Made by a program: the position numbers and the translations under genes. From the NCBI GenBank assembly GCA_016192995.1, contig JACPTB010000001.1, forward strand, positions 65,110-129,109: a stretch of 64,000 nt of DNA, in the 5' to 3' direction. The notes beneath the pieces were generated by a model. That model saw only the letters and a list, made by a program, of their open reading frames with translations. It was not told the origin of the DNA and did no database searches. This DNA comes from Candidatus Woesearchaeota archaeon (GTDB taxonomy: Archaea; Nanobdellota; Nanobdellia; Woesearchaeales; DSVV01). Positions 1-64,000 of the stretch are shown here, piece after piece; positions within the stretch are counted from its first letter, which is position 1; each line of letters begins with the position of its first letter.

Positions 1-186
1 AGAATCATGCTCCTTGTTTTAGACAAATTCCTTTGGTTAGGATTTGGTATTATGGCAGTAGGGTTGTTTATGATAGTTACTGGCGCTCAAGACCTTTATA
101 GAGGAATTTCATTTATGGTTGCAGGAGCAGTATTATTAGTGATATTCATGCTGTTAATTGTTAAAGAATATGAAATTGTTAAGTAA
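1..186 (+). CDS. small hydrophobic membrane protein, 3' end of an ORF that may start outside the window (internal ATG at 7)
   Basis: Open frame from position 1 to TAA at 184-186. Translation ..DKFLWLGFGIMAVGLFMIVTGAQDLYRGISFMVAGAVLLVIFMLLIV gives two hydrophobic helices. Confidence 0.3.
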   Translation, partial: RIMLLVLDKFLWLGFGIMAVGLFMIVTGAQDLYRGISFMVAGAVLLVIFMLLIVKEYEIVK

Positions 187-196
187 TAAGATAATA

Positions 197-204
197 TTTA
201 TATA
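197..204 (+). promoter_or_regulatory. archaeal TATA-like box (TTTATATA) about 25 nt upstream of the ORF starting at 226
   Basis: AT-rich TATA-like octamer preceded by purine-rich BRE-like bases. The spacing to the ATG suggests a leaderless or short-leader transcript. Confidence 0.4.
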
Positions 205-225
205 ATCACTTGTATTTATTTATTT

Positions 226-1032
226 ATGCTTAACCATTTTGGATGGAAAAAGACATTATTAATAACCATACTTATTGCAGCTATTCTTGTTATTGCAAGC
301 TGTTCTAAAGTAGAATGCAGAAAAGACACACAATGCGTTCAAAAAGCATGCCAAACTGCAGTATGTTCAAATAATGTTTGTAAATACACTCCTGTCCCTA
401 ACTGCTGTGGCAATTTGCAATGCGAAGCAGGAGAAACACGTTGTTCTTGTGAAGTAGATTGCAAACCAGCTTGTAAAGGAGATGTTATTCTCGAACAAAT
501 GCAATCAAAGAACAAAACATCTGAATATTTGCAATATGCTTGCAATGAAAAAACTCAAAATTGTGAAGTGCAGGTAAAAAAAGAAAAAGTAAAACCTATT
601 ACGTTGATCAATTCATGGCAGCAGCCAAATCTCCGTTTAGATATGGAATTAAAATACAAACAACCGTTTGATGTGGCAAAAGATGAAGTTCAGGTTAAAA
701 TATCACTGCAAGATGCTGATGCTAAAGTGAAATTACCTTTAGTGATATCTAAAGTGCAAATTATTTCAGGCCAAGAGTTGTTAGGAAGTAAAAATCTCAA
801 TGAAAAACTCAATAGTATTGGCGCTTCTACCATGGTTTCTATTCCTATTATAGCTCAGCTTAATACTTGGGAAGAGAAGCGTGCCATTAAAGTAAAAGTA
901 GATTATGATGCTCTTGTTTTTAAAACTGAAGAAATTATTGAACAATCTCGAAATAATGTTGAAAAACAATTCTCTGGTCAAATAATATTTGTTAAAACAG
1001 GAGAAGATGAATCTGAATCGAGCAGTAAATAA
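226..1032 (+). CDS. secreted or lipoprotein-like cysteine-rich protein, function unknown
   Basis: N-terminal signal/TM segment (LLITILIAAILVIASCSK) followed by a dense Cys module (CRKDTQCVQKACQTAVCSNNVCKYTPVPNCCGNLQCEAGETRCSCEVDCKPACKG). No recognisable enzymatic motif. Confidence 0.5.
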   Translation: MLNHFGWKKTLLITILIAAILVIASCSKVECRKDTQCVQKACQTAVCSNNVCKYTPVPNCCGNLQCEAGETRCSCEVDCKPACKGDVILEQMQSKNKTSEYLQYACNEKTQNCEVQVKKEKVKPITLINSWQQPNLRLDMELKYKQPFDVAKDEVQVKISLQDADAKVKLPLVISKVQIISGQELLGSKNLNEKLNSIGASTMVSIPIIAQLNTWEEKRAIKVKVDYDALVFKTEEIIEQSRNNVEKQFSGQIIFVKTGEDESESSSK

Positions 1033-1044
1033 TGTAAATAAACT

Positions 1045-1617
1045 ATGGTAAAAAATATCGGAATTAAGCAAAAAAGAGCTGTTGAATTGTCAGTGAATTT
1101 CATTGTTATGTTGATATTAGGTTTAGCGATCTTCTCGGTGGGGATGTACATTGCAACACAAGTTTTCTTCAAAGCTCGTGACCAGGCAAAAATATTAGAT
1201 GATGATATTAAATACGCGATAGAAAATGATTTGCGCGATAGTTCTGAAGAAGTGACGATTGGTTTGATCAGGAGATCAGTTGAACGGGCAGGCAATGATG
1301 TTTTTGGTGTTGGGATTGCAAATCGTGATGAAGCAGAGACTACTTACAAGATTGATGTTTCTTTTGCAGTTTATGAGAAAGAGGAAGGCAGCGGGAGCAA
1401 TGATCAAACATATAACAGAATTATTTTCCCTACTAAAAATTCAGCAGAATTAAATCAAATAACTATAAAACCACATGAAATTAAGATTATGAATCTGCCG
1501 TTTACCGTTCCTAAAGATACTCCTTCAGGGAGTTATGTATATAATGTAAGAGTTCTTAAAAAACTCGATACTACGCAGGTAGGAAAATTGCAGAAGATAT
1601 ATATAGATGTAAATTGA
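1045..1617 (+). CDS. putative archaeal type IV pilin-like protein (class III signal peptide)
   Basis: N-terminus MVKNIGIKQKRAVELSVNFIVMLILGLAIFSVG has a basic stretch, a KRA/V candidate prepilin cleavage site and a roughly 20-aa hydrophobic helix. The rest of the protein is hydrophilic. Confidence 0.35.
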   Translation: MVKNIGIKQKRAVELSVNFIVMLILGLAIFSVGMYIATQVFFKARDQAKILDDDIKYAIENDLRDSSEEVTIGLIRRSVERAGNDVFGVGIANRDEAETTYKIDVSFAVYEKEEGSGSNDQTYNRIIFPTKNSAELNQITIKPHEIKIMNLPFTVPKDTPSGSYVYNVRVLKKLDTTQVGKLQKIYIDVN

Positions 1618-1663
1618 TGAAATTGTAACTCTATTATTATGTTAGCAAAAAGAGGTCCATACA

Positions 1664-4081
1664 TTGTATAAAAATATGAATCTAGGGTTTATTTTTTTAG
1701 TTGTAATTAGTTTATTTGTTGTTAGTATATCAAATTTACCTCTGTCAGTGAATTCTTTTGAAGGAACAGGTTTAGTTATAGGTATGTCTTGCAAGGCAAA
1801 TGCAGATTGTAGAAATGTTAATGAAGTGTGTTATAGTAATATGTGTATTAATAGAGCGTGGATTACAAAGTTAGATAAAATGTCTGCTGAGAAAAAACAG
1901 AAAATACTGGAACAGTTTAAAGCAAAATATGAAAAATCTCAAACACAGCCTGCTTCTAATTCTCAACCAACACCAGTTCAAGAGCAATCAGTTGAGAAGG
2001 AAAAAGAATCAGGTAAAATCTCATCATTATGTGGTAATGGTATTGTAGAACAAGATGAAGTATGTGACGATGGTAATGATGATGATACTGATCAATGCAG
2101 ATTTAATTGTTCTTTATTTATCAAATCTACAGTATCACCTTATGTTATGTGTACTAAAGATGTTATTTTGAAAGTTTTTGATGCAAATAAAATTCCTTTA
2201 AATAAAGCAATTGTTTCTATTTATAATTATGAAAATACAATGTCTGCTACATCAGGTTCACAACCAATTCATTTTCCTTGGGATCAATATCCAGAAACTC
2301 TGTTAATGGTGAAAGGAAAAACTAGTGAATCTGGCGAGTTTAAGATCGAAAATGAATGGTTAACTAACACAAAAATGTATGCTTTTGTTGTTGAAAAGAA
2401 GGGATTTCTTCCATCATTTGTTGATGAAAAACAATGTTTTACCAATTATAAATATGACTTTTTTCTTCAAACTCCTCCAAGTCAGTTTTTAACTATTGAT
2501 CAGAAACAAAATGTACTTCCAGTAACTGTGATGATTACTAACACACACATTTCTAACTTAGAGGTAAGTGGTAGAGAAATAATGTTTCCTTATATTCCCT
2601 CAGTTCGAGAAGATCTTTCTAATAATTTACAAAGCGTTGATATAACTTTAAATATTTTTCAAGTGAAAACGACATTGTATCCCAATCAGAAAGAAACTAT
2701 GTTTTTACAGAAGAAAAGTAGTAATGTTAAGTTAAATCAACTTAATGTCTTTATGTATACTCTTCCCGAAGGAATCTATTATTCGTTTTTTAGTTTCAAA
2801 TTAAACTATAAGGATGGTAGTAAAAAAGAATTTAATTATTATCCAAATCATGCAACATGGGGAACTATTATTGAAAAACCATCATTTGTAGATCAGAAGC
2901 TTCTAACTCAAAGTATAGAATATATAAGCTCAGTTAGAGTTTATCCTCAACAGAATGAAGAAAAGTTTGTAAGTCTTATGGGAGAGAATACTGGGGGCAA
3001 TACAAAATTAAATATTGTTTTTTTAAATGTAGGTTTTGATAAAGAACTATTTAAATCTATAGTTAATCATTTGATCTATTCTAATAAAGGATTTACCAAC
3101 GTAGAACCATATATGTCCAATAAAGATAAGCTAAACTTTTGGTATTATCCGGATATACTCTCTTATGATGAAGCATCATGGCCAGTTAGTGAAAATACTA
3201 AAATAATCGCTCAGCTTGTGCCACTTACGAAAACCCAGAAAATATATCTCAGTCATGATATTAAAGGTAAAACTTTCTTCATTGCATTAGTTAATGATGA
3301 TCAAATTATTAGTGATACAATAGCTGGAGCTGGAAAGTGTAAATTTGAGAAAGGAACTCAAGTTGCTATAAATAAAAATATGTTACTACAATGCTTAAGT
3401 GGAAAAGATATGTCACAATGCTTTGATCAATTTGATTTGGCTAGAGTTTTTAATCATGAGATGGGTCATGAGATAGGAATCTTAGGAGAAGAGTATGTAG
3501 ACAATAATAAACTATTTGACATCAATTCTTTTGTTAGTAACCAAAAATATCTTTATAATAATTATAAGTCAAATACCTTTTTTATCGAAGGTTTGGATCC
3601 AACAGAATATTGTTTTACTTCACTATTTACAGGTGGAAAAATTCCTTATAACTATATTGGAAATGAAGTGATATGTTCATCTCAATTTAAAGTTCTTAAT
3701 TGTACTCAAAGCCAATGGGGTGATCTTATAGGTAATGGTTGTGGATCAGATGGATTAGTTGATTGTGGAAAAGATGATCCTAATTATTATTGGGAAGTCG
3801 GATGTTACTCAGGTGGTGGGATGTCTGGGGGGAAAAATACAGGGTCAAATCTTCTCAAGCCAACACGCTTTTCTATAATGCATTTAGGAGGAAAGTTTAA
3901 TTATGCACTTGAAAAGAGTCCTACTTCAAGGGTTTATGGTGTTGCAAATGAACGCTCTATCTGCCGCGCAATAAAAACATATACTGGTTCAGCAGGTGGA
4001 GTCTGCAATGAACTATGTATAGATGGCTGTAAACAAGGTGAACGTTGTATACAGGGAACATGTCAAGCTGTTAAAACTTAA
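1664..4081 (+). CDS. large secreted cysteine-rich protein with HExxH zinc-metallopeptidase-like motif
   Basis: Signal peptide is present. N- and C-terminal Cys-rich modules flank the protein. CGNGIVEQDEVCDDGNDDDTDQCRFNCS matches the Myxococcus-type cysteine-rich repeat pattern CGNG..E..E.CDDGN....DGC...C. HEMGHEIG matches HExxH. 805 aa. Confidence 0.5.
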   Translation: MYKNMNLGFIFLVVISLFVVSISNLPLSVNSFEGTGLVIGMSCKANADCRNVNEVCYSNMCINRAWITKLDKMSAEKKQKILEQFKAKYEKSQTQPASNSQPTPVQEQSVEKEKESGKISSLCGNGIVEQDEVCDDGNDDDTDQCRFNCSLFIKSTVSPYVMCTKDVILKVFDANKIPLNKAIVSIYNYENTMSATSGSQPIHFPWDQYPETLLMVKGKTSESGEFKIENEWLTNTKMYAFVVEKKGFLPSFVDEKQCFTNYKYDFFLQTPPSQFLTIDQKQNVLPVTVMITNTHISNLEVSGREIMFPYIPSVREDLSNNLQSVDITLNIFQVKTTLYPNQKETMFLQKKSSNVKLNQLNVFMYTLPEGIYYSFFSFKLNYKDGSKKEFNYYPNHATWGTIIEKPSFVDQKLLTQSIEYISSVRVYPQQNEEKFVSLMGENTGGNTKLNIVFLNVGFDKELFKSIVNHLIYSNKGFTNVEPYMSNKDKLNFWYYPDILSYDEASWPVSENTKIIAQLVPLTKTQKIYLSHDIKGKTFFIALVNDDQIISDTIAGAGKCKFEKGTQVAINKNMLLQCLSGKDMSQCFDQFDLARVFNHEMGHEIGILGEEYVDNNKLFDINSFVSNQKYLYNNYKSNTFFIEGLDPTEYCFTSLFTGGKIPYNYIGNEVICSSQFKVLNCTQSQWGDLIGNGCGSDGLVDCGKDDPNYYWEVGCYSGGGMSGGKNTGSNLLKPTRFSIMHLGGKFNYALEKSPTSRVYGVANERSICRAIKTYTGSAGGVCNELCIDGCKQGERCIQGTCQAVKT

Positions 4082-4112
4082 ATTTATTGGAGGTATAATC
4101 TAATAAAATTCA

Positions 4113-4880
4113 TTAGCAATTCCTTATCATACTAATAAACGAATCAACTTCCAATGATGCATTCCCTGGAAGAACACCGTCAACATCTTGAAGAATAAGA
4201 ATTTCTCGAATATTGTCTGGTTTGACGCTGCCGCCGTAAATAATATACATTTGTTCAACAACACGTTGATGATATAACTGAAGCAAGCTGGCTCGTATAA
4301 ATGCATGCATTTCTTCTATTTCAAGCAATCCTGCTGGTTGTTTTTTTTGATCGCCTTTGCTAATCGCCCACAAAGGTTCATACGCAATCACGATATTCTT
4401 TGCTTGTTTCTGATCAACATTTTTCAAACATTGTTTTAGTTGTCGAAGCACAAAATCTTTGTACTCATCTTCTTTTCGTTGTTTTACGTCTTCTCCAATG
4501 CATAAAACAGGAGTAAATCCCTGTTGTAATGCGGTAAGAAGTTTTTTATTGACCATTTCATTAGTTTCTCCAAGTTCACGTCTTTCAGAATGACCAATAA
4601 GAACATATTTTACCTTAAATTCTTTTAACATTAAGGGGGAGACTTCACCAGTAAACGCGCCTTTAGCTTCATAAAAAATATCTTGAGCGCCAAGTTCAAG
4701 AATATCACGCTTTAATACGTTGTTTACTTCGCTTAATGCAGTAAATGAAGGGCATATAACAAGATTAAAATATTCAATATGCTTGATCTTCTTCTGAAAT
4801 TCTTTGACAAATGCAACTGATTCAGCAGCAGTTTTATTCATTTTCCAATTACCAATAATCAAGGGATCTTTGGTTGACAT
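4113..4880 (-). CDS. tpiA: triosephosphate isomerase
   Basis: IIGNWKMN, AYEPLWAI and IYGGSV motifs. Start moved to MSTKDPL (4880) because the ORF-track extension to 4931 runs toward the MITE at 4943-5093. Confidence 0.8.
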   Translation of the reverse strand: MSTKDPLIIGNWKMNKTAAESVAFVKEFQKKIKHIEYFNLVICPSFTALSEVNNVLKRDILELGAQDIFYEAKGAFTGEVSPLMLKEFKVKYVLIGHSERRELGETNEMVNKKLLTALQQGFTPVLCIGEDVKQRKEDEYKDFVLRQLKQCLKNVDQKQAKNIVIAYEPLWAISKGDQKKQPAGLLEIEEMHAFIRASLLQLYHQRVVEQMYIIYGGSVKPDNIREILILQDVDGVLPGNASLEVDSFISMIRNC

Positions 4881-4942
4881 ACCTATTTCAAAGCATATGT
4901 TCTTTTTAAGCTTTTTGGATGAAAGGCACAATCCAATTTGTA

Positions 4943-5093
4943 AGTGATATTGCGAAAAGTGCCACCATCTTTTTTGCGAGGCTCTTCTTATCTTTCATCG
5001 AGTGTTATCCGAGGTTCCAGAGAGGATAGCACAATCGATAACTGCATCTTAAGCCGAGCCGATGGTTGCCGAAAGCATTTTCGCAATATCACT
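4943..5093. mobile_element. MITE-like element, family 5 (TIR AGTGATATTGCGAAAA(G)TGC)
   Basis: About 17-bp terminal inverted repeats at 4943 and 5077-5093. Lies between the rluA-like stop (TGA 5089-5091, inside the right TIR) and the tpiA promoter. No clear TSD. Confidence 0.55.
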
Positions 5094-5841
5094 CGTTTTT
5101 TGGATTGTGCCGAATGAAACCGATTATGTTTTTACCTTTTTCATCGAGAAATCCTAAGAAATCTTCAGGTAACGGCGCAGTAAATGCATATTTTTCATTC
5201 CCAAAAGTAAATGAGACTTTAAAACTATGAAGCAGCATCCGCGGTGATTTAATTCTGGTTAAATGTTCTGGCAGTAACTGATGTTCATGGGTTGTATAAT
5301 ACTTAAACACGCGGTCAGCAATGTAAATCTTATCTCCAACAATAGGATGTTTAATTGAAGCAAGATGCACCCTAATCTGATGTTGTCTTCCAGTTAAGGG
5401 TTTACAGAGAACAAGTGTATATTTTTTCCCCTCTTTAATGAACGTATGCAAAGGTGTTATTCCAGTAATACTTTCTTTTCCTTGAGGACTTATCTTAACC
5501 TTCCACTTAATATGGGTGCCTCGTTTTTCAGCAAGCGGTTGATTAATAGTTATCGGTTTAGTAAGTACGCCAAATACAATGGCAAGATATTCCTTGTTAA
5601 AACCTCGTTCAGACATTTTATGGTAGAGTACTTTTGCTGTTTGCGTTAATTTTGCACATACTATTATTCCAGAAGTATCAAAATCAAGCCTATTAATAAG
5701 ATGAATTTGTTGATAATGTCCTTGTTGTTTAAGAACATCGAGCAAAGAATTATCCTCATATACACCTCCTGGATGGCTTGCTATTTGTGGAGGTTTATTA
5801 ACAATAAGAAGATGTTCATCTTCGTAGATAATGGGTATCAT
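5089..5841 (-). CDS. pseudouridine synthase, RluA family
   Basis: HRLDFDTSGIIVCAK (HRLD..TSG catalytic motif) and overall RluA/TruC-like architecture. Confidence 0.8.
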   Translation of the reverse strand: MIPIIYEDEHLLIVNKPPQIASHPGGVYEDNSLLDVLKQQGHYQQIHLINRLDFDTSGIIVCAKLTQTAKVLYHKMSERGFNKEYLAIVFGVLTKPITINQPLAEKRGTHIKWKVKISPQGKESITGITPLHTFIKEGKKYTLVLCKPLTGRQHQIRVHLASIKHPIVGDKIYIADRVFKYYTTHEHQLLPEHLTRIKSPRMLLHSFKVSFTFGNEKYAFTAPLPEDFLGFLDEKGKNIIGFIRHNPKNE

Positions 5842-5887
5842 ATGATGGAAGAATAAGCATACGATTAAAAAAGGTTATGAGAAAAAA

Positions 5888-6053
5888 GGCTTCATCCAAA
5901 AATAAGGTTAGCACCCTCAGGTCGAAACTCTTTGAAATATTCATGAAAAGAGGTCGGAGGGTAGGCTCCTTCGGAGCACGACCGTTTAAGCGAAGATAAT
6001 AAGCGAAGTTTCGAAGGTGCTAACCTGGCGGCAGCCATTTTTTGGATGAAGCC
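5888..6053. mobile_element. MITE, family 4 (TIR GGCTTCATCCAAAAA...TTTTTGGATGAAGCC)
   Basis: Perfect terminal inverted repeats. 9-bp direct duplication GAGAAAAAA at 5879-5887 and 6054-6062. Confidence 0.8.
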
Positions 6054-6105
6054 GAGAAAAAATACAAAACATTATATATCTCTATTTTCTCAACACTATG
6101 TTATG

Positions 6106-6456
6106 GAATTAAAACAAGTTATCTTAGTACGTGAGGATCTTAAATTACCTAAAGGCAAATTAGCTGCGCAAGTTGCTCATGCTGCAGTAGATGCGGCATT
6201 GAAATTGCAGAAAAAAGATGAATCCTTATTAAAGAGATGGTATAATTCAGGGATGAAAAAGATTGTTCTTAAAGTAACAGATGAAAAAGAGTTGTATAAA
6301 TATATTCAAATAGCTAAAGATCAAGGTATCATTACTTCTATTATTACAGACGCAGGGCATACGGTTGTTAAACCAGGTACTGTTACTTGTGGAGCCATTG
6401 GGCCAGCTGAGGAAGAGCAAATAGATGCGATTACGAGTAAATTGAAGATGATGTAG
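6106..6456 (+). CDS. pth2: peptidyl-tRNA hydrolase, archaeal PTH2 type
   Basis: MELKQVILVREDLKLPKGKLAAQVAHAAV ... GHTVVKPGTVTCGAIGP. The ORF-track start at 6046 lies inside the MITE TIR and is probably spurious. Confidence 0.8.
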   Translation, partial: ELKQVILVREDLKLPKGKLAAQVAHAAVDAALKLQKKDESLLKRWYNSGMKKIVLKVTDEKELYKYIQIAKDQGIITSIITDAGHTVVKPGTVTCGAIGPAEEEQIDAITSKLKMM

Positions 6457-6589
6457 TTTAGTCACCATTGCGTAATACTAACGAAAGTTTAAATAGTAGT
6501 ACTTCCAAAAATAAAATTTGTGGGGTATGGGGAATAAGTATCACACAAAGACTTTAGTTTAGAAAACATATTCCTTAAGGGAAAGAGGG

Positions 6590-7267
6590 GTGATTTTTTT
6601 GACACTAGAACAATTAGGTGCTTCAATAGCACAGCCATTACAAGAGGTATTAAGTAATTTCTTACAATTTGTGCCTGGATTGATAGGGGCATTTGTAGTT
6701 TTAGTTGTAGGATATCTTGTAGGATGGGTAGTTTATTTTGTTTTGAATCGATTTTTTACCGCAGTGAAGCTTGATGAGATGCTCATTAAGAAAACAAATC
6801 TTTCAAAACGCGTTGGTGACTTAAAATTTGGTCATATTCTTGCAGTTGTTTCGAAATGGTATGTATTTATCCTTTTCTTGACACCAGCAGCAAGTCTTAT
6901 TAATCTTGAGACAATGTCTGAATTTTTAATTATGGTATCATTTTGGATTCCAAATTTAATCGCAGGTGTATTAATTGCGTTGATTGGTTTAGTAGCAGGT
7001 GATTACACCTATTCAAGAATTGTGGAAACAAGAGCAAAAGATGCTGAACTTGTTGCAAAAATTGCACAATGGGTAATCATAATATTTGTCTTCCTCATTG
7101 CGCTTGAGCAAGTTGGTTTAAGCATTTCAGTTGCAAGAAACACCTTCCTTGTTGTGCTCGCAGGATTAATGTTAGGTGTTGGTATTGCAGTTGGTATCTC
7201 ATTCGGAGATGCAATGAAAGAACCAGCAGGAACCTTTATGCGCAAGCACTTTAAAGGAAGAAGATAA
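6590..7267 (+). CDS. integral membrane protein, unknown function (possible GTG start)
   Basis: Several long hydrophobic helices. No catalytic motif recognised. Confidence 0.4.
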   Translation: MIFLTLEQLGASIAQPLQEVLSNFLQFVPGLIGAFVVLVVGYLVGWVVYFVLNRFFTAVKLDEMLIKKTNLSKRVGDLKFGHILAVVSKWYVFILFLTPAASLINLETMSEFLIMVSFWIPNLIAGVLIALIGLVAGDYTYSRIVETRAKDAELVAKIAQWVIIIFVFLIALEQVGLSISVARNTFLVVLAGLMLGVGIAVGISFGDAMKEPAGTFMRKHFKGRR

Positions 7268-7315
7268 ACGAAATTATTTTTTCTTTTTGATTTTTTCAAT
7301 TTTGTTCTCCAAAAC

Positions 7316-7323
7316 ATTTATAA
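7316..7323 (+). promoter_or_regulatory. TATA-like box (TTTATAAA) upstream of rps3ae
   Basis: 26-33 nt upstream of ATG 7349. Confidence 0.4.
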
Positions 7324-7348
7324 ATCATCAGTAAATTCATGAAGTAAT

Positions 7349-8035
7349 ATGGCTAAAGCAACTAAAACACAAACACGTGTAGCAAATTGGAAGAAGAAGA
7401 AGTTAATTCCTATTTATACCGATAACACTTTTAATAATTTCTTGCTTGGAGAAACTATGGTTGAAACTCCTCAGGCATTAGTGGGAAGATGCATTTCTAC
7501 AAATTTGATGTTATTAACTGGTGATATGAAGAAACAAAACGTTAACCTTAAATTCAAAGTTACGCGCGCTGAAAACAACAGAGCAATTGCTGAGCCTCTT
7601 GGTTATTATACTTCTTTTGCTTCAATAAAGCGTATGGTAAGGCGCGGCCGTGATAGAATAGATCTTTCATTCGTGGGTAAAACTGCAGATCATAAATCTG
7701 TTCGTATAAAACCAATACTGATTACAAAATCATCAACAACAAGGGCAGTATTAACCTCATTACGGAAAAACTGCTTAGTATTAGTCACTAATTTTCTTAA
7801 AGAAACAAAATATGCTGATACGTTTGTTCATGTTATGAGCAATCGCCTTCAAAAATATTTAAATGATAGCCTTAAACGAATTTACCCTCTGCGAACTGTT
7901 GAAATTCGTGTTCTTGAGTTAGAAAAAGTAAAAGGCGCAGCAAAAGTTTCTGAAGCAATTAAAGAAATTCAGCCAGAACAGCCTTTAGAAGAAGCTGCAG
8001 AAGTAACGCAGCCAGAAGAAGCAGTTTCAGAATAG
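7349..8035 (+). CDS. rps3ae: 30S ribosomal protein S3Ae (eS1)
   Basis: Conserved W..K.W..I.AP / VGR..E..L.DLTGD pattern (ALVGRCISTNLMLLTGDMKK) and acidic C-terminal tail. Confidence 0.85.
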   Translation: MAKATKTQTRVANWKKKKLIPIYTDNTFNNFLLGETMVETPQALVGRCISTNLMLLTGDMKKQNVNLKFKVTRAENNRAIAEPLGYYTSFASIKRMVRRGRDRIDLSFVGKTADHKSVRIKPILITKSSTTRAVLTSLRKNCLVLVTNFLKETKYADTFVHVMSNRLQKYLNDSLKRIYPLRTVEIRVLELEKVKGAAKVSEAIKEIQPEQPLEEAAEVTQPEEAVSE

Positions 8036-8053
8036 ATCAAGGCAACAATAAGG

Positions 8054-8061
8054 TATATAAA
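8054..8061 (+). promoter_or_regulatory. TATA-like box (TATATAAA) upstream of bud32
   Basis: About 26 nt upstream of ATG 8084. Confidence 0.4.
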
Positions 8062-8083
8062 TCTCATTACTATTTTTAGAAAT

Positions 8084-8674
8084 ATGAAACTCATCATGCA
8101 TGGTGCGGAAGCTAAGATTTATAGAGATAAAAATAAAATAATTAAGATCAGAGCTGAGAAAAAATACCGTTGCAGGGAATTAGATGAATCATTGCGTAAA
8201 CATCGCACAAGAAAAGAAGTGAAAATATTAGAAAAGATCGCAAAACTGAAGCTTGCTCCGAAATGTATATCATATAACGATGTTGATACTGTTGAAATGG
8301 AATTTGTTGAAGGAAAAAAACTCTCAGAACATCTTGAAAGACTCAAGTATAAACAGGTTTGTTTTATCCTTGGTCAAAAAATACGGCAGCTTCATGATCT
8401 TGAAATTATACATGGTGATTTAACAACAAGCAATTTAATATATGATGATCAAGAACATAAACTTTATTGCATTGATTTTGGTCTAAGCTATACTTCTACA
8501 AAGGACGAAGATAAAGCAGTTGATTTGCATGTATTGCATGAAGCACTGGTCAGTAAGCATTATAGCATTGCTGATAGGGCATTTAAAGAAGTCTTACAAG
8601 GGTATGATTCTAAAAAGGTTGAAAAAAAGTTAGTGTTAGTAGAATTACGAGGACGAAATAAACAGAAATCATAG
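8084..8674 (+). CDS. bud32: KEOPS complex kinase Bud32 (Kae1-associated kinase)
   Basis: About 196 aa atypical kinase. IIHGDLTTSNLIY catalytic loop and DFGLS motif. No Kae1 adjacent. Confidence 0.75.
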   Translation: MKLIMHGAEAKIYRDKNKIIKIRAEKKYRCRELDESLRKHRTRKEVKILEKIAKLKLAPKCISYNDVDTVEMEFVEGKKLSEHLERLKYKQVCFILGQKIRQLHDLEIIHGDLTTSNLIYDDQEHKLYCIDFGLSYTSTKDEDKAVDLHVLHEALVSKHYSIADRAFKEVLQGYDSKKVEKKLVLVELRGRNKQKS

Positions 8675-8829
8675 GTATGTAATAAGTCTTCTTCGGTTGT
8701 AGCGCCGGTTCAGCTTTTGAAGTGTATATCAATTGGATTTTTCTCTCTGGCACTCCGAAAAATCCTCGATAGTTACTAAGAAGAGCTTCACAAAATAGGC
8801 GCTAAAACCCCAGACTTATTACGTACGAT
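8675..8829. mobile_element. MITE, family 1 (TIR GTA(C/T)GTAATAAGTC...GGCGCTAAAACCCCAGACTTATTACGTAC)
   Basis: Terminal inverted repeats. Internal conserved core GGATTTTTCTCTCTGGCACTCCGAAAAATCC at 8724-8754. 7-bp TSD ATCATAG (8668-8674, which includes the bud32 TAG stop, and 8831-8837). Confidence 0.75.
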
Positions 8830-8838
8830 CATAGCGGC

Positions 8839-9011
8839 TTCGGTGAAAATGTAGTTTTTGGTGCCATGCTGGTGATTATCTTTCAAATTAATGAACGAGA
8901 AAAAAGGAAATTCCAATAGGAATTTTTTCCTTCTTATAAATAAGCGGGATAATCACGGCACCAAAACCGAGGCTATGCCGAGATTTTCACCGAAGCCGAT
9001 CATAGCATTAA
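8839..9011. mobile_element. MITE, family 3 (TIR GGCTTCGGTGAAAAT...ATTTTCACCGAAGCC)
   Basis: 9-bp TSD GATCATAGC at 8830-8838 and 9012-9020. It inserted into the right TSD copy of the adjacent family-1 element. Internal palindrome TTTTTGGTGCCATGCTGGTGATTATC / GATAATCACGGCACCAAAACC. Confidence 0.8.
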
Positions 9012-9052
9012 CTATATAAACCACCTTATTAATATCTACAGATAGGTAGGGG

Positions 9053-10156
9053 TTGTATATGAGTTTAGCACAAGATAAGAATTACATGCAACAAGCACTA
9101 GAACTTGCTCTTCGAGGCAATACGCTTCCTAATCCTTTTGTTGGCTGTGTTATTGTCAAGAATAATAAAGTCATTGCAACAGGTTATCATCGAAAGCCTG
9201 GTGAAGATCATGCTGAAATTAATGCACTATCTAAAATTAGCCTAAAAAAGGCAAAAGGTTCTACTATTTATTTGACGCTTGAACCATGCTGTCATTACGG
9301 CAAAACACCACCCTGCATTGACAACATACTTGCAGCAAAACCAAAACGTGTAGTTATTGGTATGAAAGATCCATTTCTCTTAGTTAATGGAAAAAGCATT
9401 GCTAAAATTAAAAAAGCTGGCATTGCCGTGAGTGTCGGTGTTTTAGAACATGAAATTAAAAAAGTAAACCGGGAATACATAAAATATATTACCAAAAAAG
9501 AGCCGTATGTATATTTAAAATCTGCGATTACAAAGGATGGAAAAATTACTTGGGCAGATGGTAAAAATAAACAAATTTCTGGAGAAGACGCGCGTATTTT
9601 TGTTCATAAGTTAAGAAACAGAGTTAATGCAATTCTCGTGGGAATTAATACAATACTTCATGATAATCCACGTTTAACAACCCGGCTTCCTGAAGCTGAG
9701 AAACATAAACGTATCAAACAGCGAGGAATGGATCCATTAAGGATTGTCCTCGACAGCACCCTGCGTATTCCTCTTAATGCAAGAGTTCTTAATAATAATC
9801 AAGTTATTATTGTCACGACAAGGAAAGGTTATGAAACAAGAAAAGCGCGATTGCTTGAAAAAAAAATCAAACGTTTTATCGTTTTCAAAGACCACATTAA
9901 CTTAAGAGTTTTGATGAAGATACTCGCAAAAGAAGAGCAAGTTGCAAGCATCTTGCTTGAAGGAGGAATGATTCTTAATACTTCAGCGATTAATAGCAAA
10001 ATAGTTGATAAATTAGTTCTGATTATTGGGGACTTTAAAGTAGGTAATGGTATGACCTTATTTAAAAAACAAGTCAAAAAATTTAAGTTGACTGATATCA
10101 AATCAAACCTTGCAGGCAATGACCTCATTGTAGTAGGTAAAGTTAAGTATATTTGA
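9053..10156 (+). CDS. ribD: bifunctional riboflavin biosynthesis deaminase/reductase RibD
   Basis: N-terminal CMP/dCMP-type deaminase Zn motif (HAEINAL ... LEPCCHYGKTPPC). C-terminal RibG reductase-like domain. Confidence 0.8.
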   Translation: MYMSLAQDKNYMQQALELALRGNTLPNPFVGCVIVKNNKVIATGYHRKPGEDHAEINALSKISLKKAKGSTIYLTLEPCCHYGKTPPCIDNILAAKPKRVVIGMKDPFLLVNGKSIAKIKKAGIAVSVGVLEHEIKKVNREYIKYITKKEPYVYLKSAITKDGKITWADGKNKQISGEDARIFVHKLRNRVNAILVGINTILHDNPRLTTRLPEAEKHKRIKQRGMDPLRIVLDSTLRIPLNARVLNNNQVIIVTTRKGYETRKARLLEKKIKRFIVFKDHINLRVLMKILAKEEQVASILLEGGMILNTSAINSKIVDKLVLIIGDFKVGNGMTLFKKQVKKFKLTDIKSNLAGNDLIVVGKVKYI

Positions 10157-10193
10157 TTACAGGGCAAACTCGAACTAAATAACAGGTGAAAAT

Positions 10194-10583
10194 GTGGGAT
10201 TAACTGAACCGGAAAATATGGATGATTTATTGTATTTCACGAATAGAGGAATTAAAGAAGGCAAAGTAAAAGCATGGGTTTATAAAAAGCTCTGCCCTCA
10301 ATGCAAAAAAGAAAAAATGGGAAAACCTGTTGGTGATGAAGGTAATATTAAAATCAGAGCAAAAGAATATCAATGTCCTGGTTGCAAATATACTGAAGAA
10401 AAGAAAGAACATGAAGAATCATTAAATTTAGAGGCAAAGTATACTTGTCCTGATTGCATGAAACAAGGCGAGGGCGCAACATTATACAAGAGGAAGAAAT
10501 TTCAAGGTGCAGATGCCTATGTTGTTGAATGCCAGCATTGCAAAGCTAAAATTCCAATAACTAAAAAATTAAAGGGTGTTTAA
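10194..10583 (+). CDS. zinc-ribbon protein with four CxxC pairs, unknown function
   Basis: CPQC, CPGC, CPDC and CQHC motifs with regular spacing. Lys-rich. Confidence 0.5.
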   Translation: MGLTEPENMDDLLYFTNRGIKEGKVKAWVYKKLCPQCKKEKMGKPVGDEGNIKIRAKEYQCPGCKYTEEKKEHEESLNLEAKYTCPDCMKQGEGATLYKRKKFQGADAYVVECQHCKAKIPITKKLKGV

Positions 10584-10586
10584 GAA

Positions 10587-10629
10587 GTACGTGGAAAGCT
10601 TAGAGCACTCCTCTAAGCTTTCCACGTAC
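10587..10629. repeat. 19-bp inverted repeat hairpin (GTACGTGGAAAGCTTAGAG-CACTC-CTCTAAGCTTTCCACGTAC)
   Basis: Perfect palindrome 4 nt after the stop of the Zn-ribbon gene. Starts with the GTACGT hexamer also found at family-1 MITE tips. Confidence 0.6.
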
Positions 10630-10673
10630 CATAGCTAACAATCTTTATATATACTACCCATAATACTGGTTCT

Positions 10674-11967
10674 ATGAATCCATTGCAAACAATTTCTCCA
10701 TTAGGCGGAAGATATTATGATAAAACTGAATTGTTAGTTCCTTTCTTTAGCGAACAGGCATTCTTTAAGTATAGAATTCTTGTTGAAACTGCCTACTTAG
10801 TAGCTCTATCTGAAGTAGAAGGATTTTGCTTGAGAAAATTTACTGATGAAGAAAAAGATTTTTTGAACAATCTTTCGAAACTTTCGCTGGAAGATACTGA
10901 AATTATTAAAGAGATTGAAACAAAAGGATATCAAGACATCCCTCCAACAAATCACGATGTTAAAGCAATTGAATATTTTATTAAACTGAGATTAGAAGCA
11001 ACGTCACTTCATGACTGCAAAGCATTTGTTCATTTTGAAAGTAGATCAGCTTATTCTGCTCATTAATTCTTTCGCAAAAAATTACCAGGATGTTCCTATG
11101 CTTGCAAGAACCCATGGACAACCTGCATCCCCAACAACAGTCGGCAAAGAGTTTCTTGTATTTAATAGCCGGCTTAAAAGGCAATTAGAATACTTAAAAT
11201 CCCATAAAATAACAGGAAAATTAAATGGCGCTACTGGCAATTATAATGCGCAGGTTGCTGCATTTCCATCTATTGATTGGATTAAATTTTCAGAGCAGTT
11301 TATTTCTTCATTAGGAATTGAACCAAATCTAATTACAACACAAGTTGAGCCGAAAGATAGTTATGCTGAAGTATTTGATTGTTTACGAAGGATAAATGTT
11401 ATTCTCCTTGATTTTTCACAAGATATGTGGCGTTATATCAGTGACAACTGGTTTATTCAAAAACCAGTAGCTGGAGAGATTGGGAGTTCAACGATGCCGC
11501 ATAAAATAAATCCTATTGATTTTGAAAATGCAGAAGGCAATCTAGGATTAGCAAATGCATTGTTTGATTTTTTTTCTCGAAAATTACCCATTTCAAGATT
11601 GCAGCGCGACTTGTCAGATTCCACTGTTTTGAGGAATATAGGGGTTGCTTTTGGCCACTGCTTAGTTGCTTATGAAGCACTGTTTAAAGGGGTATCAAAA
11701 ATCGAAGTGAATAAAGAAGAATTAGTAAAAGCGTTGCAAGATCATCCTGAAATAATTACTGAGGGAATACAAACGATATTACGAAGAGAAGGCTTAACTA
11801 CAGCTTACGAACAATTAAAGGAGTTAACAAGAGGGAAAAAAGTGACTTTACAAGAAATTTATTCTTTTGTTGAACAATTAGATTGTTCATTGCGGGTAAA
11901 AGAAGATCTAAAGAAAATAAATCCAGCAAATTATGTTGGGATAAGCTTCCGGCTCTGTCCCGAATGA
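10674..11967 (+). pseudogene. purB: adenylosuccinate lyase (purB), disrupted: two overlapping frames, 10674-11066 and 11011-11967
   Basis: N-terminal part (SPLGGRYY..) is in frame 0. The remainder (MLARTHGQPASPTTVGKEF ... SSTMPHKINPIDFENAEGNLG) is in frame +1. The expected HFG.TS.D..DTA segment between them appears missing or shifted. The last five codons and the stop (11965-11967) come from the MITE at 11951-12113. Confidence 0.6.
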
Positions 11968-12113
11968 AGTTTTTGGTGCCATGCTGGTGATTATCCTTCC
12001 AATTAGTACGTGGGAAAAAAGGAAGTTCCAGTAGGAATTTTTTCCTTCTTATCAATAAGTGGGATAATCACGGCACCAAAACCGAGGCGTTAGCCGAGAT
12101 TCGGGACAGAGCC
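11951..12113. mobile_element. MITE, family 3 (TIR GGCTCTGTCCCGAAT...ATTCGGGACAGAGCC)
   Basis: Terminal inverted repeats. Flanking 9-mers TAAGCTTCC / TAAACTTCC (TSD with one mismatch). Same internal GGTGCCATGCTGGTGATTATC module as 8839-9011. Confidence 0.75.
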
Positions 12114-12157
12114 TAAACTTCCAATAACTATAAAAAGCCATCAACCATAAATCTACT

Positions 12158-13282
12158 ATGAAATCCTATTATTTCGACTATGCTGCCGCCACCCCTATTT
12201 GTAAAGAAGCATTAGAAGAATATAATTATATCAGTGAGAAATTCTTTGCTAACCCATCCAGCAGCCATTATCTTGGAAATCTCGCAAAACAAAAATTGGA
12301 AGAATACCGAATGCGAGCTGCAAAGATATTACATTGTTTGCCTGAAGAGATTATTTTTACATCAGGAGGAACAGAAAGTAACTTTATTGCAATTTCTGGT
12401 GTTATTAATAATAATTATGATAATCAGAGTGAAATTATTACTTCTCATCTTGAACATCCTTCAATTATAGAAGTTTGTAAACAGAAAACTAAACAGGTAA
12501 AGTATGCCACTGTTGACAAAACAGGTATTGTTTCATGTATTGATTTGAAAAAGAAAATTACGCGCAAAACAAAACTTATCACTATTCATTATGCTAATAA
12601 CGAGCTTGGCTGCATTCAACCATTGTCTAACATTAAAAAAATAAGCAATAATATTATTTTTCACAGTGACGCGTGCCAAGGTGCATTGCTTGAACTCAAT
12701 GTTAAAAAATTAGGTGTTGATTTATTAACCTTAAATTCTGCAAAATGTTATGGGCCTCGAGGAGTTGGTTTATTGTATAAGAAAGAGAGCATTTCTCTTT
12801 CACCGGTTATAGTCGGAGGAGGGCAGGAGTTTGGCTTGCGCTCTGGCACACATAATTTAGCGGGCATTGGAAGCTTTGTTGTTGCGTTAGAAGTAGTGCA
12901 AAAACAAAGGAAAAAAATATTGGAAAAATTAACTTTATTAAGAAATTATTTTATAATAAAAATAAAACAGAGTATTGCAAATCTCCTGATTAATCAAACT
13001 AAACAATCGAAAAATCAGTTGCCAAGTATTATTAATATCGGTTTTAAAAGTATTGTTGCTGAAGAATTAATTAATTACTTATCTTCTCAGGGAATTGCTA
13101 TTTCAAAAGGAAGCGCTTGCAGTGCAGGGATTATAACCTTAAGTCACGTGTTACAAGCTATTAATGCTAATCCTGATTATGGATATATCAGGATCTCTTT
13201 TGGCAAAGATACGACACAACAAGAAGTGGATTATCTAATTAAATCCTTGATTTTCATCGTAAATAGTTTAAGGAACTGTTGA
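12158..13282 (+). CDS. cysteine desulfurase / class V aminotransferase (IscS/NifS-like)
   Basis: HLEHPS, FHSDACQG and LNSAKCYGPRGVG (PLP-lysine region) motifs. Confidence 0.75.
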   Translation: MKSYYFDYAAATPICKEALEEYNYISEKFFANPSSSHYLGNLAKQKLEEYRMRAAKILHCLPEEIIFTSGGTESNFIAISGVINNNYDNQSEIITSHLEHPSIIEVCKQKTKQVKYATVDKTGIVSCIDLKKKITRKTKLITIHYANNELGCIQPLSNIKKISNNIIFHSDACQGALLELNVKKLGVDLLTLNSAKCYGPRGVGLLYKKESISLSPVIVGGGQEFGLRSGTHNLAGIGSFVVALEVVQKQRKKILEKLTLLRNYFIIKIKQSIANLLINQTKQSKNQLPSIINIGFKSIVAEELINYLSSQGIAISKGSACSAGIITLSHVLQAINANPDYGYIRISFGKDTTQQEVDYLIKSLIFIVNSLRNC

Positions 13283-13340
13283 ATAGTGATTGTTTAAGTA
13301 AGTACATAAAATTTATAATAAAAACTTCTTTACAAAGAAT

Positions 13341-14105
13341 ATGTACCGATTAGATGGACATAGAGCATATTTATCAGTAGGAGGGGAATGTGCATATCGC
13401 TGTACCTATTGTTATACACTAGTTCCTAGTTATAATCACCAACGAGCAATAGGTATAACTGATTTAGGTTTAGATCTAAATGAATTAGTTCTTGAACACA
13501 GAGTTGAAGTAGTTAAAGTAGGTTGTGACACTGAAGTTTTTGTCAACCCTGCATTTGGTCTTGAAGTGATAAGAAAAATAGCTAAATGGGGAACACATAT
13601 ATCATTTGCTACAAAACAAAATTTATTAGAAGGAACTGTTGAAGAATTAGCTGAAATTTGTGCTGAAATGGAAAGTAGAAAAAAACCTAAAAAACTTATT
13701 GCATTTGTATCTTTGCTTGGTCGTGAAATAGCAGATTCTTTTGAAAGGGGAGTTCCGACTTACCAAGACAGAGTTGAAACAGTGAAACGATTGTATGCAG
13801 TGGGTATTCCTACGTTTGTTTATATGAAACCTCTGATGCCAACAATACCTACTAAAGCAATAGATAATGTAATAGAAGAAACAACAGGTAATTGTTCTGG
13901 TTATGTTGTTGGTTCAGGTGTGTTTTCAAAATCACAACTTAAGATAACACAAGCAACTGATGCAACTCCAATTGCTATTCCTAAATGGTTTTCAAGTGGA
14001 ACTCAAGGACAATTCTTTAGTGTTATTGATGAACGCATACAATCTTATTTGAGAAGAGCTGGTTTCTTTTCATGTTCAGATCATGCAATAAATTATGTAC
14101 TTTGA
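13341..14105 (+). CDS. radical SAM protein, spore-photoproduct-lyase-like (SplB family) DNA repair enzyme candidate
   Basis: GECAYRCTYCYT matches the C...C..C radical SAM cluster motif in the SPL-type C.YRC.YCY context. Confidence 0.55.
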   Translation: MYRLDGHRAYLSVGGECAYRCTYCYTLVPSYNHQRAIGITDLGLDLNELVLEHRVEVVKVGCDTEVFVNPAFGLEVIRKIAKWGTHISFATKQNLLEGTVEELAEICAEMESRKKPKKLIAFVSLLGREIADSFERGVPTYQDRVETVKRLYAVGIPTFVYMKPLMPTIPTKAIDNVIEETTGNCSGYVVGSGVFSKSQLKITQATDATPIAIPKWFSSGTQGQFFSVIDERIQSYLRRAGFFSCSDHAINYVL

Positions 14106-14115
14106 CCGTCTCAAC

Positions 14116-14323
14116 GGCTCTGGTGAAAATCTCGGCATAGCCTCGGTTTTATTAAAAATCACTATTTTTAATCCCTGAGATCCTTCGGATTCAGGTGACA
14201 TCAGTTCGGCTTTTTATTGGTTCATGTTATTGGATTTTTCTCTCTGGCACTCCGAAAAATCCTCACTTATGAAATTAAAGAGCCTCACCAAAAGATGCCA
14301 AAAACTACATTTTCACCAGAGCC
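14116..14323. mobile_element. MITE, family 2 (TIR GGCTCTGGTGAAAAT...ATTTTCACCAGAGCC)
   Basis: 9-bp TSD CGTCTCAAC at 14107-14115 and 14324-14332. Inserted 2 nt after the radical-SAM gene stop. Contains the shared core at 14232-14262. Confidence 0.85.
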
Positions 14324-14375
14324 CGTCTCAACATAAAAATTAAGAAGGTAAATAAGAATCAGCAAGAGCTTTAAA

Positions 14376-14428
14376 TCCTTAAAATAAAAGAATAAATGAT
14401 TGAAATGATTGAAAAGCCTCTGGCGGGA
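14376..14428. repeat. direct duplicate of the tRNA-Thr 3' end plus flank (AAGAATAAATGATTGAAAAGCCTCTGGCGGGAATTGAA)
   Basis: About 45 bp repeated at 14376-14428 and 14510-14557. The second copy is the genuine 3' end of tRNA-Thr. Confidence 0.7.
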
Positions 14429-14533
14429 ATTGAAGCCGCGCAGCCTTTTAAAAAAAGCCTGGGGAAAACAAAGCAAGTACGACATTTACTTTGTAAAGTC
14501 GTACGAATGAAGAACAAGAATAAATGATTGAAA

Positions 14534-14605
14534 AGCCTCTGGCGGGAATTGAACCCGCGACCTCTACCTTACCAAGGTAACGCTCTACCACTGAGCCACA
14601 GAGGC
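14534..14605 (-). tRNA. tRNA-Thr (anticodon GGT)
   Basis: Reverse complement GCCTCTGTGGCTCAGTGGTAGAGCGTTACCTTGGTAAGGTAGAGGTCGCGGGTTCAATTCCCGCCAGAGGCT folds into a canonical cloverleaf with anticodon loop TTGGTAA. Confidence 0.85.
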
Positions 14606-14649
14606 AAATGATAAGATAAATTAATCATTCATTTTTAAATGTTCTTAAT

Positions 14650-15375
14650 CTATTTCATTGCAATCGTGCTTGGCGCTCTTCTCCCAACTGAAGGGCCTTC
14701 TTTAACAGTAAATCCTGCGTTTTTAAGATTATCACGTACCATTCTGGCACAACTATACGTCGTAAGAATACCGCCTTTCTTAAGCAGCTTAAAAATATCT
14801 TTAAATAATTCTTCATTCCATAATTCTGGACATTTTTTTGGTGAAAACGGATCAAAAAAACAGATATCAAATGTTTCAAATTCAGAGATGGCTTTAATCT
14901 TATCCCGTACATCACCCAACATTACTTTAACACAAACATTTTCTCGCTTGATCTCATAATATTGGTGTTTATTGTTTTCAATTTTATTTTTAATAACTTG
15001 TTTAATCAGGTTATAGTGTTTGAAAGAAGGATTAATCTCAAGAATTTTACTTAAAATATCTTCATCAATTTCAAAGCCAACCACTGCAACATTACAAGAA
15101 GGATTTTCCAACAAAATAATATCCAGTGCAGCAGCAGAATTATATCCTAAGCCAAAGCAAATATCCAATATCTTAATTGAACCTTTTTTTGCAAGTTCTT
15201 TTACTTGAGTTGGTTCGGCAAATTTCTTCAACGCCTCTTCAACAGCGCCAGAAGTGCTATGGTAGGTTTCTTGGCTCTGCTCGTTAAAAAACGTTACACT
15301 TCCATCATTAGTTAGCACTTGTTTCATAACAAAACCTTTTTCAAAATCCTTTTCTATTTTTAAGAAATGCAACAA
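14650..15375 (-). CDS. SAM-dependent methyltransferase, MnmC N-terminal (DUF752)-like
   Basis: DICFGLGYN (SAM motif I), FFDPFSPKKCPELW and GGILTTYSCA resemble the MnmC2 family. Confidence 0.5.
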   Translation of the reverse strand: MLHFLKIEKDFEKGFVMKQVLTNDGSVTFFNEQSQETYHSTSGAVEEALKKFAEPTQVKELAKKGSIKILDICFGLGYNSAAALDIILLENPSCNVAVVGFEIDEDILSKILEINPSFKHYNLIKQVIKNKIENNKHQYYEIKRENVCVKVMLGDVRDKIKAISEFETFDICFFDPFSPKKCPELWNEELFKDIFKLLKKGGILTTYSCARMVRDNLKNAGFTVKEGPSVGRRAPSTIAMK

Positions 15376-15907
15376 AGTTTTCAGCTAAAACTAGTTCTCC
15401 ATGTTCGATAACATATCTAAAGGGCAGAATAACCTCTTCCCCATCATCCATCGGAATAACCAGTTCATCAATAAAATTGAACTCTTCAAATTTCATTCCT
15501 GATAATATTTTCCAGCTAACATAAACTGCAGTGTTTGTTGACATTTGAACATTGCCAATATTTCTTTTTTCACAGATAAGGTGTTCGCTGAGTTTAGTTT
15601 TTGTTCTTTTGTCAGCAGGGTAATTTCCTAGAATGCCACCAAAAATAAAATAATCAAATTTATTTTTATCATCAGGAGATAATGTTTTCTCAGCTAAAGG
15701 ATCAAGAATGCAGACTTTTTTAAGATTTAAAGCAATGACTGATTTGTTCTCAACAGAACCTAATGGTTTCAATTTTTCAGCTGCTGAACTTCCTTTAATA
15801 TTAGTAAACATAATATTTTCTTTGCCAACAGTTTTACTGCAATGCGTGTATTCCAATAATGACCAATTATACAATCGTCCGTCTAAGTGTTCAATAATGA
15901 ATTTCAT
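15341..15907 (-). CDS. SPOUT-class methyltransferase, Sfm1/PF04252-like
   Basis: MKFIIEHLDG..WSLLEY, CILDPLAEKTLSPDDKNKFDYFIFGGILGNYPADKRTK and LPFRYV closely parallel the Sfm1-family pattern as recalled from memory. Confidence 0.55.
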   Translation of the reverse strand: MKFIIEHLDGRLYNWSLLEYTHCSKTVGKENIMFTNIKGSSAAEKLKPLGSVENKSVIALNLKKVCILDPLAEKTLSPDDKNKFDYFIFGGILGNYPADKRTKTKLSEHLICEKRNIGNVQMSTNTAVYVSWKILSGMKFEEFNFIDELVIPMDDGEEVILPFRYVIEHGELVLAENFVAFLKNRKGF

Positions 15908-15950
15908 AAAATTAAAAAATGATGAGGGATTTATAAATTATGTTCATTAT

Positions 15951-16112
15951 GGCTCTGGTGAAAATATAGTTTTTGGCATCTTCTCGTGAGGCTCTTCAAA
16001 GTAATGTGTGGGAATTTTTCGGAGTGCCAGAGAGAAAAATCCAATAAAATAAATCCATTAAAAGCCGAACTGATGCCAAAACCGAGGCTATGCCGAGATT
16101 TTCATCAGAGCC
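15951..16112. mobile_element. MITE, family 2
   Basis: TIR GGCTCTGGTGAAAAT / ATTTTCATCAGAGCC. 9-bp TSD GTTCATTAT at 15942-15950 and 16113-16121. It supplies the last two codons and the TGA stop of the ORF at 16105-16614. Confidence 0.85.
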
Positions 16113-16614
16113 GTTCATTATAGGTTGGGACAAGAAGTAAAGTATCACGTAATATTCTTATAGGATCAACTAAACTTCCCGGGGAAAATTCTGAAGCAAA
16201 AGAAGGATTTTGATCTACCACAGTAAATCTATTATTATTCATTGGTAATATAACCTGCTGCAGAAAATCACCATGTTTATAATCATAAGATATTGATAAT
16301 TGAGGTACTTTATTAGATACTACTATTTGCACTAATTTTCTGTATTCCATATTTTCTGGTCCAAAAGCAACAAAGCAAGTGTAACTGCCATCATCATTTA
16401 GCTGAATTTTTCTTGAATTGCAAGCAGCGGTCTTTTTAATATAATGATACAATCGTTGGGCATAAAAATTAATTTGCTCCTCTCTTGACATAAATTCATA
16501 GGGAGACGGATCAGGGTCAATGATAAAATCAATGCAGCCTGGCTGAAACAATAATCCGAAACCTAAAGCAGCTTGTACCGTCAATTTTCTTATAATGGAG
16601 GTTAATTCCATCAC
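16105..16614 (-). CDS. hypothetical protein
   Basis: 169-aa ORF with no recognisable motif. The C-terminus ends inside the MITE. Confidence 0.4.
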   Translation of the reverse strand: MMELTSIIRKLTVQAALGFGLLFQPGCIDFIIDPDPSPYEFMSREEQINFYAQRLYHYIKKTAACNSRKIQLNDDGSYTCFVAFGPENMEYRKLVQIVVSNKVPQLSISYDYKHGDFLQQVILPMNNNRFTVVDQNPSFASEFSPGSLVDPIRILRDTLLLVPTYNERL

Positions 16615-16675
16615 TTAAAGAAAAAAAGGCCGATTTAAATAAATGATCAAAATTTAATCATTTAATCACATTTAA

Positions 16676-16840
16676 TCATAATCAGTCATATATTCTTCTA
16701 ACTCATATTTGTTAAAATGAGTTCTATTCATTATTTCTCTGAGGCTTTTTTCTTTATCCTTATCAACGCTTTTCTTTGCCTGTATCTGATGTACTTCTTC
16801 TACTTCTTCAAACATTTCTTCATGCATCTTAGTCACCATA
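16676..16840 (-). CDS. small acidic hypothetical protein (54 aa, below ORF-track cutoff)
   Basis: ATG-TAA frame MVTKMHEEMFEEVEEVHQIQAKKSVDKDKEKSLREIMNRTHFNKYELEEYMTDY in an otherwise ORF-free AT-rich region divergent from vapBC. Confidence 0.2.
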
Positions 16841-16954
16841 TAGTAGTTTTTATAGATTTTAGTAGTTAATAGGTTATTTATATAGTTTACTACTACAAAG
16901 TACTCTATATATTAAGCGAAATATTTATATACACGTACGTGTACACGTACGTGT

Positions 16955-17206
16955 ATGGCAACAAAAACATTGACTATAACGGAAGATGCGTATAATCTTT
17001 TGAAGACACAAAAGTTAGCAGATGAAAGTTTCTCTGAAGAGATAAGTAGATTATTGTCTGAAAAGAAAAAAGGCTCTATTTGGAATTATTATGGGATATT
17101 ATCAGAAGAGGATGGACAAGCTATAATGGACCATTATTTGGAACGAAAAAAGGGAAATATTATTGAAGCAAAAAAGAGGTTGCAACGTATACATGGCATT
17201 ACTTGA
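16955..17206 (+). CDS. vapB: type II antitoxin VapB-like
   Basis: Small ORF overlapping the downstream PIN gene by 14 nt. Typical antitoxin size and arrangement. Confidence 0.6.
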   Translation: MATKTLTITEDAYNLLKTQKLADESFSEEISRLLSEKKKGSIWNYYGILSEEDGQAIMDHYLERKKGNIIEAKKRLQRIHGIT

Positions 17207-17579
17207 TACAACATATTTGATCGACCTCTTAAGAGGGAAAAAGGAAACTGAAAATATAAAAGGAAAATATCCAGAATTGTTTACGACACAGATTAATATG
17301 TATGAAGTTATATCAGGACTATTTTTGAAAAATGTTACTTCACGTGATTTACCAAGAGCATTAGAATTTTTTAACCAAATCAATGTGCTTCCCTTAAATG
17401 ATAATGCTCTGATTAAATCAGCAGAAATTTATGCTTATTTAGTTAAAAAAGGGGAGCCCATAGATGATTGTGATTGCCTTATAGGAGGCATTGCACTAGC
17501 ACATGGAGTTACTACTGTTGTAACTAAGAATGTGAAACACTTTGAACGTATAAATGGATTAAAAATAGAAACATATTAA
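17193..17579 (+). CDS. vapC: PIN-domain toxin VapC
   Basis: MALLDTTYLIDLLRG start with acidic residues spaced as in PIN domains (D5, E, D near C-terminus ...DDCDCLIGGIALAH). Start moved to 17193. Confidence 0.75.
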   Translation: MALLDTTYLIDLLRGKKETENIKGKYPELFTTQINMYEVISGLFLKNVTSRDLPRALEFFNQINVLPLNDNALIKSAEIYAYLVKKGEPIDDCDCLIGGIALAHGVTTVVTKNVKHFERINGLKIETY

Positions 17580-17603
17580 ATACCTCGCTGGTTCTATCCT
17601 AAT

Positions 17604-18335
17604 ATGGTACTAAAAGAGGTCTTAGAATATGAAATAGCTGAAGGAATTATTCTGTTCGTTTTCCCTCACCAGCAGCTTATGACTAAAACCTTCATGCGTT
17701 TTCAAGAGCATTATGAATCGCCAAGATTCAGGGGCAAATTCTTTTCACGTGACGAATTTGAAGTATGGTATAATGGCCAAAAAGGCGCAAATACTGATGG
17801 AAGCTGTAAATACTACGATGACTGGAACGGATTTAATGTTCCTTCGCTTTTTTTCGATCCTTTTTACCAGGGAAAATTTGATCCTCTTGATGCCTATGAA
17901 AAAGCTTTGCTTGATCGATTAAAAAAGCGAAAACATCCTTTCTATGTTATTGGCATTCACGCACATTCAGAAAAACCAGCTTTACAGCATGAAATTGCTC
18001 ATGGATTATTTTATGCAAATCCTGCTTACAAAAAAGAAGTGCTTTATGCTCTTAAAGGAATTGACGTGTCTACAATATTAAAATATCTTGAAGAATCCGA
18101 CGGTTATCATCCAGATGTCTGGCAGGATGAAGTACATGCCCATATACTTTCAAGCAGAACAAAGTTAAAAGAGAAAGAAGTTGACTTTCAACCGTATGAA
18201 GAAATGCTGGTGAAATTAGATGTTATTTTTGAGAAATATTTCAAACCAAAGAACATTGCTCAATTTAAGTCTTTAATCCAGCGCTATGATAATACTGAGC
18301 ATGAATTACAGGATGATTTTAATTTTCTTTTTTAA
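17604..18335 (+). CDS. hypothetical protein with HExxH motif (HEIAHG); possible SprT/DUF45-like metallohydrolase
   Basis: HEIAHGLFYANP is the only recognisable motif. Second His-rich patch HAHSEKP. Confidence 0.4.
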   Translation: MVLKEVLEYEIAEGIILFVFPHQQLMTKTFMRFQEHYESPRFRGKFFSRDEFEVWYNGQKGANTDGSCKYYDDWNGFNVPSLFFDPFYQGKFDPLDAYEKALLDRLKKRKHPFYVIGIHAHSEKPALQHEIAHGLFYANPAYKKEVLYALKGIDVSTILKYLEESDGYHPDVWQDEVHAHILSSRTKLKEKEVDFQPYEEMLVKLDVIFEKYFKPKNIAQFKSLIQRYDNTEHELQDDFNFLF

Positions 18336-18344
18336 CAAAAAACA

Positions 18345-18588
18345 GTACGTAATAAGTCTTCTTTAGGTTTTAGCACCAGTTCAGCTTGAAATGTGATTAA
18401 ACATTGGATTTTTCTCTCTATAAATATAATCCCGACTCCCTCAATAATATAAATCAAGGATTCATAAGTTGGCTTGCGTCTGGGATTATAAGACTTGCCT
18501 ATCGGCAAGGAACCCCGAAAAATCCCCAATAAATATATAAGAAAAGCTTCACAAAAATAGGTGCTAAAACCCCAGACTTATTACGTAC
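18345..18588. mobile_element. composite MITE: family 1 carrying a nested about 93-bp palindromic element
   Basis: Family-1 TIRs at both ends. 8-bp TSD AAAAAACA at 18337-18344 and 18589-18596. Internal insert (TTGCCGATAGGCAA ... ATAATCCC(G/A)GAC ends) is identical to the insert in 34720-34961. Confidence 0.8.
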
Positions 18589-18677
18589 AAAAAACAACAA
18601 CCTTTATAAATAACCGCCAAATCTAACGTATTATTCGCCCGATAACTATTAACTAATAGAAGGGTGGAGGTTTAAGG

Positions 18678-19325
18678 ATGGATATAAAACAAGTGCAGGA
18701 TGCACTGAAGAAAGCACGCGAACAAGGAAAGAAAAGAAATTTTTCTCAAACAGTTGACTTAATAATTACCTTGCAAAATCTTGATCTTAAAAAACCAGAA
18801 CAACAAGTAGATACGTATATCACCCTGCATTATCCAAGAGGCAAGCCTGTAAAAGTATGCGCGTTAGTTGGTCCTGAATTGAAAGATGAAGCTGAAAAGA
18901 TTTGTGATAAAACACTTCATGTTGATGAGTTTAACAGTATTGACCAAAAAAAGGCTAAAAAGCTTACAGAAGATTATGATTTCTTTATTGCCCAAGCTAA
19001 TATGATGGGAAAAGTAGCAACAACTTTTGGTAAAATACTTGGTCCGCGAGGAAAAATGCCAAACCCAAAAGCTGGATGTGTCGTGCCTCCTAAAGCAGGA
19101 CTTAAACCATTATATGATAAACTCCAAAAAACACTTCGCCTAACGGCAAAAACAGCTTTAATGATACAATGTTTTGTCGGGAATGAAGCAATGAAGGATG
19201 AAGAAATTGTTGATAATATTATGACTGCATATAAAAGTTTGATTAATGTTTTACCAGCGCATGAGAATAACATTAAAACTATATATCTTAAATTAACCAT
19301 GGGCAAACCAGTGAAGGTACTATAA
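18678..19325 (+). CDS. rpl1: 50S ribosomal protein L1
   Basis: Conserved L1 N-terminus and FDxxIA/GKxLGPRGxMP motifs (GKILGPRGKMPNPKAG). Confidence 0.9.
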   Translation: MDIKQVQDALKKAREQGKKRNFSQTVDLIITLQNLDLKKPEQQVDTYITLHYPRGKPVKVCALVGPELKDEAEKICDKTLHVDEFNSIDQKKAKKLTEDYDFFIAQANMMGKVATTFGKILGPRGKMPNPKAGCVVPPKAGLKPLYDKLQKTLRLTAKTALMIQCFVGNEAMKDEEIVDNIMTAYKSLINVLPAHENNIKTIYLKLTMGKPVKVL

Positions 19326-20186
19326 ATGGCAACTAAACACGTAGCTCCAGAAAAGCTTGATCAAGTGAAAAAATTTGTTGAATTAATGATTAAGTATCCT
19401 ATTATTGGAGCAGTTGACATGGAAAATCTTCCAACCAAGCAGCTTCAGAATATGCGAGCTTCATTACGAGGCAACGTTGAATTGCTCGTAGGGAAGAGAA
19501 GATTAATGAAATTAGCAATTGCAAAGGCAAAGGATAAAAGAAAAGACATTGAACAATTAATTCCTCACTTAAAAGGTATGCCAGGATTGCTTTTCACCAA
19601 TGAAAATCCATTTATTTTATATAACAAATTAAAAAAGTCAAAATCATCAGCTCCAGCTAAAGGTGGACAAACTGCTCCAAAAGATATTATGATTAAAGCA
19701 GGTGTAACTCCTTTTGCACCGGGACCAGTTATTGGCGAGCTTGGCGCTATTGGTTTGAAAGTAGGTGTTGAAGGAGGCAAAGTTGCCGTTAAAGAAGACA
19801 AAGTAGTTGTTAAAGAAGGTGAAGTAATTAAAGCTAATGTTGCCTCAATCTTAACAAGATTAGGAATCGAGCCAATGGAAATCGGGTTAAATGTCGTTGC
19901 TGTTTATCAAGAAGGCACTATTTTCCAAAAGTCAGTGCTTGATGTTGATGAAACTGCCTATATTAACAATATCACTCAAGCTGCTCAATGGGCATTTAAT
20001 TTAGCAGTTGAAGCAGCATATCCTACTCAGGAAACCACTATCTATTTGATTCAGAAAGCGTTTAAAGAAAGCAAAGCGCTTGCTCTTAGTCAAAATATTT
20101 TGGGAAAAGAGGTTGTGGGTGAGATTTTAGCTAAAGCTCATCAAGAGATGCAATCTGTTAAGTCAGTTGCAAATATTCAAGATTAA
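19326..20186 (+). CDS. rplP0: 50S ribosomal protein L10 (acidic P0)
   Basis: Immediately follows L1. P0 architecture. Confidence 0.85.
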
Positions 20187-20205
20187 ATATACGGAGGAAT
20201 TTACC

Positions 20206-20517
20206 ATGGAATATGTATATGCTGCAATGCTTTTACATAAAGCAGGACATCAAATCAACGAAGCAAATGTTACGAAAGTACTAACAGCTGCAGGTGCTAA
20301 AGCTGAAGAAGCTAAAGTCAAAGCGCTTGTTGCTGCATTAGACGGCGTGAACATTGACGAAGCTATTAAGAAAGCTGCTGTTGCGCAAGTAGTAGCTGCT
20401 CCAGCTGCTGCTAGTGGAGAACATAAAGCAGAAGGCAAAAAAGAAGAAAAGAAAAAAGAAGATGACAAAAAAAGCAATGAAGCTGCAGCAGCAGGTTTAG
20501 GTGCTTTATTTGGTTAG
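20206..20517 (+). CDS. rpl12: 50S ribosomal protein L12 (P1)
   Basis: [14 protein letters not shown] start. Ala/Glu/Lys-rich tail ending GLGALFG. Confidence 0.85.
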
Positions 20518-20525
20518 GTCTATTA

Positions 20526-20545
20526 ACTTTTTTTATTTTTTCTTT
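20526..20545 (+). terminator. oligo-T archaeal terminator after L12
   Basis: TTTTTTTATTTTTTCTTT run directly after the stop codon. Confidence 0.4.
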
Positions 20546-20616
20546 AAACAGCTTTCTGGATAGTAATGCAGTAAAAGATATGTTAAATAAGAGTATTGAA
20601 TAATGTGGTTTAGACT

Positions 20617-21507
20617 ATGACTGAATCAGTACATAAACAGGAACTTTTGAAACAGATGCATGCATTGAAGCAGGCTGTTCAGGAACTTAAAACTACGTGT
20701 AATAATCTTCATCAGGAGAAAGAGAAACTCTATGAAGAAAAGCAGAAAGTGGGCAATCATATTAAAGAATTAATTGGAACGTTAAAACAATCAAAAGAAA
20801 AGCGTGATTCTTTCACCCAATTGGTTAAAGATAAAAAAGTAAAGAGAGATGAACTGCACGATGCAGTTAAAAAGAAACTTGATGAATTAAAAGAATTGGA
20901 AAAACAGCGTGGAGAAGTATTGAAAAAAAAAAATATTACTGAGCATCCTTCTGAGATAAAACGAAAAATCAAGGCATTAGAATACAGAATAGAGACTTCA
21001 GGAATGTCGTTTGCTAAAGAACAGGAATCAATGAAGCAAATAAATTCATTAAAAAAAAGATATCAGGAAACAGCTGTTGCTTCTGAATTAAACCAGAAAA
21101 TTGCAACCCTTGAAAAAGAAGTCCGGCAATTAAAACAAGAAGCAAATCTTTCCCATCATGTCGTGCAAAGCACTGCCCAGGAAAGCCAGAAAAAACACGA
21201 AGAATTAGTAGGTTCTTCCAAAGAAGTGGAAGCTCTTCGAACCAAAGAAAAAGAGTTATACGATGCCTTTTCAAAGCTAAAACATGATTTTAATGAAAAA
21301 AATCATGAGCTTAAAGAGAAATTAAAGCAGTTAAACGAACTATATGCTCAATTAGATATGGATAAAGAATTTAAGAAGCATGAAAAACAAAAACATGATG
21401 AAGCTACCTTAGAAGAACGACGGAAACAAGTTGATGAAAAACTCAAAAAAGGCATGAAGTTAACAACCAAAGATATTATTGCATTCCAAGGAAATGATGA
21501 TAGTTGA
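20617..21507 (+). CDS. coiled-coil protein, unknown function
   Basis: Heptad-rich Lys/Glu sequence throughout. Confidence 0.4.
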   Translation: MTESVHKQELLKQMHALKQAVQELKTTCNNLHQEKEKLYEEKQKVGNHIKELIGTLKQSKEKRDSFTQLVKDKKVKRDELHDAVKKKLDELKELEKQRGEVLKKKNITEHPSEIKRKIKALEYRIETSGMSFAKEQESMKQINSLKKRYQETAVASELNQKIATLEKEVRQLKQEANLSHHVVQSTAQESQKKHEELVGSSKEVEALRTKEKELYDAFSKLKHDFNEKNHELKEKLKQLNELYAQLDMDKEFKKHEKQKHDEATLEERRKQVDEKLKKGMKLTTKDIIAFQGNDDS

Positions 21508-21619
21508 AATTTCTTCAAATTTTCCGTAAAATTTTTTATTGTTAAGTTTTTTAACGGACATTTTTTCAATAAAACCGTAAATCTTCCGAAAAGTATGGGA
21601 GGATTTTCGGTTTTTTCGG

Positions 21620-21640
21620 CGATGGGTTTATTAAGGAGTT
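21620..21640 (+). promoter_or_regulatory. 21-nt motif CGATGGGTTTATTAAGGAGTT, repeated identically at 63857-63877
   Basis: Exact repeat seen by eye. Contains a TTTATTAA TATA-like box. Both copies are preceded by TTTTCGG-rich sequence. Confidence 0.5.
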
Positions 21641-21699
21641 CTTCCTCTCATTAATATGCATGGAAACAAATATAACTAATAATAGAGGCGTTTACTAAA

Positions 21700-22536
21700 A
21701 TGAAACATGCTATCAAATTGTTCAATAATAAGAAGATTCGTGTTGAATGGGATTCCGAAAAAGAGAAGTGGTACTTCTCAATAGTAGATGTTATACATGT
21801 GCTTACTGAAAGTCCAAATCCACGGAAATATTGGAGTGTGCTAAAAACAAGGTTAAAAGTCGAGGGAAGTGAGTTGGCTACAAATTGTAGTCAACTGAAA
21901 ATGCTTTCATCTGATGGTAAATATTACAATACAGATGTTGCTGACACGGAACAATTGCTTCGCTTAATTCAGTCAATTCCATCTAAAAAGGCAGAGCCAT
22001 TCAAGATGTGGCTTGCAAGAGTTGGTCGTGAAAGAATTGATGAAACTGAAGATCCTGAACTTGCAATTGATAGAGCAATGTATTTATATTTACATAAAGG
22101 ATATTCTCTTGACTGGATAAATCAACGATTAAAAACAATTGAAGTGAGAAAACAGCTAACTGATGAATGGAATAGGGTTGGAATTACAAAACAAGAAGAT
22201 TATGCTATTTTGACAAACGAAATTACAAAAGCATGGTCTGAAAAGACAGTTAAGGAATATAAACAGTTAAAAGGATTGAAAAGAGAGAATTTAAGAGATA
22301 ATATGACAAATATTGAATTAATCCTAAACATGCTTGCAGAAGCAACAACAAAGGAGATCTCAGAAAAAGAAAATCCTGACTCTTTTGAACAAAGCAGAGA
22401 AATTGCAAAAGAAGGTGGAAAAACTGCAAAAGTTGCAAAAGATAGAATAGAAAAAAGATTAGGTCAAAAAGTGGTTAATTCTAAGAATGCTAAAAAAATT
22501 CATTACAGCGATAAAAAGTGGATTAAGGATGTTTGA
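21700..22536 (+). CDS. Bro-N domain / DNA-damage-inducible protein D (DinD)-like protein
   Basis: N-terminus IRVEWDSEKEKWYFSIVDVIHVL fits the Bro-N pattern. Central and C-terminal region parallels E. coli DinD (..YKQLKGLKRENLRDNMTNIELILNMLAEATTKE..), recalled from memory. Confidence 0.55.
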   Translation: MKHAIKLFNNKKIRVEWDSEKEKWYFSIVDVIHVLTESPNPRKYWSVLKTRLKVEGSELATNCSQLKMLSSDGKYYNTDVADTEQLLRLIQSIPSKKAEPFKMWLARVGRERIDETEDPELAIDRAMYLYLHKGYSLDWINQRLKTIEVRKQLTDEWNRVGITKQEDYAILTNEITKAWSEKTVKEYKQLKGLKRENLRDNMTNIELILNMLAEATTKEISEKENPDSFEQSREIAKEGGKTAKVAKDRIEKRLGQKVVNSKNAKKIHYSDKKWIKDV

Positions 22537-22611
22537 GATTGAAACAAAGATGATTTTCAAGATAAACTAATTAATAATTAATCAAAATTAATAAAAAGAA
22601 ATTTAAACTCT

Positions 22612-22785
22612 CTATTTTCTCTCCATATACTGGCATTTGCCACAGGTCAATCGATCTTTGTGGTTAGCAAGCGCATAGCCAACACCGCATTTTGGGCAGT
22701 GTTTATTATTTCGCTGCAATTTATCGCCGCTTACCATGTATCTTTTTGGTCCTGATTTTTTTCCTTTTGGTTCTTTTTTTTCTGC
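22612..22785 (-). CDS. rps27ae: 30S ribosomal protein S27ae (eS31)
   Basis: KRY...CPKCG.GYALANHKDRLTCGKC zinc ribbon. Start at MAEKKEPK. Confidence 0.8.
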   Translation of the reverse strand, partial: AEKKEPKGKKSGPKRYMVSGDKLQRNNKHCPKCGVGYALANHKDRLTCGKCQYMERK

Positions 22786-22817
22786 CATACATATCACATA
22801 TTTTGATGTTAAACGAT

Positions 22818-23150
22818 TTATGCTGCTGCTGGTTTTGCTTCTTTCACTTCAGCAGAACCTTCTTGTTTTTCCTGATGTTTTGCTACTAATTTTTTATGTT
22901 CAAATTTTTCAAGAACGTCTCGTTTTTCATAAACATTAACAATCACCTTTACTACTCTATCACCAAACTGCGGATAAAGATGTTTGATAATAACCAATGA
23001 AGGATCTACTTTTAATTGTTTAGCTAGCAGATTTCTGATGGTTAGCCTGGAAGGAGTTGCAGCTTCAGCAGTAAGCTTAGCAGTTACTCTTTTTCTTGAT
23101 AATAAAGGAGTATCTTTTTGTTTGAGAATTTCAATGTTCATAATGTTCAC
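22818..23150 (-). CDS. rps24e: 30S ribosomal protein S24e
   Basis: NPLLSRKR..V..H.....PSR..IR..LA motif (TPLLSRKRVTAKLTAEAATPSRLTIRNLLAK). Start may be the internal MNIEIL at 23141. Confidence 0.85.
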   Translation of the reverse strand: MNIMNIEILKQKDTPLLSRKRVTAKLTAEAATPSRLTIRNLLAKQLKVDPSLVIIKHLYPQFGDRVVKVIVNVYEKRDVLEKFEHKKLVAKHQEKQEGSAEVKEAKPAAA

Positions 23151-23332
23151 CTTACCTTTATGGCATATTCTCCTTTTTGGTCAATAGCCATTTTTTTAGC
23201 AATCACTGATTTTTCAGGATTCATAATAATAATTCTTCCTTTCCAGCTTGGTGTGTAATCGTCAGCATTTTCTTTAACGTCACTAGCATCCATAATCATT
23301 TTTGTTTGTTTATGCGCAATTTTTTTACCCAT
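23147..23332 (-). CDS. spt4: transcription elongation factor Spt4 / RNAP subunit E'' homolog lacking the Zn-ribbon cysteines
   Basis: WKGRIIIMNPEKSVIAKKMAIDQKGEYAIKV matches the Spt4 core. Position between rpoE' and S24e is canonical. Zero Cys in 61 aa. Confidence 0.65.
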   Translation of the reverse strand: MGKKIAHKQTKMIMDASDVKENADDYTPSWKGRIIIMNPEKSVIAKKMAIDQKGEYAIKVR

Positions 23333-23354
23333 GAATTTCCCTCATCAAGATTAG

Positions 23355-23963
23355 TTATTCTTTTTTACCTTCTTTACTTTCTCCTTTAGACTTATGTTCC
23401 TTAGATTCTTTAGCTTCAGATGGAACAGATCCTTTTTTTTCATCATACCATTCAAGCTTGCCTAAGCCAGTCTGCCTCATCGTTAGCCCTAATTTAGGAT
23501 TGCTGACATCAGTATAACTAACTGCAATAATTCGCGCTCTGCAAGTATCTCCAATTTTTAAGGCACGTTTGCTGTCTCTGCCAGTTAATACTTTGTCTTT
23601 TCCAAAACTAACAAAATCATCCATGGTTTGTGAAATATGAATCATCCCATCAATTGGTCCTATGGAAATAAATGCACCAAAATCAGCAATGTCTTTAACT
23701 TTGCCAACAACTACTTCCTGAAGTTCAGGTTTAAAGGTTAGAATGCTAAAGGTAACGGTGTGATATGCTGCTCCATCACCATGGATGATAACGCCTTCTT
23801 TTATTTCTTTGACTTCATCAACATCAATGACAATCCCTAATTCTTTAGAAATATAACCTTCATACTTTTTCTTCAGCATTTGAATAACTGAAGATGATAA
23901 TTCTAAATTGAATAACTCAGGTGGAACCCTGATGTGATCAGATAAAGTCATTTTATAATACAT
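23355..23963 (-). CDS. rpoE1: DNA-directed RNA polymerase subunit E' (Rpo7)
   Basis: N-terminal Rpb7-like fold plus S1 domain (GKVKDIADFGAFISIGPIDGMIHISQ). Confidence 0.85.
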   Translation of the reverse strand: MYYKMTLSDHIRVPPELFNLELSSSVIQMLKKKYEGYISKELGIVIDVDEVKEIKEGVIIHGDGAAYHTVTFSILTFKPELQEVVVGKVKDIADFGAFISIGPIDGMIHISQTMDDFVSFGKDKVLTGRDSKRALKIGDTCRARIIAVSYTDVSNPKLGLTMRQTGLGKLEWYDEKKGSVPSEAKESKEHKSKGESKEGKKE

Positions 23964-23966
23964 AGA

Positions 23967-24350
23967 TTACGCCTCAATTAGTTGAATATACTTCTTTTGC
24001 CGTAGCACTAATACGTTTTTAAGCTTCCTTTTTAAATCTTTGTCTTGTGTAGCTATGATATACTCATCTTTGAGATGAACAAGGATATCATCAACATAGT
24101 CTTGTGAAGGTATGGTGAGGATTTTAATCTTTTTAGCTTGGACAAGCTTTAAGGCAAGCTGAGCAGCCTGTTTATCTTTTCCTGTTTGTTGTTCTACGAT
24201 CTTTTTAAGCTCTTCTAAGCTTTTATCAAGCACATAAAGTTCATAGTTGAAATTACAGGTATTTTCAAGCTCTCTGAATATATCTACTCCTAGTGAACCA
24301 GGTATGAGTAAAAAATTGGTGTCTAATAGGATTTTCTTGCCATCTGGCAT
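23967..24350 (-). CDS. PIN-domain protein (rpoE-operon associated)
   Basis: ILLDTNFL start and acidic residues in PIN spacing. Typical first gene of the archaeal rpoE' operon. Confidence 0.6.
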   Translation of the reverse strand: MPDGKKILLDTNFLLIPGSLGVDIFRELENTCNFNYELYVLDKSLEELKKIVEQQTGKDKQAAQLALKLVQAKKIKILTIPSQDYVDDILVHLKDEYIIATQDKDLKRKLKNVLVLRQKKYIQLIEA

Positions 24351-24397
24351 ATAAAAATAACGTTTTTGAAGTCATTTATAAATGTTTTCTTAAGTGT

Positions 24398-24465
24398 GCT
24401 GTGTTGCATAATTATTCCATACCTTTGGTTAAACCCAAAGGTATGGAATAATTATGCAACACAGC
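24398..24465. repeat. perfect 31-bp inverted repeat separated by 6 nt (GCTGTGTTGCATAATTATTCCATACCTTTGG-TTAAAC-CCAAAGG...)
   Basis: Arms 24398-24428 and 24435-24465 are exact reverse complements. Sits in a divergent intergenic region. Confidence 0.7.
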
Positions 24466-24510
24466 AAAGGATAAACAATCTTTTTAAATAATTATGTTAT
24501 TCTTTATTGA

Positions 24511-25113
24511 ATGTTAGCACAAGCAGGAGATTTGGAAGGAATGTTAAGAGGAACTTCTTCTGATCCTACTATTGCTGAACATAGGGAAAAAAGAAATTTA
24601 TTAGCAAATATCAGAACAAAAATCATTGATATATCTGATTGGACTGAAAAAGTCTTTTTAGCATATGATGATGTCCGAGCAATGAGTACTGATGAGCATG
24701 GTCAAGATCAGTCTGGTTTTAGATCAGTATTGGGAGATGTTAACCGACAAATTTGTTATCCTTTGGAGCGTATCAGTGCGCAATTAAATGCTTATCTTCG
24801 TGTTCTTGATGATCCTGAAATAGGAAAGACATATTCTAAATGGCATCCTTTCAAAGCAAAATATGTTCGAGAAGTTACTCACGCTGCTGCAGAAATTTAC
24901 AGACAATTAGGCTTAGGTAAATTACAAGAATTAGATGAAATAACCGAAAGAACTCATGCTAATGGTTATAGTGGTATAGCAGCAGCGTTAGGATCTTTTA
25001 TTGATCATGTATCAGGAAAAACAGAAACTCCTGAAAAACAAGGATGGAGAGATTATATTGTATTGAAAATAATAATTGATCGTTATCAAATGGTTTTAAA
25101 GGATTTAAAATAA
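24511..25113 (+). CDS. hypothetical protein
   Basis: 200-aa ORF. Composition (Arg/Ala/Gly-richer) differs from neighbours. No motif recognised. Confidence 0.4.
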   Translation: MLAQAGDLEGMLRGTSSDPTIAEHREKRNLLANIRTKIIDISDWTEKVFLAYDDVRAMSTDEHGQDQSGFRSVLGDVNRQICYPLERISAQLNAYLRVLDDPEIGKTYSKWHPFKAKYVREVTHAAAEIYRQLGLGKLQELDEITERTHANGYSGIAAALGSFIDHVSGKTETPEKQGWRDYIVLKIIIDRYQMVLKDLK

Positions 25114-25200
25114 TAGGTTTATTTAATGGCAACAAGAGAAACATTACGTGAAAGAACGAAAAGAAAACATATGAAACCTAAAGAAGACTTATTATGTATG

Positions 25201-25537
25201 GGGCTTCATCCAAAAAATGGCTGCGCCAGGTTAGCGCCTTCGAAACTTTGCATATTTCAATCGCATAAACAGTCACGCTCCGAAGAAGCCGTCCCTCTGA
25301 TCTCTTTAAACAGCTCTGTCCCGAATCTCGGCTAACGCCTCGGTTTTGGTGCGGTGATTATCCCACTTATTGATAAGAAGGAAAAAATTCCCATTGTAAT
25401 CTCCTTTTTTCTAGATTATTTATTTTAAAGATAATCACCAGCATGGCACCAAAAACTTTATTCGGGACAGAGCCCTTTAAACCGGTACTGTAAAGAGTTT
25501 CGACCTGAGGGCGCTAACCTCATTTTTGGATGAAGCC
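25201..25537. mobile_element. composite MITE: family 4 element carrying a nested family 3 element
   Basis: Family-4 TIRs GGCTTCATCCAAAAA / TTTTTGGATGAAGCC. 9-bp TSD TATGTATGG at 25192-25200 and 25538-25546. The right end abuts the antiporter stop codon. Confidence 0.85.
25312..25473. mobile_element. MITE, family 3, nested inside the family 4 element
   Basis: TIR (A)GCTCTGTCCCGAAT / ATTCGGGACAGAGCC. 8-bp TSD CTTTAAAC at 25304-25311 and 25474-25481. Confidence 0.8.
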
Positions 25538-26778
25538 TATGTATGGGAAGAGTTTTTATTTTCTATTCCTTTTCCCAACCAAAATCGAGTAAAAGGAGCA
25601 ACTATGGTTGCAAACACTAATGAGTATAACACAAACAAGACCATTAAATCAATAATACTTTTTAATTCTGGATATACTGCAATTTGCGTTGATAGCACAA
25701 ATATCACGGTCGCTATACCAATACCTTTTGGCATAATTAGGGTCATGAATAGTCTTTCTTTAAAAGTGCTTTTATCATGCATGGATGAGATATAAACTGC
25801 AAGGAACCGAATTAAAATATAAATCCCAAATAATTTTAAAGAATTTAAGAAGAATATCAAATTGATTCCGGTAATCTTAAATCCAATCCCTACCAGAATA
25901 AAAACAAGAATCATCAAAAAGTTTCCAAATAATGTTGGAAATGAATAGAGTTCTTTTTTCTGTTCAACATAATAATTGCCAAAAAATAAACCAGTGACTG
26001 TAACTGCTAGTATACCGTTCCCACCAAGATGTTCTGCAAGAATATATGCTAAAAATGCTGAGCCAATTAATAACAACGGTGAAAAACTTTCTGGAACTCC
26101 TTTTTTGAATATCTTTCCAAGAATTAACCCTATAATGACACCAGCGCCAATTCCAACGACAAATTGGCTGATAAATGGTTTTAACTGTTCAAATAACGTA
26201 GTTAGTAACAGAGTTTTTCCTTGACTTTCATCCGATGAAACCGAAAGCGCTTTCATCAAGTCAAGAATAATAAATGGAATAAGTACTGTTAAAGGAGTAT
26301 TAATAATTGATTCTATACGAAGAAGTTCGATTATTTTATTTCCTTGATGGTTTTTGAAGAGGTTTAAACAAACATCAGCAGCAGTTGCTCCCATAGTGGC
26401 AGCAAAAATAAGAATCAAGAATAGATTATCAAGATAAAACAAGTAGGAAACTGCAATACTAAGCAAGAATGCATTGACAAAAAGAAAAACAATAGCTAGT
26501 TTCAAGGCTTTTCCTGTTAATTGATCTACTAATTTCCACTTAAACCTTGCTGAGCTATCAAAAACAATAATTACCAATGCTATGATTGCGATAATAGTTA
26601 AAAAAGCAGGTGGAAAATCAAACAATGCCCTTCCAGGAAAGGTAATTTGTGTTAATCCAATGCCTGCAAGAATTAATAATAATACATTTGAAATTCTCAA
26701 GTATCGAGCAAGAACTGTACACATAATTCCAACAAACAAGATAATAGTAAGATCAGTAAGGAATGGTAATGACTCCAT
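25537..26778 (-). CDS. cation:proton antiporter (Na+/H+ exchanger-like) membrane protein
   Basis: About 12 hydrophobic helices and overall CPA-family-like layout. No unique signature verified. Confidence 0.5.
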   Translation of the reverse strand: MESLPFLTDLTIILFVGIMCTVLARYLRISNVLLLILAGIGLTQITFPGRALFDFPPAFLTIIAIIALVIIVFDSSARFKWKLVDQLTGKALKLAIVFLFVNAFLLSIAVSYLFYLDNLFLILIFAATMGATAADVCLNLFKNHQGNKIIELLRIESIINTPLTVLIPFIILDLMKALSVSSDESQGKTLLLTTLFEQLKPFISQFVVGIGAGVIIGLILGKIFKKGVPESFSPLLLIGSAFLAYILAEHLGGNGILAVTVTGLFFGNYYVEQKKELYSFPTLFGNFLMILVFILVGIGFKITGINLIFFLNSLKLFGIYILIRFLAVYISSMHDKSTFKERLFMTLIMPKGIGIATVIFVLSTQIAVYPELKSIIDLMVLFVLYSLVFATIVAPFTRFWLGKGIENKNSSHT

Positions 26779-26869
26779 GATTATTCTACGAAAAAGAAGA
26801 TTTATATGTTTTTTGGATAAGTAAATTGGAAAGTTTTAACAGTTCTAAGTGCAGAACTCCATTCTCCGA

Positions 26870-28123
26870 TTACCCCTTTAGTAACCACTTCCAGACGGGA
26901 ATTGCTATTATTGTTTTATCTCCAATTATAAATTTATCTTCTTGATTATAAGTTAAAATTAATCCTTCTTTCAGCTTAAATTTCTTCATGGCGCTAACTA
27001 AGCCAGTTATTTCCCTCTCCCTACTATTTTCATTAAGTTCATAGCAAACCTGCATGGCTTTGACAATTTTTAGACCTTCTCTAATTAAAAAATCACATCC
27101 ATTTTCTTCTTGAAAGTAGAATATCTCTTTATTTTTCCTTCTTAAATTGATAAAAACAAGGTTTTCAAGCAGCCGACCCCGGTCATCAAAGAAAGAAGCA
27201 GAATTTTTGGCTGCAAAACCATTATCTATTGCATAAATTTTCTTAGGATTAACCAGCATTTTTTTCAGAGAATAATCGAATCGCTGAATAGTGAACAGCA
27301 GGTAGGTGTTTTCAAAATAAGAGATAAAAGCTATGACTGTATTAATCGAACCTAATTTAAAATTCTTTTTAAGAGAGTTATACGTAAAGGGCTTCCCAAT
27401 ATTTGTCAAGAGATAAGTAGCCAGGTCTTTCAATATTTTTTGGTTTCTTAGTTGATACCTAGTTATAATATCTCTAGCAAGTATATCCTTCAGTAATTCT
27501 TGAAGAACATCCGGTCTTTTTAGTTTTAAATATTCTGCAAAACCACCCTCAGAGAAATATTCTTCAAATGAAACTAAGGAGGGTTTCTCTTTTTTAAGCC
27601 TTAGAAATTCTCTAAATGAGAACGGAAATAATTCATGATTTAAGTGTCTCCCTGTTAGTTTTGTTCCGAGTTCCTGACTTAAAAGAGACGCATTAGAACC
27701 CGTAATTATCACGTGTTTCTTCAGGTCAACCAGTCTTCTTACAAAAATCTCCCATTTAGCAATATTCTGAATTTCGTCAAAAAAATAATAATTCTGTTCT
27801 TTATACTCTTCGTGAAAGACTTGGTCTAATTTTTCAAAATCACCTATATCAAACTCTCCGGCTCGTGAGTCCTCAAAATTAAAATAGTAGAATCCTTTCA
27901 GATTTTTCATCAATTGCAGAAGCAAGGTGCTTTTTCCACATCTTCGTATTCCTGATAAAATCAAAGCAAAAGGCACATTTAAATCGATAGTTGATATATC
28001 TTCCCTCTCTATGCCTAGATCAAATAAGGCCATTTCTTCTCTTTGCAATCTTACCAGTCTTCTAAGTGTTTCTTTATCTATCATGTAACTTTCTAATACA
28101 TTTAGATTTATAAATGTTTGCAT
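26870..28123 (-). CDS. AAA ATPase of the COG1373/DUF4143 family
   Basis: Walker A ILSGIRRCGKSTLL and Walker B FFDEIQ. C-terminal DUF4143-like region. Paralog at 50229-51491. Confidence 0.7.
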   Translation of the reverse strand: MQTFINLNVLESYMIDKETLRRLVRLQREEMALFDLGIEREDISTIDLNVPFALILSGIRRCGKSTLLLQLMKNLKGFYYFNFEDSRAGEFDIGDFEKLDQVFHEEYKEQNYYFFDEIQNIAKWEIFVRRLVDLKKHVIITGSNASLLSQELGTKLTGRHLNHELFPFSFREFLRLKKEKPSLVSFEEYFSEGGFAEYLKLKRPDVLQELLKDILARDIITRYQLRNQKILKDLATYLLTNIGKPFTYNSLKKNFKLGSINTVIAFISYFENTYLLFTIQRFDYSLKKMLVNPKKIYAIDNGFAAKNSASFFDDRGRLLENLVFINLRRKNKEIFYFQEENGCDFLIREGLKIVKAMQVCYELNENSREREITGLVSAMKKFKLKEGLILTYNQEDKFIIGDKTIIAIPVWKWLLKG

Positions 28124-28125
28124 TG

Positions 28126-28160
28126 CTAATGAACAATAGTGTTCATTACTAATGAATACA
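28126..28160. promoter_or_regulatory. inverted repeat TAATGAACA-N4-TGTTCATTA plus third half-site, candidate operator
   Basis: Perfect 9-bp inverted repeat immediately upstream of the ATPase start, in a divergent region shared with mscS. Confidence 0.4.
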
Positions 28161-28298
28161 AATGGATTTTAGAAGCACGTTTATTATTGCGACCTTCGGT
28201 TGCAATAATGATACTTGCACTGGTGTTCGCAAGTTTGTTTTTACTATTTGTCAATAATAATAAAGCTTAATATAAGGTAGAATATAAAATAAGGGTTT

Positions 28299-29756
28299 AT
28301 GGGGAATATATTACTTGGGATTGCCATATTCTTAGTAGTTCTAGCTATTTCTATTTTTCTCCGGCATTACTTTAAATATCGTTTTTTTAAGAACATAAAG
28401 TTCTTTGCAGATGCAACTCCAGCTTTAACAAAATGGTTATTTTTTATTATTTTAACACTCGGACTGCATATTGCATTTCTCGTTTCTGACATTGATAGCA
28501 ATCTTCTGTTATTAGTTAAAGCAGCGGAAATACTGCTTATCGCAAGGTTATTATGCATTGCTTCTAATGCCATAGCTGATTATTCAACGTCATTATGGGG
28601 AAAAACAATTGGTTTTAGAAACCGCATTAAACTAATCAAATTATTTAATGTTCTCACAAAAACAGCAATAGTTGTATTGGCAATTGACATACTTTTAGGA
28701 TTATGGGGAATTGATATTTTCACCAAAGGTTTTGATATCATTAATATTATCCAGCAAAATAATTTTACTAAAGCATTGATTTTACTCATTATTTATTTAA
28801 TTATTGCGCGATTAGTATTGTATCTTTGTAAAACCTATTTCACTGAAGTTGTTCACGATACTAAAACAAAATTCGATGATCTTATCCTAGAAAAAAGCGA
28901 GTATAGCATTTCTTGGCTTATTGTCTGCTATGGGTTAAAAGTTACGTTAAAAACAATGGGATATCAGGGAACAATTATTACCGTAGTCAATACCTTTATT
29001 GTGATCATAGTTGCTCTCACGTTCATTGCAATTATTGAAAGCCTTATTCGTTATGTAAAATATAAAACTGCCTCAGCAATGAATGAGGAAAGTATTCAGG
29101 TTTTTGCAAATATCAGCAAAATCATTAGTATTCTTATTGCATTATTTACTATATTAGTATTATGGGGCATTGAAATCAAATCACTTCTCTTAAGTTTAGG
29201 AGTATTAAGCGTCGTGATAGGTTTTGCTTTAAGAAGCACGCTTGATAATATGATAAGCGGCATTTCAATGATGTTAGACCAAAGTTTTTCAGTAGGTGAT
29301 ATTGTCAAAGTAGGCGAAAATGAAGTTGGTGAAGTTGCGCAAATTGGCTTGCGATCAACTAAGATAAAAACTCTTGATCATCAGTACCTTATTGTTCCTA
29401 ACGCAGAACTTGCAACAAAAACAATCATTAATTTTGCAAAACCAGATCCTAAAATACGAGTAGTCATCCCTGCGGCAGTTGCTTATGGTTCAGATACTGT
29501 CAAGGTGGAAAAAGTATTGAGAAATTGTTTAAAAGGATTTCCTCATCTTGTTGACCCTGACAAAGCAGATGTAAGAATGATAAAAATGAGCGATTTTTCA
29601 CTTGATTATCAGGTTATTTTTTTCATTGATAATTATCGCGAGCGATTTAAAGCAGTTCATAGCATGACGAACAAAATATACGCAGCATTACGAAAGAACA
29701 AGCTCGAAATACCATTTCCTACAAGAACTGTTTATTTAAGAAAGGGAAAACGATAA
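28299..29756 (+). CDS. mechanosensitive ion channel, MscS family
   Basis: Multiple N-terminal TM helices. Conserved MscS pore/beta domain (LSVVIGFALRSTLDNMISGISMMLDQSFSVGDIVKVGENEVGEV..IGLRSTKIKTLDHQYLIVPNA). Confidence 0.75.
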   Translation: MGNILLGIAIFLVVLAISIFLRHYFKYRFFKNIKFFADATPALTKWLFFIILTLGLHIAFLVSDIDSNLLLLVKAAEILLIARLLCIASNAIADYSTSLWGKTIGFRNRIKLIKLFNVLTKTAIVVLAIDILLGLWGIDIFTKGFDIINIIQQNNFTKALILLIIYLIIARLVLYLCKTYFTEVVHDTKTKFDDLILEKSEYSISWLIVCYGLKVTLKTMGYQGTIITVVNTFIVIIVALTFIAIIESLIRYVKYKTASAMNEESIQVFANISKIISILIALFTILVLWGIEIKSLLLSLGVLSVVIGFALRSTLDNMISGISMMLDQSFSVGDIVKVGENEVGEVAQIGLRSTKIKTLDHQYLIVPNAELATKTIINFAKPDPKIRVVIPAAVAYGSDTVKVEKVLRNCLKGFPHLVDPDKADVRMIKMSDFSLDYQVIFFIDNYRERFKAVHSMTNKIYAALRKNKLEIPFPTRTVYLRKGKR

Positions 29757-29811
29757 AGTATGAATCGAAAGTTATTTATAATAGTAAGGCATAACTTACT
29801 TAGGTGATAGT

Positions 29812-30078
29812 ATGGAATATGCAATAGCAAAAGTAAGTACAAAAGGACAAATAGTTATTCCGACCTCATTAAGGGACAATGTAAAAACAGGAGACGAATT
29901 TCTTATGATAAGAGATGAGGGGAGAATTATATTAAAAAGTATGAAATCTCTTGCTTTAAATCTACGCGACGATCTTGCATTTGCTGAAGAAGTAGAGAAA
30001 GCATGGCAGGAATATGACAAAGGGAAATTTCAAAAAAAATCTAAGGAAGATTTTCTCAAGGAGTTACAAGCATGTTAG
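29812..30078 (+). CDS. AbrB/MazE-type antitoxin
   Basis: SpoVT/AbrB swapped-hairpin motif KVSTKGQIVIPTSLRD. Overlaps the downstream toxin by 7 nt. Confidence 0.6.
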   Translation: MEYAIAKVSTKGQIVIPTSLRDNVKTGDEFLMIRDEGRIILKSMKSLALNLRDDLAFAEEVEKAWQEYDKGKFQKKSKEDFLKELQAC

Positions 30079-30320
30079 AAATAGAACATAGAGAAAATTT
30101 CCTTAAAAAAATTAGTAAAATAAAGCATCAGACCATCAAAGAACAAATCAAGAAACAAGTTGAGAAAATAATAGAAACTCCAGAGATCGGAAAGCCAATG
30201 CGATATAGTAGAAAAGGAACTCGCGAATTATATGTAAAACCTTATAGGCTAGCGTATGCTTATTTTCAAGAAGAAAAGAAGATTGTTTTCATTGATCTTT
30301 ACCATAAAGATGAGCAGTAA
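30072..30320 (+). CDS. RelE/ParE-family toxin
   Basis: 82 aa. C-terminal YRLAYAYFQEEKKIVFIDLYHKDEQ is typical of RelE-fold mRNA interferases. Confidence 0.65.
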   Translation: MLEIEHRENFLKKISKIKHQTIKEQIKKQVEKIIETPEIGKPMRYSRKGTRELYVKPYRLAYAYFQEEKKIVFIDLYHKDEQ

Positions 30321-30327
30321 CGTAAAA

Positions 30328-31284
30328 TTATATCTTCAATTTCTTAACAACACTTTTCTGCAAAGCTTCTAAATCAGTGAATCCTTTAACTGAAAAAGAA
30401 GTTATTGTTTCAGGCGGCAAAATATCAGACTTACTAAAATAAACAATCACTGGCTTTTCTGATTTTTTAAGATGATTGAATAATTTCTTCTGATCAGGAA
30501 TAGTTGCTGCTTGTTCAGTAAGATCAAAAACATAAATAATTACCTGTGCGCAATACTGCAAAGCAAGATGCGCCTGCTGTTCAATAGTATTCATTTTCTC
30601 GAATCTGTTTAAAGTTCCCGGCGTATCAATGAATTGAACGCGCTTGGATTTATATTGCCAGTATCCTAAATTAAGTGATTTTGTCGTGAAAGGATAATTT
30701 TCAATCTCTGGACTTGCAGAGGTAAGCTTTTTCAATAAGGTTGATTTACCAACATTAGGAAAGCCAGCTATGCATACGGTAGGGCAAGAGGTTTTAATTG
30801 CAGGAAAGTTTTTCATGGTTTTCCTGGCTTGTTCCAACATTAAAAGCTCTTTTTTAATTTGCCGTAAAAAAGAGGAAGTTCTTCCATAAAATGCTCTTCT
30901 ATGATTATTAACAACAGTAATATCTCTCGATAGCTTAATATTTTTTGAGGTAAGGCTTGTTAACTCATTAATTTTTTTAACGCACCAGTTCAAAGCTCCC
31001 AGAGATTTCTTAAGATGAACATAGTCTAACGTAATTTTAATAAGTTCTTGATAAAACGGATCAAGCTGGTCTATGCTTGGAAATGAGGTAAGAATACCCA
31101 TTAACTGTGTTGAAAGCACGTTTCTGATCGTAGTAATTTTTTCAAGCTCAATAATCTTTGACTTTTGGAGCTTATTAAATGCTTTAACCTCACGTTGCCG
31201 TTCAGCTTGCTCATTTGCCCTTCTAAAGGCAAGCCCTAAATAGAAATCATCAGTTTCCACTTTTTGAAGATTTTGAAAGTTCAT
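30328..31284 (-). CDS. NOG1-family GTPase
   Basis: G1 GFPNVGKST, G3 IDTPG, N-terminal NOG1-type helical domain. Confidence 0.7.
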   Translation of the reverse strand: MNFQNLQKVETDDFYLGLAFRRANEQAERQREVKAFNKLQKSKIIELEKITTIRNVLSTQLMGILTSFPSIDQLDPFYQELIKITLDYVHLKKSLGALNWCVKKINELTSLTSKNIKLSRDITVVNNHRRAFYGRTSSFLRQIKKELLMLEQARKTMKNFPAIKTSCPTVCIAGFPNVGKSTLLKKLTSASPEIENYPFTTKSLNLGYWQYKSKRVQFIDTPGTLNRFEKMNTIEQQAHLALQYCAQVIIYVFDLTEQAATIPDQKKLFNHLKKSEKPVIVYFSKSDILPPETITSFSVKGFTDLEALQKSVVKKLKI

Positions 31285-31319
31285 AAAAGATTATAACTAA
31301 GGATGCTTTATAAATCTGA

Positions 31320-32465
31320 CTAATCACAGAATTCTTTAAGTAATCTTACACCTTCTTTTATTGTTTCAACACTGCATGCATAACTCAACCTTATATAATC
31401 ATCCCTACCAAAAGCAATCCCTGGAACAACAGCAACATGCTTCTCTGCTAAAAGTCGTTGGCTAAATACTTCTGAACTTAAACCAGTATTTTTAATAGAA
31501 GGAAATGCATAAAATGCGCCTTCAGGAAGATTGCAAGTAATGCCTTTGCAAGTTCGTAATCCTTCAACAAGCAGATTTCGCCGTTGCTCAAATTCATTTC
31601 TCATCTTTTCAACACAACTTTGATCACCATTATACGCAGCAACACTTGCATGTTGCGCAATGCTGCAAGAGTTAGAGGTCATCTGGCTTTGCAGCGTGTC
31701 CATTGCTTTGATAATATCTTTTTCAGCTGCAGTAAATCCTATTCTCCAGCCAGTCATAGCATAGGTTTTGGAGACAGAGTTAACAATAATTGTCTTTTTC
31801 TTGATATCCTGTCCTAAGCATGCAATGCTTTTATTCTTTTTTCCATCATAAATAAAATGTTCATACACTTCATCAGAAATAACATACAAATTATGCTTCA
31901 GCACAAGCTCTTTTATTTTTTCTAATTCTTCTTGTTCGATAATTGCTCCGCTTGGATTTGAAGGTGAATTTAAAATAAGTATTTTTGTTTTTTTCGTGAT
32001 TTTTTGTCCAATCAATTCTGTAGTTACTTTGAGGTGTTTTGTTCCACAAAACACAGGAGTTCCTTCTGCAATTTTTACTTGCTCAGGATAACTCGTCCAA
32101 TAAGGAATAGGAATAATCACTTCATCGCCTTTGTTAAGTAACGCAAAAAATACATTGATCAAACTATGTTTGCCTCCATTGGAAACAATAATTTGTTCAG
32201 GTGTATAGGTAAGATTATTTTCTCGCTGTAATTTTTGGCAAATTGCTTTTTTCAATGGAAGAATCCCAGAATTCTCAGTATATTTAGTATAGCTTCTCTC
32301 AAGTGCGTCAACAGCAGCATCTTTTATATGCTGAGGTGTATCAAAATCCGGCTCGCCAGCACCAAAACTAATAACAGTAACACCTTTGCTCCTTAATGCA
32401 ATAACCTGCCCAGTAACTGCCAATGTTTTACTTTCAGAAATATTACTAAGACGTTTTGCGAGCAT
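31320..32465 (-). CDS. class I aminotransferase (aspartate aminotransferase-like)
   Basis: NSPSNPSGAI and SVSKTYAMTGWRIGF (PLP lysine) motifs. Confidence 0.75.
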   Translation of the reverse strand: MLAKRLSNISESKTLAVTGQVIALRSKGVTVISFGAGEPDFDTPQHIKDAAVDALERSYTKYTENSGILPLKKAICQKLQRENNLTYTPEQIIVSNGGKHSLINVFFALLNKGDEVIIPIPYWTSYPEQVKIAEGTPVFCGTKHLKVTTELIGQKITKKTKILILNSPSNPSGAIIEQEELEKIKELVLKHNLYVISDEVYEHFIYDGKKNKSIACLGQDIKKKTIIVNSVSKTYAMTGWRIGFTAAEKDIIKAMDTLQSQMTSNSCSIAQHASVAAYNGDQSCVEKMRNEFEQRRNLLVEGLRTCKGITCNLPEGAFYAFPSIKNTGLSSEVFSQRLLAEKHVAVVPGIAFGRDDYIRLSYACSVETIKEGVRLLKEFCD

Positions 32466-32497
32466 AATAATTTCTTATTAATAAGAAATTAATAAAT

Positions 32498-33022
32498 TTA
32501 TTTATTTTCATGGACAAATAGTTTGCAAGTGCAGGGTAATTTATACTGCGCTTTTTTCAATGCTTTTTTCGCAACATCAAGATGTTGTTTTTCAACATAG
32601 GCGCTTAATACAATCTGCCCTTCTTTAACCTGCGCTGCAATGCCAATGGGCTTGCCAAAAGCAAATGCCATCCCCGTACTCATACGGTCTGCACCTGCGC
32701 CTGAAGCTAATGGATTTTCACGAAGAATATGATGTGGATAGGGACGTAATAGGAGCTGAAAGCCGCTTTTGCCAAGGGCTTTTTCCAATGTTCTGTTTGA
32801 AGTAAGCCTTGCTGATTCTAAGCAGTTATGTCGTAATTGCAAAGATTCAGTTACACAAAGATCTACTTGGTAAGGAAATTTCCTTGATAAATCACCCATA
32901 TTATAACGAACAATTTTACTATGGGGAGAAGCACGCACATACGCTTTCTGCCTAAATTTAGATCTTCTTGTATAAGGCCGATCAATGCGCCTATAAGAAA
33001 CACCTTTTCGTAATTTTGCCAT
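32498..33022 (-). CDS. rpl10e: 50S ribosomal protein L10e (uL16)
   Basis: MAKLRKGVSYRR...RLTSN...Q conserved L10e N-terminus and core. Confidence 0.9.
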   Translation of the reverse strand: MAKLRKGVSYRRIDRPYTRRSKFRQKAYVRASPHSKIVRYNMGDLSRKFPYQVDLCVTESLQLRHNCLESARLTSNRTLEKALGKSGFQLLLRPYPHHILRENPLASGAGADRMSTGMAFAFGKPIGIAAQVKEGQIVLSAYVEKQHLDVAKKALKKAQYKLPCTCKLFVHENK

Positions 33023-33064
33023 GATTGTTGAGTTTATGGCTTATTTATAAATTTTGTTATCAAG

Positions 33065-33222
33065 TGTACGTAATAAGTCTGGGGTTTTAGCGCCTGCTTT
33101 TGTGAAGCTCTTCTTAACTTTACTTTGGGGATTTTTCGGAGTTCCAGAGAGAAAAATCCAATTGAAGAACACTTCAAAAGCTGAACCGGCGCTAAAACCT
33201 AAGGAGGACTTATTACGTACTA
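33065..33222. mobile_element. MITE, family 1
   Basis: 29-bp TIRs GTACGTAATAAGTCTGGGGTTTTAGCGCC / GGCGCTAAAACCTAAGGAGGACTTATTACGTAC. 8-bp TSD TATCAAGT at 33057-33064 and 33223-33230. Sits 43 bp upstream of the rpl10e start. Confidence 0.85.
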
Positions 33223-33263
33223 TCAAGTTAGTGACACTAAGATTATACCACTAATTGAATTTC

Positions 33264-34565
33264 TCACTCATTAATTTTCCATAATTTAGTATCCTTATCC
33301 CAAGCAACTTGTTTTCTATATCCTTTCCCACCAACATATATTTCACACCCATTACCTGGATTTGAGAAATCAAAAATAGGAATATCAACATGGCTTGAAG
33401 CACGAGGAAATACTCCTTGGTCTTTTAATCGCTCTGCAAGAACATCTCTTTTTGTCAAATCAAGTTCTTTCATTAATTCAGGAACAGATTCTTCAGAACC
33501 ATTACCTAAAGCAAGAACTAAAACACCACCTCGTTTTTCAGTATAAAACGGAACTTTCATTCTTGGATCAATACCTGGATGTAATCCTAATGATACTTCA
33601 CCAATACCATGTGTTTTACCTGTTGGTTTTCCCTGTGCATCATAAACTTTAACAATTGCATCTAAATTATGACCGCTATCTTTGACAGCATTATAGCTTG
33701 TCACCGTTCCATCGTCGCCAAATTTAAGCTGTATACCGTTCAGAGTGTAATTTTTATAAACAAAAGGGACGCTAGTAAAAACACTTCCTTTAACTGCATT
33801 AGTTACAGGTGTTAAAAACATTTCTCCACCTGGCATATTTTTATGGCCATCATCAAAAACAGCAACACGATGTTCTATTCCTACATATAATGTTGCTCTT
33901 GTTGTACCTGCAAATTGATGAGTTATGATTTCTATGTAATCTGCATCATCAAGTAATGTTTTAAGTTCAGCATAATCTTGTCCCATTTTCTGGTAATTTA
34001 CATCAATACAAGGACTTAGAGCAGCTTTTCTAAATGCAGCCATATTTACCTGTCCCCTTTTATCAAGAAATCCATTGCTTCGTGCTTCTGCTCTCGTTGG
34101 ATATAAAGCAACAGTCCATGGTTTTGAACGCATCATTTTTTGTCCATAGGGACTTAATGTTCGCCAGAACAAATCATTCATTGCACTGGTCGAAATACCT
34201 TTAACTGAATTATATCTTTGTGGATCTTCAACACCCTTAATATTAAGATAAACGGTATTCTGTTGATCTAATAATGCACCTTCACTGTTAGCAGCAGCAA
34301 TAACTTTGCTAGGATCACTTGCAGTTGCTGCTTCAACTAATAATGCAACACGTTCTCGAGGATCATGCATTCTATTAAGGATTGTTCCTCCAGCTTGTTC
34401 AACTTCTCTAACAACAAGATCAACAAGTGTTTGTTTTTCTCTATTAGCTTCGCCAGAAAGATGGACAGTTATACCTTGAAGACTTCCACCTGCGACTTGC
34501 CCTGCAAGAGAATAATGAACTAATTGTTGTGCATATCTATTTAACTGATCTTCAAACTGAGTCAT
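33264..34565 (-). CDS. aminopeptidase, M29 (AmpS/PepS) family-like
   Basis: GEMFLTPV (cf. EEVFTAP), HVD and THGIGE motifs in the order seen in M29 enzymes. Comparison is from memory. Confidence 0.55.
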   Translation of the reverse strand: MTQFEDQLNRYAQQLVHYSLAGQVAGGSLQGITVHLSGEANREKQTLVDLVVREVEQAGGTILNRMHDPRERVALLVEAATASDPSKVIAAANSEGALLDQQNTVYLNIKGVEDPQRYNSVKGISTSAMNDLFWRTLSPYGQKMMRSKPWTVALYPTRAEARSNGFLDKRGQVNMAAFRKAALSPCIDVNYQKMGQDYAELKTLLDDADYIEIITHQFAGTTRATLYVGIEHRVAVFDDGHKNMPGGEMFLTPVTNAVKGSVFTSVPFVYKNYTLNGIQLKFGDDGTVTSYNAVKDSGHNLDAIVKVYDAQGKPTGKTHGIGEVSLGLHPGIDPRMKVPFYTEKRGGVLVLALGNGSEESVPELMKELDLTKRDVLAERLKDQGVFPRASSHVDIPIFDFSNPGNGCEIYVGGKGYRKQVAWDKDTKLWKINE

Positions 34566-34719
34566 AGTACTATGTTTCCTCCATTTCTATTCCAGATAGT
34601 ATCCTTCTAAAATATCTTAACATCCCCAGAAAATTGAGGTATTTACCTCTTATTAATAATGAAAAAACCAATGTTTTATAAAGTTATCTATTTCAGTATA
34701 GTTCCACCATAATACAAGG

Positions 34720-34961
34720 TACGTAATAAGTCTGGGGTTTTAGCGCCTACTTTTGTGAAGCTCCTCGATATCTTTATTTGGAATTTTTCGGGGTTCCTTG
34801 CCGATAGGCAAGTCTTATAATCCCAGACGCAAGCCAACTTATGAATCCTTGATTTATATTATTGAGAGAGTCGGGATTATATTTATAGAGAGAAAAATCC
34901 AATCGAAATAATATGTTTAAGCTGAACCGGCGCTAAAACCTAAAGAAGACTTATTACGTAC
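34720..34961. mobile_element. composite MITE: family 1 with nested about 93-bp element (same subfamily as 18345-18588)
   Basis: Family-1 TIRs. Insert TTGCCGATAGGCAAGTCTTATAATCCCAGAC...GTCGGGATTATATTTATAG sits between TTCC and AGAGAG of the core. No clean TSD seen. Confidence 0.75.
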
Positions 34962-34986
34962 CATACCAGTATATCGAGGTGATTAC

Positions 34987-35535
34987 ATGGTCTTATTAGA
35001 ATCCAGGTATGATACATTAAAACACGGAGATAAAGCACCTTCCTTTGCGTTGAAGAGTATTTCAGGAAAATTATGTTTTTTTGACAAAGTTTCTGGTTAT
35101 CAAGGATATGTGATTATCTTCATGTGCAATCATTGTCCTTATGTTGTACCTAAAATAAAAACTATGATTGATCTGCAAAAAGAATTTCCTCAGATTAAAT
35201 TTATTGGTATCAATAGCAATAACAACCCTGAGTACCCAGATGATAATTTTGAACATATGCAGAAATATGCAGCGCAGTGGAAATTAAATTTTGAGTATGT
35301 GATTGATGAAACTCAAGAGATAGCAAAGAACTATGGAGCAACCTGCACGCCTGATCCATTTCTCTTCGACAAAAACAAGAAATTAGTCTATCATGGAAGA
35401 CTCGATCAATTTCATGGTAAAGAGCAAGGCAATGGCGAAGATCTGCGGCATGCAATTAAAGAAATGCTTGCAGGAAGAAAAGTTTCAGATGACGAAATGT
35501 ATTCCATGGGTTGTTCAATCAAATGGATGAAATAA
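34987..35535 (+). CDS. thioredoxin-fold redoxin (TlpA/peroxiredoxin-like)
   Basis: CNHCP active-site motif in a thioredoxin-like context (YVIIFMCNHCPYV). Confidence 0.55.
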   Translation: MVLLESRYDTLKHGDKAPSFALKSISGKLCFFDKVSGYQGYVIIFMCNHCPYVVPKIKTMIDLQKEFPQIKFIGINSNNNPEYPDDNFEHMQKYAAQWKLNFEYVIDETQEIAKNYGATCTPDPFLFDKNKKLVYHGRLDQFHGKEQGNGEDLRHAIKEMLAGRKVSDDEMYSMGCSIKWMK

Positions 35536-35604
35536 GATTAGAACTAAGGAAATAACAATAAGTTGATTATCAGAAAATAAAGACAATAATATAGGTGAAG
35601 CATT

Positions 35605-36144
35605 TTGATCATTACTATCTCTGGAAAACCTGGTGCTGGAAAAAGTACCGTGGCAAAATTAGCAGCTCGAAAACTGAAGATGAAGCATTATTCTGCTGGA
35701 GAGTTATGGAGAAAAATTGCCCGAAGGAAAAAGATAACTATTTTGCAATTAAATAGATTAGCTGAAAAAAATCCGAATTATGACAAGAAATTAGATGCAG
35801 AAGTTGCAAAACTAGGAACAACACAGGACAATTTTGTTATTGATGGAAGATTGGCGTTTTATTTTATTCCAAATTCTGTTAAAATATTTCTTGATGGTTC
35901 CTTAGAAGTTCGCGCTAAGCGTATTCTCAAAGACAATCGCAAGGAAGAAGATAACCTAACTATTGCCGATACGATAGAAAAAATCAAAAACAGGGAGGGA
36001 TCTGAGCGTAAACGATACAAAAAACTTTATGGCATAGATATGTATCATTCAGAGCATTTTGACCTTGTCATCCCTACCTCTAAAGCGAGCATTTCTCAAG
36101 TAACAAACAAGGTTGTTTCCTTCATAAAAAACAGGAACATTTAA
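35605..36144 (+). CDS. cmk: archaeal-type cytidylate kinase
   Basis: MIITISGKPGAGKSTVAKLAA ... VIDGRLA ... LEVRAKRI parallels the archaeal CMP kinase family. Confidence 0.8.
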   Translation: MIITISGKPGAGKSTVAKLAARKLKMKHYSAGELWRKIARRKKITILQLNRLAEKNPNYDKKLDAEVAKLGTTQDNFVIDGRLAFYFIPNSVKIFLDGSLEVRAKRILKDNRKEEDNLTIADTIEKIKNREGSERKRYKKLYGIDMYHSEHFDLVIPTSKASISQVTNKVVSFIKNRNI

Positions 36145-36224
36145 AAACAATGGTGTATTATTCACCTAGAAGTGGCACTGTTAAAAATTATATGAATTTA
36201 TATTTAAAACATTGAGGTAAAACT

Positions 36225-38531
36225 ATGGGTTTAGTAAGTATTGTAAAGAGATTAGCACAGATTATGGGTGTGGTTGGTGGGTTAGCTGCAGCAACACCTG
36301 CCTTTGCTGATGAAACTCCTGAGAGATGTGAATCTGTTCGTACTAATACACCACCATTAATAGAGAGATATAAACAATTATGGTCAGATTTAGATACAGA
36401 TTTAGGACCTCATCTTGCTTCTGCAAGCGAACTAACACAAACTCAATCACAGATGTATGCTTCTCAAACAGATGTTTTGAGAAGAATTGCGCAAAGTAAT
36501 ATTAGAAAAATAGATAGTTTACTACAAGCATTACCCTTAGCAGAAGGACAAGGACATATTGATAGTGGATACACCTGTGTAGATTTAGATGCAAAGTTAT
36601 ACGATATAGAAAAAAGTTTCGAAAGAGCTCAAAAAAAAGCAGATGAGATAAGAGACACGGCCAAACGCCATAAAGAAATTCTAGCTGCCCTTAACCATGC
36701 GGTTTGGACTAGTGATTATAGTAGGTTTCATCAATCTAAACGAGAACTTGCATTCGATCTCTCTAGTGAAACGGATTACACAGAGATAGGTGATATTATT
36801 GCTCAAATTGGTGATTACGCACAAGCTTTGCCTGATTTGACAGGTAACTTAGCTATTGCATCAGACAAAGGTACACCTAAATCACCCCCGTCAAGATCAG
36901 GAACAAGCGGAACAACATATAGTCAAGCACCTTCAAGAACATCAGTTTCATCTTCAACAACATCATTAACACTAGTGCTTGATGCTAATGCAATTCCAAC
37001 AGGAATTGGACAAGATATTATCAATAATAGTTATGCATATGCTGCTGCTCATCCAAAACAAGGAAAATCTCAACCAAGAACAGCTTATCGATCACCTATG
37101 ACAAGATTTTGGGCTTTGTTCAAAGGAGCTAATGCAGAGAAAGCAACAAGACATACTTCAGCTAATGTATTAGACGCAATAATTGAGCAAGGAAGAGATA
37201 CACATTTTTCTTTTTCTGGAATAGGAAGATGTGATTATTTAACAGCAGTAGCTGAAAAAACTAAAGATATATACAATAATGGACGATATCATGGACAATT
37301 TAGAATTAGCGATGTTGAAGTAAAAGGTTGTGATAATACTGAGAAGGTAAAATCAGTTACAACTCCACCATCAAATATGCAACCTCAACAACCTGCTCCT
37401 CCAAATGACAATAAAGTTAGACCAGGAGAAGTACATCCTGATTTTCCTACATTCCCAAAAGAGACACTCGATGCACTTCCTGGAACATCAACTGACAATA
37501 CTTTAGATACTCTTATGAAAACCTATACTGCTCATAACCATGCATTTAGTAATGGTCTTTTGGATGCTCATAAATATGTTGCACAAGTTAAGGCAGCAAT
37601 GAGTAAAGGAAATAATGATCTTTATGTTACTGAAAACGGCAGACTTGCAAGAGCAATCTTAGCAAATGAAGGCAGCTTAGTGCGCAAATATAATGATAGA
37701 ATTGCTGATCTGATGGAAGTTGTTGCTGATACAAGCGATCAACGTGCTTTAGATGAAATTCAACGTGCATTAGTTGATGCAACAGCGCGAAGTTATGTGC
37801 GACGCACACCTAAAGTTTTAGCACAATTAGCAGGAGCAGCATTGGCAGTTGAACAAAAGCAAAAAGCAGTTGCTTCTACTCTTGAAAATAGTGTTGGAGC
37901 AGGCTCAGGTCCTGAACCATTAACACATGATCGTGTTCATTATGCAACTGCACGTTACAAAGCAGATGAAGCTATTGATACTTTACATAGTGCATTGATG
38001 ACTGAGAATTATGATTTAGCTCAAAGATTAGCAGGACGAATGTCACCTCGACAAGTAGTAAAAGCAGAATTAGAAATGAATAGAAGTTATGCTTTAACCG
38101 ATCAACAAAGAGCACAATATGGACGCTTCTTTGAAGGAGCAGAACATGCTGCAAACGAACGTGAAGCTCATGTGCGCGCTCAAGCAAGAGAACAAGAATA
38201 TGCTGAAGATTTAGCGCAACTTGGAAATGCTCCCGGATTAAGAACCCATCGTGTGTATAATCAAGTTCGCGCAGGATTAATTGATGGTAATACTGATGCA
38301 TTGAAAATATTGCAAGAAAATGGTATGTTAACATTACAACATATTACAGCTATTGAAGCTGGTATTGATGGAACTCAATTAACAGCAGCAAAAAGAGCAA
38401 GAATTGCTATGGATCTTGAATTTGTTGAACGGTATTTATTATCACCAGCAACTACACCTCGAGATCCAGCAGCAGCACAAGTAATTGCATTTCCACAAAG
38501 AACTGCTATAATTTATGACAAAGCTGCTTAA
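36225..38531 (+). CDS. large secreted protein of unknown function (Sec signal AFA/DE)
   Basis: N-terminal signal MGLVSIVKRLAQIMGVVGGLAAATPAFADE. 768 aa, Ala/Gln/Thr/Asp-rich, compositionally unlike neighbours. Confidence 0.45.
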   Translation: MGLVSIVKRLAQIMGVVGGLAAATPAFADETPERCESVRTNTPPLIERYKQLWSDLDTDLGPHLASASELTQTQSQMYASQTDVLRRIAQSNIRKIDSLLQALPLAEGQGHIDSGYTCVDLDAKLYDIEKSFERAQKKADEIRDTAKRHKEILAALNHAVWTSDYSRFHQSKRELAFDLSSETDYTEIGDIIAQIGDYAQALPDLTGNLAIASDKGTPKSPPSRSGTSGTTYSQAPSRTSVSSSTTSLTLVLDANAIPTGIGQDIINNSYAYAAAHPKQGKSQPRTAYRSPMTRFWALFKGANAEKATRHTSANVLDAIIEQGRDTHFSFSGIGRCDYLTAVAEKTKDIYNNGRYHGQFRISDVEVKGCDNTEKVKSVTTPPSNMQPQQPAPPNDNKVRPGEVHPDFPTFPKETLDALPGTSTDNTLDTLMKTYTAHNHAFSNGLLDAHKYVAQVKAAMSKGNNDLYVTENGRLARAILANEGSLVRKYNDRIADLMEVVADTSDQRALDEIQRALVDATARSYVRRTPKVLAQLAGAALAVEQKQKAVASTLENSVGAGSGPEPLTHDRVHYATARYKADEAIDTLHSALMTENYDLAQRLAGRMSPRQVVKAELEMNRSYALTDQQRAQYGRFFEGAEHAANEREAHVRAQAREQEYAEDLAQLGNAPGLRTHRVYNQVRAGLIDGNTDALKILQENGMLTLQHITAIEAGIDGTQLTAAKRARIAMDLEFVERYLLSPATTPRDPAAAQVIAFPQRTAIIYDKAA

Positions 38532-38555
38532 AACATTTTTAATGTCTGATTCAGA

Positions 38556-38626
38556 GTACGTAATAAGTCTGGGGTTTTAGCGCCTACTTTTCTGAAGCTT
38601 TTCTATCTTTACGTTGAGGATTTTTC
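38556..38626. mobile_element. truncated family 1 MITE (left half only)
   Basis: GTACGTAATAAGTCTGGGGTTTTAGCGCCTACTTTTCTGAAGC...GGATTTTTCGGAGTTCCAG then the homology ends. Confidence 0.7.
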
Positions 38627-38794
38627 GGAGTTCCAGAAGGTGAAGGAAAGCATTTAGAACAATACAGAAACTCACGAGAGCTTGATGTTGAGGTTGCTGT
38701 TGACAGCTTTGGAAATAGTGTGATAACTCAGTTGTACCTACAAGATAAGCCCTGGATAAAACCTTGAATAGTATTTTTCTTCACTACTGATTAT

Positions 38795-40438
38795 TTACCA
38801 ATATCTTGCTCTCTCTGCTGTTTTTTCTAACGCAGGTAATAATCCTAATAATCCTATATATTGATCTTGTTGTCTTTTAAATTCATTAGGATCTAATGCT
38901 TTAATTTCTTCCATTGCATATTTTATATTTGATAGTATCTCTGGGATTCTGCTTGCCATAAATAATCTTTTCTTTGTATCAAACCAGGCACTGTAAAAAC
39001 ATAAACTTCTAAAAATAACTGAATGTAAATAAGCCATTTTCAAACTCTCAGCCAATGATTTTGATCCAATTAACTCTTCAGGAGTTGATCCCAAGTCCTT
39101 ATATGCTTTAACATATGCTTCTAATCCATTAAAATCATGTTCAAATGTTTTCCCGCAATAATCCCCAAACCGATAAAGATTTGCCACTTCATTTATTAGA
39201 GGAACGCTTGACATCCTTTCTAATTCAAAGTCAACTCTTCCTATTTCAGAAACACCTTTCCTTTTATCAATAACAACTATATATTGTTTAGGATGGGAAT
39301 CTAAGTTAACTACTTCAGGGATATTTTTAAATACTCGAAATATGGTTAAACTAGTGAGAAAATCACAATCACGTGGTTCTAAAAAGCCATATTTACAATA
39401 ACGGTTACTATCTTCAAATCTTTTTTTTAATTCTTTGCTCGGATCAAATTTTCCTAGTACAATAAACTCTTCACCAAGAATGTAATGAAGTTTTCCAGTT
39501 AAAGTTGCAACTTCAGGTAAAAAAGATAATGCAATAGATTTATATTTTCTTGATCTCAATGCCTCATCTAATGTAATTCCTCGTATACGCTCATCGTAAC
39601 GAGCAAATCTTTCGTTGTTGATATACACATAACCAATAGTGTGCGGTAATTTTAATTTAATTCCAGCTTCATCTAATTTTTTTCGAACAATTGTTCGTAC
39701 TCTTGCTTCATTTCTTAATTCTATAAAATTTGATTTTATAACACGAACATTAAGTTCTGTAATATTTCTAGCGTATTTAACTACTTTCACATCAACATCT
39801 CGTCCACCATCACCTAAAGTTTCCTTTACGTCTCCATTTTTCTCGAGCCACACAGCAAATGTTTGATCTAATTGGTTTATTTCTTCAACTCTTCCCAATC
39901 TTGTCAACACTCTTTTAAGACCATCATAATGAAGAGGATTTAAGGTGTAACAAACAAGATATTTTTTATCTTCAGAAACTACACCATATTGAAAAGTAGG
40001 TGAATAATCAAAAGTATTTGGGGAGCTTTGTAGACTATTGTTTAGAGCATCTTCTAAAATTGAATTATGAGAACGATACCATCTAGATCTCATTTTGTCA
40101 AAAGCAAACATTGGTATCCCAAAAAATAATCCCCCTATTATGATTGCGTCTAAAAAAGTTCCCTTGTTTAATGGTGGGTATATTAATGCAGCATATAAGA
40201 AAGCATTTACTTTGCCTGAGGTTTGAAGATCTTCAAATAATTTTTTTAAAACTGATCTTCTTATTTTATCTGAAAATATTATGTGTGATATAGAATATTG
40301 AATAGACGTTTTACCTAAAGAGGAAACTTCTTGATAATCTTCTAACTCAAAAATAGTTATACCATCATCTGTATCGATAGTTAAAAGAAAAGGAGATTCA
40401 CGAACAATATCATCTATACATCTCTGATCCAAAAGCAT
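38795..40438 (-). CDS. hypothetical protein (547 aa) immediately downstream of rps7
   Basis: Long ORF with no Walker A motif and no recognisable signature. Occupies the usual EF-2 position. Confidence 0.45.
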   Translation of the reverse strand: MLLDQRCIDDIVRESPFLLTIDTDDGITIFELEDYQEVSSLGKTSIQYSISHIIFSDKIRRSVLKKLFEDLQTSGKVNAFLYAALIYPPLNKGTFLDAIIIGGLFFGIPMFAFDKMRSRWYRSHNSILEDALNNSLQSSPNTFDYSPTFQYGVVSEDKKYLVCYTLNPLHYDGLKRVLTRLGRVEEINQLDQTFAVWLEKNGDVKETLGDGGRDVDVKVVKYARNITELNVRVIKSNFIELRNEARVRTIVRKKLDEAGIKLKLPHTIGYVYINNERFARYDERIRGITLDEALRSRKYKSIALSFLPEVATLTGKLHYILGEEFIVLGKFDPSKELKKRFEDSNRYCKYGFLEPRDCDFLTSLTIFRVFKNIPEVVNLDSHPKQYIVVIDKRKGVSEIGRVDFELERMSSVPLINEVANLYRFGDYCGKTFEHDFNGLEAYVKAYKDLGSTPEELIGSKSLAESLKMAYLHSVIFRSLCFYSAWFDTKKRLFMASRIPEILSNIKYAMEEIKALDPNEFKRQQDQYIGLLGLLPALEKTAERARYW

Positions 40439-40486
40439 ATTCTAAGAAATACCTTATGCTTTTAATATTTTTATAGAAAAACACAC

Positions 40487-41083
40487 TTACCTGCTCGAAT
40501 CTGCCTGCCGTTCTACTTCGTATTTCTTGGCAATAGCTATAGAGTTACCATTGCATTCAGCAGCATTCACTAGTTCATCTGCTAAAATATCAACAAACTT
40601 CTTTTTAGAATTAAAGCTCTTCTGATAAGAACCTTGAATCATATACCGGATTGTAATATCAATTCTTCTCTGTGGAGCGCATTCAACTGCTTTAGGATAA
40701 CGAGCACCCCCATATTCAATTGTTATAACTTCCTCTCTGGGAGCTGCATTTTCAAGAGCTTTAACTAATACTTCAACAGGATTCTTTTTTGTCTTTTGTT
40801 CAATGATCTTAAGCACCTGCTCCATCAACCGAAAAGCAGTGCCAGCTTTTCCTGTGCAATGATAGGATGTTTTGAAATGTTTTTTTGATTTATGCCCAGG
40901 TATCATAAGCTTGTTCATAAAACGTTCTATGATATTTACTCTTGATTTATGAAACTTATTTCCAGCATATCGCGCACCAGTTCTTGGCACGATTACAGAG
41001 CTTAAACTGATATAATTTCTTAAGCCAGGATCATTAACCTTAATTCCCTGCAAACTCCATTTATTGAATACTTTAATCTCCAT
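40487..41083 (-). CDS. rps7: 30S ribosomal protein S7
   Basis: Conserved S7/uS7 sequence and position after S12. Confidence 0.9.
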   Translation of the reverse strand: MEIKVFNKWSLQGIKVNDPGLRNYISLSSVIVPRTGARYAGNKFHKSRVNIIERFMNKLMIPGHKSKKHFKTSYHCTGKAGTAFRLMEQVLKIIEQKTKKNPVEVLVKALENAAPREEVITIEYGGARYPKAVECAPQRRIDITIRYMIQGSYQKSFNSKKKFVDILADELVNAAECNGNSIAIAKKYEVERQADSSR

Positions 41084-41085
41084 GT

Positions 41086-41523
41086 TTATTTCCTTGCCTT
41101 TTCTAGTTTACCTTTTCGCAATGCGATTAAGCTTTGATCATTAACTTTGATAACTCGCCATCGTGTTCCTGGAATGTCACCCATCGCACGGCCCATTTTT
41201 CCACCAATACATTCGATAATAACTTCATCGTGCTCATCAATAAGCTTTGTAGCGCCATCTCCTGGAAGAAATGCAGTTACCTGCTTGCCATTTTTTATTA
41301 ATTGAATTCTTGCGCATTTACGCATTGCTGAGTTTGGCTGTTTTGCTTCAAGCTGCTTTTTCTCAATAACTATACCTCGAGCTTGTGAACAGCCACCAAG
41401 AGGATCTGATTTTTCCTTTAAGCCCAAAAACTTTCTTTTAAAACGTTTATCAGCTAGTTTAGAGTAAAATCTTCTTTTCCCTAATTTTTTTGCTGTGTTT
41501 AATCCGGATGGTTTGTGTCCCAT
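41086..41523 (-). CDS. rps12: 30S ribosomal protein S12
   Basis: PNSA.RK and GGK..A.GDIPG motifs ([27 protein letters not shown]). Confidence 0.9.
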
Positions 41524-41539
41524 AGTATGTTACCTTTGT

Positions 41540-41968
41540 TTATACAACTTTGATTTCATTGATATTAAAATATCTTTTGGTTATTGCCTCAAAATTCCTT
41601 AAATTTTGAGCAACTCTCCCTATGATTAACCCTCTTGTTTTTGAATCAAGAGGAGTGATCGTGACAATCTCATCTTCAATCTGTATATCCCTTGTTTTTA
41701 ATGGATACAAGACATTTCTTATGAACTGCGATAATTCTGGATTAAACTCCACTATTTTAAGCTTTCTATTTAATTTTGCTTCAAGCGCTTTTACTTTAAC
41801 ACCATTTTTGCCAACTGCATTAAATAGTTGCCCTTGGTCAACCACAAATATCTGCATTTCATGGTTGTCAGTGAAACAATCTTTGACTTTAGCTCCGGTA
41901 AATCGCTCAAAATACTGCATAAGCCCTATGGTTTCAAGATCCAATTTAATTTTCAAGGACTCACCTAC
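41540..41968 (-). CDS. nusA: transcription termination/antitermination factor NusA (archaeal, two KH domains)
   Basis: KIKLDLETIGLMQYFERFTGAKVKDC and GKNG/GRVAQNL KH signatures. A GTG start at 41968 adjoining the L30e stop is more likely than the track ATG at 42010, which overlaps rpl30e. Confidence 0.75.
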   Translation of the reverse strand, partial: VGESLKIKLDLETIGLMQYFERFTGAKVKDCFTDNHEMQIFVVDQGQLFNAVGKNGVKVKALEAKLNRKLKIVEFNPELSQFIRNVLYPLKTRDIQIEDEIVTITPLDSKTRGLIIGRVAQNLRNFEAITKRYFNINEIKVV

Positions 41969-42261
41969 TTGAGCAAACCAACTACAGAGATTGAAAATGG
42001 TTTCTTGCACAATACACCAAGCTCTTCGTTGGTGTATTTTAATTCATGAACATCGCATTTTGTTAATTTTGTATAGTAGTCAACATCTTCTTTAACTGAT
42101 GCTGGACAATTTGACGTAGTAAATACCGTAACCAGCTTCCCAGTTCGCAAGTGAGTTAAAGCTCTTTTTGTTCCAATGATAGCTTTTTTTTTTGCAATAG
42201 CCTCTTGTATCTGGGCAATGTCCTTTTGCAATTCCTTTTTCCTTGCCATATTGTGTAACAA
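41965..42261 (-). CDS. rpl30e: 50S ribosomal protein L30e
   Basis: L30e/L7Ae fold sequence (GKLVTVFTTSNCPASVKEDV). Position between rpoA'' and nusA. Confidence 0.85.
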   Translation of the reverse strand: MLHNMARKKELQKDIAQIQEAIAKKKAIIGTKRALTHLRTGKLVTVFTTSNCPASVKEDVDYYTKLTKCDVHELKYTNEELGVLCKKPFSISVVGLLK

Positions 42262-42297
42262 CTCTGCACTGTTTTTTAAATGTTTACCTTACAAGCT

Positions 42298-43437
42298 TTA
42301 TTTAACCTTGCCTTTAGTATATAATTTGGGCAAGCCTGTTCCAATAGGAACTGGTTGATTAACCATAACATTTTCTACAATACTATTCAAGGGATCTATT
42401 TCACCGCTTAATGCTGCATCCATTAAATGTCTGATAGGAGTTTCGAATGATGCTCTTGCCAAGACACTTGATTTCTCACTTACAACACCATATCGCGTGA
42501 TACCTTTTATTTTTCCTGAAATACTCATAGTATCAGCAACTAACATAATGTGACGGATATCAACGTTTAAACCTTGAGCTTCAATAACTTTAAACACTTC
42601 TTCAACAACTGCCTGCCGCGCTGCTTCTATGCCAAGCACGTCTCCAATTTCAATAACATCATTAGACTTTGTTCTTGTACAATCAACTTTTTCATGATTA
42701 AGCACATCCATCAAATTACTTCCTGCAGTAATAATAATATATTCTTCTCCTTTTTTAACCGGCAGCACTTGAAGAATTCCTTTAATCCCTGAAACGTACA
42801 CATCTTTCAGTTTTTCTTTTAATTTAAATACTGCATTAATAGAATCATCTTTTTTTGGTTTAATAACCAGAAGATTGCTGTCTAATTTAACCGTAATCCC
42901 TCGTATGTTTGCACCAATACTCTTAACAACATCCTCTGATTTTAATTCTAAACGATTAACTTTATCCATATCCAAAGTAACATCTACGGTTGATTTTGCC
43001 ACATTGATTGTGAATTCTTTAGCTAATTCCTTTAATCTGCTTTCCTTAATAGATTCAGCTACTTCACGAATATTTTTTCCCTCGGAAAAAGGTTTTTTCA
43101 AGTAGATCTCCATCATCGGAGTTGATAATGATTTGCTGCAGTCGAGAATTTCAATAATACGCGGCAAACCAGTAGTAACGTTCATCTCAGCTACACCTGC
43201 AAAGTGAAAGGTGTTTAAGGTCATCTGCGTGCCTGGTTCACCAATGGATTCTGCGCTTAACAAACCAACACATTCACCAGCCTCAACCTGACTGTCATGA
43301 TATTCTTGGCATGTTTTTTCCAATATTTTTTTAAGTCTGGTTTTATTAAAACCATGGGTGAGTTCTTTAAGCTCAACTAAAACACTTTCTGGCAATTTAT
43401 CCTTGTATTCATTAAAAAGTTCTTCCATGTGCATCAA
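42298..43437 (-). CDS. rpoA2: DNA-directed RNA polymerase subunit A''
   Basis: Homology to the C-terminal third of the largest RNAP subunit. Follows rpoA1. Confidence 0.9.
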
Positions 43438-43440
43438 CCT

Positions 43441-46041
43441 TTATTGAACTGATTCAACAATATTTTTAACATTAATTTTTCCGCCTTCACTTTTTGCAAC
43501 ACTGACACCATCATCTCCATATTTAAATTGGATTATTTTCTGGGTTGCATCTCTTACCGTACCATCATATTCTACTTTTAAATCCTGCAATGCATTAGAT
43601 AATCTCCGGTAAAGATATCCTGATTTAGGGGTTCTTAATGCTGTATCCATCAGAGAGTCTCTGCCAGTCATAGATGCAAAGAAAAATTCACTTGGCGTTA
43701 ATCCTGATTTAAAACTGCCTCTGATAAAACCACGGCTTGCAGGGCTTAAATCACCTTTTTTATAACAAGACAAGGTTCTTTGCGTATAACCTTTTTCTAT
43801 TCGTTTTCCTCTCATAGCTTGCTGTCCTACGCAACCTGCCATCTGCGCAAGGTTCAAAGGACCACCTCGCGCTCCAGAATCACTCATCATTAATGTTCCT
43901 GTGCCTCGAGAAACATGCTTTGAAACTAATTGTCCTGTCTCGTTTCTTGCTTTATTTAATTTTTCAAGAATTTTTAATTCTAAAGTTTCTGCAACAGTTC
44001 TTCCTGGGAATGCGTCTAATTTGCCTTGCTTGTAAACTTCAATCAATTCATCTACTTCACCATAAGCTTTATTCAATACTTCATTAATAGTATCATGCGC
44101 TTCCTTAGGCAAGTCAGTATCATGCAAAGCAGCAGTAAAACCATGACGCAATAATGTTTCGACTCCTAATCTGAAGATCTTTCCTAAAATTCTGATAGTT
44201 TTTTCTGCGCCATATTGTTTATGCAGCGTACGCAATAATAATCCTGAACCTTCACCAAGATTAGCCTTATCCATAACTCCCCTGAGAAGCACCCCATCCT
44301 TAATTTCAACAAGAGCATCATTTTTCTTATCAATCTCAGGTTTGCCGGTGTATGATTTTGCATGACCTTCGAAATTAAAATCATTTGGCAAAAGAACGCT
44401 GAATATTTCTTTACCGGTAATACGCTCTTTGTTCGGCAACTTTTCGAAGTTAGTTTCCCTGATCGCTAATAATAATTCTATTGCCTGATTTCTTGTTACA
44501 TTCATATACTTTGTAAGAACATAATTTCCTGAAATTGAATCCTGTACACAACCAATAATGCTTAATCCATATCGTGGAGAAATTAATTGTGTTTGTACCT
44601 GCATTAAAATTTGAGCCTCTGCTCGCGCTTCCTGGGTTTGAGGAATATGCAAGTTCATTTCGTCTCCATCAAAATCTGCATTATAAGGAGCGCAAACTGC
44701 AGGATTTAACCTAAATGTTTTGTAGGGAAGCACTCTGATGCGGTGGCACATCATGGACATTCGGTGCAAACTTGGCTGCCGATTGAATACTGCAATATCA
44801 CCATTCATTAAATGCCGTTCAACCGTATAACCTGGCTGCAATTCTTCTAAAAGCTGCTCTTTTGTTTCATCAGTAATTTTTTTCTTCTTTCCATCAGGCC
44901 TGACGATATAATTGCTGCCAGGATAATTTTTAGGCCCACGTTCAACAAATGCGCGGATATATTTAGCATTCCATGCAGTAATAGTTTCCGGGACTGTAAG
45001 CTTCATTGCTACTTCCAAAGGAACTCCTACTTCATCCAAATCAATCATAGGGTCAGGAGAAACTACGGTTCGCGCAGAAAAATTAGTTCTTTTACCTGCT
45101 AAGTTATATCTAATACGGCCTTCTTTGCTTTTAATCCTTGTACTTAATGTTTTTAATGGCTGACCACTTCTGTGCCGGGCAGGAGGTAATTGTGCAACTT
45201 CATTATCAAAATAGGTTGTAATATGATACTGCAATAAGTCCCATAAATCTTCGATAATAATTTCTGGAGCGCCTGCATTAATATTTTCAAATAAACGTTG
45301 ATTAATTCTGACGATATCCCCTAATTTGTGGGTTAAATCATCTTCACTTCTTTCACCTGTTTCCAGCGTGATGCTTGGACGCATGGTTACTGGAGGAATC
45401 ATAAACAAAGTCAACACTGCCCATTCAGGACGGAAAGACTTTGCGTCAATACCAAAAATTAAACAGTCTTCATCAGGAATTTTTTCCAATCTTGATCGAA
45501 TTTCAATAGGAGTAACACGCTTTTCATTTTCAAGAATAGTTGTTGGTTTTTCTACATTAATTTTATACTGCTTTGCTTTGCATCGCGGGCATTTGCTTGC
45601 AGTCTTTAATGATTTAATAATCTCTTTAATTCGTTTTCTTCGCGCAAGCAGACCTGCTTCATTCGTTAATTTTTCAAGCTCATCGCGATGCGCATCTATT
45701 TTGTTTTGAGGAATAAGAATTCGCCCGCACTCGCGGCATGTTGCCTTGAGCAACGTAACAATAACACCAATATAATGAATATGAATAACCGGCCTTGCTA
45801 ATTCAATATATCCAAAATGGCCAAGACTTTCTTTTAATTTTAAGCCGTCAGTTTTACAGGTTAATCCAGGATCAATAACTCCCAAACGAATGTCCATTAA
45901 ACCGCCGTCAACAGGATATCCTTCTTTATCATATAATTCAGGAGTTACAATTTTAGCTACTGCCATCTCTTTAATTATTTTAGGAGACAACACTCCAAAC
46001 TGGATGCTTTTGATCTTTTTGTATACAAATTTTTCATCCAT
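43441..46041 (-). CDS. rpoA1: DNA-directed RNA polymerase subunit A'
   Basis: NADFDGDEMNLH catalytic motif and zinc-binding N-terminus. Confidence 0.95.
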   Translation of the reverse strand: MDEKFVYKKIKSIQFGVLSPKIIKEMAVAKIVTPELYDKEGYPVDGGLMDIRLGVIDPGLTCKTDGLKLKESLGHFGYIELARPVIHIHYIGVIVTLLKATCRECGRILIPQNKIDAHRDELEKLTNEAGLLARRKRIKEIIKSLKTASKCPRCKAKQYKINVEKPTTILENEKRVTPIEIRSRLEKIPDEDCLIFGIDAKSFRPEWAVLTLFMIPPVTMRPSITLETGERSEDDLTHKLGDIVRINQRLFENINAGAPEIIIEDLWDLLQYHITTYFDNEVAQLPPARHRSGQPLKTLSTRIKSKEGRIRYNLAGKRTNFSARTVVSPDPMIDLDEVGVPLEVAMKLTVPETITAWNAKYIRAFVERGPKNYPGSNYIVRPDGKKKKITDETKEQLLEELQPGYTVERHLMNGDIAVFNRQPSLHRMSMMCHRIRVLPYKTFRLNPAVCAPYNADFDGDEMNLHIPQTQEARAEAQILMQVQTQLISPRYGLSIIGCVQDSISGNYVLTKYMNVTRNQAIELLLAIRETNFEKLPNKERITGKEIFSVLLPNDFNFEGHAKSYTGKPEIDKKNDALVEIKDGVLLRGVMDKANLGEGSGLLLRTLHKQYGAEKTIRILGKIFRLGVETLLRHGFTAALHDTDLPKEAHDTINEVLNKAYGEVDELIEVYKQGKLDAFPGRTVAETLELKILEKLNKARNETGQLVSKHVSRGTGTLMMSDSGARGGPLNLAQMAGCVGQQAMRGKRIEKGYTQRTLSCYKKGDLSPASRGFIRGSFKSGLTPSEFFFASMTGRDSLMDTALRTPKSGYLYRRLSNALQDLKVEYDGTVRDATQKIIQFKYGDDGVSVAKSEGGKINVKNIVESVQ

Positions 46042-46078
46042 AATGCAACACCTTTAATTATTCATTATTTTTATTACC

Positions 46079-47881
46079 TTAAAACTTGTTTTCAAGGTCT
46101 AAGCGAGGATAAATCCCTAAGCTTTTGATTTCGTCTAATAATAATTTGAAAGCATAACTTATTTCGATGTATGACATCTCACTTTCTTCTCCATAAATCG
46201 GAGAAATCGCACGATTCTTTCGCGCATCAAAGTAACCAATCAAACCACTCTTTTCGCAAACAGGAACTATAACTCTGTCTGAATCAAAGCGCTCTTTTAA
46301 AAGAAGGCTTGCGCCGTGCGCTACAAAGGTATCTTTTTCCATCTCTCCTAATCTTAATCCACCTTCTTTTGCACGTCCCTCTGTTGGCTGTCGTGTTAAC
46401 AACTGGATTGGTCCTCGAGCGCGAGAATGCAATTTGTTTGATACCATATGTTTTAATTTGAGATAATACATATTGCCAACGTAAATCTGCGCTTCAAACA
46501 TTTCTCCACTCATGCCATTGTAAAATGTTTCAGTACCATTCTCTCTAAAACCCATAGATAACAATTCTTTTCGAATAGCTTCTTCTGGTTCAGCTTCAAA
46601 AGTAGTTCCATCAATATATCTTCCTGCTAATGCTCCTGTCTTTCCACCGACTAATTCAATCAAATGCGAAATAGTCATTCTTGAAGGAATACCATGCGGT
46701 GAAAACAATAAATCTGGAACAATCCCTGATGCAGTAAAAGGCATATCTGCTTGATCAACAATCAATCCGATAACTCCTTTTTGACCATGACGGGAGGTGA
46801 ATTTATCCCCTACTTCTGGAATTTTTCTGTCACGAACACGAACCTGCACTAATTTATTTCCTTCTTCATTCTCAGTAAGCAGAATAAAATCAATAATTCC
46901 TCGCTCACCATGTTTTACTACCATGGAAGATTCTCTTCGAAGATTAGAAGCTAAATTATATTCATCTGCGCCGCTTAAAAATCGCGGAGGTGAAGTTTTT
47001 CCAATAATTACATCTCCTTCTTTAATGCTTGCTTCAGGATAAATAATGCCATCTTCTTCCAATAAACGATAATCTTTTTCACTTCTATACCCGCGAACTT
47101 CTTTATCAGGGATGCAAACTTCATCCATTAAACCGCCTGAATATCGCAATTCATCAGCAACACTGGGCCTGAAATAGGTAGATCTTCCCATACCTCGTTC
47201 AACAGAACCTCGGTTAAGGATAATAGCGTCTTCCATGTTGTATCCTTTAAAACTCATAATAGCGACAACAACATTTTGCCCAGAAGGATGGCTATCATAA
47301 TTAGAAATATCATGCATAATAGTTTGAACAACAGGTCGTTGAGGATAATCCAGCAAGTTAACATCCATATCCATTCTAATATGATAATTTGCTGCGTATA
47401 CTCCTAATGCCTGCTTTTGGTTTTTACTTCCTGCGTTTAAACGTGTTGATTGGTTGTAGTTACCATAAGGAACAAGCGCTGTGCACAATCCTAAGATAGT
47501 TAAAGGTGCAATTTCAAGATGCGTGCATTCGGGCGTGATTTCTTCTGGCGTAAATGCAACAAGCGCATTTTCTTCTTCAAGCGCATCAAGATATTCAATA
47601 ACTCCCTGAGCAAGAAGATCTGACCAGGTTAATTCTCCTTTTTCAAGCTGATGAACATGCTTTTCGGTGAGAAGGGATTTACCGTCTTTAACAACCACTA
47701 ATGGCCTTCGCAAACGGCCTTTACAGGCTTCAATTTCAACAATATCTTCTCCTTTGTTATACAATATATTCACATTAGAAGTTAATGCGTTTTTTCGGCG
47801 TTCAGCAACGGTGCTTTCTACAAATTCAACAGGGTTTTCAACAGTACCAACAAATTTTCCATTAAGATATACGTCAGTCAT
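46079..47881 (-). CDS. rpoB1: DNA-directed RNA polymerase subunit B' (C-terminal part of split B)
   Basis: GDKFTSRHGQKGVIG and C-terminal Zn ribbon. Confidence 0.9.
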   Translation of the reverse strand: MTDVYLNGKFVGTVENPVEFVESTVAERRKNALTSNVNILYNKGEDIVEIEACKGRLRRPLVVVKDGKSLLTEKHVHQLEKGELTWSDLLAQGVIEYLDALEEENALVAFTPEEITPECTHLEIAPLTILGLCTALVPYGNYNQSTRLNAGSKNQKQALGVYAANYHIRMDMDVNLLDYPQRPVVQTIMHDISNYDSHPSGQNVVVAIMSFKGYNMEDAIILNRGSVERGMGRSTYFRPSVADELRYSGGLMDEVCIPDKEVRGYRSEKDYRLLEEDGIIYPEASIKEGDVIIGKTSPPRFLSGADEYNLASNLRRESSMVVKHGERGIIDFILLTENEEGNKLVQVRVRDRKIPEVGDKFTSRHGQKGVIGLIVDQADMPFTASGIVPDLLFSPHGIPSRMTISHLIELVGGKTGALAGRYIDGTTFEAEPEEAIRKELLSMGFRENGTETFYNGMSGEMFEAQIYVGNMYYLKLKHMVSNKLHSRARGPIQLLTRQPTEGRAKEGGLRLGEMEKDTFVAHGASLLLKERFDSDRVIVPVCEKSGLIGYFDARKNRAISPIYGEESEMSYIEISYAFKLLLDEIKSLGIYPRLDLENKF

Positions 47882-47885
47882 GTTT

Positions 47886-49373
47886 TCACCTTACGGTCTT
47901 TAGCCCTATGTTTTTAAGCATTTTGACTACTTTATCTTCATCTGCTTCTAAGGAAACCTGCGCTAATAATGCAAGGTTTTTTCGCAACCCAATATTAGTA
48001 CCTTCAGGAGTTTCTATAGGACAAAGTCTTCCTAAATGTGTGCTATGCAATTCACGTGCTTCAAAATTTTCCTGAGAACTTGATAATGGAGAAACAACTC
48101 TTTGTAAGTGGCTTAGGGTTTCTAAGAAATTAATTCTTTGAATACGCTGGCTAATTCCTTTTCTGCCGCCGATCCAATTACCAGTAGCCATGGAACTGTA
48201 AATACGAGACGTCAATAATTTTTCCCTGATGATTACTTTAATTGAAGGAAATTTACCGCGCTTTACAATACGCTGGAAGTTATACAATAAATCACCGATC
48301 AATACTTTCAGGTTAACTCTGAATAATTCACCTAATAAATCTCCACTCATTTTCATTCTTTTATTCATGTAATGATCTTTATCTGAAATCTGAATTTTAT
48401 TATTTCCTACGTCAATGAAACGTTTTAATAATTTGCATAAGTTGTATGCTTTAAACATTCTATCTTCTTTATTGATCCCTAAATGCGGCAATAAATATTT
48501 ATCAAGAATTTCCTTCATACGCTCAACGCGAATTTCTTTTGACTGCGTAATACCAATTTTTTTTGCAACGTAATCCAACGCTTCTTCTTCAGATTTAATA
48601 TCGACAAACTCGTATAAATTAATATAAATCTCATCGCTTTGCTCTTCGCCTGCAACATACCGCATAATGTCTTCATCTTTAATTAAACCAAGAGCTTTAA
48701 CCATGACAATTAAAGGAATACGCTTTACTCGGGTGAATGATAAATAGAATAAACCATCTTTTAAACGCTCAAAGGTATGTGGAATTTTGTACGATCCTGA
48801 TTCGGAAAATAATTTCCCCACATATTCGCTTGGACCAATAGTATCCTGGCTCACTAAAAACCTATTTGCTGCAAGATCCTCGATATTGATCAGCACCCTC
48901 TCTGTGCCATTAATGATAAAATAACCGCCTAAATCATCAGGATCTTCACCGCGCTTAATCAATTCCTCTTTGCTTAAACCATGAAGATGACAGTATTTAG
49001 AGCCAAGCATAATCGGCAAATTTGCAATTTGCGTCGTGAATGATTCACGCTGAATACCATTAATATGCGCGCTGATTTCAATAAATACAGGAGCAGCATA
49101 ACTGATTTTTCTCAACCTCGCTTCAATGGGATAAATAGGTCTTTTAGAACCATCAGCTTCAGTGATTTCTGGTTTGCTTACCCAAATACGGTCGAGCCTG
49201 ATTTTAAATTCATCAACATTGCTTGGAATAATAGTAGGCTCAACAATTTTATTTTCTTCAACAATAAGCGGCAATTCCTGTTCAATAAACTCATTAAATG
49301 ATTGTATATCCGATGCAACTAATGAATGCTCTTCAAAATATTTTTTGATTAACATTTCAGAATATTTACGCAC
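47886..49373 (-). CDS. rpoB2: DNA-directed RNA polymerase subunit B'' (N-terminal part of split B)
   Basis: Rpb2 N-terminal protrusion/lobe homology. Split-B arrangement as in many archaea. Confidence 0.9.
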   Translation of the reverse strand: MRKYSEMLIKKYFEEHSLVASDIQSFNEFIEQELPLIVEENKIVEPTIIPSNVDEFKIRLDRIWVSKPEITEADGSKRPIYPIEARLRKISYAAPVFIEISAHINGIQRESFTTQIANLPIMLGSKYCHLHGLSKEELIKRGEDPDDLGGYFIINGTERVLINIEDLAANRFLVSQDTIGPSEYVGKLFSESGSYKIPHTFERLKDGLFYLSFTRVKRIPLIVMVKALGLIKDEDIMRYVAGEEQSDEIYINLYEFVDIKSEEEALDYVAKKIGITQSKEIRVERMKEILDKYLLPHLGINKEDRMFKAYNLCKLLKRFIDVGNNKIQISDKDHYMNKRMKMSGDLLGELFRVNLKVLIGDLLYNFQRIVKRGKFPSIKVIIREKLLTSRIYSSMATGNWIGGRKGISQRIQRINFLETLSHLQRVVSPLSSSQENFEARELHSTHLGRLCPIETPEGTNIGLRKNLALLAQVSLEADEDKVVKMLKNIGLKTVR

Positions 49374-49623
49374 TTACAACACCTCGGTAATAAACAACTT
49401 CACCTGCAGTAGGACTTTTCTTGACTACTTTGATAATATCCCCTAATTTTACGTCTAAACGTCGAAGAGCAGGATCAGTTATGAGAATTCTAGGAAGCTG
49501 ATGAATAGAAACATTGAATTGAGCAAGAACCTCTTTTTTTTCTTTTTCATTAAGCTTAACATGCTTAGGAACTAAAACATGTTGAGCAACATCAAAATTT
49601 GTTTGTTTTTTAACTTTTTTAAC
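49366..49623 (-). CDS. rpoH: DNA-directed RNA polymerase subunit H (Rpb5-like)
   Basis: HVLVPKHVKL..EKKEVLAQFNV...LPRILITDPALRRLDVKLGDIIKVVKKSPTAGEVVYYRGVV. Start moved to MVKKVKK because the track start at 49719 overlaps tRNA-Lys. Confidence 0.8.
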   Translation of the reverse strand, partial: VKKVKKQTNFDVAQHVLVPKHVKLNEKEKKEVLAQFNVSIHQLPRILITDPALRRLDVKLGDIIKVVKKSPTAGEVVYYRGVVSA

Positions 49624-49664
49624 CATGTTTATACCCAAGCTCATGATATCAATATTAAGTATAA

Positions 49665-49761
49665 CGGGCCAGACGAGATTTGAACTCGCGACCACCCGAT
49701 TTCTTAGGAAGCTGAGCATCCTTAAAAGTCGGGTGCTCTATCCAGGCTGAGCCACTGGCCC
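49665..49761 (-). tRNA. tRNA-Lys (anticodon TTT) with about 22-nt canonical-position intron
   Basis: RC GGGCCAGTGGCTCAGCCTGGATAGAGCACCCGACTTTTA[intron]ATCGGGTGGTCGCGAGTTCAAATCTCGTCTGGCCCG. Acceptor, D, anticodon and T stems all pair. Confidence 0.7.
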
Positions 49762-49774
49762 TTTGAGCAAAAAA

Positions 49775-49886
49775 CGCCCTGGCCGGGACATTCAGCGAAT
49801 ATTGCCTCTTTTAAGCAGTATTCAGGTTTTGAACCCGAGTCGGAACCGTGACAGGGTTCCATGATAGGCCACTACACTACCAGGGC
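49775..49886 (-). tRNA. tRNA-Asp (anticodon GTC) with about 39-nt non-canonical intron in the T-loop (59/60)
   Basis: RC GCCCTGGTAGTGTAGTGGCCTATCATGGAACCCTGTCACGGTTCCGACTCGGGTTCAAA[ACCTGAAT...GAATG]TCCCGGCCAGGGCG. Every stem pairs only if the insert is removed from the T-loop. Confidence 0.6.
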
Positions 49887-50004
49887 TTTTTACTGATGAA
49901 TGAACTAGTATTCCGTCTTCTAACTTAAAAATAGAGTCCATTTACCCCCAATTTAAGATAAGAAAGACTAGTATAGCAATTCATCATACTAATGGCTTTT
50001 TATT

Positions 50005-50052
50005 GGTTATTTATAAAACTTTTGCTTATCCGTTGACTCAACAATGGATAAG
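50005..50052. repeat. 17-bp perfect inverted repeat hairpin (AAAACTTTTGCTTATCC-N14-GGATAAGCAAAAGTTTT)
   Basis: Exact reverse-complement arms between divergent tRNA-Asp and tRNA-Tyr. Confidence 0.7.
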
Positions 50053-50090
50053 CAAAAGTTTTAAATAAAGTGGCAAAACCTAAAACATAT

Positions 50091-50218
50091 CCTCCTATAG
50101 CTCAACGGCAGAGCGTTCGGCTGTAGATAACTCACTGCAATGACATTGGATTATCCATAAGAATGAGTTGCAGCCAGCTGAACCCGAAAGGTTCCCGGTT
50201 CAAATCCGGGTGGGGGGA
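50091..50218 (+). tRNA. tRNA-Tyr (anticodon GTA) with about 56-nt intron
   Basis: CCTCCTATAGCTCAACGGCAGAGCGTTCGGCTGTAG[intron]..CCGAAAGGTTCCCGGTTCAAATCCGGGTGGGGGGA. C1-G72 pair, anticodon loop CTGTAGA. Confidence 0.65.
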
Positions 50219-50228
50219 TTTCTTTATC

Positions 50229-51491
50229 TTACTCTACCATCCATTTATAAATAGGCAACACTTGTATCTTTTTGCTTTTCATCCGTATATCTTCTGTTTG
50301 TTCATGGGTCAGCATTATTCCTGTTTTCAACTTGAATTTGTCCATTGCTTCAATTAAACCTGCTATTTCTCTTTCCTTATTATCTTTATTCAGGACGTAG
50401 CATACCTGTATGGCTTGTGTTATTTTTGTCCCTTTTTTTGTTATAAAATCACATTCGTTTTCATTAGTATAATAAAATACCTCATTGTTTCTTCTTTTTA
50501 ATTCAATAAATACCATATTTTCCAGTATTTTTCCCTTGTTTTCTGAAAAGTTTGTCCCACATATTTGATTGAATGCAGAATCCACGAGATATATTTTTCT
50601 TGGGGAGTTAAGCTGTTGTTTCAGTGAATAGGAGAATTTCAGCAGTTCAAAAAACAAATAAGAGTTACTTAAGTAAGAAATATATTCTTTGACGGTTATC
50701 GCATTTCCTAAACCAAGAGTTTTCTTTAATGAGTTGTAGGTGAATTGTGAGGAAATGTTTGTACCAAGTAGGTTTATCAGTTCTTTAATTATCTTCTGCT
50801 TTCTTATAGAATATCTTGTTATAACATCCTTGTATAATATATTCTCATAAACTGTTTTAATATATTCTTTATCCTTGTTTTTTAGGTATTCCGGCAAACC
50901 CCCTAATGATACATACTCTTCAAAGAGCTTTATCAATTCAACTTTCTTCTCAACGATGTAAAAATCATTTTTCTCTAAGGTTATATTCCTAAATTTAAGA
51001 AATTCTTTGAAAGAAAATGGATAGACTTCAAACGGTTTGTATCTCCCGGTCAATCTCGTACCAAATTCCTTGCTAAGTAAAGAAGCATTAGAACCTGTAA
51101 TTATGACTTTCTTTCCCTCATCCTGCAATCTTCTAACAAACGTCTCAAACTTATCTATATTCTGTATTTCATCAAAAAAATAAATATTTATCTTGCCATA
51201 TTCTTCAATAAGAACCTCATTAAGCACTTCAAAATCCTGAGCCATAAAATCCAAGAATCTTTCATCCTCAAAGTTAACATAACACCAATCAGACACATTT
51301 TGCATAACTTCCTTAAGCAGCGTAGATTTGCCGCATCTTCTAACACCGGTAAGAATAATCACCCTATCATCCTTAATCCACTTTAAAATTTCGTCCAGCA
51401 GATCTCTCACAACAAAACGTTGTTTAGTTAAAATCTCCTGTTTTTGCCTCATTACTACTTTCCTTAAGATATCCTTGTCAAACATACTCAT
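50229..51491 (-). CDS. AAA ATPase, COG1373/DUF4143 family (paralog of 26870-28123)
   Basis: ILTGVRRCGKSTLL Walker A, FFDEIQ Walker B. Collinear with the other copy. Confidence 0.7.
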   Translation of the reverse strand: MSMFDKDILRKVVMRQKQEILTKQRFVVRDLLDEILKWIKDDRVIILTGVRRCGKSTLLKEVMQNVSDWCYVNFEDERFLDFMAQDFEVLNEVLIEEYGKINIYFFDEIQNIDKFETFVRRLQDEGKKVIITGSNASLLSKEFGTRLTGRYKPFEVYPFSFKEFLKFRNITLEKNDFYIVEKKVELIKLFEEYVSLGGLPEYLKNKDKEYIKTVYENILYKDVITRYSIRKQKIIKELINLLGTNISSQFTYNSLKKTLGLGNAITVKEYISYLSNSYLFFELLKFSYSLKQQLNSPRKIYLVDSAFNQICGTNFSENKGKILENMVFIELKRRNNEVFYYTNENECDFITKKGTKITQAIQVCYVLNKDNKEREIAGLIEAMDKFKLKTGIMLTHEQTEDIRMKSKKIQVLPIYKWMVE

Positions 51492-51594
51492 TAGTAATTA
51501 GTACATATATATAAATATTCTCATTGAAAATGAGTAGAAACTCGAAAGCAGGTAATCATCGTCAAAAGATGGTTCGTTCTTCACCTTTCTCAGT

Positions 51595-53055
51595 CTATTC
51601 ATTTGCTGCAAGCGCCGTGTTAGAATTGACTTTAACTATATGGCCAGAAGCTGTTTTAAATTTAGCGCTTGCATAAGGTAGTCTCATATTGCCAATGATT
51701 TTTAAACGTGATTTTATTTTATACGTTAAAATACGCTCTTCATAGCCTTCAAGAGCAGCTATGCTCCATCTGATAACAGTACCTTTCTTCTCATGTTTTA
51801 AGATTTTATCCGGCGCTAGAGTGCCATGGCTGAATTCTTTTTCAACTTGCGCTATATGAGTTACTCGATCCATAATAAATACTTCTTCTACAGGCTTATT
51901 TGTTCTATTTTTTACATGAATCAACACTTTAATGTGAGACATATTGCTATTTGCATCGTCTTTGTTTAAAACAACAGCTTCTTTAGATATGATTACAGGA
52001 CTCCTAAACACAAAATAAGCTATAACCCCAAGAATCAGAAGGATAATTGCAGTAAATAGATATCTGAAATTAGTGCTTATAACAATTATTTGCTTTTCTT
52101 GAGGGGGAATATCAAGAGTCCACGTAAAATAACGCTCACCTTCTTCGGTAATCACTTCTCCTTTAGGCATCGCTGATGTAAACAGCTGGTTAAACAAGGT
52201 AGTTTTGAACGTGATCTTTTCGTTATTGACTACATTACCATCATTAGTAAATGTTTTAGTAATTACTTCTTTAAGAAACTGCTTATTAACATCCTCTTCT
52301 GTTTTGAGATCAGAATAAGCCTTAACTTTAATCACTTTTTTAGTCGAAAATGATCCTTCTTCAGCAGCTACCGTAACCATTAACAGGTCATTTTGAGGAG
52401 GTGTTAATGGATCATAAATAACGGTAAAACTCTCAGTTTTTCGCTCGAGAGGCGCCAGCGAAATCATTTTATCTCCATTAAACAGTTTGCTTTCAACCAT
52501 TACTTTTAATTCAGGAATATTAAGCTTGTTTTTGTTGAGAAGGTTTATTTTTAATTCAAATGGCTGGCGAGGATCTACTTGCTCAGGAAAATCAACATCA
52601 AGATTTATTGAAGGGATATATCCTCCAACAGTATTAGATGGATCTTTAACAATTAATATACTGCTTACTTGCTGGCTATTGCCGCCTTTTTTTGAAGTTA
52701 TATCTAAATTGAACTCATGAGGGCCATAATTAACAATTTCTGAAGGAATAACATATATTTTAAAGCTGACTGTTTGTCCTGGTTGAAGATTAATCCCAGA
52801 AAGATATGAAAGCTTTTCAGTTTCAATACTCCATTTATTGCCGTTGTAAAAATTTAATATGAAACTATCAGGTTCTTCATTAAGGTTGGTAATGCTGAGC
52901 TGATAAACAGCTTTTTCTCCTGGCAAAGCTGCGTAAGTAATTTTAGTAAACTTAACCTGAAAATCAGAAAGAGCTGTTACAAAACTAAAGGTTAACAAGA
53001 GCATTGTTAAAAAAATAAGTGATACACGACCTGCTCGACCCCTTTTTTGCACCAA
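51595..53055 (-). CDS. cell-surface protein with signal peptide and C-proximal TM anchor, unknown function
   Basis: N-terminal hydrophobic signal LIFLTMLLLTFSFVTALS. Beta-rich extracellular part. TM helix AIILLILGVIAYFVF. Confidence 0.4.
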   Translation of the reverse strand: MVQKRGRAGRVSLIFLTMLLLTFSFVTALSDFQVKFTKITYAALPGEKAVYQLSITNLNEEPDSFILNFYNGNKWSIETEKLSYLSGINLQPGQTVSFKIYVIPSEIVNYGPHEFNLDITSKKGGNSQQVSSILIVKDPSNTVGGYIPSINLDVDFPEQVDPRQPFELKINLLNKNKLNIPELKVMVESKLFNGDKMISLAPLERKTESFTVIYDPLTPPQNDLLMVTVAAEEGSFSTKKVIKVKAYSDLKTEEDVNKQFLKEVITKTFTNDGNVVNNEKITFKTTLFNQLFTSAMPKGEVITEEGERYFTWTLDIPPQEKQIIVISTNFRYLFTAIILLILGVIAYFVFRSPVIISKEAVVLNKDDANSNMSHIKVLIHVKNRTNKPVEEVFIMDRVTHIAQVEKEFSHGTLAPDKILKHEKKGTVIRWSIAALEGYEERILTYKIKSRLKIIGNMRLPYASAKFKTASGHIVKVNSNTALAANE

Positions 53056-53135
53056 GATTAAAACCCCTGTATATTACCTTATTAATTCCCTATTTATATC
53101 TAAATAGCTTTATAAAACTTTCTATCTCGAGTTCA

Positions 53136-55616
53136 TTATTTCTGGAAAGATACTCTGCTTATATGACCTGTTTTCTCGATTTTAATCACCGTATCAACAA
53201 AACTCTCTATTTTAGCTTCATGACTGACCATAATTACCTGTTTAATAAGAAGCTCGCCTAATACGTCTTTAAGCTGATCTAATTGTTCATGGCTAAAACC
53301 CTCAGTAGGCTCATCAAGAATAAGAATATCCTTCGTTGCAATAGAATTCATAAATTCATTAATTACTTTGTTTAACGCAAGCCTGTATGCTAGACAAACA
53401 GCAGTTCGTTCACCACCTGAAACACTAGTAATATCAAGTTCATAGCCATTTTGCTCAATAACTGGGGTAAATTCCTCATCTAAACGCACACTGATCATTT
53501 CATCACCCATCAAGAGCTTAAACCAATCGATGAAGATACGATTGAATTCATGATATACCTGAAGCATAACCTGCTTTTCAATAACAAAGGTGATATTAAC
53601 AAAAAATTTGTTCAACCAGTTGGTGTACTGATTAATCGCAGTAATTTTCTTTTGAAAAACTAATTTCTCATCAAGTTCCTGCTTTCGTTTTTCCAGCAGT
53701 TCAATACTATACTGTTTTTCGGTTTCTAACTTTGTTTTTTCTATAGAAAGCTTCTTCTCTTGAAGATTTAATTGCTCAAGTTCCTGCTCAAACTGTTTAT
53801 ATCTTATTTCGCTTTCCTTTGTTTCTTGCAGTTTACTGCTTGCAACCATTATCTTATCTTTTGTAACAAGCAATTCATTGCTTGCTAGCCCGTTGTTTTT
53901 AGAAAGCATTTGTTCTTCTGTTTCAAGCTCTGAAAGCCGACTAATTTTTACCTGGCGCTGCTGATTGATTTCGTGATATTTTTGCCATTGCTCAAGAAAC
54001 AATTTATACTGGTTCCGCTTTTGCACATATTCTTCTGGTTTATATTCTTTCAGCAACTCTTGTTCTTTGATAATATGACTTCTAATCTCTTCTGCTTTTT
54101 CTAGAAGTTTTTCTTTATCTTTAATCTCATGATCCACTCGTTCCAGTGAAGCAAGTTCAACCTGGAGCTTTTCCTGCTCCAGCTCCCGACGCTGGGCTTG
54201 TTCGAGCGCTTGACGGCTAGCATAGACTTGCTGTTCACTAGCTTTCTTTTCAGCATTCAACACCATTAAATGCTTTTTAGCCTCATGGCATTCTCTCTCT
54301 TTAAGCATATATACTTCTGCTTTGTGTTCTTCATTAACTTCCTGGAGACAAGTAGGGCATTTATTTAGCTCAGCTAGCTTTTCCTTTACTTTTACTGCTC
54401 GATCAATAGTAATTTCATGCTCAGTGACATAACCAGCAACAACAGAAATATTTTTTTCAAGGTTAAGTATTTCTTGCTTCAAAAAATTTATATCTTTTTT
54501 GCTGCTCTTCAATTTTTCCCATGTTGTTTTTTTTAATTCAAAACAATTAAGAACTATTTTTTTTTGCTCTATTTCCTGACGGAGCTGCGTAATTGTTTTT
54601 GTATTGAACAATAATTCTTCCTGGTTTCTCAGCTGCCGTTCTTTATATTCCTGATATTCTTCATCAAGTTTTTGCAATGAGCGCTCTATTTCATCGCGCG
54701 GCATGTCAGTTGGTTTTTCAATAACAAGGGATTGCAGTTCTTTTTTTAATGCTTCTTTGTGCAGACTGTTTTTTTCAGCCTGCACTGCTATTTTTTCTTT
54801 TAATTCATGAAGATTCCTTAACCTTGTTTCTTCAACTGCCAAGGCTTGTTTAGCATTATAGTATTCCTGCACCTGCTGCTGCTGCTGTTGAAGCTGAACT
54901 CTTTTTTCATGCTGCTGATCTTTTATGAAGCTCATCTGCGGCAACAATTCTTGAAGATTAGCTTCCAGCTCTTTTATCTTCAGCTTATATTCTTTTATTT
55001 GAGCTTCTTTTTCAGGGATATCGTGTACAAGCCCTTCAAAATAAGCGCGCTGTAATTTCAACTGTTTGACAATAATTATTGCATTTTCTCTGATTTTTTT
55101 ATATTTTTCAACATTGAATACTCTCCTCAATGTTTCAAGCCTTGTTTCTTTACTTTCCAGCAAAATACGCTTCATTGCTTCCTGCGGCGTATACACGGTG
55201 TAACGATAAATCAGGTCTTTGGTCTTGGTAAGGAGATCATCAGAATAGCCAAGCAGCTCCAATATTTTTGCTTTTAATTCTATAGCAGTGCAGTCTGTTT
55301 TAACATCATCAATAATAATAAAACCACTTTCTTGTTTGACACTATTGGATCTCCGCAGATTACGATGGATAATAACTGATTTTTTGCTGATTTCACTGGC
55401 TAATTCCACGCAACCTTCATGCTTGCCATTCCGAAGAAGAGCATCGCCTTCAAGACTCCCTCGAATAAAACCAAATAACGCAAATTCTATGGCATGGAGA
55501 ATAGTTGATTTTCCAGCGCCAATATCGCCTGAAAGCAATATAGTGCCTTCTGGAAAAACAATTGTTTCATCAGTATACGAACGAATATTGTGCAGTTTGA
55601 TTGATTTAAAAATCAT
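53136..55616 (-). CDS. rad50: DNA double-strand break repair ATPase Rad50
   Basis: Walker A GDIGAGKST, long coiled coil, CPTC zinc hook, signature LSGGERTAVCLAYRLAL, Walker B ILILDEPT. Confidence 0.8.
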   Translation of the reverse strand: MIFKSIKLHNIRSYTDETIVFPEGTILLSGDIGAGKSTILHAIEFALFGFIRGSLEGDALLRNGKHEGCVELASEISKKSVIIHRNLRRSNSVKQESGFIIIDDVKTDCTAIELKAKILELLGYSDDLLTKTKDLIYRYTVYTPQEAMKRILLESKETRLETLRRVFNVEKYKKIRENAIIIVKQLKLQRAYFEGLVHDIPEKEAQIKEYKLKIKELEANLQELLPQMSFIKDQQHEKRVQLQQQQQQVQEYYNAKQALAVEETRLRNLHELKEKIAVQAEKNSLHKEALKKELQSLVIEKPTDMPRDEIERSLQKLDEEYQEYKERQLRNQEELLFNTKTITQLRQEIEQKKIVLNCFELKKTTWEKLKSSKKDINFLKQEILNLEKNISVVAGYVTEHEITIDRAVKVKEKLAELNKCPTCLQEVNEEHKAEVYMLKERECHEAKKHLMVLNAEKKASEQQVYASRQALEQAQRRELEQEKLQVELASLERVDHEIKDKEKLLEKAEEIRSHIIKEQELLKEYKPEEYVQKRNQYKLFLEQWQKYHEINQQRQVKISRLSELETEEQMLSKNNGLASNELLVTKDKIMVASSKLQETKESEIRYKQFEQELEQLNLQEKKLSIEKTKLETEKQYSIELLEKRKQELDEKLVFQKKITAINQYTNWLNKFFVNITFVIEKQVMLQVYHEFNRIFIDWFKLLMGDEMISVRLDEEFTPVIEQNGYELDITSVSGGERTAVCLAYRLALNKVINEFMNSIATKDILILDEPTEGFSHEQLDQLKDVLGELLIKQVIMVSHEAKIESFVDTVIKIEKTGHISRVSFQK

Positions 55617-55660
55617 ATAATCGTGAGCATGGTTGTATTTTTATAGATTTATATCATCTA

Positions 55661-55826
55661 GGCTTCATCCAAAAATGAGGTTAGCGCCCTCAGGTCGAAA
55701 CTCTTTACAGTACCGGTTTAAAGAGGTCAGAGGGGCGGCTCCTTCGGAGCGTGACCGTTTATGCGATTGAAATATACGAAGTTTCGAAGGCGCTAACCTG
55801 GCGGCAGCCATTTTTTGGATGAAGCC
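55661..55826. mobile_element. MITE, family 4
   Basis: TIR GGCTTCATCCAAAAA / TTTTTGGATGAAGCC. 9-bp TSD TATCATCTA at 55652-55660 and 55827-55835. 45 bp upstream of the rad50 start. Confidence 0.85.
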
Positions 55827-55862
55827 TATCATCTAATAACATATACATGAAACATAATCAAA

Positions 55863-56069
55863 GGCTCTAATGAAAATCTCGGCATAGCCTCGGTTTTATT
55901 AAAAATCACTATTTTTAATCCCTGAGATCCTTCGGATTCAGGTGACATCAGTTCGGCTTGTTAAGAGTATATCTTATTGGATTTTTCTCTCTGGAACTCC
56001 GAAAAATCCCCACACTTAAACGTGAAGAGCCTCACAAAAAGATGCCAAAACTACATTTTCATTAGAGCC
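55863..56069. mobile_element. MITE, family 2
   Basis: TIR GGCTCTAATGAAAAT / ATTTTCATTAGAGCC. Nearly identical internally to 14116-14323. No TSD found. Confidence 0.75.
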
Positions 56070-56079
56070 TTAGTTAGAA

Positions 56080-57066
56080 CTATCTCTTCAATCTCTCTTT
56101 CAATTCTTTAATCAAGATTGCTTCTCGCGGTTCTACTTTTTCTTCTAAGGCAAGATAATAACTTGCTAAACTTCCAATGAGGAATGCTGTACACAATCTT
56201 GTCAGCTCATTTGAACCAGTAACTAATATTTCTGTTGTTGCAAAACCTCTGCTTTTAACTAATTGTTTCATTACTTCAAACCGTTTTTTCATCACAGCAG
56301 TTTCTTCTGCGTCTTTGAGGAAAATAACATGGTAGTCTGATGCCTTTTTTCTGAAACCCATGAGTTCATTATGGCAAACTTCAGGCATTAATCCTGCAAA
56401 TGCATGAACTTCACTATTTTCATTGAAGTCACATTTCCAACGGTATGCAACTGAATAAAGATGATCTGATGCATAGATCAACGGCGTTTTATCGCGCAAG
56501 CTTAATCCTAAGTCATAAGCAACTTCATGAATTTTAGGGCTTTTTAATGCTGCTATTGTTTCTTTGATAAAGTCAACTTGTGACGGAATAAGTTTAGAAT
56601 TTTCAAGAATACGAAGCATCATGAAAAACATTGTTGGGGAAGAATAGCGAGGCTCTGGAAACAAAGGCATAATAAAATAATGATTGTCATTAAGCTTGAA
56701 AATATCCTTTAATTTGCCGCCAGTAAATAACCCAATGCATTTAGCTCTTCTCTTTGATGCTTCTTTGTATGCTGCAACAGTTTCTTCAGTATTGCCTGAA
56801 TAACTGCAAACAAAAACCAAGGTTCTTTTATCTACATACAGGGGAATAGTATAATCATTAACAACATCAACACGTAGTTTAGTATTTCTCAAATAAGTTT
56901 TAAGAATTCTTCCTGCAATCCCGCTGCCACCCATCCCTATAATCAAAACGGTATCAACTGCATCAGGAATTGCATAGCCGCCAATAATTTCTACTGCTTT
57001 TACAATATGCACAGGCATGTCGAGAATAACCTGTTTAATCGGATCAATAGTTTCGGTTTCTGGCAT
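56080..57066 (-). CDS. SIS-domain bifunctional phosphoglucose/phosphomannose isomerase
   Basis: IIGMGGSGIAG and CSYSGNTEET SIS motifs. About 330 aa archaeal PGI/PMI layout. Confidence 0.6.
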   Translation of the reverse strand: MPETETIDPIKQVILDMPVHIVKAVEIIGGYAIPDAVDTVLIIGMGGSGIAGRILKTYLRNTKLRVDVVNDYTIPLYVDKRTLVFVCSYSGNTEETVAAYKEASKRRAKCIGLFTGGKLKDIFKLNDNHYFIMPLFPEPRYSSPTMFFMMLRILENSKLIPSQVDFIKETIAALKSPKIHEVAYDLGLSLRDKTPLIYASDHLYSVAYRWKCDFNENSEVHAFAGLMPEVCHNELMGFRKKASDYHVIFLKDAEETAVMKKRFEVMKQLVKSRGFATTEILVTGSNELTRLCTAFLIGSLASYYLALEEKVEPREAILIKELKERLKR

Positions 57067-57233
57067 AATTAATGTGAATTAACCTTACTATTTATAGTTA
57101 TTGGTTCTAAGTACGTAATAAGTATATTTATAAGGTAGTAATACCTAAGAGTAACCATATTGTCGGATTTACGGTTTAGAAGTGGAAATATTTATATTAA
57201 GAGATCAAACTCTTAAAAGAGGTGTGAATCAAA

Positions 57234-57479
57234 ATGGAAAATGCTATTGAAAGTACTCAAAAAGAGAAAACTATATTAGTTGAAATTGAATATGCTGAAG
57301 ATTTTCAAGAGTTTATACTTTTAAATAATGATGTTCTTGTAGATGAAGAGAATAAGAATATGATTATGAATGCAGAAAAGGAGGAACTTTTGCAAGTTGT
57401 TAAAGAGATTGGTTCAACACCAATAGTAATCAAATCAGTTCATAAATATGATGAAAACTTCTTGCTAAAGAATTTTTAA
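57234..57479 (+). CDS. small acidic hypothetical protein
   Basis: Its TAA stop is immediately followed by the ATG (57480) of the next ORF. Confidence 0.3.
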   Translation: MENAIESTQKEKTILVEIEYAEDFQEFILLNNDVLVDEENKNMIMNAEKEELLQVVKEIGSTPIVIKSVHKYDENFLLKNF

Positions 57480-57953
57480 ATGCCATCAGTGAAGTTCCGA
57501 TATAGAATACTTACAGATATACATTTTGTAAGGTGGTTAATCAATAAGGATAAGACTTGTTTTCTTAAACTAACACATATTAAAGCTTCTTCTGCAGATT
57601 GTAAGAAAGAACATAATGTAATTGTTGAAGAAGATGCACAAAAAATAATTGAAGAAAAAAATATCAAAGAATCAAATTTAAGGGCAGCGTTTAAAGGATT
57701 ATCGATACCGCATGAAATAACTAAAGTTCTACAAGATAAATACGACAGGATGATTCTATTTGCAATAGTTTTGGCTACAGATAAACCATATTTTACTTAT
57801 ATATTAACAACTAAGGATCACATTAGTAAGTATAATGGATCGTTACATATTAAAAATGTAAAAAGTATTTCTGTAAAATCAGAAGAAGAAGCACTAAAAA
57901 TCATTGATATTCTTTGGCAAGAATTTTGTTTTATAAGGGAAACTAAAAGATAA
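57480..57953 (+). CDS. hypothetical protein
   Basis: 157-aa ORF coupled to the upstream small ORF. Confidence 0.35.
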   Translation: MPSVKFRYRILTDIHFVRWLINKDKTCFLKLTHIKASSADCKKEHNVIVEEDAQKIIEEKNIKESNLRAAFKGLSIPHEITKVLQDKYDRMILFAIVLATDKPYFTYILTTKDHISKYNGSLHIKNVKSISVKSEEEALKIIDILWQEFCFIRETKR

Positions 57954-58146
57954 ATTACTATTGTAACTTATATCGAAATTATACAAAACAACCAAACTCC
58001 CTCAACTTAACAACTACAGACTTACCAGAACTTATAACAGACAAAATTTATAAATTACCTTGAGGTTCTTGAATAGGGCAATGTGGGTAGTTGCTTACCT
58101 GAAGCCAACAGTACCTTGTACTGCATAAAAGAATGGAGGCAGAACT

Positions 58147-58725
58147 ATGGGATTATACCAGCATATTAGAAAAGTATGGAACAAGCCTAAAGAAAGCTTA
58201 GGTCCTTTATGGCAGGAAAGGCTTATTGCCTGGAGGCAAGAAAATTCTAGCACGAGAATTGAACGGCCTACAAGAATTGATCGCGCTCGATCACTTGGTT
58301 ATAAAGCTAAAGAAGGTGTTATTGTCGTGCGGCAGCGAGTTCCTCGAGGAGGACATTATCGCTCAAAACCTTCTGGCGGGCGAAGACCAAAACGTTTTGG
58401 AAGAAGAAAAGATCTTCATAAAAATTATCAATGGATTGCAGAAGAACGAGCAAATAAAAGATATGTTAACTGCGAAGTTCTCAATAGTTATTACGTCGCC
58501 CATGATGGTCAATATTATTGGTATGAAATTATCCTCGTAGATAAAAATCATCCAGCAATTAAGCGCGATCATGAATTATCATGGATCACTGAAGCGCAAC
58601 ATACAGGGCGAGTCTATCGAGGCTTGACCAGCGCTGCAAGAAAAAGCCGTGGCTTGAGAAACAAAGGTATTGGCGCAGAAAAGGCGCGACCAAGTTTGCG
58701 AGCGCATGATAGGAAAATGAGATAG
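58147..58725 (+). CDS. rpl15e: 50S ribosomal protein L15e
   Basis: MGLYQHIRKVWNKPKE ... highly conserved L15e sequence with an Arg/Lys-rich core. Confidence 0.9.
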   Translation: MGLYQHIRKVWNKPKESLGPLWQERLIAWRQENSSTRIERPTRIDRARSLGYKAKEGVIVVRQRVPRGGHYRSKPSGGRRPKRFGRRKDLHKNYQWIAEERANKRYVNCEVLNSYYVAHDGQYYWYEIILVDKNHPAIKRDHELSWITEAQHTGRVYRGLTSAARKSRGLRNKGIGAEKARPSLRAHDRKMR

Positions 58726-58729
58726 ATTC

Positions 58730-58749
58730 ATTTTTTTATTTTGTTTTTT
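58730..58749 (+). terminator. oligo-T terminator after rpl15e
   Basis: TTTTTTTATTTTGTTTTTT directly after the stop codon. Confidence 0.4.
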
Positions 58750-58776
58750 AAAATATAAAAAAGATAAAAAATAAAA

Positions 58777-59040
58777 TTACCAATTCACTTCATCTAATTC
58801 CTGCTCAAAATTATTGAAGTTTTCATCGCTTAACTCTTGTTCAAGAGTTTTCGCTTCATTCAACGTTGTTTCTGTTTCTTCAACATCTCCTGGTGCTTGT
58901 TGCACCACAGCTGTATCAGTACTTTCCTGAAGAGAATCAGGAGAGTTGGAAGCACTCTTTTCGTTGTTCAGATTTGTTGAACAACCAACAAAAGCAATAG
59001 ATACCAACAACAATCCGATAATGGTTAATACATATTTCAT
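58777..59040 (-). CDS. small secreted acidic protein (lipoprotein-like)
   Basis: Signal peptide with VGCST. Very acidic mature part. Confidence 0.35.
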   Translation of the reverse strand: MKYVLTIIGLLLVSIAFVGCSTNLNNEKSASNSPDSLQESTDTAVVQQAPGDVEETETTLNEAKTLEQELSDENFNNFEQELDEVNW

Positions 59041-59059
59041 TTGTCAACACCTCTCTCTT

Positions 59060-60478
59060 TTATTGGACTGTTACTGCAACATTTGTTTCTGCTTCTCCAG
59101 TAACTTTAGCACTTATATCAACTACTGCTTCTTCCACTTCTTCTTCAGATTCAGTGATTTCATACTCTTCTTTGTCCTGCAATGATCCTCGGCATTCGCC
59201 TAACAATCCAGGTTGATTGCTGTTAACAAACTTAATTCCTTGCTGCATAAACTTTGGTACATCGTGCATTGCTTCAAATGCCTTGCTCAGCTCTTTTTTA
59301 GCAGCATCTATACTTCTTTGAGCTTGTTCACCGTCTTCTGAAGATCTTGCCTTGTCAAAAAATTTCTGGGCTTGTTCATAATGCTCTTTAGCAGAAGCTT
59401 GTTTCTCAACTATTTGCTTAATAACTTGCATTAAATTTGCAGTGTCAACACTTGTTTCAAGCTTTTCTTCAGCGCATTCTAATGCTGCAACTGCTTTCTC
59501 TGAACTTTGAAATAATCCCTGAGCTGCTCCCTGTAATGAACGTTGAGCATGCACTTTTATTCTATGCTTAAAAAGCTTGTAAATATGTTTTAGTTCCTGC
59601 GCTTGCGCTCTTATTTCTTCTTTAGTTGTGGCAAGTCTTGCCTGTTCAATGATTTTATCCAATCTTTCGACTGCTGCTTCAAGCTCATCAACTGCTTTGT
59701 CATCATAATTATTTTCTTCTACTTTTTCAAGGATTTTTTCTAAATGTGCTTGCAGCCGTTCAGATGATTGTATGACAAATTCTTTTGCCTGTTCAAGAAT
59801 TTCTTCATCACTTGCGCCTTTTTCTTTAAGTTCAAGGAATTTCTTGCGCGCTTCTTCAGCATGCTGTTCTGCCCGCTCAAATTTCTTTTCAGCTTGTAGG
59901 TATCGCAGCCTTACTTTTTTCAAATCTTGAATTGCAAGCCTTTCCTTTACTTGGGCTTTTTTAAGCTTCATCTTATCAAGCCTTTCTCTGCATGCATCTT
60001 CGTTGTCTTTGCATGCTTGCATAAACACTTGTAAATCTGCTCTATCCATATGGGCTAGAACTTCAGCTTGATGTTCATTCATCTTTCCAAGAAAATCTGC
60101 TTTATGCTGTTGAACTGCATATTTCAGCTTTCTCTTTTGTTCATCTGATAGTTCTTCAAACCCTTTTTTCATAAACCAATCAGCTTTAGCTTCTTTAAAA
60201 TTATCTTTTAACTTTTCTTCATATTCTTTTCTCCTTTCTTTCATTTCTTTGATCTTTTCCCTTTGTTTTTCACCATAGGTATCTTTACCATTATTATCAT
60301 ATCCGATTTCAGCTTCAGCTGAAGCTTCTGCTTCAACATTTCCTGATACTTCTCCAGAAGAAGTGTCACTTCCTGTATTTTCATCTCCCGTACCTGACTC
60401 TGCAGCTACAAGAGGAACTACTCCTATCATATATAACAATACAACCAATACCACATAGATTCTTTTCATTTCGTACAT
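59060..60478 (-). CDS. secreted coiled-coil protein, unknown function
   Basis: Signal peptide, acidic Ser/Gly/Asp/Glu-rich stretch, then long Lys/Glu heptad coiled coil. Confidence 0.4.
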   Translation of the reverse strand: MYEMKRIYVVLVVLLYMIGVVPLVAAESGTGDENTGSDTSSGEVSGNVEAEASAEAEIGYDNNGKDTYGEKQREKIKEMKERRKEYEEKLKDNFKEAKADWFMKKGFEELSDEQKRKLKYAVQQHKADFLGKMNEHQAEVLAHMDRADLQVFMQACKDNEDACRERLDKMKLKKAQVKERLAIQDLKKVRLRYLQAEKKFERAEQHAEEARKKFLELKEKGASDEEILEQAKEFVIQSSERLQAHLEKILEKVEENNYDDKAVDELEAAVERLDKIIEQARLATTKEEIRAQAQELKHIYKLFKHRIKVHAQRSLQGAAQGLFQSSEKAVAALECAEEKLETSVDTANLMQVIKQIVEKQASAKEHYEQAQKFFDKARSSEDGEQAQRSIDAAKKELSKAFEAMHDVPKFMQQGIKFVNSNQPGLLGECRGSLQDKEEYEITESEEEVEEAVVDISAKVTGEAETNVAVTVQ

Positions 60479-60857
60479 CTTCTCATCCTCCTTAAAGAGC
60501 TTTCGCTAGTTGTTTAGGCACTTTGAAAAGCAAAGTATTTGACTCTGGGCTATCTTTAAAAAAAATAAAAGGTGTGGTGCTTTCACACCACACCACTGAG
60601 CATTAGCTCATGCAAAGATAGCCTAAACCTATCAGTTGTTTGCAACTGATATATGCTTAGTAGCGTGTCTTGTTTATAAATATTCTTTCAAAAAACTTAT
60701 ATTAAAGCTTTATAACAGGATATAAAGCTTTATAAAAGCTAAAATAAGCTTCTTTTTCTTTATTAAGATTTTTTTACTGGTTATTTAGCATAATAACTAG
60801 TTTAAAAAATCTTAATAAGTAACAACCTTTTTATACATAAACAACATTATTGTTAGT

Positions 60858-61733
60858 ATGAAGCATATTTTTATCTTGATCGTTGGCGTTATTCTTGTTA
60901 TGTTTTTAGCACCTCAAATATTTGGCGCTACTATTTCAGGAACGATATATGATTATTCTCTTAAAAAAGGAGATAATATTATCGTCACTATTGATTCAGT
61001 GCCGCCGCAGAAATACATCTCAAAAGAGGGAACCTATCATTTTACCATTGGATTTGGAGAATATCTCCTTGAAGCTAAACGCTATGAAGATAATGTATTG
61101 CGAGATGCAGCTTCGGAAAAGATTGTTATTGATAAAGAAGGAGATTACCTTGTAGATCTTATTTTATTTCCTTCATTTGAACAGGAACAAAAACTTATCC
61201 AGGACTTGCCTGAAAATTTTGATCCTTATGAAGAAAAGAAAACACCCTATAAAGTTATATTTGCTGTAGCAGCTTTTCTCTTGTTAATCATAATAATTTA
61301 TTATATTAAACATGCTGAAAAGGAAGTAACAGATGAACAAAAAGAAAAATTGCGTAATGGCAAAAAGAATAAGAAGAAAACAGGAAAAAAACAATCAAAA
61401 CCAGCAAAAGATGAAAAGAGTCAGGAGCAAAATCAAAAGCAAGAAACTCAACAAAAGGCATCTCTAGCCTTTTCAGCAGCGGCAGATACTAACCTTTCCC
61501 AGGGCGAACAACCATTATTCGAAACAACCCAAGGAGATAAATATTTTCAACAAATCACTGCACTACTCAAAGAACAGCAACGTGTTACTCAAAAAGAAAT
61601 TAGAAAGCAAATTCCTTTATCTGAAGCAAAGATTTCATTGATTATTACTGAAATGGAAACAAAGGGAATCGTGCAAAAGATTAAAAAAGGCAGAGGAAAT
61701 ATTATTGTTTGGAAGGGCAATCAGAATAATTAG
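60858..61733 (+). CDS. membrane-anchored protein with C-terminal winged-helix DNA-binding domain
   Basis: Signal/TM helix at N-terminus, extracellular beta domain, second TM (AVAAFLLLIIIIYYI), Lys-rich linker, C-terminal wHTH-like segment QKEIRKQIPLSEAKISLIITEMETKGIVQK. Confidence 0.45.
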   Translation: MKHIFILIVGVILVMFLAPQIFGATISGTIYDYSLKKGDNIIVTIDSVPPQKYISKEGTYHFTIGFGEYLLEAKRYEDNVLRDAASEKIVIDKEGDYLVDLILFPSFEQEQKLIQDLPENFDPYEEKKTPYKVIFAVAAFLLLIIIIYYIKHAEKEVTDEQKEKLRNGKKNKKKTGKKQSKPAKDEKSQEQNQKQETQQKASLAFSAAADTNLSQGEQPLFETTQGDKYFQQITALLKEQQRVTQKEIRKQIPLSEAKISLIITEMETKGIVQKIKKGRGNIIVWKGNQNN

Positions 61734-62000
61734 TTTTACTGTTTTAAAAGTATTTATAAATAAAATTGATATTTACGATAAGATGAAGTCCGAAACAAGA
61801 AAAAAGGTAAAAGAACTTGTAAAAGGTGTAATCCTTTCAAAAATTGATAATTATAGTGCTGAAACTGAATACAAACCATTTTTTCAGGCAATTTTCACAA
61901 AAGAGCAAATCTTAACTCACACTATTGTCCATTTATTCCTGAAAAAGATTTTCCACAATTATTAAAATTCGCTCAAGAAAAAGGAGTAATTCCCTAATAA

Positions 62001-62687
62001 TCATGCCTTTATCATATGAAATATAATCTCAGCATAAGGTTGTCTATCTCTTTCTGTTCTATTCAAAACAGGTCTTTTAAACTGCTCAACTATCTTTAAA
62101 CCACTTTTCTCTGCGATTCTTGGATAGAGATTATATTTATCATTAGCTACAATAAAGAAATCTCCATTATCTTTAATAAATTGACTTATGTTTATGAAAA
62201 CCTTACTTATGCCTTCAACATACTCATCTTTCGCTTTTTGTCCTTGACCTTTAAATAAAGGACTTATTTCTTTATTGTCTTTTCTTGAAATGCCAAATAA
62301 CTCGTAAGCGTAAGCATGTTGCTCATGGTAATCTATTTGACCAACATAAGGTGGAGAAGTAAAAATTCCATCTATTTTTTTATTTACTAAAAGCTTGTAA
62401 AAGTCAGGATTTTGCTTTTTGATTTCTCCAAAAATATCAGCTTCTCTTGAATCTCCATGAATAACACCTGTATATACTTTCTTCTTGATATTTGAAAAAT
62501 CCTTTAATCGTGCAATTGTATCAAACGTATATCTTCTCAAATGCCCGTTTATGGTATTTAGTGGAGTGCATATTTTTTTATGCTTTCTGCAGTAATATGG
62601 TCCTGTTTGTGGCTCTTTTAATGTTGCTAAATCTGAATGGGTTGTTGCCCTGCATGACCTCGCAGTTCTGCTTAATACTATTCTCAT
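62001..62687 (-). CDS. DNA methyltransferase, catalytic-motif IV half (SPPY), probably N4-C or N6-A
   Basis: GDSRE ... IDGIFTSPPY motif IV. In frame with, and separated by a single TAA from, the upstream ORF at 62763-63599. Confidence 0.55.
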   Translation of the reverse strand: MRIVLSRTARSCRATTHSDLATLKEPQTGPYYCRKHKKICTPLNTINGHLRRYTFDTIARLKDFSNIKKKVYTGVIHGDSREADIFGEIKKQNPDFYKLLVNKKIDGIFTSPPYVGQIDYHEQHAYAYELFGISRKDNKEISPLFKGQGQKAKDEYVEGISKVFINISQFIKDNGDFFIVANDKYNLYPRIAEKSGLKIVEQFKRPVLNRTERDRQPYAEIIFHMIKA

Positions 62688-62762
62688 AATATTCTTTATT
62701 TTCTCATCTTTTTCATTCTCAATTAATTTTAAGTAATAAAATAATTCTTGTTTAACTCTCTT

Positions 62763-63599
62763 TTAGAACCATTTTGACAAGAAACTATTCATCTTTTTTT
62801 CGTCAAGAAGTATTGTTTTATCTTTAGTTCCATTCTTTTCAAAAAACTCTTTATTTTCTTTAAGGAATTGCTTTAGTTTTTCGTCTCCGTATTTTTCTTC
62901 CTCAAGTTCTCCCTTAAACACTCTTCTTTTAAATTCTGGATTTGGGAAGAATCTTTTGTTAAACTCATTCAGTTTTTCTTTAAGTTCAAAGTCAAATGTA
63001 TCATCAAACACTTTATTACTAAAATTAATAGTTTGAGTTAAATTATTCTTTAAAGTATAGTTTAACTTGAAAATATCATATTCATCTAACTTAACTTTAG
63101 AAATCATACAGTTAAAATCTGAAATGTCAATACCTATGGAATGTAACCCTAATTCTGAGGATTGTACCAACGTTGTACCACTCCCCATAAATGGATCAAG
63201 AATGATGTTTCCAGATTTAAAGAAAATCTGTTTTTTGTAGTCATTTAAATGGGAATCTAAAAAGTACTCAACTAATTGAGGTATAAACTTTCCTTTATAG
63301 GGATGCAATCTATGAACGTGCTTAGTTGTGTCAGATTCTCTTAATTGAGAGAAAGATAATCCCCAGTTTAAATCATTTCCTAATTGACTTTTCCAAGATT
63401 CTTGTTTTTTTACTAAATGTTCATCATAATATTGCTTCAGTTCATCTAAATTAATTTTTATTTTCTTTTCTTCATCCAAATACTTTTTAATTTTTGCATA
63501 TTGAATAAGATAGCTTATATTTGAAGTAGTTACAGGTCTATCTAAATAATCGCTTGCCCATTGCGATGCTTGACCTAAAGATAAAAGTTCTTGGCTCAT
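62763..63599 (-). CDS. DNA methyltransferase, SAM-binding half (motif X/I: HPYKGKFIPQLVEYFL ... ILDPFMGSGTT)
   Basis: Classic DPFxGSGTT motif I with preceding motif X. Start ATG overlaps the stop of the upstream RHH ORF (ATGA). Confidence 0.55.
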   Translation of the reverse strand: MSQELLSLGQASQWASDYLDRPVTTSNISYLIQYAKIKKYLDEEKKIKINLDELKQYYDEHLVKKQESWKSQLGNDLNWGLSFSQLRESDTTKHVHRLHPYKGKFIPQLVEYFLDSHLNDYKKQIFFKSGNIILDPFMGSGTTLVQSSELGLHSIGIDISDFNCMISKVKLDEYDIFKLNYTLKNNLTQTINFSNKVFDDTFDFELKEKLNEFNKRFFPNPEFKRRVFKGELEEEKYGDEKLKQFLKENKEFFEKNGTKDKTILLDEKKMNSFLSKWF

Positions 63600-63736
63600 T
63601 TTTCCACTTTTTTTGTTTTTTCTTCCATGAATACTTCTATGCTTCTTGATAATGCCACTGCATTTTTCTTACAAAATTCTTTATATTTTTCGTAGGTATC
63701 TTCATCAAGACTTAATGTCACATTTCTTTGTCCCAT
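63596..63736 (-). CDS. ribbon-helix-helix (CopG-like) small protein, 46 aa
   Basis: Manually translated MGQRNVTLSLDEDTYEKYKEFCKKNAVALSRSIEVFMEEKTKKVEK. Beta-strand VTLSLD then two helices. Not in the ORF track (under 60 aa). Confidence 0.4.
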   Translation of the reverse strand: MGQRNVTLSLDEDTYEKYKEFCKKNAVALSRSIEVFMEEKTKKVEK

Positions 63737-63903
63737 AATCAACCCCTCAAATGAATACAAATGTATATAATTGAGTTACTATATAAAGTTTTCTGACTAT
63801 TTACCAATACTTGATTTTTCCCGGAAATCTTTCCAATTTTGTCGGAAATTTTGATGTTTTTTTAGCGATGGGTTTATTAAGGAGTTTTCAGGCTAAATAT
63901 CTT

Positions 63904-64000
63904 ATGAAATTGCTGAGAACTCTAACAAAATATAGTTTACTATTGATCGTTGGTGTTGTCTTACTATATTATTTTAGATATGAAATTACCGGTTACACTA
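63904..64000 (+). CDS. membrane protein, N-terminal fragment continuing beyond the window
   Basis: MKLLRTLTKYSLLLIVGVVLLYYFRYEITGYT. Preceded by the 21-nt motif copy at 63857-63877. Confidence 0.3.
   Translation, partial: MKLLRTLTKYSLLLIVGVVLLYYFRYEITGYT

Follow-up and report, generated by a model that had tools for sequence, protein, structure and literature searches.

The locus at positions 226–4081 of the window (the whole 64,000-nucleotide stretch of Woesearchaeota DNA that was analysed) is likely a composite, in which an exported M64-like peptidase, ORF3, adjoins the tail of a conserved surface cassette formed by ORF1 and ORF2. All three genes lie on the + strand, ORF1 at 226–1032 (268 aa), ORF2 at 1045–1617 (190 aa) and ORF3 at 1664–4081 (805 aa), separated by gaps of exactly 12 nt (ORF1/ORF2) and 46 nt (ORF2/ORF3). 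The first-pass annotation had called them three secreted cysteine-rich genes; the co-orientation and spacing were confirmed, but ORF2 contains no cysteine, so that the description as three cysteine-rich proteins is wrong. Hydrophobic N-termini suggest export of all three products, and we counted toward export that ORF1 and ORF3 have the highest cysteine contents among the 48 window ORFs of at least 150 aa, with 15 (5.6%) and 25 (3.1%) cysteines, respectively, against a median of 0.97%.

Profile, fold and intermediate sequences place ORF3 in the M64 (IgA-peptidase) superfamily, within a divergent clade, which bears out its earlier description as a cysteine-rich, metalloprotease-like protein. 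A full HMMER search of 1.84 billion proteins gave 444 matches at E ≤ 1e–3; the 23 at E ≤ 1e–30 were long and reached the C-terminus, about half of them covering residues 120–803. ORF3 itself had no match to Pfam M64 at E ≤ 1; Peptidase_M64 was weakly matched by 12 of 26 family members, and archaeal relatives bearing HEFGHxFGxLxDEY scored 38.5–45.1 bits (gathering score 26 bits). The ORF3 family profile matched the M64 structures 3p1v (8e–6), the Thomasclavelia ramosa IgA protease (1.6e–5) and 4df9 (3.7e–5), aligning NIVFLNVGF to idvaILAEGYt, EPFKSNKNKFNFW to EPFRSMKSKFNIV, and HElGHelgalgEeY to HEFGHSFGGLADEY. An AlphaFold model built from 74 sequences (pLDDT 85, pTM 0.81) was compared with the PDB using Foldseek, and the 13 best matches, at E of about 1e–9, were all M64 enzymes, BF3526 scoring 1.6e–9 with a probability of 1.00; the T. 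ramosa IgAse was matched at 8e–5.

The zinc-binding/catalytic motif HEMGHEIGILGEEY (3455–3496) includes HEMGHEIG at residues 598–605. H598, E599, H602 and Y611, within HExGHxxGxLxEEY, were invariant in 26 homologs of only 22–38% identity; this invariance of catalytic residues argues for selection on the HExxH domain as an enzyme. Two positions deviate from the M64 motif HEXXHXXXGXXD: position 9 carries Ile instead of Gly, and at the third ligand Glu takes the place of the canonical Asp (BF3526 ligands H311/H315/D322), a variation that also occurs in some M64 clusters (PMC12402451). By comparison with solved M64 enzymes, the zinc ligands of ORF3 would be H598, H602 and E609, with E599 as the general base activating water, and the conserved M739 may form a Met-turn.

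A Shine-Dalgarno-like GAGGT (1652–1656, +) stands 7 nt 5' of the TTG at 1664, favoring this start over the ATG at 1676 from which the database version (P0001, 801 aa) begins. From the TTG the predicted order of elements, all encoded on the + strand, would be a Sec-type signal or anchor, a Cys knot, a helical and low-complexity stalk, a cysteine repeat, two beta-sandwiches, the catalytic domain and a second Cys knot. The signal or anchor helix (approximately residues 1–30, 1664–1753) has the hydrophobic stretch LGFIFLVVISLFVVSI and was modeled as a helix at residues 2–22. Residues 39–118 (1778–2017) comprise a knot of four cysteines (C43, C49, C56 and C61), helices and a Q/P/S/E low-complexity linker, pLDDT falling below 50 at residues 94–133; the N-terminal Cys module is shared with proteins carrying other cargo domains (P0038, P0044, P0062 and P0067). 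There follows a single Myxococcus-type Cys-rich acidic repeat (residues 119–150, 2018–2113; CGNGIVEQDEVCDDGNDDDTDQCRFNCS at residues 123–150), whose CGxGxxE...CD pattern is retained in approximately nine of the closest homologs. The repeat recognized in the first-pass annotation is genuine, scoring 23.8 bits with TIGR02232 (cutoff 20.8), although it falls below the cutoff for Pfam DUF4215 (24.6 vs. 27 bits) and was modeled at pLDDT 43–56; whereas ORF3 has one copy, many of the library proteins matched carry several, up to 27 matched stretches in a single one. Matches to both metallopeptidase and Cys-repeat families, together with the invariant HExxH, speak against the outcome that the first-pass annotation named as its refutation.

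The first beta-sandwich, CarboxypepD_reg-like (approximately residues 160–270, 2141–2473), was recognized by the family profile, which matched the S-layer protein SlaB (8qox_B) at E = 6e–7, by Pfam CarboxypepD_reg (matched by 5 of 26 family members) and by model strands at residues 167–267. The second (approximately residues 278–430, 2495–2953, with model strands at 287–427) would by its position be the equivalent of the M64 N-terminal domain, and Foldseek alignments to 400-residue M64 enzymes spanned approximately 535 columns. The M64-like catalytic domain itself (approximately residues 440–780, 2981–4003) was delimited by the profile-to-PDB blocks and Foldseek, and its C-terminal half contains the Cys-rich clade signature WGDLIGNGCGSDGLVDC (3716–3766), in which W685, G690, G692, C693, D700 and C701 were invariant in 26 homologs. 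The protein ends with a five-Cys knot, CNELCIDGCKQGERCIQGTC (residues 781–800, C781–C800, 4004–4063; model strands at 793–802).

Members of the M64 family (PF09471 plus PF16217) include ThomasA/IgAse of T. ramosa, BF3526 of Bacteroides fragilis (4DF9, 9QDI) and BACOVA_00663 of B. ovatus (3P1V). ORF3 resembles them in placing a beta-sandwich before an alpha/beta zinc-peptidase domain and in the common blocks NIVF..G, EPF.S...FN, HE.GH..G.L.[DE]EY and a late ...P....IM. It differs in falling below the Pfam threshold, in its clade-specific Cys-rich element (WxDLIGNGCGxDGxxDC) and C-terminal Cys knot, in its additional N-terminal modules (Cys knot, stalk, DUF4215 repeat and CarboxypepD_reg-like domain), and in having a DPANN host, the 15 main M64 clusters being bacterial or eukaryotic (PMC12402451); IgA has no relevance as a substrate here. 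M64 peptidases with signal peptides have been described in DPANN MAGs of Ca. Nanohaloarchaeota, and a role in providing peptides and amino acids was proposed for them (PMC9563170). Like ORF3, these are predicted extracellular M64-type peptidases of reduced-genome DPANN, but they were called by standard MEROPS/Pfam, whereas the ORF3 clade is more divergent, is missed by Pfam and has a different domain architecture.

The conserved unit at this locus is a four-gene Woesearchaeal surface cassette that ends with ORF1 and ORF2, in the order pilin-like A, small two-TM protein B, variable exported C (ORF1) and pilin-like D (ORF2). The window edge truncates this gene set, with two more co-directional cassette genes upstream of the window. 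Gene B encodes a membrane protein of 93 aa with two TM segments and no Pfam family match; the gene starts upstream of the window and is represented in it by its C-terminal 59 codons (7–186, +). It is complete in the identical contig L007 (3739–4020) and shares 44% identity with its counterpart in a distant relative, L003. In L003 the slot of ORF1 is occupied by a non-homologous membrane-anchored protein. The hydrophobic signal of ORF1 (HYY69_00315) ends with a lipobox-like IASC; the 15-Cys module (residues 26–113) and a C-terminal domain of approximately 150 aa follow, and the protein matched nothing in Pfam or NCBIfam. A TATA-box-like TTTATATA (197–204, +), 22 nt 5' of the ORF1 ATG, may act as promoter of a leaderless ORF1 transcript, although motifs of this type are as numerous in the window as expected by chance (9 observed, 9.2 expected), so that it serves as a positional hint only.

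ORF2 (HYY69_00320) begins with KQKRA followed by VELSVNFIVMLILGLAIF, a class III-like N-terminus as the first-pass annotation had proposed, and continues into a domain of approximately 140 aa. The N-terminal motif, [KR][KR][AG][VI]ELSVNFIVMLILGL, is kept in homologs down to 24–35% identity and is far better conserved than the remainder of the protein, and gene A is an upstream paralog with the same N-terminal type; pilin-like, as we apply it to both, refers only to this conserved motif. Both products would probably insert into the membrane by way of the class III-like N-terminal helix.

ORF3, by contrast with the cassette, is an accessory gene of its lineage and not a conserved partner of its neighbors. 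In the related genome L001, ORF2 is directly joined to the triosephosphate isomerase (TIM) gene: blastn aligned L001 3–1044 with window 598–1613 and L001 1084–1891 with window 4112–4919, revealing a 2.5-kb indel. In a closer relative, L006 (ORF2 87% identical; a 2.6-kb fragment), homology ends at window position 1640, and as far as that contig extends ORF3 is not beside ORF2. The two comparisons bound a lineage-specific segment of approximately 2.5 kb (1641–4111). Conversely, all three of the inspected ORF3 homologs lie in unrelated contexts without the cassette. ORF1–ORF2–ORF3 thus does not hold as a conserved operon. Nonetheless, with short gaps, a Shine-Dalgarno site and no obvious T-run separating ORF2 from ORF3, the genes could still be co-transcribed, and ORF3 functionally linked to the cassette, in this strain.

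Two other readings concern what the cassette and its neighbor build. The first-pass annotation saw the three genes as one functional operon whose products would build an extracellular attachment apparatus, in which ORF2 would form a fiber, ORF1 and ORF3 would mediate contact with other cells or a host as Cys-rich adhesins or tip proteins, and the HExxH domain would bind or locally cut the host surface. The close spacing, the export-type N-termini of all three proteins and the beta-sandwich and Cys-repeat modules of ORF3, typical of surface proteins, fit such an apparatus, as does the thought that pili serve host contact in DPANN (PMC9563170). We nonetheless judge it improbable, as L001 and L006 lack ORF3 at the same position, the inspected homologs have no pilin-like neighbors, selection on the invariant catalytic residues points to an enzyme, and what is conserved is A–B–C–D. 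A better case can be made for reading ORF2 and paralog A as something other than pilins, namely type II (signal-anchor) membrane proteins whose extracellular domain is small, in a cassette unrelated to type IV filaments. ORF2 matched no pilin or archaellin model and nothing in the PDB, its sole family matches being weak ones to beta-sandwich families (E ~0.03); and prepilin peptidase, TFF ATPase and platform genes were absent among the 30 largest other ORFs of the window. A further difference from archaeal type IV pilins is that the cassette also encodes the uncharacterized two-TM protein and a variable exported one. A charged +2 residue is unusual at archaeal class III sites (FlaFind pattern), and the Glu at +2 of ORF2 presumably does not fit that pattern. 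Against this, the N-terminus is conserved far above the rest of ORF2, archaeal pilins generally diverge too far for family models, and ORF2 and A share with archaeal type IV pilins a short basic N-terminus, A or G at the presumed –1 position of a putative processing site, an unbroken hydrophobic helix, a small C-terminal domain and the presence of more than one paralog, here of identical N-terminal type, per cassette. We therefore retain the pilin-like designation and regard the signal-anchor reading as a possibility to be taken seriously, if not the one we favor.

Whether the peptidase gene arrived recently from bacteria of Myxococcota or CPR type, repeat included, bears on the other half of the composite. 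The repeat model was built on Myxococcus proteins, and the ORF3 family is scattered over DPANN archaea, a Saccharibacteria genome, small-genome bacteria (among them a 1.23-Mb bacterial MAG) and Myxococcota (Myxococcales and Bradymonadales); a pattern search with the clade signature in one genome per species (185,579 species) found only 25 stretches, 19 of them in confirmed relatives. ORF3 is also polymorphic for presence among close relatives and slightly low in GC (30.8%, z = –1.4). That GC deviation is, however, within 1.5 sd, and for codon-usage divergence in the window ORF3 ranks 52 of 55, near the least divergent end. In a simple neighbor-joining tree the nearest labeled relative comes from Nanoarchaeia, with archaeal and bacterial sequences intermixed all over the tree. 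Loss in the relatives accounts equally well for the indel, neither flanking repeats nor mobile-element genes were seen at the segment junctions, and viral homologs were not found. A recent bacterial acquisition thus appears doubtful to us.

For an archaeon of reduced genome, the composite locus would add to the surface cassette an enzyme that most likely cleaves proteins or peptides outside the cell. Its substrates could be environmental or on a host surface, and the purpose would be nutrient supply or surface remodeling.

ORF listing gave three co-directional ORFs, at 226-1032 (+, ORF1, 268 aa), 1045-1617 (+, ORF2, 190 aa) and 1664-4081 (+, ORF3, 805 aa, with a TTG start), separated by gaps of 12 and 46 nt; the first-pass annotation had described the same arrangement, and the motifs it quoted were found where it placed them. 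The database version of ORF3 has 801 aa, from an ATG four codons downstream of the TTG; we favor the TTG because GAGGT lies 7 nt 5′ of it. NCBI lists identical proteins for ORF1 (HYY69_00315) and ORF2 (HYY69_00320), both on a 323,765-bp contig of a Candidatus Woesearchaeota genome, and the genes around them have archaeal housekeeping functions (ribosomal protein S3Ae, a Bud32-type kinase, PTH2, RNA polymerase subunits and L1/L10). No paralog of ORF1, ORF2 or ORF3 was found inside the window. The description of all three products as cysteine-rich is right for ORF1 (15 Cys, 5.6%) and ORF3 (25 Cys, 3.1%), which have the two highest Cys contents among the 48 window ORFs of at least 150 aa (median 0.97%), but not for ORF2, which has no Cys at all.

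The family of ORF3 escapes the usual searches. Direct Pfam and NCBIfam scans returned only a Cys repeat and a negligible match to Reprolysin_3 (E = 0.19), with no match at E ≤ 1 to Peptidase_M64 (PF09471, gathering score 26 bits). A word-indexed homolog search returned ORF3 alone, and the family became visible only when HMMER was run exhaustively against 1.84 billion representatives, which yielded 444 proteins at E ≤ 1e-3; the 23 of these at E ≤ 1e-30 are long and reach the C-terminus, about half of them covering residues 120-803. In an alignment of 26 of these proteins (22-38% identity), H598, E599, H602 and Y611 were invariant within the consensus HExGHxLGxLxEEY, as were C650, C680, W685, G690, G692, C693, D700, C701, E711, C714 and C767. 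The 26-sequence profile, run against PDB with hmmsearch, matched three M64 enzymes, BACOVA_00663 (3p1v, 8e-6), the Thomasclavelia ramosa IgA peptidase ThomasA (9qdh/9ekk, 1.6e-5) and BF3526 (4df9, 3.7e-5), with aligned blocks that pair NIVFLNVGF with idvaILAEGYt, EPFKSNKNKFNFW with EPFRSMKSKFNIV and HElGHelgalgEeY with HEFGHSFGGLADEY. AlphaFold reached a pLDDT of only 34 from the single sequence, and 85 (pTM 0.81) from a 74-sequence alignment; the resulting model combines an N-terminal beta-sandwich with a catalytic domain, the arrangement of 4DF9 and 3P1V, and its best 13 Foldseek matches in PDB were all chains of BF3526 and BACOVA_00663 (E 1.6e-9 to 3.5e-8, probability 1.00), with the T. ramosa enzyme at 8e-5.

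Sequence intermediates close the remaining distance to the Pfam family. Weak Peptidase_M64 matches were obtained for 12 of the 26 family members (best E 0.0011); more distant relatives in Methanosarcinales, Pacearchaeota and Iainarchaeum (loci L025, L028 and L023) have the C-terminal half in common with ORF3, carry the canonical HEFGHxFGxLxDEY and score 38.5-45.1 bits, above the 26 required. ORF3 thus ties to PF09471 only through such intermediates, since it is itself unmatched. The other candidate family was ADAM/reprolysin, toward which the Reprolysin_3 match might have pointed; we rejected it, as phmmer against PDB gave only a non-significant match of the ADAM10 disintegrin region to the Cys repeat (E = 0.49). 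The invariant HExxH, together with the profile, fold and bridging-sequence evidence, upholds the original metalloprotease reading, and we conclude that ORF3 is a divergent M64-type zinc metallopeptidase of predicted activity.

In the M64 motif HEXXHXXXGXXD the two His and the Asp are zinc ligands and the Glu is the general base; in BF3526 these are H311, H315, D322 and E312, and replacement of the Asp by Glu is reported for clusters CL-III and CL-VI (PMC12402451). The ORF3 motif, HEMGHEIGILGE, has the H, E and H, all invariant in the 26 homologs, and differs in having Glu for Asp at position 12 and Ile for Gly at position 9, with a Gly kept at position 8; the EY that follows the motif is conserved, as in 3P1V. 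Aligned in this way, H598, H602 and E609 would be the zinc ligands of ORF3 and E599 the base, and M739, nearly invariant within 'PT..SIM', could supply the Met-turn. In ThomasA, E551 and three Cys bind a second zinc (PMC12402451); ORF3 residues E610, C671 and C680 align with three of these four, and the CxxC partner is missing. The invariant Cys of ORF3 may form either disulfides or a metal site.

The model and domain matches divide the rest of the protein into a signal or anchor helix (residues ~1-30), a four-Cys knot (39-63), helices (64-93) and a disordered Q/P/S/E linker (94-133), and then one TIGR02232/DUF4215 repeat of low model confidence (119-150), a CarboxypepD_reg-like beta-sandwich (~160-270; profile match to SlaB 8QOX, 6e-7), a second beta-sandwich at the position of the M64 N-terminal domain (~278-430), the catalytic domain with the clade signature WGDLIGNGCGSDGLVDC (~440-780) and a five-Cys C-terminal knot (781-800). 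The repeat is present in a single copy, scoring 23.8 bits with NCBIfam TIGR02232 (cut-off 20.8) and 24.6 bits with Pfam DUF4215 (cut-off 27); passing the former, it bears out the Myxococcus-type Cys repeat noted in the first-pass annotation. The leader (signal, four-Cys knot and helical stalk) is found beyond this family: residues 8-146 (window 1685-2101) are 38-50% identical to four database proteins (P0038, P0044, P0062 and P0067), and the cargo behind such leaders includes a reprolysin/matrixin-like peptidase with CarboxypepD_reg in one protein and a dockerin in another. Because it recurs with other cargo domains, the leader looks like a reusable export, stalk or anchoring module.

Adjacency to ORF1 and ORF2 had suggested an operon of three. 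In L001, a locus of a related genome (GCA_053531935.1) whose ORF2 is 67% identical, a convergent TIM gene lies 36 nt beyond ORF1 and ORF2; in blastn, L001 3-1044 pairs with window 598-1613 and L001 1084-1891 with window 4112-4919, and the 2.5-kb ORF3-bearing stretch is a clean indel relative to L001, with no direct repeats or recognizable remnants visible by eye at its junctions. In a 2.6-kb fragment from a closer relative (L006, ORF2 87% identical), homology ends at window 1640 and the last 83 nt hold the 3′-terminal part of a convergent gene that is unrelated. Conversely, the homologs of ORF3 on one Nanoarchaeia MAG, one JGI metagenome contig and one 1.23-Mb bacterial MAG have unrelated gene neighbors. 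With the L001 indel and these dispersed homologs, the three genes are not a conserved unit: ORF3 is a lineage-specific accessory gene and no part of the neighboring pilin-like genes, to which nothing beyond adjacency, in this one lineage, ties it. Its GC content is slightly low (z = -1.4), and few ORFs of the window diverge less in codon usage; composition, with codon usage native-like despite the GC value, gives no sign of recent import, and we rejected it as evidence for horizontal transfer.

ORF1 and ORF2 do belong to a recurrent group. Identical Logan contigs reaching upstream of the window (L007) add two further co-directional genes before ORF1, namely A (184 aa, N-terminus KRA-SLNLSVDAIVIFVLAF) and B (a 93-aa two-TM protein whose C-terminal part is encoded at window 7-186), and the order A-B-C-D, with ORF1 as C and ORF2 as D, is repeated in a distant relative (L003; 191, 80, 172 and 188 aa). 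Identity between the window genome and L003 is 31% for A, 44% for B and 32-35% for D, with no detectable homology in slot C. In place of ORF3, L003 has a 206-aa membrane Peptidase_M50 downstream of the cassette (L003 5107-5727, +; site-2-protease-like, HECAH), so that a different metalloprotease stands there behind the pilin-like gene D. Beside the cassette on the other side, ~1 kb upstream of the window start, is a 643-aa long RelA/SpoT homolog (L007 1122-3053, -) with HD_4, RelA_SpoT, TGS and ACT domains; long RSH enzymes are uncommon in archaea, and this one may therefore be bacterial-derived.

The best conserved part of A and D is the N-terminus, with basic residues, A/G and xELSxNxI(V/I) before an unbroken hydrophobic helix. 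In ORF2 it reads KQKRA|VELSVNFIVMLILGLAIF and is conserved in paralog A and in seven homologs, whose -1 residue is G or A, which agrees with the earlier call of a pilin-like N-terminus; it resembles the archaeal class III (prepilin) signal in general form, and the Glu at +2 is atypical, departing from the FlaFind pattern. ORF2 matched no pilin or archaellin model of Pfam or NCBIfam at E ≤ 1, its family profile found nothing but noise among PDB structures at E ≤ 10, and no Pfam, NCBIfam or PDB family was found for ORF1, ORF2, A or B. The 30 largest other window ORFs and the 4-kb stretch upstream include no prepilin peptidase, TFF ATPase or platform protein, and no other window ORF has an ELSxN-type N-terminus. 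ORF1 has an I-A-S-C26 that fits the lipobox pattern and is kept in an 87%-identical homolog, and its Cys module contains CGNLQCEAGETRCSCEVDC. A TATA-like TTTATATA lies 22 nt 5′ of the ORF1 ATG and may be the promoter of a leaderless transcript; the count of such motifs in the window equals chance.

Elsewhere in the window, ARAGORN called a 97-nt 'tRNA-Stop (anticodon tta)' at 49665-49761 (-), where the anticodon loop CTTTTAA is followed by a ~21-nt insert; it looks like a tRNA-Lys(UUU) with a canonical-position intron rather than a suppressor. A 128-nt tRNA at 50091-50218 (+), found by Rfam (51.5 bits) and missed by ARAGORN, presumably carries a long intron. Four large ORFs lack a Pfam family, at 36225-38531 (+, 768 aa), 38795-40438 (-, 547 aa), 51595-53055 (-, 486 aa) and 59060-60478 (-, 472 aa); the 768-, 486- and 472-aa products have signal-peptide-like N-termini, and the first of these, rich in Ala, is encoded in the stretch of highest GC content (36.9%) within the first 40 kb. 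The window also encodes two paralogous AAA_14 + DUF4143 ATPases, at 26870-28123 (-, 417 aa) and 50229-51491 (-, 420 aa). The adjacent ORFs 62001-62687 and 62763-63599 (-) match different parts of the N6_N4 DNA methylase model, as either a split gene or a two-part gene; these and a Bro-N domain protein at 21700-22536 (+) may be remnants of mobile or viral elements.

Searching one genome from each of 185,579 species for the clade signature of ORF3 gave 25 matching stretches, 19 of them confirmed relatives. Labelled archaeal carriers were Woesearchaeota, Pacearchaeota, Nanoarchaeia, Iainarchaeum, Micrarchaeota and Methanosarcinales, and labelled bacterial carriers were Saccharibacteria, two Gammaproteobacteria-labelled MAGs, Bradymonadales and Myxococcales; a separate scan of viral contigs found no relatives. 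A simple neighbor-joining tree without support values interleaved archaeal and bacterial sequences and grouped ORF3 with a Nanoarchaeia protein and a small-genome bacterial protein. Exchange of the clade between domains, in either direction, is likely. The closest full-length bacterial homolog (35% identity, 972 aa) is in a 1,232,850-bp chromosome (OZ246405.1, locus L011) beside genes for NusA, a short YidC and an O-antigen-ligase-like protein; this 'uncultured Gammaproteobacteria' MAG may be mislabelled or may represent a reduced symbiont.

DPANN archaea rely on other cells, with secreted proteins as their likely interface to hosts and nutrients. After export, ORF3 would be held by its N-terminal helix or released, and would act extracellularly as a zinc endopeptidase or oligopeptidase; by analogy, a plausible role is the processing of peptides that feed an organism of limited biosynthesis, such as has been proposed for secreted M64 peptidases in other DPANN archaea (PMC9563170). 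It may equally well cut host surface proteins instead. Characterized M64 enzymes cut next to proline (PMC12402451), and they include both ThomasA, which cleaves IgA at P221-V222, and BF3526, which trims the N-termini of pre-digested proteins. A much broader proposal, which we regard as improbable, holds that the clade (WxDLIGNGCGxDGxxDC, terminal Cys knots) is a toolkit enzyme of cell-dependent organisms (DPANN archaea, a Saccharibacteria genome, other small-genome bacteria and predatory Myxococcota/Bradymonadales), exchanged horizontally across domains and used to cut host or prey surface proteins, and, separately, that A-B-C-D is a new minimal pseudopilin system, displaying swappable slot-C cargo without a dedicated ATPase locus. 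The products of the cassette probably make up or decorate a structure at the cell surface.

The first-pass interpretation thus survives in its metalloprotease, Cys repeat and pilin-like N-terminus, and fails in taking the three genes as a conserved operon; the accessory status of ORF3 guards against over-reading this apparent operon. With ORF3 a known family gains a new, divergent member, and the small, uncharacterized cassette offers archaeal surface biology a modest lead. A 'hypothetical' protein of 805 residues, unannotated before, is now assigned to the M64 zinc-peptidase superfamily, and therefore becomes a concrete enzyme for testing, with predicted metal ligands, a putative catalytic Glu and a candidate Pro-directed specificity. 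The assignment extends M64, studied mainly in gut bacteria, to a divergent clade that Pfam does not capture and that is common to DPANN archaea and several bacterial lineages.

Follow-up and report, generated by a model that had tools for sequence, protein, structure and literature searches.

An apparent MITE superfamily with a shared hairpin-loop core in a Candidatus Woesearchaeota archaeon

The window analyzed here, a 64,000-nucleotide stretch of DNA from Candidatus Woesearchaeota archaeon (DPANN), contains 15 short elements of 82–336 bp each and one 14-nt solo end. The elements are genuine MITEs, new members of a kind that is already known. The best joint explanation, which is very probably correct, is that they are MITEs mobilized in trans that make up one superfamily specific to Woesearchaeota and Nanoarchaeota and amplified lineage by lineage. 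The copies are listed below by repeat group (F1 to F5) with their terminal inverted repeats (TIRs) and target-site duplications (TSDs).

4925–5111, plus strand: F5 element, 187 bp; TIR GGCACAATCC.../...GGATTGTGCC; flanks GGATGAAA/GAATGAAA, 7/8 matching
5888–6053, plus strand: F4 element, 166 bp; TIR GGCTTCATCCAAAAA, 15/15; TSD GAGAAAAAA (9 bp)
8675–8826, minus strand: F1 element, short form, 152 bp; TIR GTACGTAATAAGTCT, far end mutated to GTATGT...; flanks AATCATAG/GATCATAG, 7/8 matching
8836–8998, plus strand: F3 element, 163 bp; TIR GGCTTCGGTGAAAAT; TSD GATCATAGC (9 bp)
11951–12113, plus strand: F3 element, 163 bp; TIR GGCTCTGTCCCGAAT, 15/15; TSD TAAGCTTCC/TAAACTTCC (8/9)
14116–14323, minus strand: F2 element, long form, 208 bp; TIR GGCTCTGGTGAAAAT, 15/15; TSD CGTCTCAAC (9 bp)
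15951–16112, plus strand: F2 element, short form, 162 bp; TSD GTTCATTAT (9 bp)
18345–18588, minus strand: F1 element, long form, 244 bp; TIR 15/15; TSD AAAAAACA (8 bp)
25202–25537, minus strand: F4 element, 336 bp with a nested F3; TIR 15/15; TSD TATGTATGG (9 bp)
25312–25474, minus strand: F3 element nested in the F4 at 25202; TSD CTTTAAAC
33066–33220, plus strand: F1 element, short form, 155 bp; TSD TATCAAGT (8 bp)
34719–34961, plus strand: F1 element, long form, 243 bp; flanks AATACAAG/CATACCAG (6/8)
38556–38640, plus strand: F1 element, truncated; left half only, with the break inside the central hairpin loop
55661–55826, plus strand: F4 element, 166 bp; TIR 15/15 (17/17 with flank); TSD TATCATCTA (9 bp)
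55863–56069, minus strand: F2 element, long form, 207 bp; TIR GGCTCTAATGAAAAT; no TSD
57110–57123, plus strand: solo F1 terminal fragment, 14 nt, GTACGTAATAAGTA; final base unlike the F1 TIR

All of the terminal motifs quoted in an earlier, sequence-only reading of this DNA are present where it placed them. Its Family 5 element at 4943 is real and spans 4925–5111 with the TIR GGCACAATCC..., and its Family 3 copy at 8839 starts at 8836. The count of at least 16 copies is revised to 15 elements plus the 14-nt end at 57110, which is possibly an F1 remnant on weak evidence. Combined MITE DNA is 2,638 bp, slightly below the earlier figure of about 3 kb. This is 4.1% of the window, or 30% when only non-coding DNA is counted, which upholds the high load claimed for a small archaeal genome. 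The coding fraction of the window is 86.7%, and the elements are either intergenic or clip just the last codons of genes for a total gene overlap of 64 nt. The F5 element at 4925 contains the final 7 codons of a pseudouridine synthase ORF (5089–5841, minus strand), the adenylosuccinate lyase gene takes its stop and final 5 codons from the F3 element at 11951, and the stop codon of an ORF at 16105–16614 (minus strand) lies within the right TIR of the F2 element at 15951. The F1 element at 8675 begins immediately after the stop codon of a RIO-type kinase gene, and the F3 element at 8836 is inserted 9 nt from the end of that F1 copy.

Matches to the element termini in the window were compared with shuffles. 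The sequence GTACGTAATAAGTCTGGGGTTTTAGCGCC has 5 matches versus 0.00 expected, GGCTCTGGTGAAAAT with up to 2 mismatches has 8 matches arranged as 4 inverted pairs versus 0.10 expected, and GGCTTCATCCAAAAA has 6 matches arranged as 3 inverted pairs versus 0.30 expected. An inverted-repeat scan and self-BLAST recover the same element set, and profile HMM scans detect no additional copies in the window. The TIRs are 15–16 nt long and perfect in most copies. GGC termini in the style of IS5/IS903 are seen as GGCTCT, GGCTTC or GGCACA and are absent from F1, whose GTACGT-type ends are unrelated to the GGCT ends of F2–F4.

Insertion is recorded in the flanking DNA. Direct reading identifies exact TSDs of 8 or 9 bp at nine copies, the same nine that had been quoted earlier, so that 9 of the 13 scorable copies have a perfect TSD; the element at 55863 has none and the one at 38556 is truncated. 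The remaining four TSDs are imperfect (8675, 7/8; 11951, 8/9; 34719, 6/8; 4925, 7/8). TSD length is fixed per family at 9 bp for F2, F3 and F4 and 8 bp for F1, the duplicated sequences are mutually unrelated, and the F5 flanks match as 8 bp (7/8) rather than 9. A 9/9 flank match arises at random with a chance of ~4 × 10⁻⁶ per element. The nested F3 element at 25312 provides a filled and an empty site: CTTTAAAC occurs just once at the equivalent position of the sibling F4 element at 55661. The elements fall below the ~500 bp limit for MITEs, are dispersed in multiple copies, lack coding capacity, and have TIRs and fixed-length TSDs, all of them features of MITEs. REP and IS200-IS605-type palindromic elements are excluded because the copies possess TSDs flanking their TIRs.

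These observations also bear on the proposal that the repeats are structured non-coding RNA genes or cis-regulatory RNAs instead of transposons. Stable predicted folds and the arm covariation described below are what such a family would display, but the exact duplication of unrelated 8- or 9-bp flanks and the nested F3 with its preserved empty site contradict it. The palindromic symmetry extends to both strands, orientation relative to the flanking genes is random (7 same, 6 opposite), and F4 loci differ in every genome. Rfam covariance models gave no match at the gathering score or at E ≤ 1. With neither genomic position nor gene-relative orientation conserved, a structured RNA family was rejected and is extremely improbable. 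The TSDs, the nested copy with its empty site, and the absence of an Rfam match bear out the earlier view that the elements are true transposition products and not a CRISPR or RNA gene family.

Alignment shows that F1, F2 and F5 have a common core of ~110 nt. The F5 element at 4925 has 34-nt arms that are 82% complementary, and its core is detected by the core HMM with E = 1e-28. F3 is linked to the others by its F2-like ends and the same hairpin-loop core, AGTTCCAG. F1, F2, F3 and F5 all retain this loop, as do metagenome relatives, and the stems around it vary (GGATTTTTC, GAAAAAA, GCAAAAA, AAGCAAA, GCGAAAA or GTGTTATCC) with complementarity retained. The long-form F1 element at 18345 holds an inserted hairpin module of ~100 nt in its central loop. 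One core is common to elements whose TIRs are of two unrelated types, and by sequence comparison F1 appears to be the same core with swapped termini and an 8-bp instead of a 9-bp TSD. The five families named earlier stand as repeat groups but not as independent ones, and all of them appear to constitute one superfamily. Window copies within a family are 76–90% identical by self-BLAST (86% for the F4 pair, 90% for the F2 elements at 55863 and 14116). F1, with 0 matches in three public collections, is private to this lineage, which suggests a recent origin.

F4 is widespread elsewhere. A pattern search returned 67 matches; two in bacterial bins were excluded as chance, leaving 65 loci, all from Woesearchaeota/Nanoarchaeota, spread over at least 11 other genome bins. 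Outside the window, 37 copies are complete, with a modal length of 165–166 bp. Among the 40 copies formed by these 37 and the three in the window, the 9-bp TSD is perfect in 21 and matches at 7–8 of 9 positions in another 11. The site differs in every genome and the duplicated sequences are mutually unrelated; conservation at the same locus in relatives, named earlier as the pattern expected of an RNA gene family, is not what is found. F4 termini are invariant, and interiors are 65–69% identical between genomes versus 84–98% within most genomes, with the exception of bin JACOZO, where F4 subfamilies go down to 66% within one bin. F2/F3-like copies with 9-bp TSDs are present in other metagenomes. 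This distribution points to a superfamily that is apparently specific to Woesearchaeota/Nanoarchaeota and was amplified separately in each lineage.

The F4 arms covary far past the TIR. Fourteen of 39 pairs are changed on both sides (8/8 in helix 3), 94.8% of cells are paired versus 88.6% in shuffles, and 65 cells have both-side changes versus 17 in shuffles, a value reached by 0 of 500 shuffles. Slid controls give at most 51% pairing. In the central hairpin the loop is constant while the stems change. Covarying arms and a constant loop are unexpected of a plain decaying relic and imply some folding constraint. These data, together with the shared core under two unrelated TIR types and the DNA folds of the F4 element at 55661 (z = −5.6) and the F1 element at 33066 (a rod-like hairpin, z = −7.4), raise the idea that the MITEs contain a selected structured module consisting of the conserved-loop hairpin and self-complementary arms. 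This reading supplements the MITE interpretation rather than replacing it, and it is unlikely. The module could be kept because it helps transposition, through synapsis or single-strand fold-back, or because the host uses it, for example as a small RNA or as A-tract/hairpin/T-tract terminators that act in both directions. The lack of orientation bias and of an Rfam match weigh against it, gene 3′ ends are not preferred (9 divergent, 4 convergent and 18 tandem contexts), and our tally of arm helices from the per-pair table gives similar numbers of G-U (16) and A-C (11) mismatches, so neither strand is favored. The covariation could also arise if both ends bind one co-evolving transposase or through repair within fold-back DNA. 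In its strongest form the proposal is a long-lived, Woesearchaeota/Nanoarchaeota-restricted MITE superfamily whose folded core is itself under selection, a speculative view that rests on the loop with freely compensating stems, the arms covarying over ~45 nt, and the two end types.

For the preferred explanation of MITEs mobilized in trans, a transposase encoded elsewhere would insert the elements after binding the 15–16 nt TIRs and a conserved subterminal motif (GGTTAGCNNC / GGTTTTAGCGCC / GTTTTTGGYRYC). Staggered cuts would be 9 bp apart for the GGCT-ended F2–F4 and 8 bp apart for the GTACGT-ended F1 and apparently F5. A DDE mechanism is likely, and the parent of the GGCT families may be IS5/IS903-like. 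The ISL3 family has GGCTCTT-type ends and an 8-bp target duplication, and an ISL3 parent was rejected because the GGCT-ended copies duplicate 9 bp, not 8.

No transposase domain was detected in the window when ~60 ORFs were scanned against Pfam and 10 of the 11 ORFs without a Pfam match against NCBIfam, in agreement with the sequence-only reading. That reading had also predicted that an autonomous partner IS is active elsewhere. A search for autonomous elements with corresponding ends gave none across the window, ~14–16 kb of its flanks recovered from other assemblies, and 88 related loci (~0.5 Mb in total). The only long TIR pair seen (1761 bp) is an F4 MITE into which an unrelated IS has inserted, and the only DDE_Tnp_1 gene seen, at the same locus, is bounded by its own unrelated TIRs. 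The within-family identity of only 76–90% suggests that the activity may be old. Independent short-read Logan assemblies of the same organism end 27–85 nt inside elements (one contig 27 nt within the F2 at 14116, another 85 nt within the F2 at 55863), as expected for dispersed repeats. The breakpoints fall at the same elements in all examined assemblies from several samples, none of which showed an empty-site allele. Sequence divergence, the lack of a transposase in the window and its flanks, and these uniform breaks are consistent with the cognate transposase having been lost from the lineage and nothing now being mobile, counter to the predicted active partner, a reading that is a credible possibility but somewhat improbable. 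Against it, 9 of the 13 scorable copies retain perfect TSDs, the private F1 family suggests recent origin, and the ~80 kb seen belongs to a genome in which one contig alone is 324 kb.

Among the closest known systems are the IS903 group (IS5 family) and the MITEs derived from it. IS903B has the IR GGCTTTGTTGAATAAATC and the DR CTCAGATGC, a 9-bp duplication (PMC10569121). The GGCT families share GGCTT/GGCTC ends, TIRs of ~15–18 nt, an A-rich inner half and the 9-bp TSD with this group, and our position-by-position reading of the IS903B IR against the F4 TIR finds 12 of 18 positions identical. The differences are that the search recovered no IS903-like transposase (DDE_Tnp_1) bearing such ends, that the host here belongs to DPANN, and that F1 has unrelated GTACGT ends and 8-bp TSDs. 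Archaeal non-autonomous TIR elements of 80–350 bp are known as Sulfolobus SM1–SM4 and the haloarchaeal MITEs (ISfinder), with parent ISs identified within the same genomes; the present elements are of this type, but the lineage is DPANN and no parent was found. Rickettsia palindromic elements, Wolbachia MITEs and Neisseria Correia elements are short and highly self-complementary; they abound in small bacterial genomes, where gene ends tolerate them and at times gain codons from them. The woesearchaeal elements resemble them in self-complementarity, size, gene-end tolerance and occasional codon contribution, and differ in host and in termini and duplications (Correia elements duplicate TA). No sequence similarity of the elements to plasmid records was found. 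High MITE density in a woesearchaeal genome was already reported in 2024: a prokaryotic MITE census found the highest archaeal densities in DPANN (Ca. Altiarchaeum, 146/Mb; "a Woesearchaea genome", 105/Mb) and ~89% of archaeal MITEs to be intergenic (Nucleic Acids Res 2024, PMC11602168). With 15 elements in 64 kb, the window reaches a local density of ~230 per Mb, about double the values that the census gives for whole genomes. The census is a bulk survey and does not describe these families, their shared core, cross-species conservation or TSDs (PMC11602168).

The window indicates that reduced episymbiont genomes too can bear a heavy load of selfish DNA, as do those of Rickettsia and Wolbachia. 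Short-read assemblies of the host are interrupted at these repeats, and such breaks may be one reason why Woesearchaeota bins are fragmented. The invariant F4 termini across many Woesearchaeota bins can serve as a marker of the lineage and as a starting point in the search for the transposase, and the hairpin core common to the families, with its compensating stems, offers a way to test whether MITE structure is selected. If the folded core is selected, the structure would be the persisting unit, taking new termini to exploit any available transposase; the mobilizing enzyme may then not be a linked IS, and the core might also be of use to the host, whose genome is very compact, for instance in termination or as an RNA signal.

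The terminal motifs listed in the sequence-only reading are present in the window far above chance. The family-1 (F1) 29-mer occurs five times versus 0.00 expected, GGCTCTGGTGAAAAT occurs eight times with up to two mismatches as four inverted pairs versus 0.10 expected, and GGCTTCATCCAAAAA occurs six times as three inverted pairs versus 0.30 expected. Inverted-repeat, direct-repeat and self-BLAST scans of the window return the same element set, and per-family profile HMMs detect no additional copies in it. Direct sequence reading gives 15 elements plus a 14-nt solo F1 end. The elements total 2,638 bp, so that MITE DNA makes up 4.1% of the window and 30% of the non-coding part, and they overlap ORFs by only 64 nt.

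MITE copies of families F1 to F5 in the window
4925-5111, F5
5888-6053, F4
8675-8826, F1
8836-8998, F3
11951-12113, F3
14116-14323, F2
15951-16112, F2
18345-18588, F1
25202-25537, F4, hosts the nested F3
25312-25474, F3, nested in F4
33066-33220, F1
34719-34961, F1
38556-38640, F1, truncated
55661-55826, F4
55863-56069, F2
57110, solo F1 end, 14 nt

Nine target-site duplications in the window are exact, four further copies have near-exact duplications, one copy has none and one is truncated; the nine duplications named in the sequence-only reading all proved exact. The duplication is 9 bp in the GGCT-ended families F2-F4 and 8 bp in F1, and the F5 flanks carry an 8-bp match at 7/8 positions. 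CTTTAAAC stands on either side of the nested F3 and once at the corresponding position of the sibling F4 copy, 55661. The two F4 copies are an internal filled-versus-empty site pair. One element lies beside or inside another at 4 of 13 insertion loci, and the F5 target after restoration, TTTTTGGATGAAACC, equals the F4 end at 14/15 positions. Exact-protein look-ups in other assemblies returned no empty-site alleles; three matched no record, and the contigs recovered by the others terminate within MITEs. Logan assemblies, built independently from the short reads of a sample series, contain the same genes, and these contigs stop 27-85 nt within F5, F3 and the F2 copies at 14116 and 55863, as expected of dispersed repeats in de Bruijn assemblies.

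A core of approximately 110 nt can be aligned among F1, F2 and F5, and the differences lie in the terminal ~16 nt. F2 and F3 have both ends in common and different interiors. F1, F2, F3, F5 and the metagenome relatives have a central hairpin in which the loop core AGTTCCAG (or TTGCAAG) is kept and the stems vary (GGATTTTTC/GAAAAATCC, GCATTTTTC/GAAAAATGC, GTGTTATCC/GGATAGCAC, GAAAAAA/TTTTTTC, GCAAAAA/TTTTTGC, AAGCAAA/TTTGCTT and GCGAAAA/TTTTCGC). The long forms of F1 and F2 contain extra small hairpin modules.

As single-stranded DNA, F4 and F1 are predicted to fold into long rods (z = -5.6 and -7.4, respectively). The consensus fold of 31 F4 copies has 39 pairs, 14 of which have changes on both sides. 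Paired cells amount to 94.8% observed versus 88.6% shuffled, and double changes to 65 observed versus 17 shuffled, a value of 65 being reached in 0 of 500 shuffles; slid-register controls pair at 51% at most. Our tally of the arm helices counts 16 G-U and 11 A-C, and the covariation is strand-symmetric. Orientation relative to neighboring genes is random (7 versus 6), the gene contexts of the elements divide into 18 tandem, 9 divergent and 4 convergent cases, and no Rfam model matches the elements even at E<=1. From the strand-symmetric covariation, the random orientation and the Rfam result, we read the symmetry of the fold as a transposon property and not as an RNA gene. The symmetry could arise because a single enzyme binds both ends, because folding back helps synapsis, or through repair inside the folded-back DNA, and a selected structural role for the fold is improbable. 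The longer right arm of F4 has an additional mini-hairpin, as at 55797-55810 and in most F4 copies from L032-L098 (loci in other genome bins). Its stem covaries (TGGC/GCCA, CAAGC/GCTTG, TTCGC/GCGAA), and the sequence is often GCGAAGC, which forms a very stable DNA mini-hairpin.

The families differ in their distribution outside the window. Nothing in the genome, metagenome or viral collections matches the F1 ends exactly, the genome collection being one without the source genome, and F1 is private to the source lineage. In the collection of species-representative genomes, 67 loci match the F4 end pattern, 65 of them in at least 11 Woesearchaeota/Nanoarchaeota bins; the two matches in bacterial bins are about the chance level (approximately one expected by our estimate). 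Of the 40 F4 copies that are complete, 3 lie in the window and 37 outside it, and their modal length is 165-166 bp. All are intergenic, 21 of the 40 have perfect 9-bp duplications and 11 more match at 7-8 of 9 positions, and the duplicated sequences are mutually unrelated. Identity within most genomes is 84-98%, with subfamilies down to 66% in the JACOZO bin. Between genomes, the F4 termini and GGTTAGC are invariant and the interiors are as low as 65-69% identical, a pattern which indicates that F4 was amplified separately in each lineage under a conserved requirement for end recognition. Solo F4 ends at L042 2022-2058 and L079 4365-4401 are cut directly after GGTTAGCAG(CCT), and the 37-nt remnant in L042 has a 12-nt direct repeat, TTAGAAAAATTA, on its flanks.

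Several JGI metagenomes contain F2/F3-like copies flanked by 9-bp duplications, for example at the loci L022 (CATCATTCA), L025 (8/9) and L013. Metagenome matches to this pattern in high-GC DNA come from a conserved coding gene and are not MITEs. Viral contigs contained no F4 ends, F2/F3 ends or hairpin loop, and BLAST of F4 and F2 against plasmid records gave no matches. F4-type MITEs (L032-L098) are also found in bins labeled 'uncultured Methanosarcinales archaeon' (CAYWNO01, CAZIEE01, CAZMBY01, CAZPXC01, CAYHTH01 and CAYJXA01). These labels would imply MITE sharing between symbiont and host, which was rejected because the S7 protein of CAYWNO01, the sole bin tested, is Woesearchaeota-like (83-84% identical to Woesearchaeota/Nanoarchaeota S7). 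The labels on several MITE-bearing bins appear to be wrong.

The ~60 window ORFs analyzed with Pfam make up a normal housekeeping set for an archaeon, with ribosomal proteins, PTH2, TIM, split RpoA and RpoB, and toxin-antitoxin pairs. A Candidatus Woesearchaeota archaeon protein matches RpoA' at 100% identity, and the relatives that follow it do not exceed 76%. No further MITE copies were found in the ~14-16 kb past the window on its two sides together. MITEs supply or abut the last codons or stop codon of genes at 5089-5111, 16105-16112, 8672-8675 and 25537, which points to scant free intergenic space; the genes with a MITE at the 3' end are a pseudouridine synthase, ORF 16105-16614, a RIO-type kinase and a Na/H exchanger. 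Adenylosuccinate lyase is in two overlapping reading frames (10674-11066 and 11011-11967), owing to a frameshift or to an error in the sequencing, and the F3 insertion rewrites its C-terminus from ...GISFQ(stop) to ...GISFRLCPE(stop).

The window contains other repeats and unusual tRNA genes. The 3' end and downstream flank of tRNA-Thr (14534-14605, minus strand) are copied as 38 nt at 97% identity 81 nt away (14403-14440 and 14522-14559), and the copy has the appearance of an att site left behind when an integrated element was deleted. Long intergenic palindromes at 24374-24489 and 50014-50063 (arms of 55 and 22 nt) are not MITE copies, and Rfam returned for them only miRNA-type models well below threshold. 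Two tRNA genes are over-long (49665-49761, minus strand, 97 nt; 50091-50218, plus strand, 128 nt) and presumably contain introns; the TTA ('stop') anticodon that ARAGORN assigns to one of them is probably an intron artifact. The AAA_14/DUF4143 ATPase paralogues (26870-28123 and 50229-51491) have DNA similarity over ~200-nt stretches. Small palindromes at 10587-10629, 14478-14505 and 16938-16956 have F1-like GTACG at both ends without duplications, and one of them, directly upstream of a vapB antitoxin gene, may be an operator.

The MITE interpretation is supported except for the active autonomous IS partner that had been proposed with it. The window lacks a transposase, as had been noted: Pfam scans detect none among its ~60 ORFs, and NCBIfam has no transposase match for 10 of the 11 ORFs without a Pfam hit. 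The partner is unproven, as no autonomous parent was found among the loci scanned. All loci were scanned for inverted ends that start with GG, are spaced by 0.6-3.5 kb and have 9-bp duplications, and the sole match was L077 744-2504. This locus is an F4 copy (duplication AAATTCTCC) split at its central hairpin by an IS that encodes a 431-aa DDE_Tnp_1 transposase and has its own 19-nt ends, TCCAATGTCATTAAGTTAA. It was rejected as the parent because the nested IS is unrelated and its ends differ from those of F4. A 308-aa protein with 95-97% identity across three bins was considered as a candidate mobile gene and rejected as TFB, and the ends without a partner in L058 and L079 belong to truncated MITEs adjoining ordinary genes.

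The features of the GGCT-ended group are similar to those of IS903 of the IS5 family. ISL3 has similar ends, GGCTCTT, and was rejected as a fit because it duplicates 8 bp. IS903B has the IR GGCTTTGTTGAATAAATC and a 9-bp duplication (PMC10569121). By our own reading, this IR and the F4 end are equal at 12/18 positions.

No description of these families, their shared core, the F1 end swap or F4 conservation across Woesearchaeota was found in the searchable literature. A 2024 census of prokaryotic MITEs reported the highest archaeal densities in DPANN, including 'a Woesearchaea genome' with 105 MITEs per Mb, so the general phenomenon is already known (PMC11602168). The window elements are genuine MITEs, and they add to an already known class of element.

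Follow-up and report, generated by a model that had tools for sequence, protein, structure and literature searches.

We find that a 31-nt core repeated in a 64,000-nt stretch of a woesearchaeal genome (the window, meaning the whole stretch that was analysed) forms the apical stem-loop, with helix P3 and a loop of 13 nt, of a fold-back MITE that populates the intergenic DNA of small DPANN archaea. This hairpin forms the apex of a conserved rod of about 115 nt, made of the helices P1, P2 and P3, within MITEs of about 163 bp. The stem swaps matched pairs while the loop stays constant across many species, which identifies the core as a selected working part of the element. Our preferred reading, to which we give a probability of roughly 45%, is that mobilisation, probably by a Mutator-like transposase, needs the core in cis as a fold-back DNA module whose loop is read by sequence. 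The mobilisation step is the part of this reading that we infer.

In the copy at 8675 the core hairpin lies at 8735-8765 on the forward strand and has a 9-bp stem and a 13-nt loop (Table 1). An earlier, sequence-only reading had found the motif, but placed it at 8724-8754, 11 nt off, and described an 8-bp stem around a 15-nt loop. A search of the 64,000-nt window with GGATTTTTCTCTCTGG(C/A)ACTCCGAAAAATCC, allowing at most one mismatch, gave five matches against 0 expected. Altogether the window holds five intact core copies, two that are split by a 90-nt insert, one that is truncated and one that is divergent. The element starts listed earlier (8675, 18345, 33065/6, 34719/20, 38556, 14116, 15951 and 55863) were correct within 1 nt. 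The claim that every family 1 copy has the core holds for the intact cores of 8675 and 33066; in the long-form copies 18345 and 34719 the insert splits it between TCTCT and GGAAC, and the copy at 38556 is truncated in the loop. The family 2 copies at 14116, 15951 and 55863 do all carry it, as had been stated. The divergent copy, the ninth, is absent from the earlier list. Its hairpin at 5002-5032 has the stem GTGCTATCC/GGATAACAC with 8 of 9 pairs formed and without a T-run, and the loop TCTCTGGAACCTC. We considered whether the 90-nt insert could be a separate mobile unit and rejected this, as it is present in the two long-form copies only.

Table 1. Core hairpin and MITE copies in the window. 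The five near-exact matches to the core are marked (ne).
Feature	Position	Strand	TIR	TSD	Core or apex	Remarks
Core hairpin parts	8735-8765	+			stem GGATTTTTC 8735-8743 / GAAAAATCC 8757-8765; loop TCTCTGGCACTCC 8744-8756	
Helices of the 8675 element	P1 8700-8706/8798-8804; P2 8707-8715/8784-8792					linkers 8716-8734, 8766-8783
Divergent type A MITE	4944..5092	-	GTGATATTGCGAAAAGTG		hairpin 5002-5032	structure-model score 92 bits
Type C MITE	5888..6053	-	GGCTTCATCCAAAAA	9 bp, GAGAAAAAA	different apex	length class as the others
Type A MITE, family 1 shell	8675..8826	+	GTAYGTAATAAGTC		8735-8765 (ne, +)	
Type B MITE (family 3)	8836..8997	-			apex 8899-8929	shell architecture, P1 and side module as in type A
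Type B MITE	11951..12113	-	GGCTCTGTCCCGAAT		apex 12014-12044	loop includes CTGGAACTTCC, near the type A loop
Type A MITE, family 2 shell	14116..14323	+	GGCTCTGGTGAAAAT	9 bp, CGTCTCAAC	14232-14262 (ne, +)	additional side module of ~50 nt
Type A MITE, family 2 shell	15951..16112	-		9 bp, GTTCATTAT	16012-16042 (ne, -)	one stem G·T
Long-form type A MITE, family 1 shell	18345..18588	+		8 bp, AAAAAACA	halves 18406-18419 and 18509-18525	90-nt structured insert 18420-18509
Type C MITE	25202..25537	+	GGCTTCATCCAAAAA	9 bp		nested type B MITE inside at 25312-25474
Type A MITE, family 1 shell	33066..33220	-		8 bp, TATCAAGT	33129-33159 (ne, -)	
Second long-form type A MITE	34719..34961	-			halves 34887-34900 and 34780-34797	insert as in the 18345 copy (99% identical)
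Truncated family 1 copy	38556..38640	-			3' half alone left (38618-38634)	break within the loop
Type C MITE	55661..55826	-		9 bp, TATCATCTA		lies 36 nt away from the 55863 type A copy
Type A MITE, family 2 shell	55863..56069	+		none remaining	55979-56009 (ne, +)	

TIRs and perfect TSDs mark the elements that carry the core as real DNA transposons, short, noncoding, multicopy and intergenic as is characteristic of MITEs. A scan for TIRs and TSDs that did not use the core, covering lengths up to 4 kb, found 33 elements, nearly all of 161-166 nt and with perfect 8- or 9-bp TSDs. Their TIRs are 14-16 nt long, with 12-14 of 14 positions complementary in almost all copies. The TSD length goes with the shell, being 8 bp in the GGCG..ATTGAAAAG and GTACGTAATAAG shells and 9 bp in the GGCT... 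shells. Elements range from 149 to 244 nt, mostly 161-166, and have no coding capacity; about 16 copies occur in the 64 kb, or about 4% of the window, and all but one lie between ORFs. We found the core in 20 loci from about nine DPANN genome bins. Among the metagenome matches to the core 40 of 43 were true loci, and all 67 occurrences of the loop motif in AT-rich DNA fall inside MITEs. Scans of viral contigs with the core and two TIR patterns returned either zero or chance matches. An empty-site comparison between L007 and L055 involved sequences too diverged to read. An abundance of MITEs has been reported for a woesearchaeal genome (PMC11602168), and we found no description of this MITE core or of the promoter spacing reported below in the literature.

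Each strand of the element is able to fold into a rod that consists of the TIRs, P1, P2, an internal loop and the apical hairpin. P1 is of the type TGCCATC/GATGGCA, and P2 of the type GGYTCRGCT/AGCYTCRCA, in which a 2x2 internal loop of TC/TC is conserved. The internal loop between P2 and P3 is fixed in length and free in sequence, with 15-18 nt plus ATT on one side and 18-20 nt on the other. The element at 8675..8826 folds as a rod with z-scores against shuffles of -5.4 as DNA and -7.5 as RNA. Across 52 distinct copies and 25 pairs, 96.4% of cells are paired, compared with 82.3% after shuffling and 35-47% with slid partners. Compensatory changes maintain all three helices: double-sided changes are seen in 19 of the 25 pairs (161 cells), and the observed score is reached by 0 of 500 shuffles; these counts do not represent independent events, since many copies are of common ancestry. 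The P3 stem alone occurs in 16 variants, nearly all Watson-Crick, for example GCAATTTTC/GAAAATTGC, GCAAAATTC/GAATTTTGC and the stems of the 8675 and 4944 elements. At two variable pairs of P2, all four Watson-Crick haplotypes are seen, across several P1 backgrounds and inside single genomes.

The linkers between P2 and P3 are only 53-55% identical and nonetheless fixed in length, while identity reaches 96% in the loop and 88-90% in P2, although part of the invariance seen in the loop, and in the right half of P2, is by construction because both belonged to the search patterns used to collect the copies. Support for the loop that is independent of these patterns comes only from the nine window copies and two copies found by HMM (4944-5092 in the window and L025 1015-1177), together with the finding that none of 73 HMM matches has a degenerate loop. 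The sequence-only reading had suggested that the core is selected, and had asked for compensatory changes in the stem and for more conservation in the core than in the flanking MITE sequence. Both are found, with a covarying stem, a near-invariant loop and randomised linkers. The rod is also retained in the TSD-less copies 55863 and 4944, which could reflect retention at the level of the host. By eye, we saw no bulge-helix-bulge or kink-turn motif in the element. We also considered the linkers as guides, comparable to the loops of IS110 bridge RNA, and rejected this since a linker resembles the DNA flanking its own copy no more than that flanking other copies (longest common substring 5.5/5.8 versus 5.6/5.9).

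The sequence-only reading described families 1 and 2 as having unrelated termini. This was overstated: the two align over about 115 nt around the core, through P1, P2 and P3, and their ends share one architecture of which the shells are diverged versions. The unit that the families share is therefore about 115 nt and not 31 nt. The same core is found in shells that differ in TIRs and TSD length. The apex of the type B element at 8899-8929 is a different hairpin with a related loop, TTCCTATTGGAATTTCC, and its stem covaries with that of other type B copies. The type C element at 5888..6053 matches the type A structure model weakly, at 29 bits. Type A and type B cores occur in both 8-bp-TSD and 9-bp-TSD shells, so that every core-shell combination is present, and one contig holds a chimera of a left arm and a right arm with its junction at the loop. 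These observations support modular exchange and agree with the earlier view of the elements as modular chimeras. The module CTCGGCATAGCCTCGGTTTTGG is indeed common to families 2 and 3.

We additionally observed that elements keep an exact spacing to TATA boxes, the insertion lying upstream of the box by TSD + 6 nt. In 25 of 71 flanks the first base of a TATA-like box is 14-15 nt away from the end of the element, compared with a background of about 1% per position, and this spacing is seen for 29 of 38 elements. The distance to the promoter element is fixed for either orientation of the element, and the orientation relative to the TATA side shows no significant preference (12 versus 6). In the window, the gene for ribosomal protein L10e (32498-33022, reverse strand) has the element at 33066..33220 on the upstream side of its TATA box, at a distance of 14 nt. 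Elements are found upstream of this gene in three contigs, and we asked whether they represent an orthologous, domesticated copy. This was rejected, as TSDs and shells differ between the three sites, so that these are parallel insertions.

We suggest that mobilisation makes use of the rod in cis and as DNA. The rod would juxtapose both ends of an element that is too short for looping or circularising as a stiff duplex. A trans-acting protein, perhaps the transposase or a host DNA-binding protein that is common to both shell classes, would read the sequence of the invariant loop and probably also that of the TC/TC loop. With such a cis rod and protein-read loop, selection would act on the element's own copying and not on adjacent genes. 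The 8-9 bp TSDs and the fixed promoter distance in either orientation provide the lead to a Mutator-like mobiliser, most likely a DDE transposase of the IS256/ISH6 type ('p-MULT'). To our knowledge, no DDE transposase requires a central hairpin. Our hunt for an autonomous partner combined the TIR and TSD scan to 4 kb, Pfam searches on 25 ORFs and all-against-all ORF clustering, and over the window and about 0.5 Mb of related contigs it detected no transposase domain, while none of the TIR-flanked elements exceeded 336 nt. As no transposase with matching ends was found, the mobiliser and its requirement for the hairpin are conjecture. A bolder proposal, which we consider quite unlikely, is that an undescribed archaeal transposition pathway depends on the rod, with its invariant apical loop, as an obligatory cis substrate. 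There, a very short element would be handled as a folded strand or mini-cruciform, in a complex that is tethered to BRE/TATA promoters and cuts upstream of the TATA box at a distance of exactly 6 nt, with the loop docking a tethering or synapsis factor; or else the rod would represent a new DPANN-specific class of MITE-borne structured RNA.

Several other explanations for the core need to be weighed. One is that no selection is involved, the core being common by recent founder descent or horizontal spread and the complementary arms arising from palindrome mutation by template switching or hairpin-directed repair. MITEs amplify in bursts that leave many closely related copies, the perfect TSDs indicate recent activity, the retrieval patterns enforced part of the conservation, and quasipalindrome correction is an established mutational mechanism. 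However, the linkers are saturated while the loop is conserved, in hosts whose ribosomal proteins are just 54-63% identical. The linkers are also no more complementary to each other than shuffles (6.96 versus 6.82 best pairs, p = 0.58), so that no general palindrome-correcting process works across the element, and asymmetric features such as the TC/TC internal loop, the one-sided module and the apical loop persist. We therefore regard neutral descent as very unlikely. A further possibility is that the conserved 13 nt are a duplex site which the MITE spreads and to which a host protein binds, such as a regulator, an Orc1/Cdc6-like protein or one that bends DNA or belongs to chromatin, the inverted repeat being incidental or serving only as A/T-tract curvature. 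The loop is indeed asymmetric and conserved in sequence, the lack of orientation or strand bias is compatible with duplex recognition, and Correia elements have a functional central IHF site (PMC10969869). Moreover, the strand opposite the loop reads GTTCCAGAGAGAAA, or TTCCAATAGGAA or GTTCCAGTAGGAA in type B, a TTCC...GAA pattern that resembles archaeal origin recognition boxes (ORBs) with their core motifs 'TTCC' and 'GAA', for example TTCCAGTGGAACT (PMC1904270). In the one genome compared, L010, the ORBs at the likely oriC upstream of the Orc1/Cdc6 gene have TTCC-N4-GAA (TTCCATACGAAAT, TTCCAAAGGAAAT), whereas the MITE loops have TTCC-N5-GAA. The motif forms no clusters outside MITEs and has no general linkage to Orc1 genes. 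ORB mimicry was rejected for this 1-nt shift in spacing in L010 and the missing clusters. A duplex site also leaves unexplained why P3, P2 and P1 covary strictly by Watson-Crick pairs inside single genomes, and it seems to us rather improbable as the basis of the core. As a separate observation, one MITE of L010 adjoins the probable oriC.

It is also conceivable, though unlikely, that the rod and its apical hairpin function as RNA, either as a MITE-borne small RNA or as a read-through hairpin that stabilises, processes or regulates transcripts, with the loop bound by protein or paired with RNA. Three covarying helices, conserved unpaired nucleotides and length-fixed internal loops are the classic signature of a structured RNA, the RNA fold is far better than that of shuffles, and transcripts of bacterial MITEs form stable stem-loops that are targets of RNase III or RNase E (PMC10969869). 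Stem mismatches are rare and comprise 8 G·U, 20 A·C (G·U on the antisense strand) and 11 others. If the RNA were made from the opposite strand, the mild surplus of sense-strand A·C relative to G·U would amount to tolerated wobble, but wobble pairs make up about 1-2% of cells and are no commoner than other mismatches. The sequence-only reading had asked whether the orientation of the core follows that of neighbouring genes, and no correlation was found (3'-facing 20 versus 27, 5'-facing 25 versus 25); with read-through, only one copy in two would yield the loop in its sense form. Core orientation relative to the GC-skew halves of the window is likewise mixed (n=9). There is no conserved promoter element inside the element, and the hairpin never occurs outside a MITE. 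Rfam 15 covariance models detected only tRNAs in the window at the gathering threshold, and at E-values up to 10 nothing credible over 8600-9100 and nothing relevant on L005 4700-5202. The option of a transcribed small RNA, raised by the sequence-only reading, is thus weakened by the lack of a G·U excess, an orientation bias or an Rfam match. That reading had also named a promoter or terminator, and we give very little credence to the core as a carried transcription signal, be it a promoter that points outward or an oligo-T terminator or insulator that works in both directions. Termination by archaeal RNA polymerase occurs at oligo-T, most stems have a T4-T5 run on both strands (GCAATTTTC, GGATTTTTC), and the elements lie between genes and adjoin promoters. 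But the run is missing from the 5002-5032 copy and sits on the other arm in the GCAAAATTC/GAATTTTGC (AAAATT) variant, and with no run of at least 4-5 T at a fixed position an oligo-T terminator was rejected as a conserved feature. TATA-like boxes are depleted inside the elements, with no conserved one to act as a promoter, and neither signal would explain the invariant non-T loop or the covariation of P1 and P2. Among the options that had been raised, a cis recognition site for the mobilising machinery seems to us the best.

Known systems share parts of this organisation. Like the structured bacterial MITEs (Neisseria Correia/CREE, ERIC, RUP and Coxiella QMITE), the elements are short, noncoding, multicopy and intergenic, have TIRs and TSDs and can be folded entirely into a long hairpin. 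Correia elements have a functional protein (IHF) site at their centre (PMC10969869). Here, in contrast, the hosts are archaeal (DPANN), the TSDs are 8-9 bp and not TA or similar, and the centre is an asymmetric 13-nt loop on a covarying stem, conserved above the TIRs in about ten or more species. Pairing is limited to three helices with length-fixed unpaired linkers between them, and insertion is at a fixed distance to TATA boxes. The elements also resemble the Mutator-like p-MULT group (IS256, archaeal ISH6 and TnGBS/ISLre2/ISKra4), which likewise makes 8-9 bp target duplications (PMC3942029), keeps a constant spacing to a promoter element that lies downstream of the insertion (15-17 bp to the -35 box in that group, TSD + 6 nt to TATA in ours) and uses both orientations where the IRs are fully complementary. 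The archaeal ISH6 duplicates an AT-rich 8-mer, and the bacterial TnGBS/ISLre2/ISKra4 elements combine insertion at a fixed promoter distance with small circular intermediates (PMC3942029). Differences are that the targeted promoter is archaeal (BRE/TATA) and not sigma-A, that a central conserved hairpin is not described in p-MULT, and that no transposase was found here, so that the kinship is putative. PATEs derived from IS200/IS605 and REP/REPIN (RAYT) sequences are also short non-autonomous repeats in which an imperfect hairpin of the folded single strand is the functional cis element and structure is kept above sequence, but they lack TIRs and TSDs and their hairpins are subterminal, unlike the central one found here. 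Integron attC sites, about 60-140 nt long, are imperfect palindromes too; they are recognised as folded single strands of DNA and combine a variable centre with conserved unpaired bases. Our elements, however, have no RYYYAAC/GTTRRRY core sites and no cassette context; they end in GGC.../GTAC..., are flanked by TSDs and are dispersed singly upstream of promoters.

MITEs are usually seen as inert deletion derivatives of which the ends alone matter, and here the loop of a central hairpin is the most conserved part. This loop is kept across shells with differing ends and TSD lengths and among many genome-reduced DPANN species, which points to a requirement in cis that is both structural and sequence-specific and lies outside the standard picture of DDE transposition. 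The spacing of TSD + 6 nt to the TATA box adds to this and suggests an archaeal counterpart of the promoter-targeting Mutator-like elements. The finding is relevant to two wider questions, namely what lets tiny symbiont genomes cope with so much mobile DNA and how mobile elements recognise archaeal promoters. For experimental studies of these questions the core offers a defined and testable handle in its loop, its stem and P2.

The 31-nt core is the apical hairpin (stem P3 and its loop) of fold-back MITEs of about 163 bp, in which three helices are compensated and the apical loop is fixed in sequence. Each copy of the core sits in a short element with terminal inverted repeats (TIRs) and a target site duplication (TSD), for example AAAAAACA, TATCAAGT, CGTCTCAAC and GTTCATTAT, and a scan for TIRs and TSDs that was blind to the core found 33 elements in the window and related loci, almost all of 161-166 nt. 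Because of these ends and their uniform short size the core-bearing elements are MITEs, as the sequence-only reading had assumed. The window has five occurrences of the core pattern GGATTTTTCTCTCTGG(C/A)ACTCCGAAAAATCC at no more than one mismatch, where dinucleotide shuffles lead us to expect none. The element starts reported earlier are correct, and the coordinates given for the first core, 8724-8754, lie 11 nt too far to the left. The hairpin, described as an 8-bp inverted repeat around a 15-nt loop, has a 9-bp stem with a C-G closing pair and a 13-nt loop. That every family 1 copy carries the core holds except for three: in the copies at 18345-18588 and 34719-34961 a 90-nt insert separates its TCTCT from its GGAAC, and the copy at 38556 breaks off within the loop. 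The insert is 99% identical between its two copies, has no other occurrence in the window and related sequence examined, and folds into two hairpins, ATAATCCCGAC.../...GTCTGGGATTAT and CTTGCC-TATC-GGCAAG.

Positions of MITEs, core hairpins and associated features (window positions, except where the related locus L010 is named)
Feature	Position	Strand	Remark
Core copy	8735-8765	+	pattern match, at most 1 mismatch
Core copy	14232-14262	+	pattern match, at most 1 mismatch
Core copy	16012-16042	-	pattern match, at most 1 mismatch
Core copy	33129-33159	-	pattern match, at most 1 mismatch
Core copy	55979-56009	+	pattern match, at most 1 mismatch
Ninth copy, divergent	element 4944-5092, hairpin 5002-5032	-	overlooked by the sequence-only reading
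90-nt insert	18420-18509 and 34797-34886		exactly within the loop of two type A copies
Type B MITE	8836-8997		all type B copies are family 3 of the sequence-only reading
Type B MITE	11951-12113		
Type B MITE	25312-25474		nested in type C 25202-25537
Type C MITE	5888-6053		
Type C MITE	55661-55826		
Type C MITE	25202-25537		
TATA near 33066 flank	about 33044-33053		
TATA near 18588 flank	about 18603-18612		
TATA near 15951 flank	about 15928-15937		
Inverted ORB-like boxes, L010	6896-6916 and 6947-6967		AATTTCCATACGAAAT
Extremely AT-rich stretch, L010	6990-7070		
ORB-like box, L010	about 7073-7095		ATTTTCCAAAGGAAATGAAGGG
Type A MITE by probable origin region, L010	7110-7271		inserted

For the covariation analysis 52 distinct central domains were aligned. 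RNAalifold predicted the helix P1 and the apical hairpin, and the helix P2 (GG[C/T]TC[A/G]GCT / AGC[T/C]TC[G/A]C, with a 2x2 TC/TC internal loop) was then added by us. Among these sequences, which are non-independent events, standard pairs make up 96.4% of 1300 cells, compared with 82.3% in shuffles and 35-47% when the partners are slid by 1-3 columns. Compensatory changes in the stem, on which the idea of a selected core had been made to depend, are present: 19 of the 25 pairs change on both sides (161 cells), and none of 500 shuffles matched the observed covariation score. Of the 16 hairpin stem variants, eight are Watson-Crick throughout, seven contain a single mismatch, and one, from a chimeric element, keeps only 3 of 9 pairs. 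At the two variable pairs of P2 each of the four Watson-Crick haplotypes is found, against several P1 backgrounds and also inside individual genomes; the family 1 copies of the window have GTTCAGCT/AGCTTCAC, the family 2 copies GTTCGGCT/AGCCTCAC. This haplotype pattern argues against co-evolving protein sites.

Families 1 and 2, both shells of type A, share more than had been thought. Their termini had been called unrelated, yet the two families can be aligned across about 115 nt (P1, P2, two linkers and the hairpin), well beyond 31 nt. Of the two P2-P3 linkers, one has 18-20 nt and the other 15-18 nt with a conserved ATT after it. Their identity is 53-55%, near random for AT-rich DNA, compared with 96% for the loop and 88-90% for P2; the retrieval patterns themselves fixed the loop as well as the right half of P2. 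The core is thus more conserved than flanking MITE sequence. Recent ancestry would have preserved similarity in the linkers, and a general process homogenising palindromes would have made them complementary, whereas their mutual complementarity is at shuffle level (6.96 vs 6.82 best pairs, p = 0.58). Both are therefore disfavoured, and we regard neutral ancestry as quite an improbable explanation for the conservation.

The suggestion that the elements are modular chimeras is borne out. Shells with an 8-bp TSD (GGCG[G/T][C/T]ATTGAAAAG and GTACGTAATAAG shells) and those with a 9-bp TSD (GGCT... and related shells) each carry type A and type B cores, and since a simple tree alone cannot yield all four combinations, recombination or parallel change must have shaped them. 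At the 13-nt loop of an element in the related locus L043 (1068-1215, minus strand), a left arm of the GTGATATTGCG family meets a family 1 right arm, and neither P1 nor P3 is paired. Recombination at the common loop of two elements is the probable origin of this chimera, but it may be an assembly artefact. Identity between the sister copies 14116 and 55863 is 90%, with differences clustered in the linkers, one of which resembles the linker of 15951. Types B and C match type A in length (about 163 nt) and shell architecture, and the type A structure model matches them weakly, in constant orientation. The apex of type B is a hairpin of its own, with a loop related to that of type A (TTCCYAYTGSAAYYTCC; CTGGAACTTCC in one copy) and a covarying stem (GGAAAAAA/TTTTTTCC, GCAAAAA/TTTTTGC, ATCACAA/TTGTGAT). 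The type C apex is G+C-rich (GCTCC-TTC-GGAGC). MITEs occupy about 2.6 kb of the window (4%). They insert into or beside one another, as in the nested pair of the table and in the family 1 copy 8675, which lies within the ATCATAG target duplication belonging to the type B copy 8836. A 317-nt element elsewhere (L005, 4797-5113) has a GGCTGCATTGAAAAG TIR, an 8-bp TSD with one mismatch and, in an AT-rich genome, a G+C-rich, apparently structured cargo that matches nothing in Rfam at E up to 1.

In all MITE types, in the window flanks and in loci L003-L065, insertion occurs beside TATA-like boxes, defined as outward 8-mers that agree with TTTAWAWA at 7 or more of 8 positions. The box starts 14 nt from the element end in shells with 8-bp TSDs and 15 nt in those with 9-bp TSDs, so that 6 nt, the length of a BRE, lie between the TSD and the box. 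Boxes stand at positions 14-15 in 25 of 71 flanks and at 13-17 in 34, over a background of about 1% per position. The spacing is seen in 29 of 38 elements, nearly always on a single side; either end may face the box (12 vs 6 for type A), and from box to start codon there are mostly 29-34 nt. Upstream of the gene for ribosomal protein L10e, the window and the locus L027 have independent insertions with the same spacing and different TSDs and shells. This looks like promoter-targeted insertion, as in the bacterial Mutator-like TnGBS, ISLre2 and ISKra4, whose insertions lie 15-17 bp upstream of the -35 box, in both orientations where their inverted repeats are fully complementary (PMC3942029). 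In these families small circles arise in which the repeats lie 6-10 bp apart, and archaeal ISH6 duplicates an AT-rich 8-mer (PMC3942029). Because of the promoter spacing and the 8-9 bp TSDs, a Mutator-like transposase would be the best candidate mobiliser; no transposase domain was found in 25 scanned ORFs (20 in the window, five in related loci).

Could the element carry a promoter or terminator, as was proposed? This seems very improbable: TATA-like boxes are abundant immediately outside the elements and depleted within them, and the T-run of the stem is not conserved. Orientation, which might have followed neighbouring genes, is random (20 sense and 27 antisense to 3'-facing genes, 25 and 25 to 5'-facing ones). 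A structured RNA is a stronger rival, although still an unlikely one. Both strands form the rod fold, and Rfam has no matching family. Mismatches are rare, and those outside the three outermost pairs (8 G·U, 20 A·C, 11 other) give no excess of sense-strand wobble, only a weak lean to the opposite strand. Rather doubtful, too, is a site bound as duplex DNA by a host protein, ORB-like sites included, against which the P2 haplotypes speak; in AT-rich sequence all 67 occurrences of the loop, in 0.5 Mb of DNA, lie within MITEs. A Woesearchaeal bin contains a probable replication origin (L010, 5689-7271) with an Orc1/Cdc6 gene (5689-6894, minus strand), upstream of which follow inverted boxes TTCCATACGAAAT, an AT-rich stretch and TTCCAAAGGAAATGAAGGG. 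The MITE loop was rejected as an ORB on this single genome, its boxes being spaced N4 and the MITE loops N5. Together the results favour a role independent of neighbouring transcription. In this reading the strands are equivalent for pairing and the loop is read by sequence, and the role would therefore be at the level of DNA and of the element.

The window is archaeal (split rpoB, rpoA'/A'', a ribosomal protein cluster; G+C 34%). Its proteins have database records in two Logan assemblies only, and the identity of ribosomal proteins S7 and L10e to their counterparts on contigs from bins labelled Nanoarchaeota is 63% and 54%. When one genome per species was scanned for the exact pattern, the core turned up at 20 loci in about nine bins, labelled Nanoarchaeota, Woesearchaeota, Nanoarchaeia or, in a co-assembly, Methanosarcinales; bins with this last label have genes in common with the others. 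A looser pattern with the stem unconstrained gave 43 metagenome loci, 40 with the same element and three GC-rich chance matches, and the pattern scan found no core in viral contigs. The window also holds two AAA_14 + DUF4143 ATPase paralogues (26870-28123 and 50229-51491), of a family frequently multicopy in archaeal genomes, with no visible tie to the MITEs. A tRNA cluster (49665-49761, 49812-49888, 50091-50218) includes a 97-nt 'tRNA-Stop' with anticodon tta called by ARAGORN and a 128-nt plus-strand Rfam tRNA match absent from the ARAGORN calls; these may be intron-containing archaeal tRNAs. A 66-nt direct repeat (21575-21640 and 63821-63886, 76% identity), terminating in GCGATGGGTTTATTAAGGAGTT, lies outside the type A, B and C families.

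High MITE density has already been reported for a Woesearchaeal genome (PMC11602168); our literature search turned up no account of the conserved hairpin at the apex, of the rod architecture or of the spacing to TATA boxes. The elements resemble structured bacterial MITEs and, in their targeting, Mutator-like elements. Identification as IS200/IS605-type elements, REP, attC, a known RNA family or ORB was rejected, as the defining features of each are absent. A 163-bp duplex would be too stiff for easy synapsis or circularisation. Folding back, either as one folded strand or, in a small circle, as cruciform arms, might unite both TIRs, with the constant linker lengths setting the geometry, and a protein could read the loop and the TC/TC internal loop by sequence. 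MITE copies without the pairing or the loop would leave no descendants, and for this reason the conservation would be independent of the neighbouring genes.
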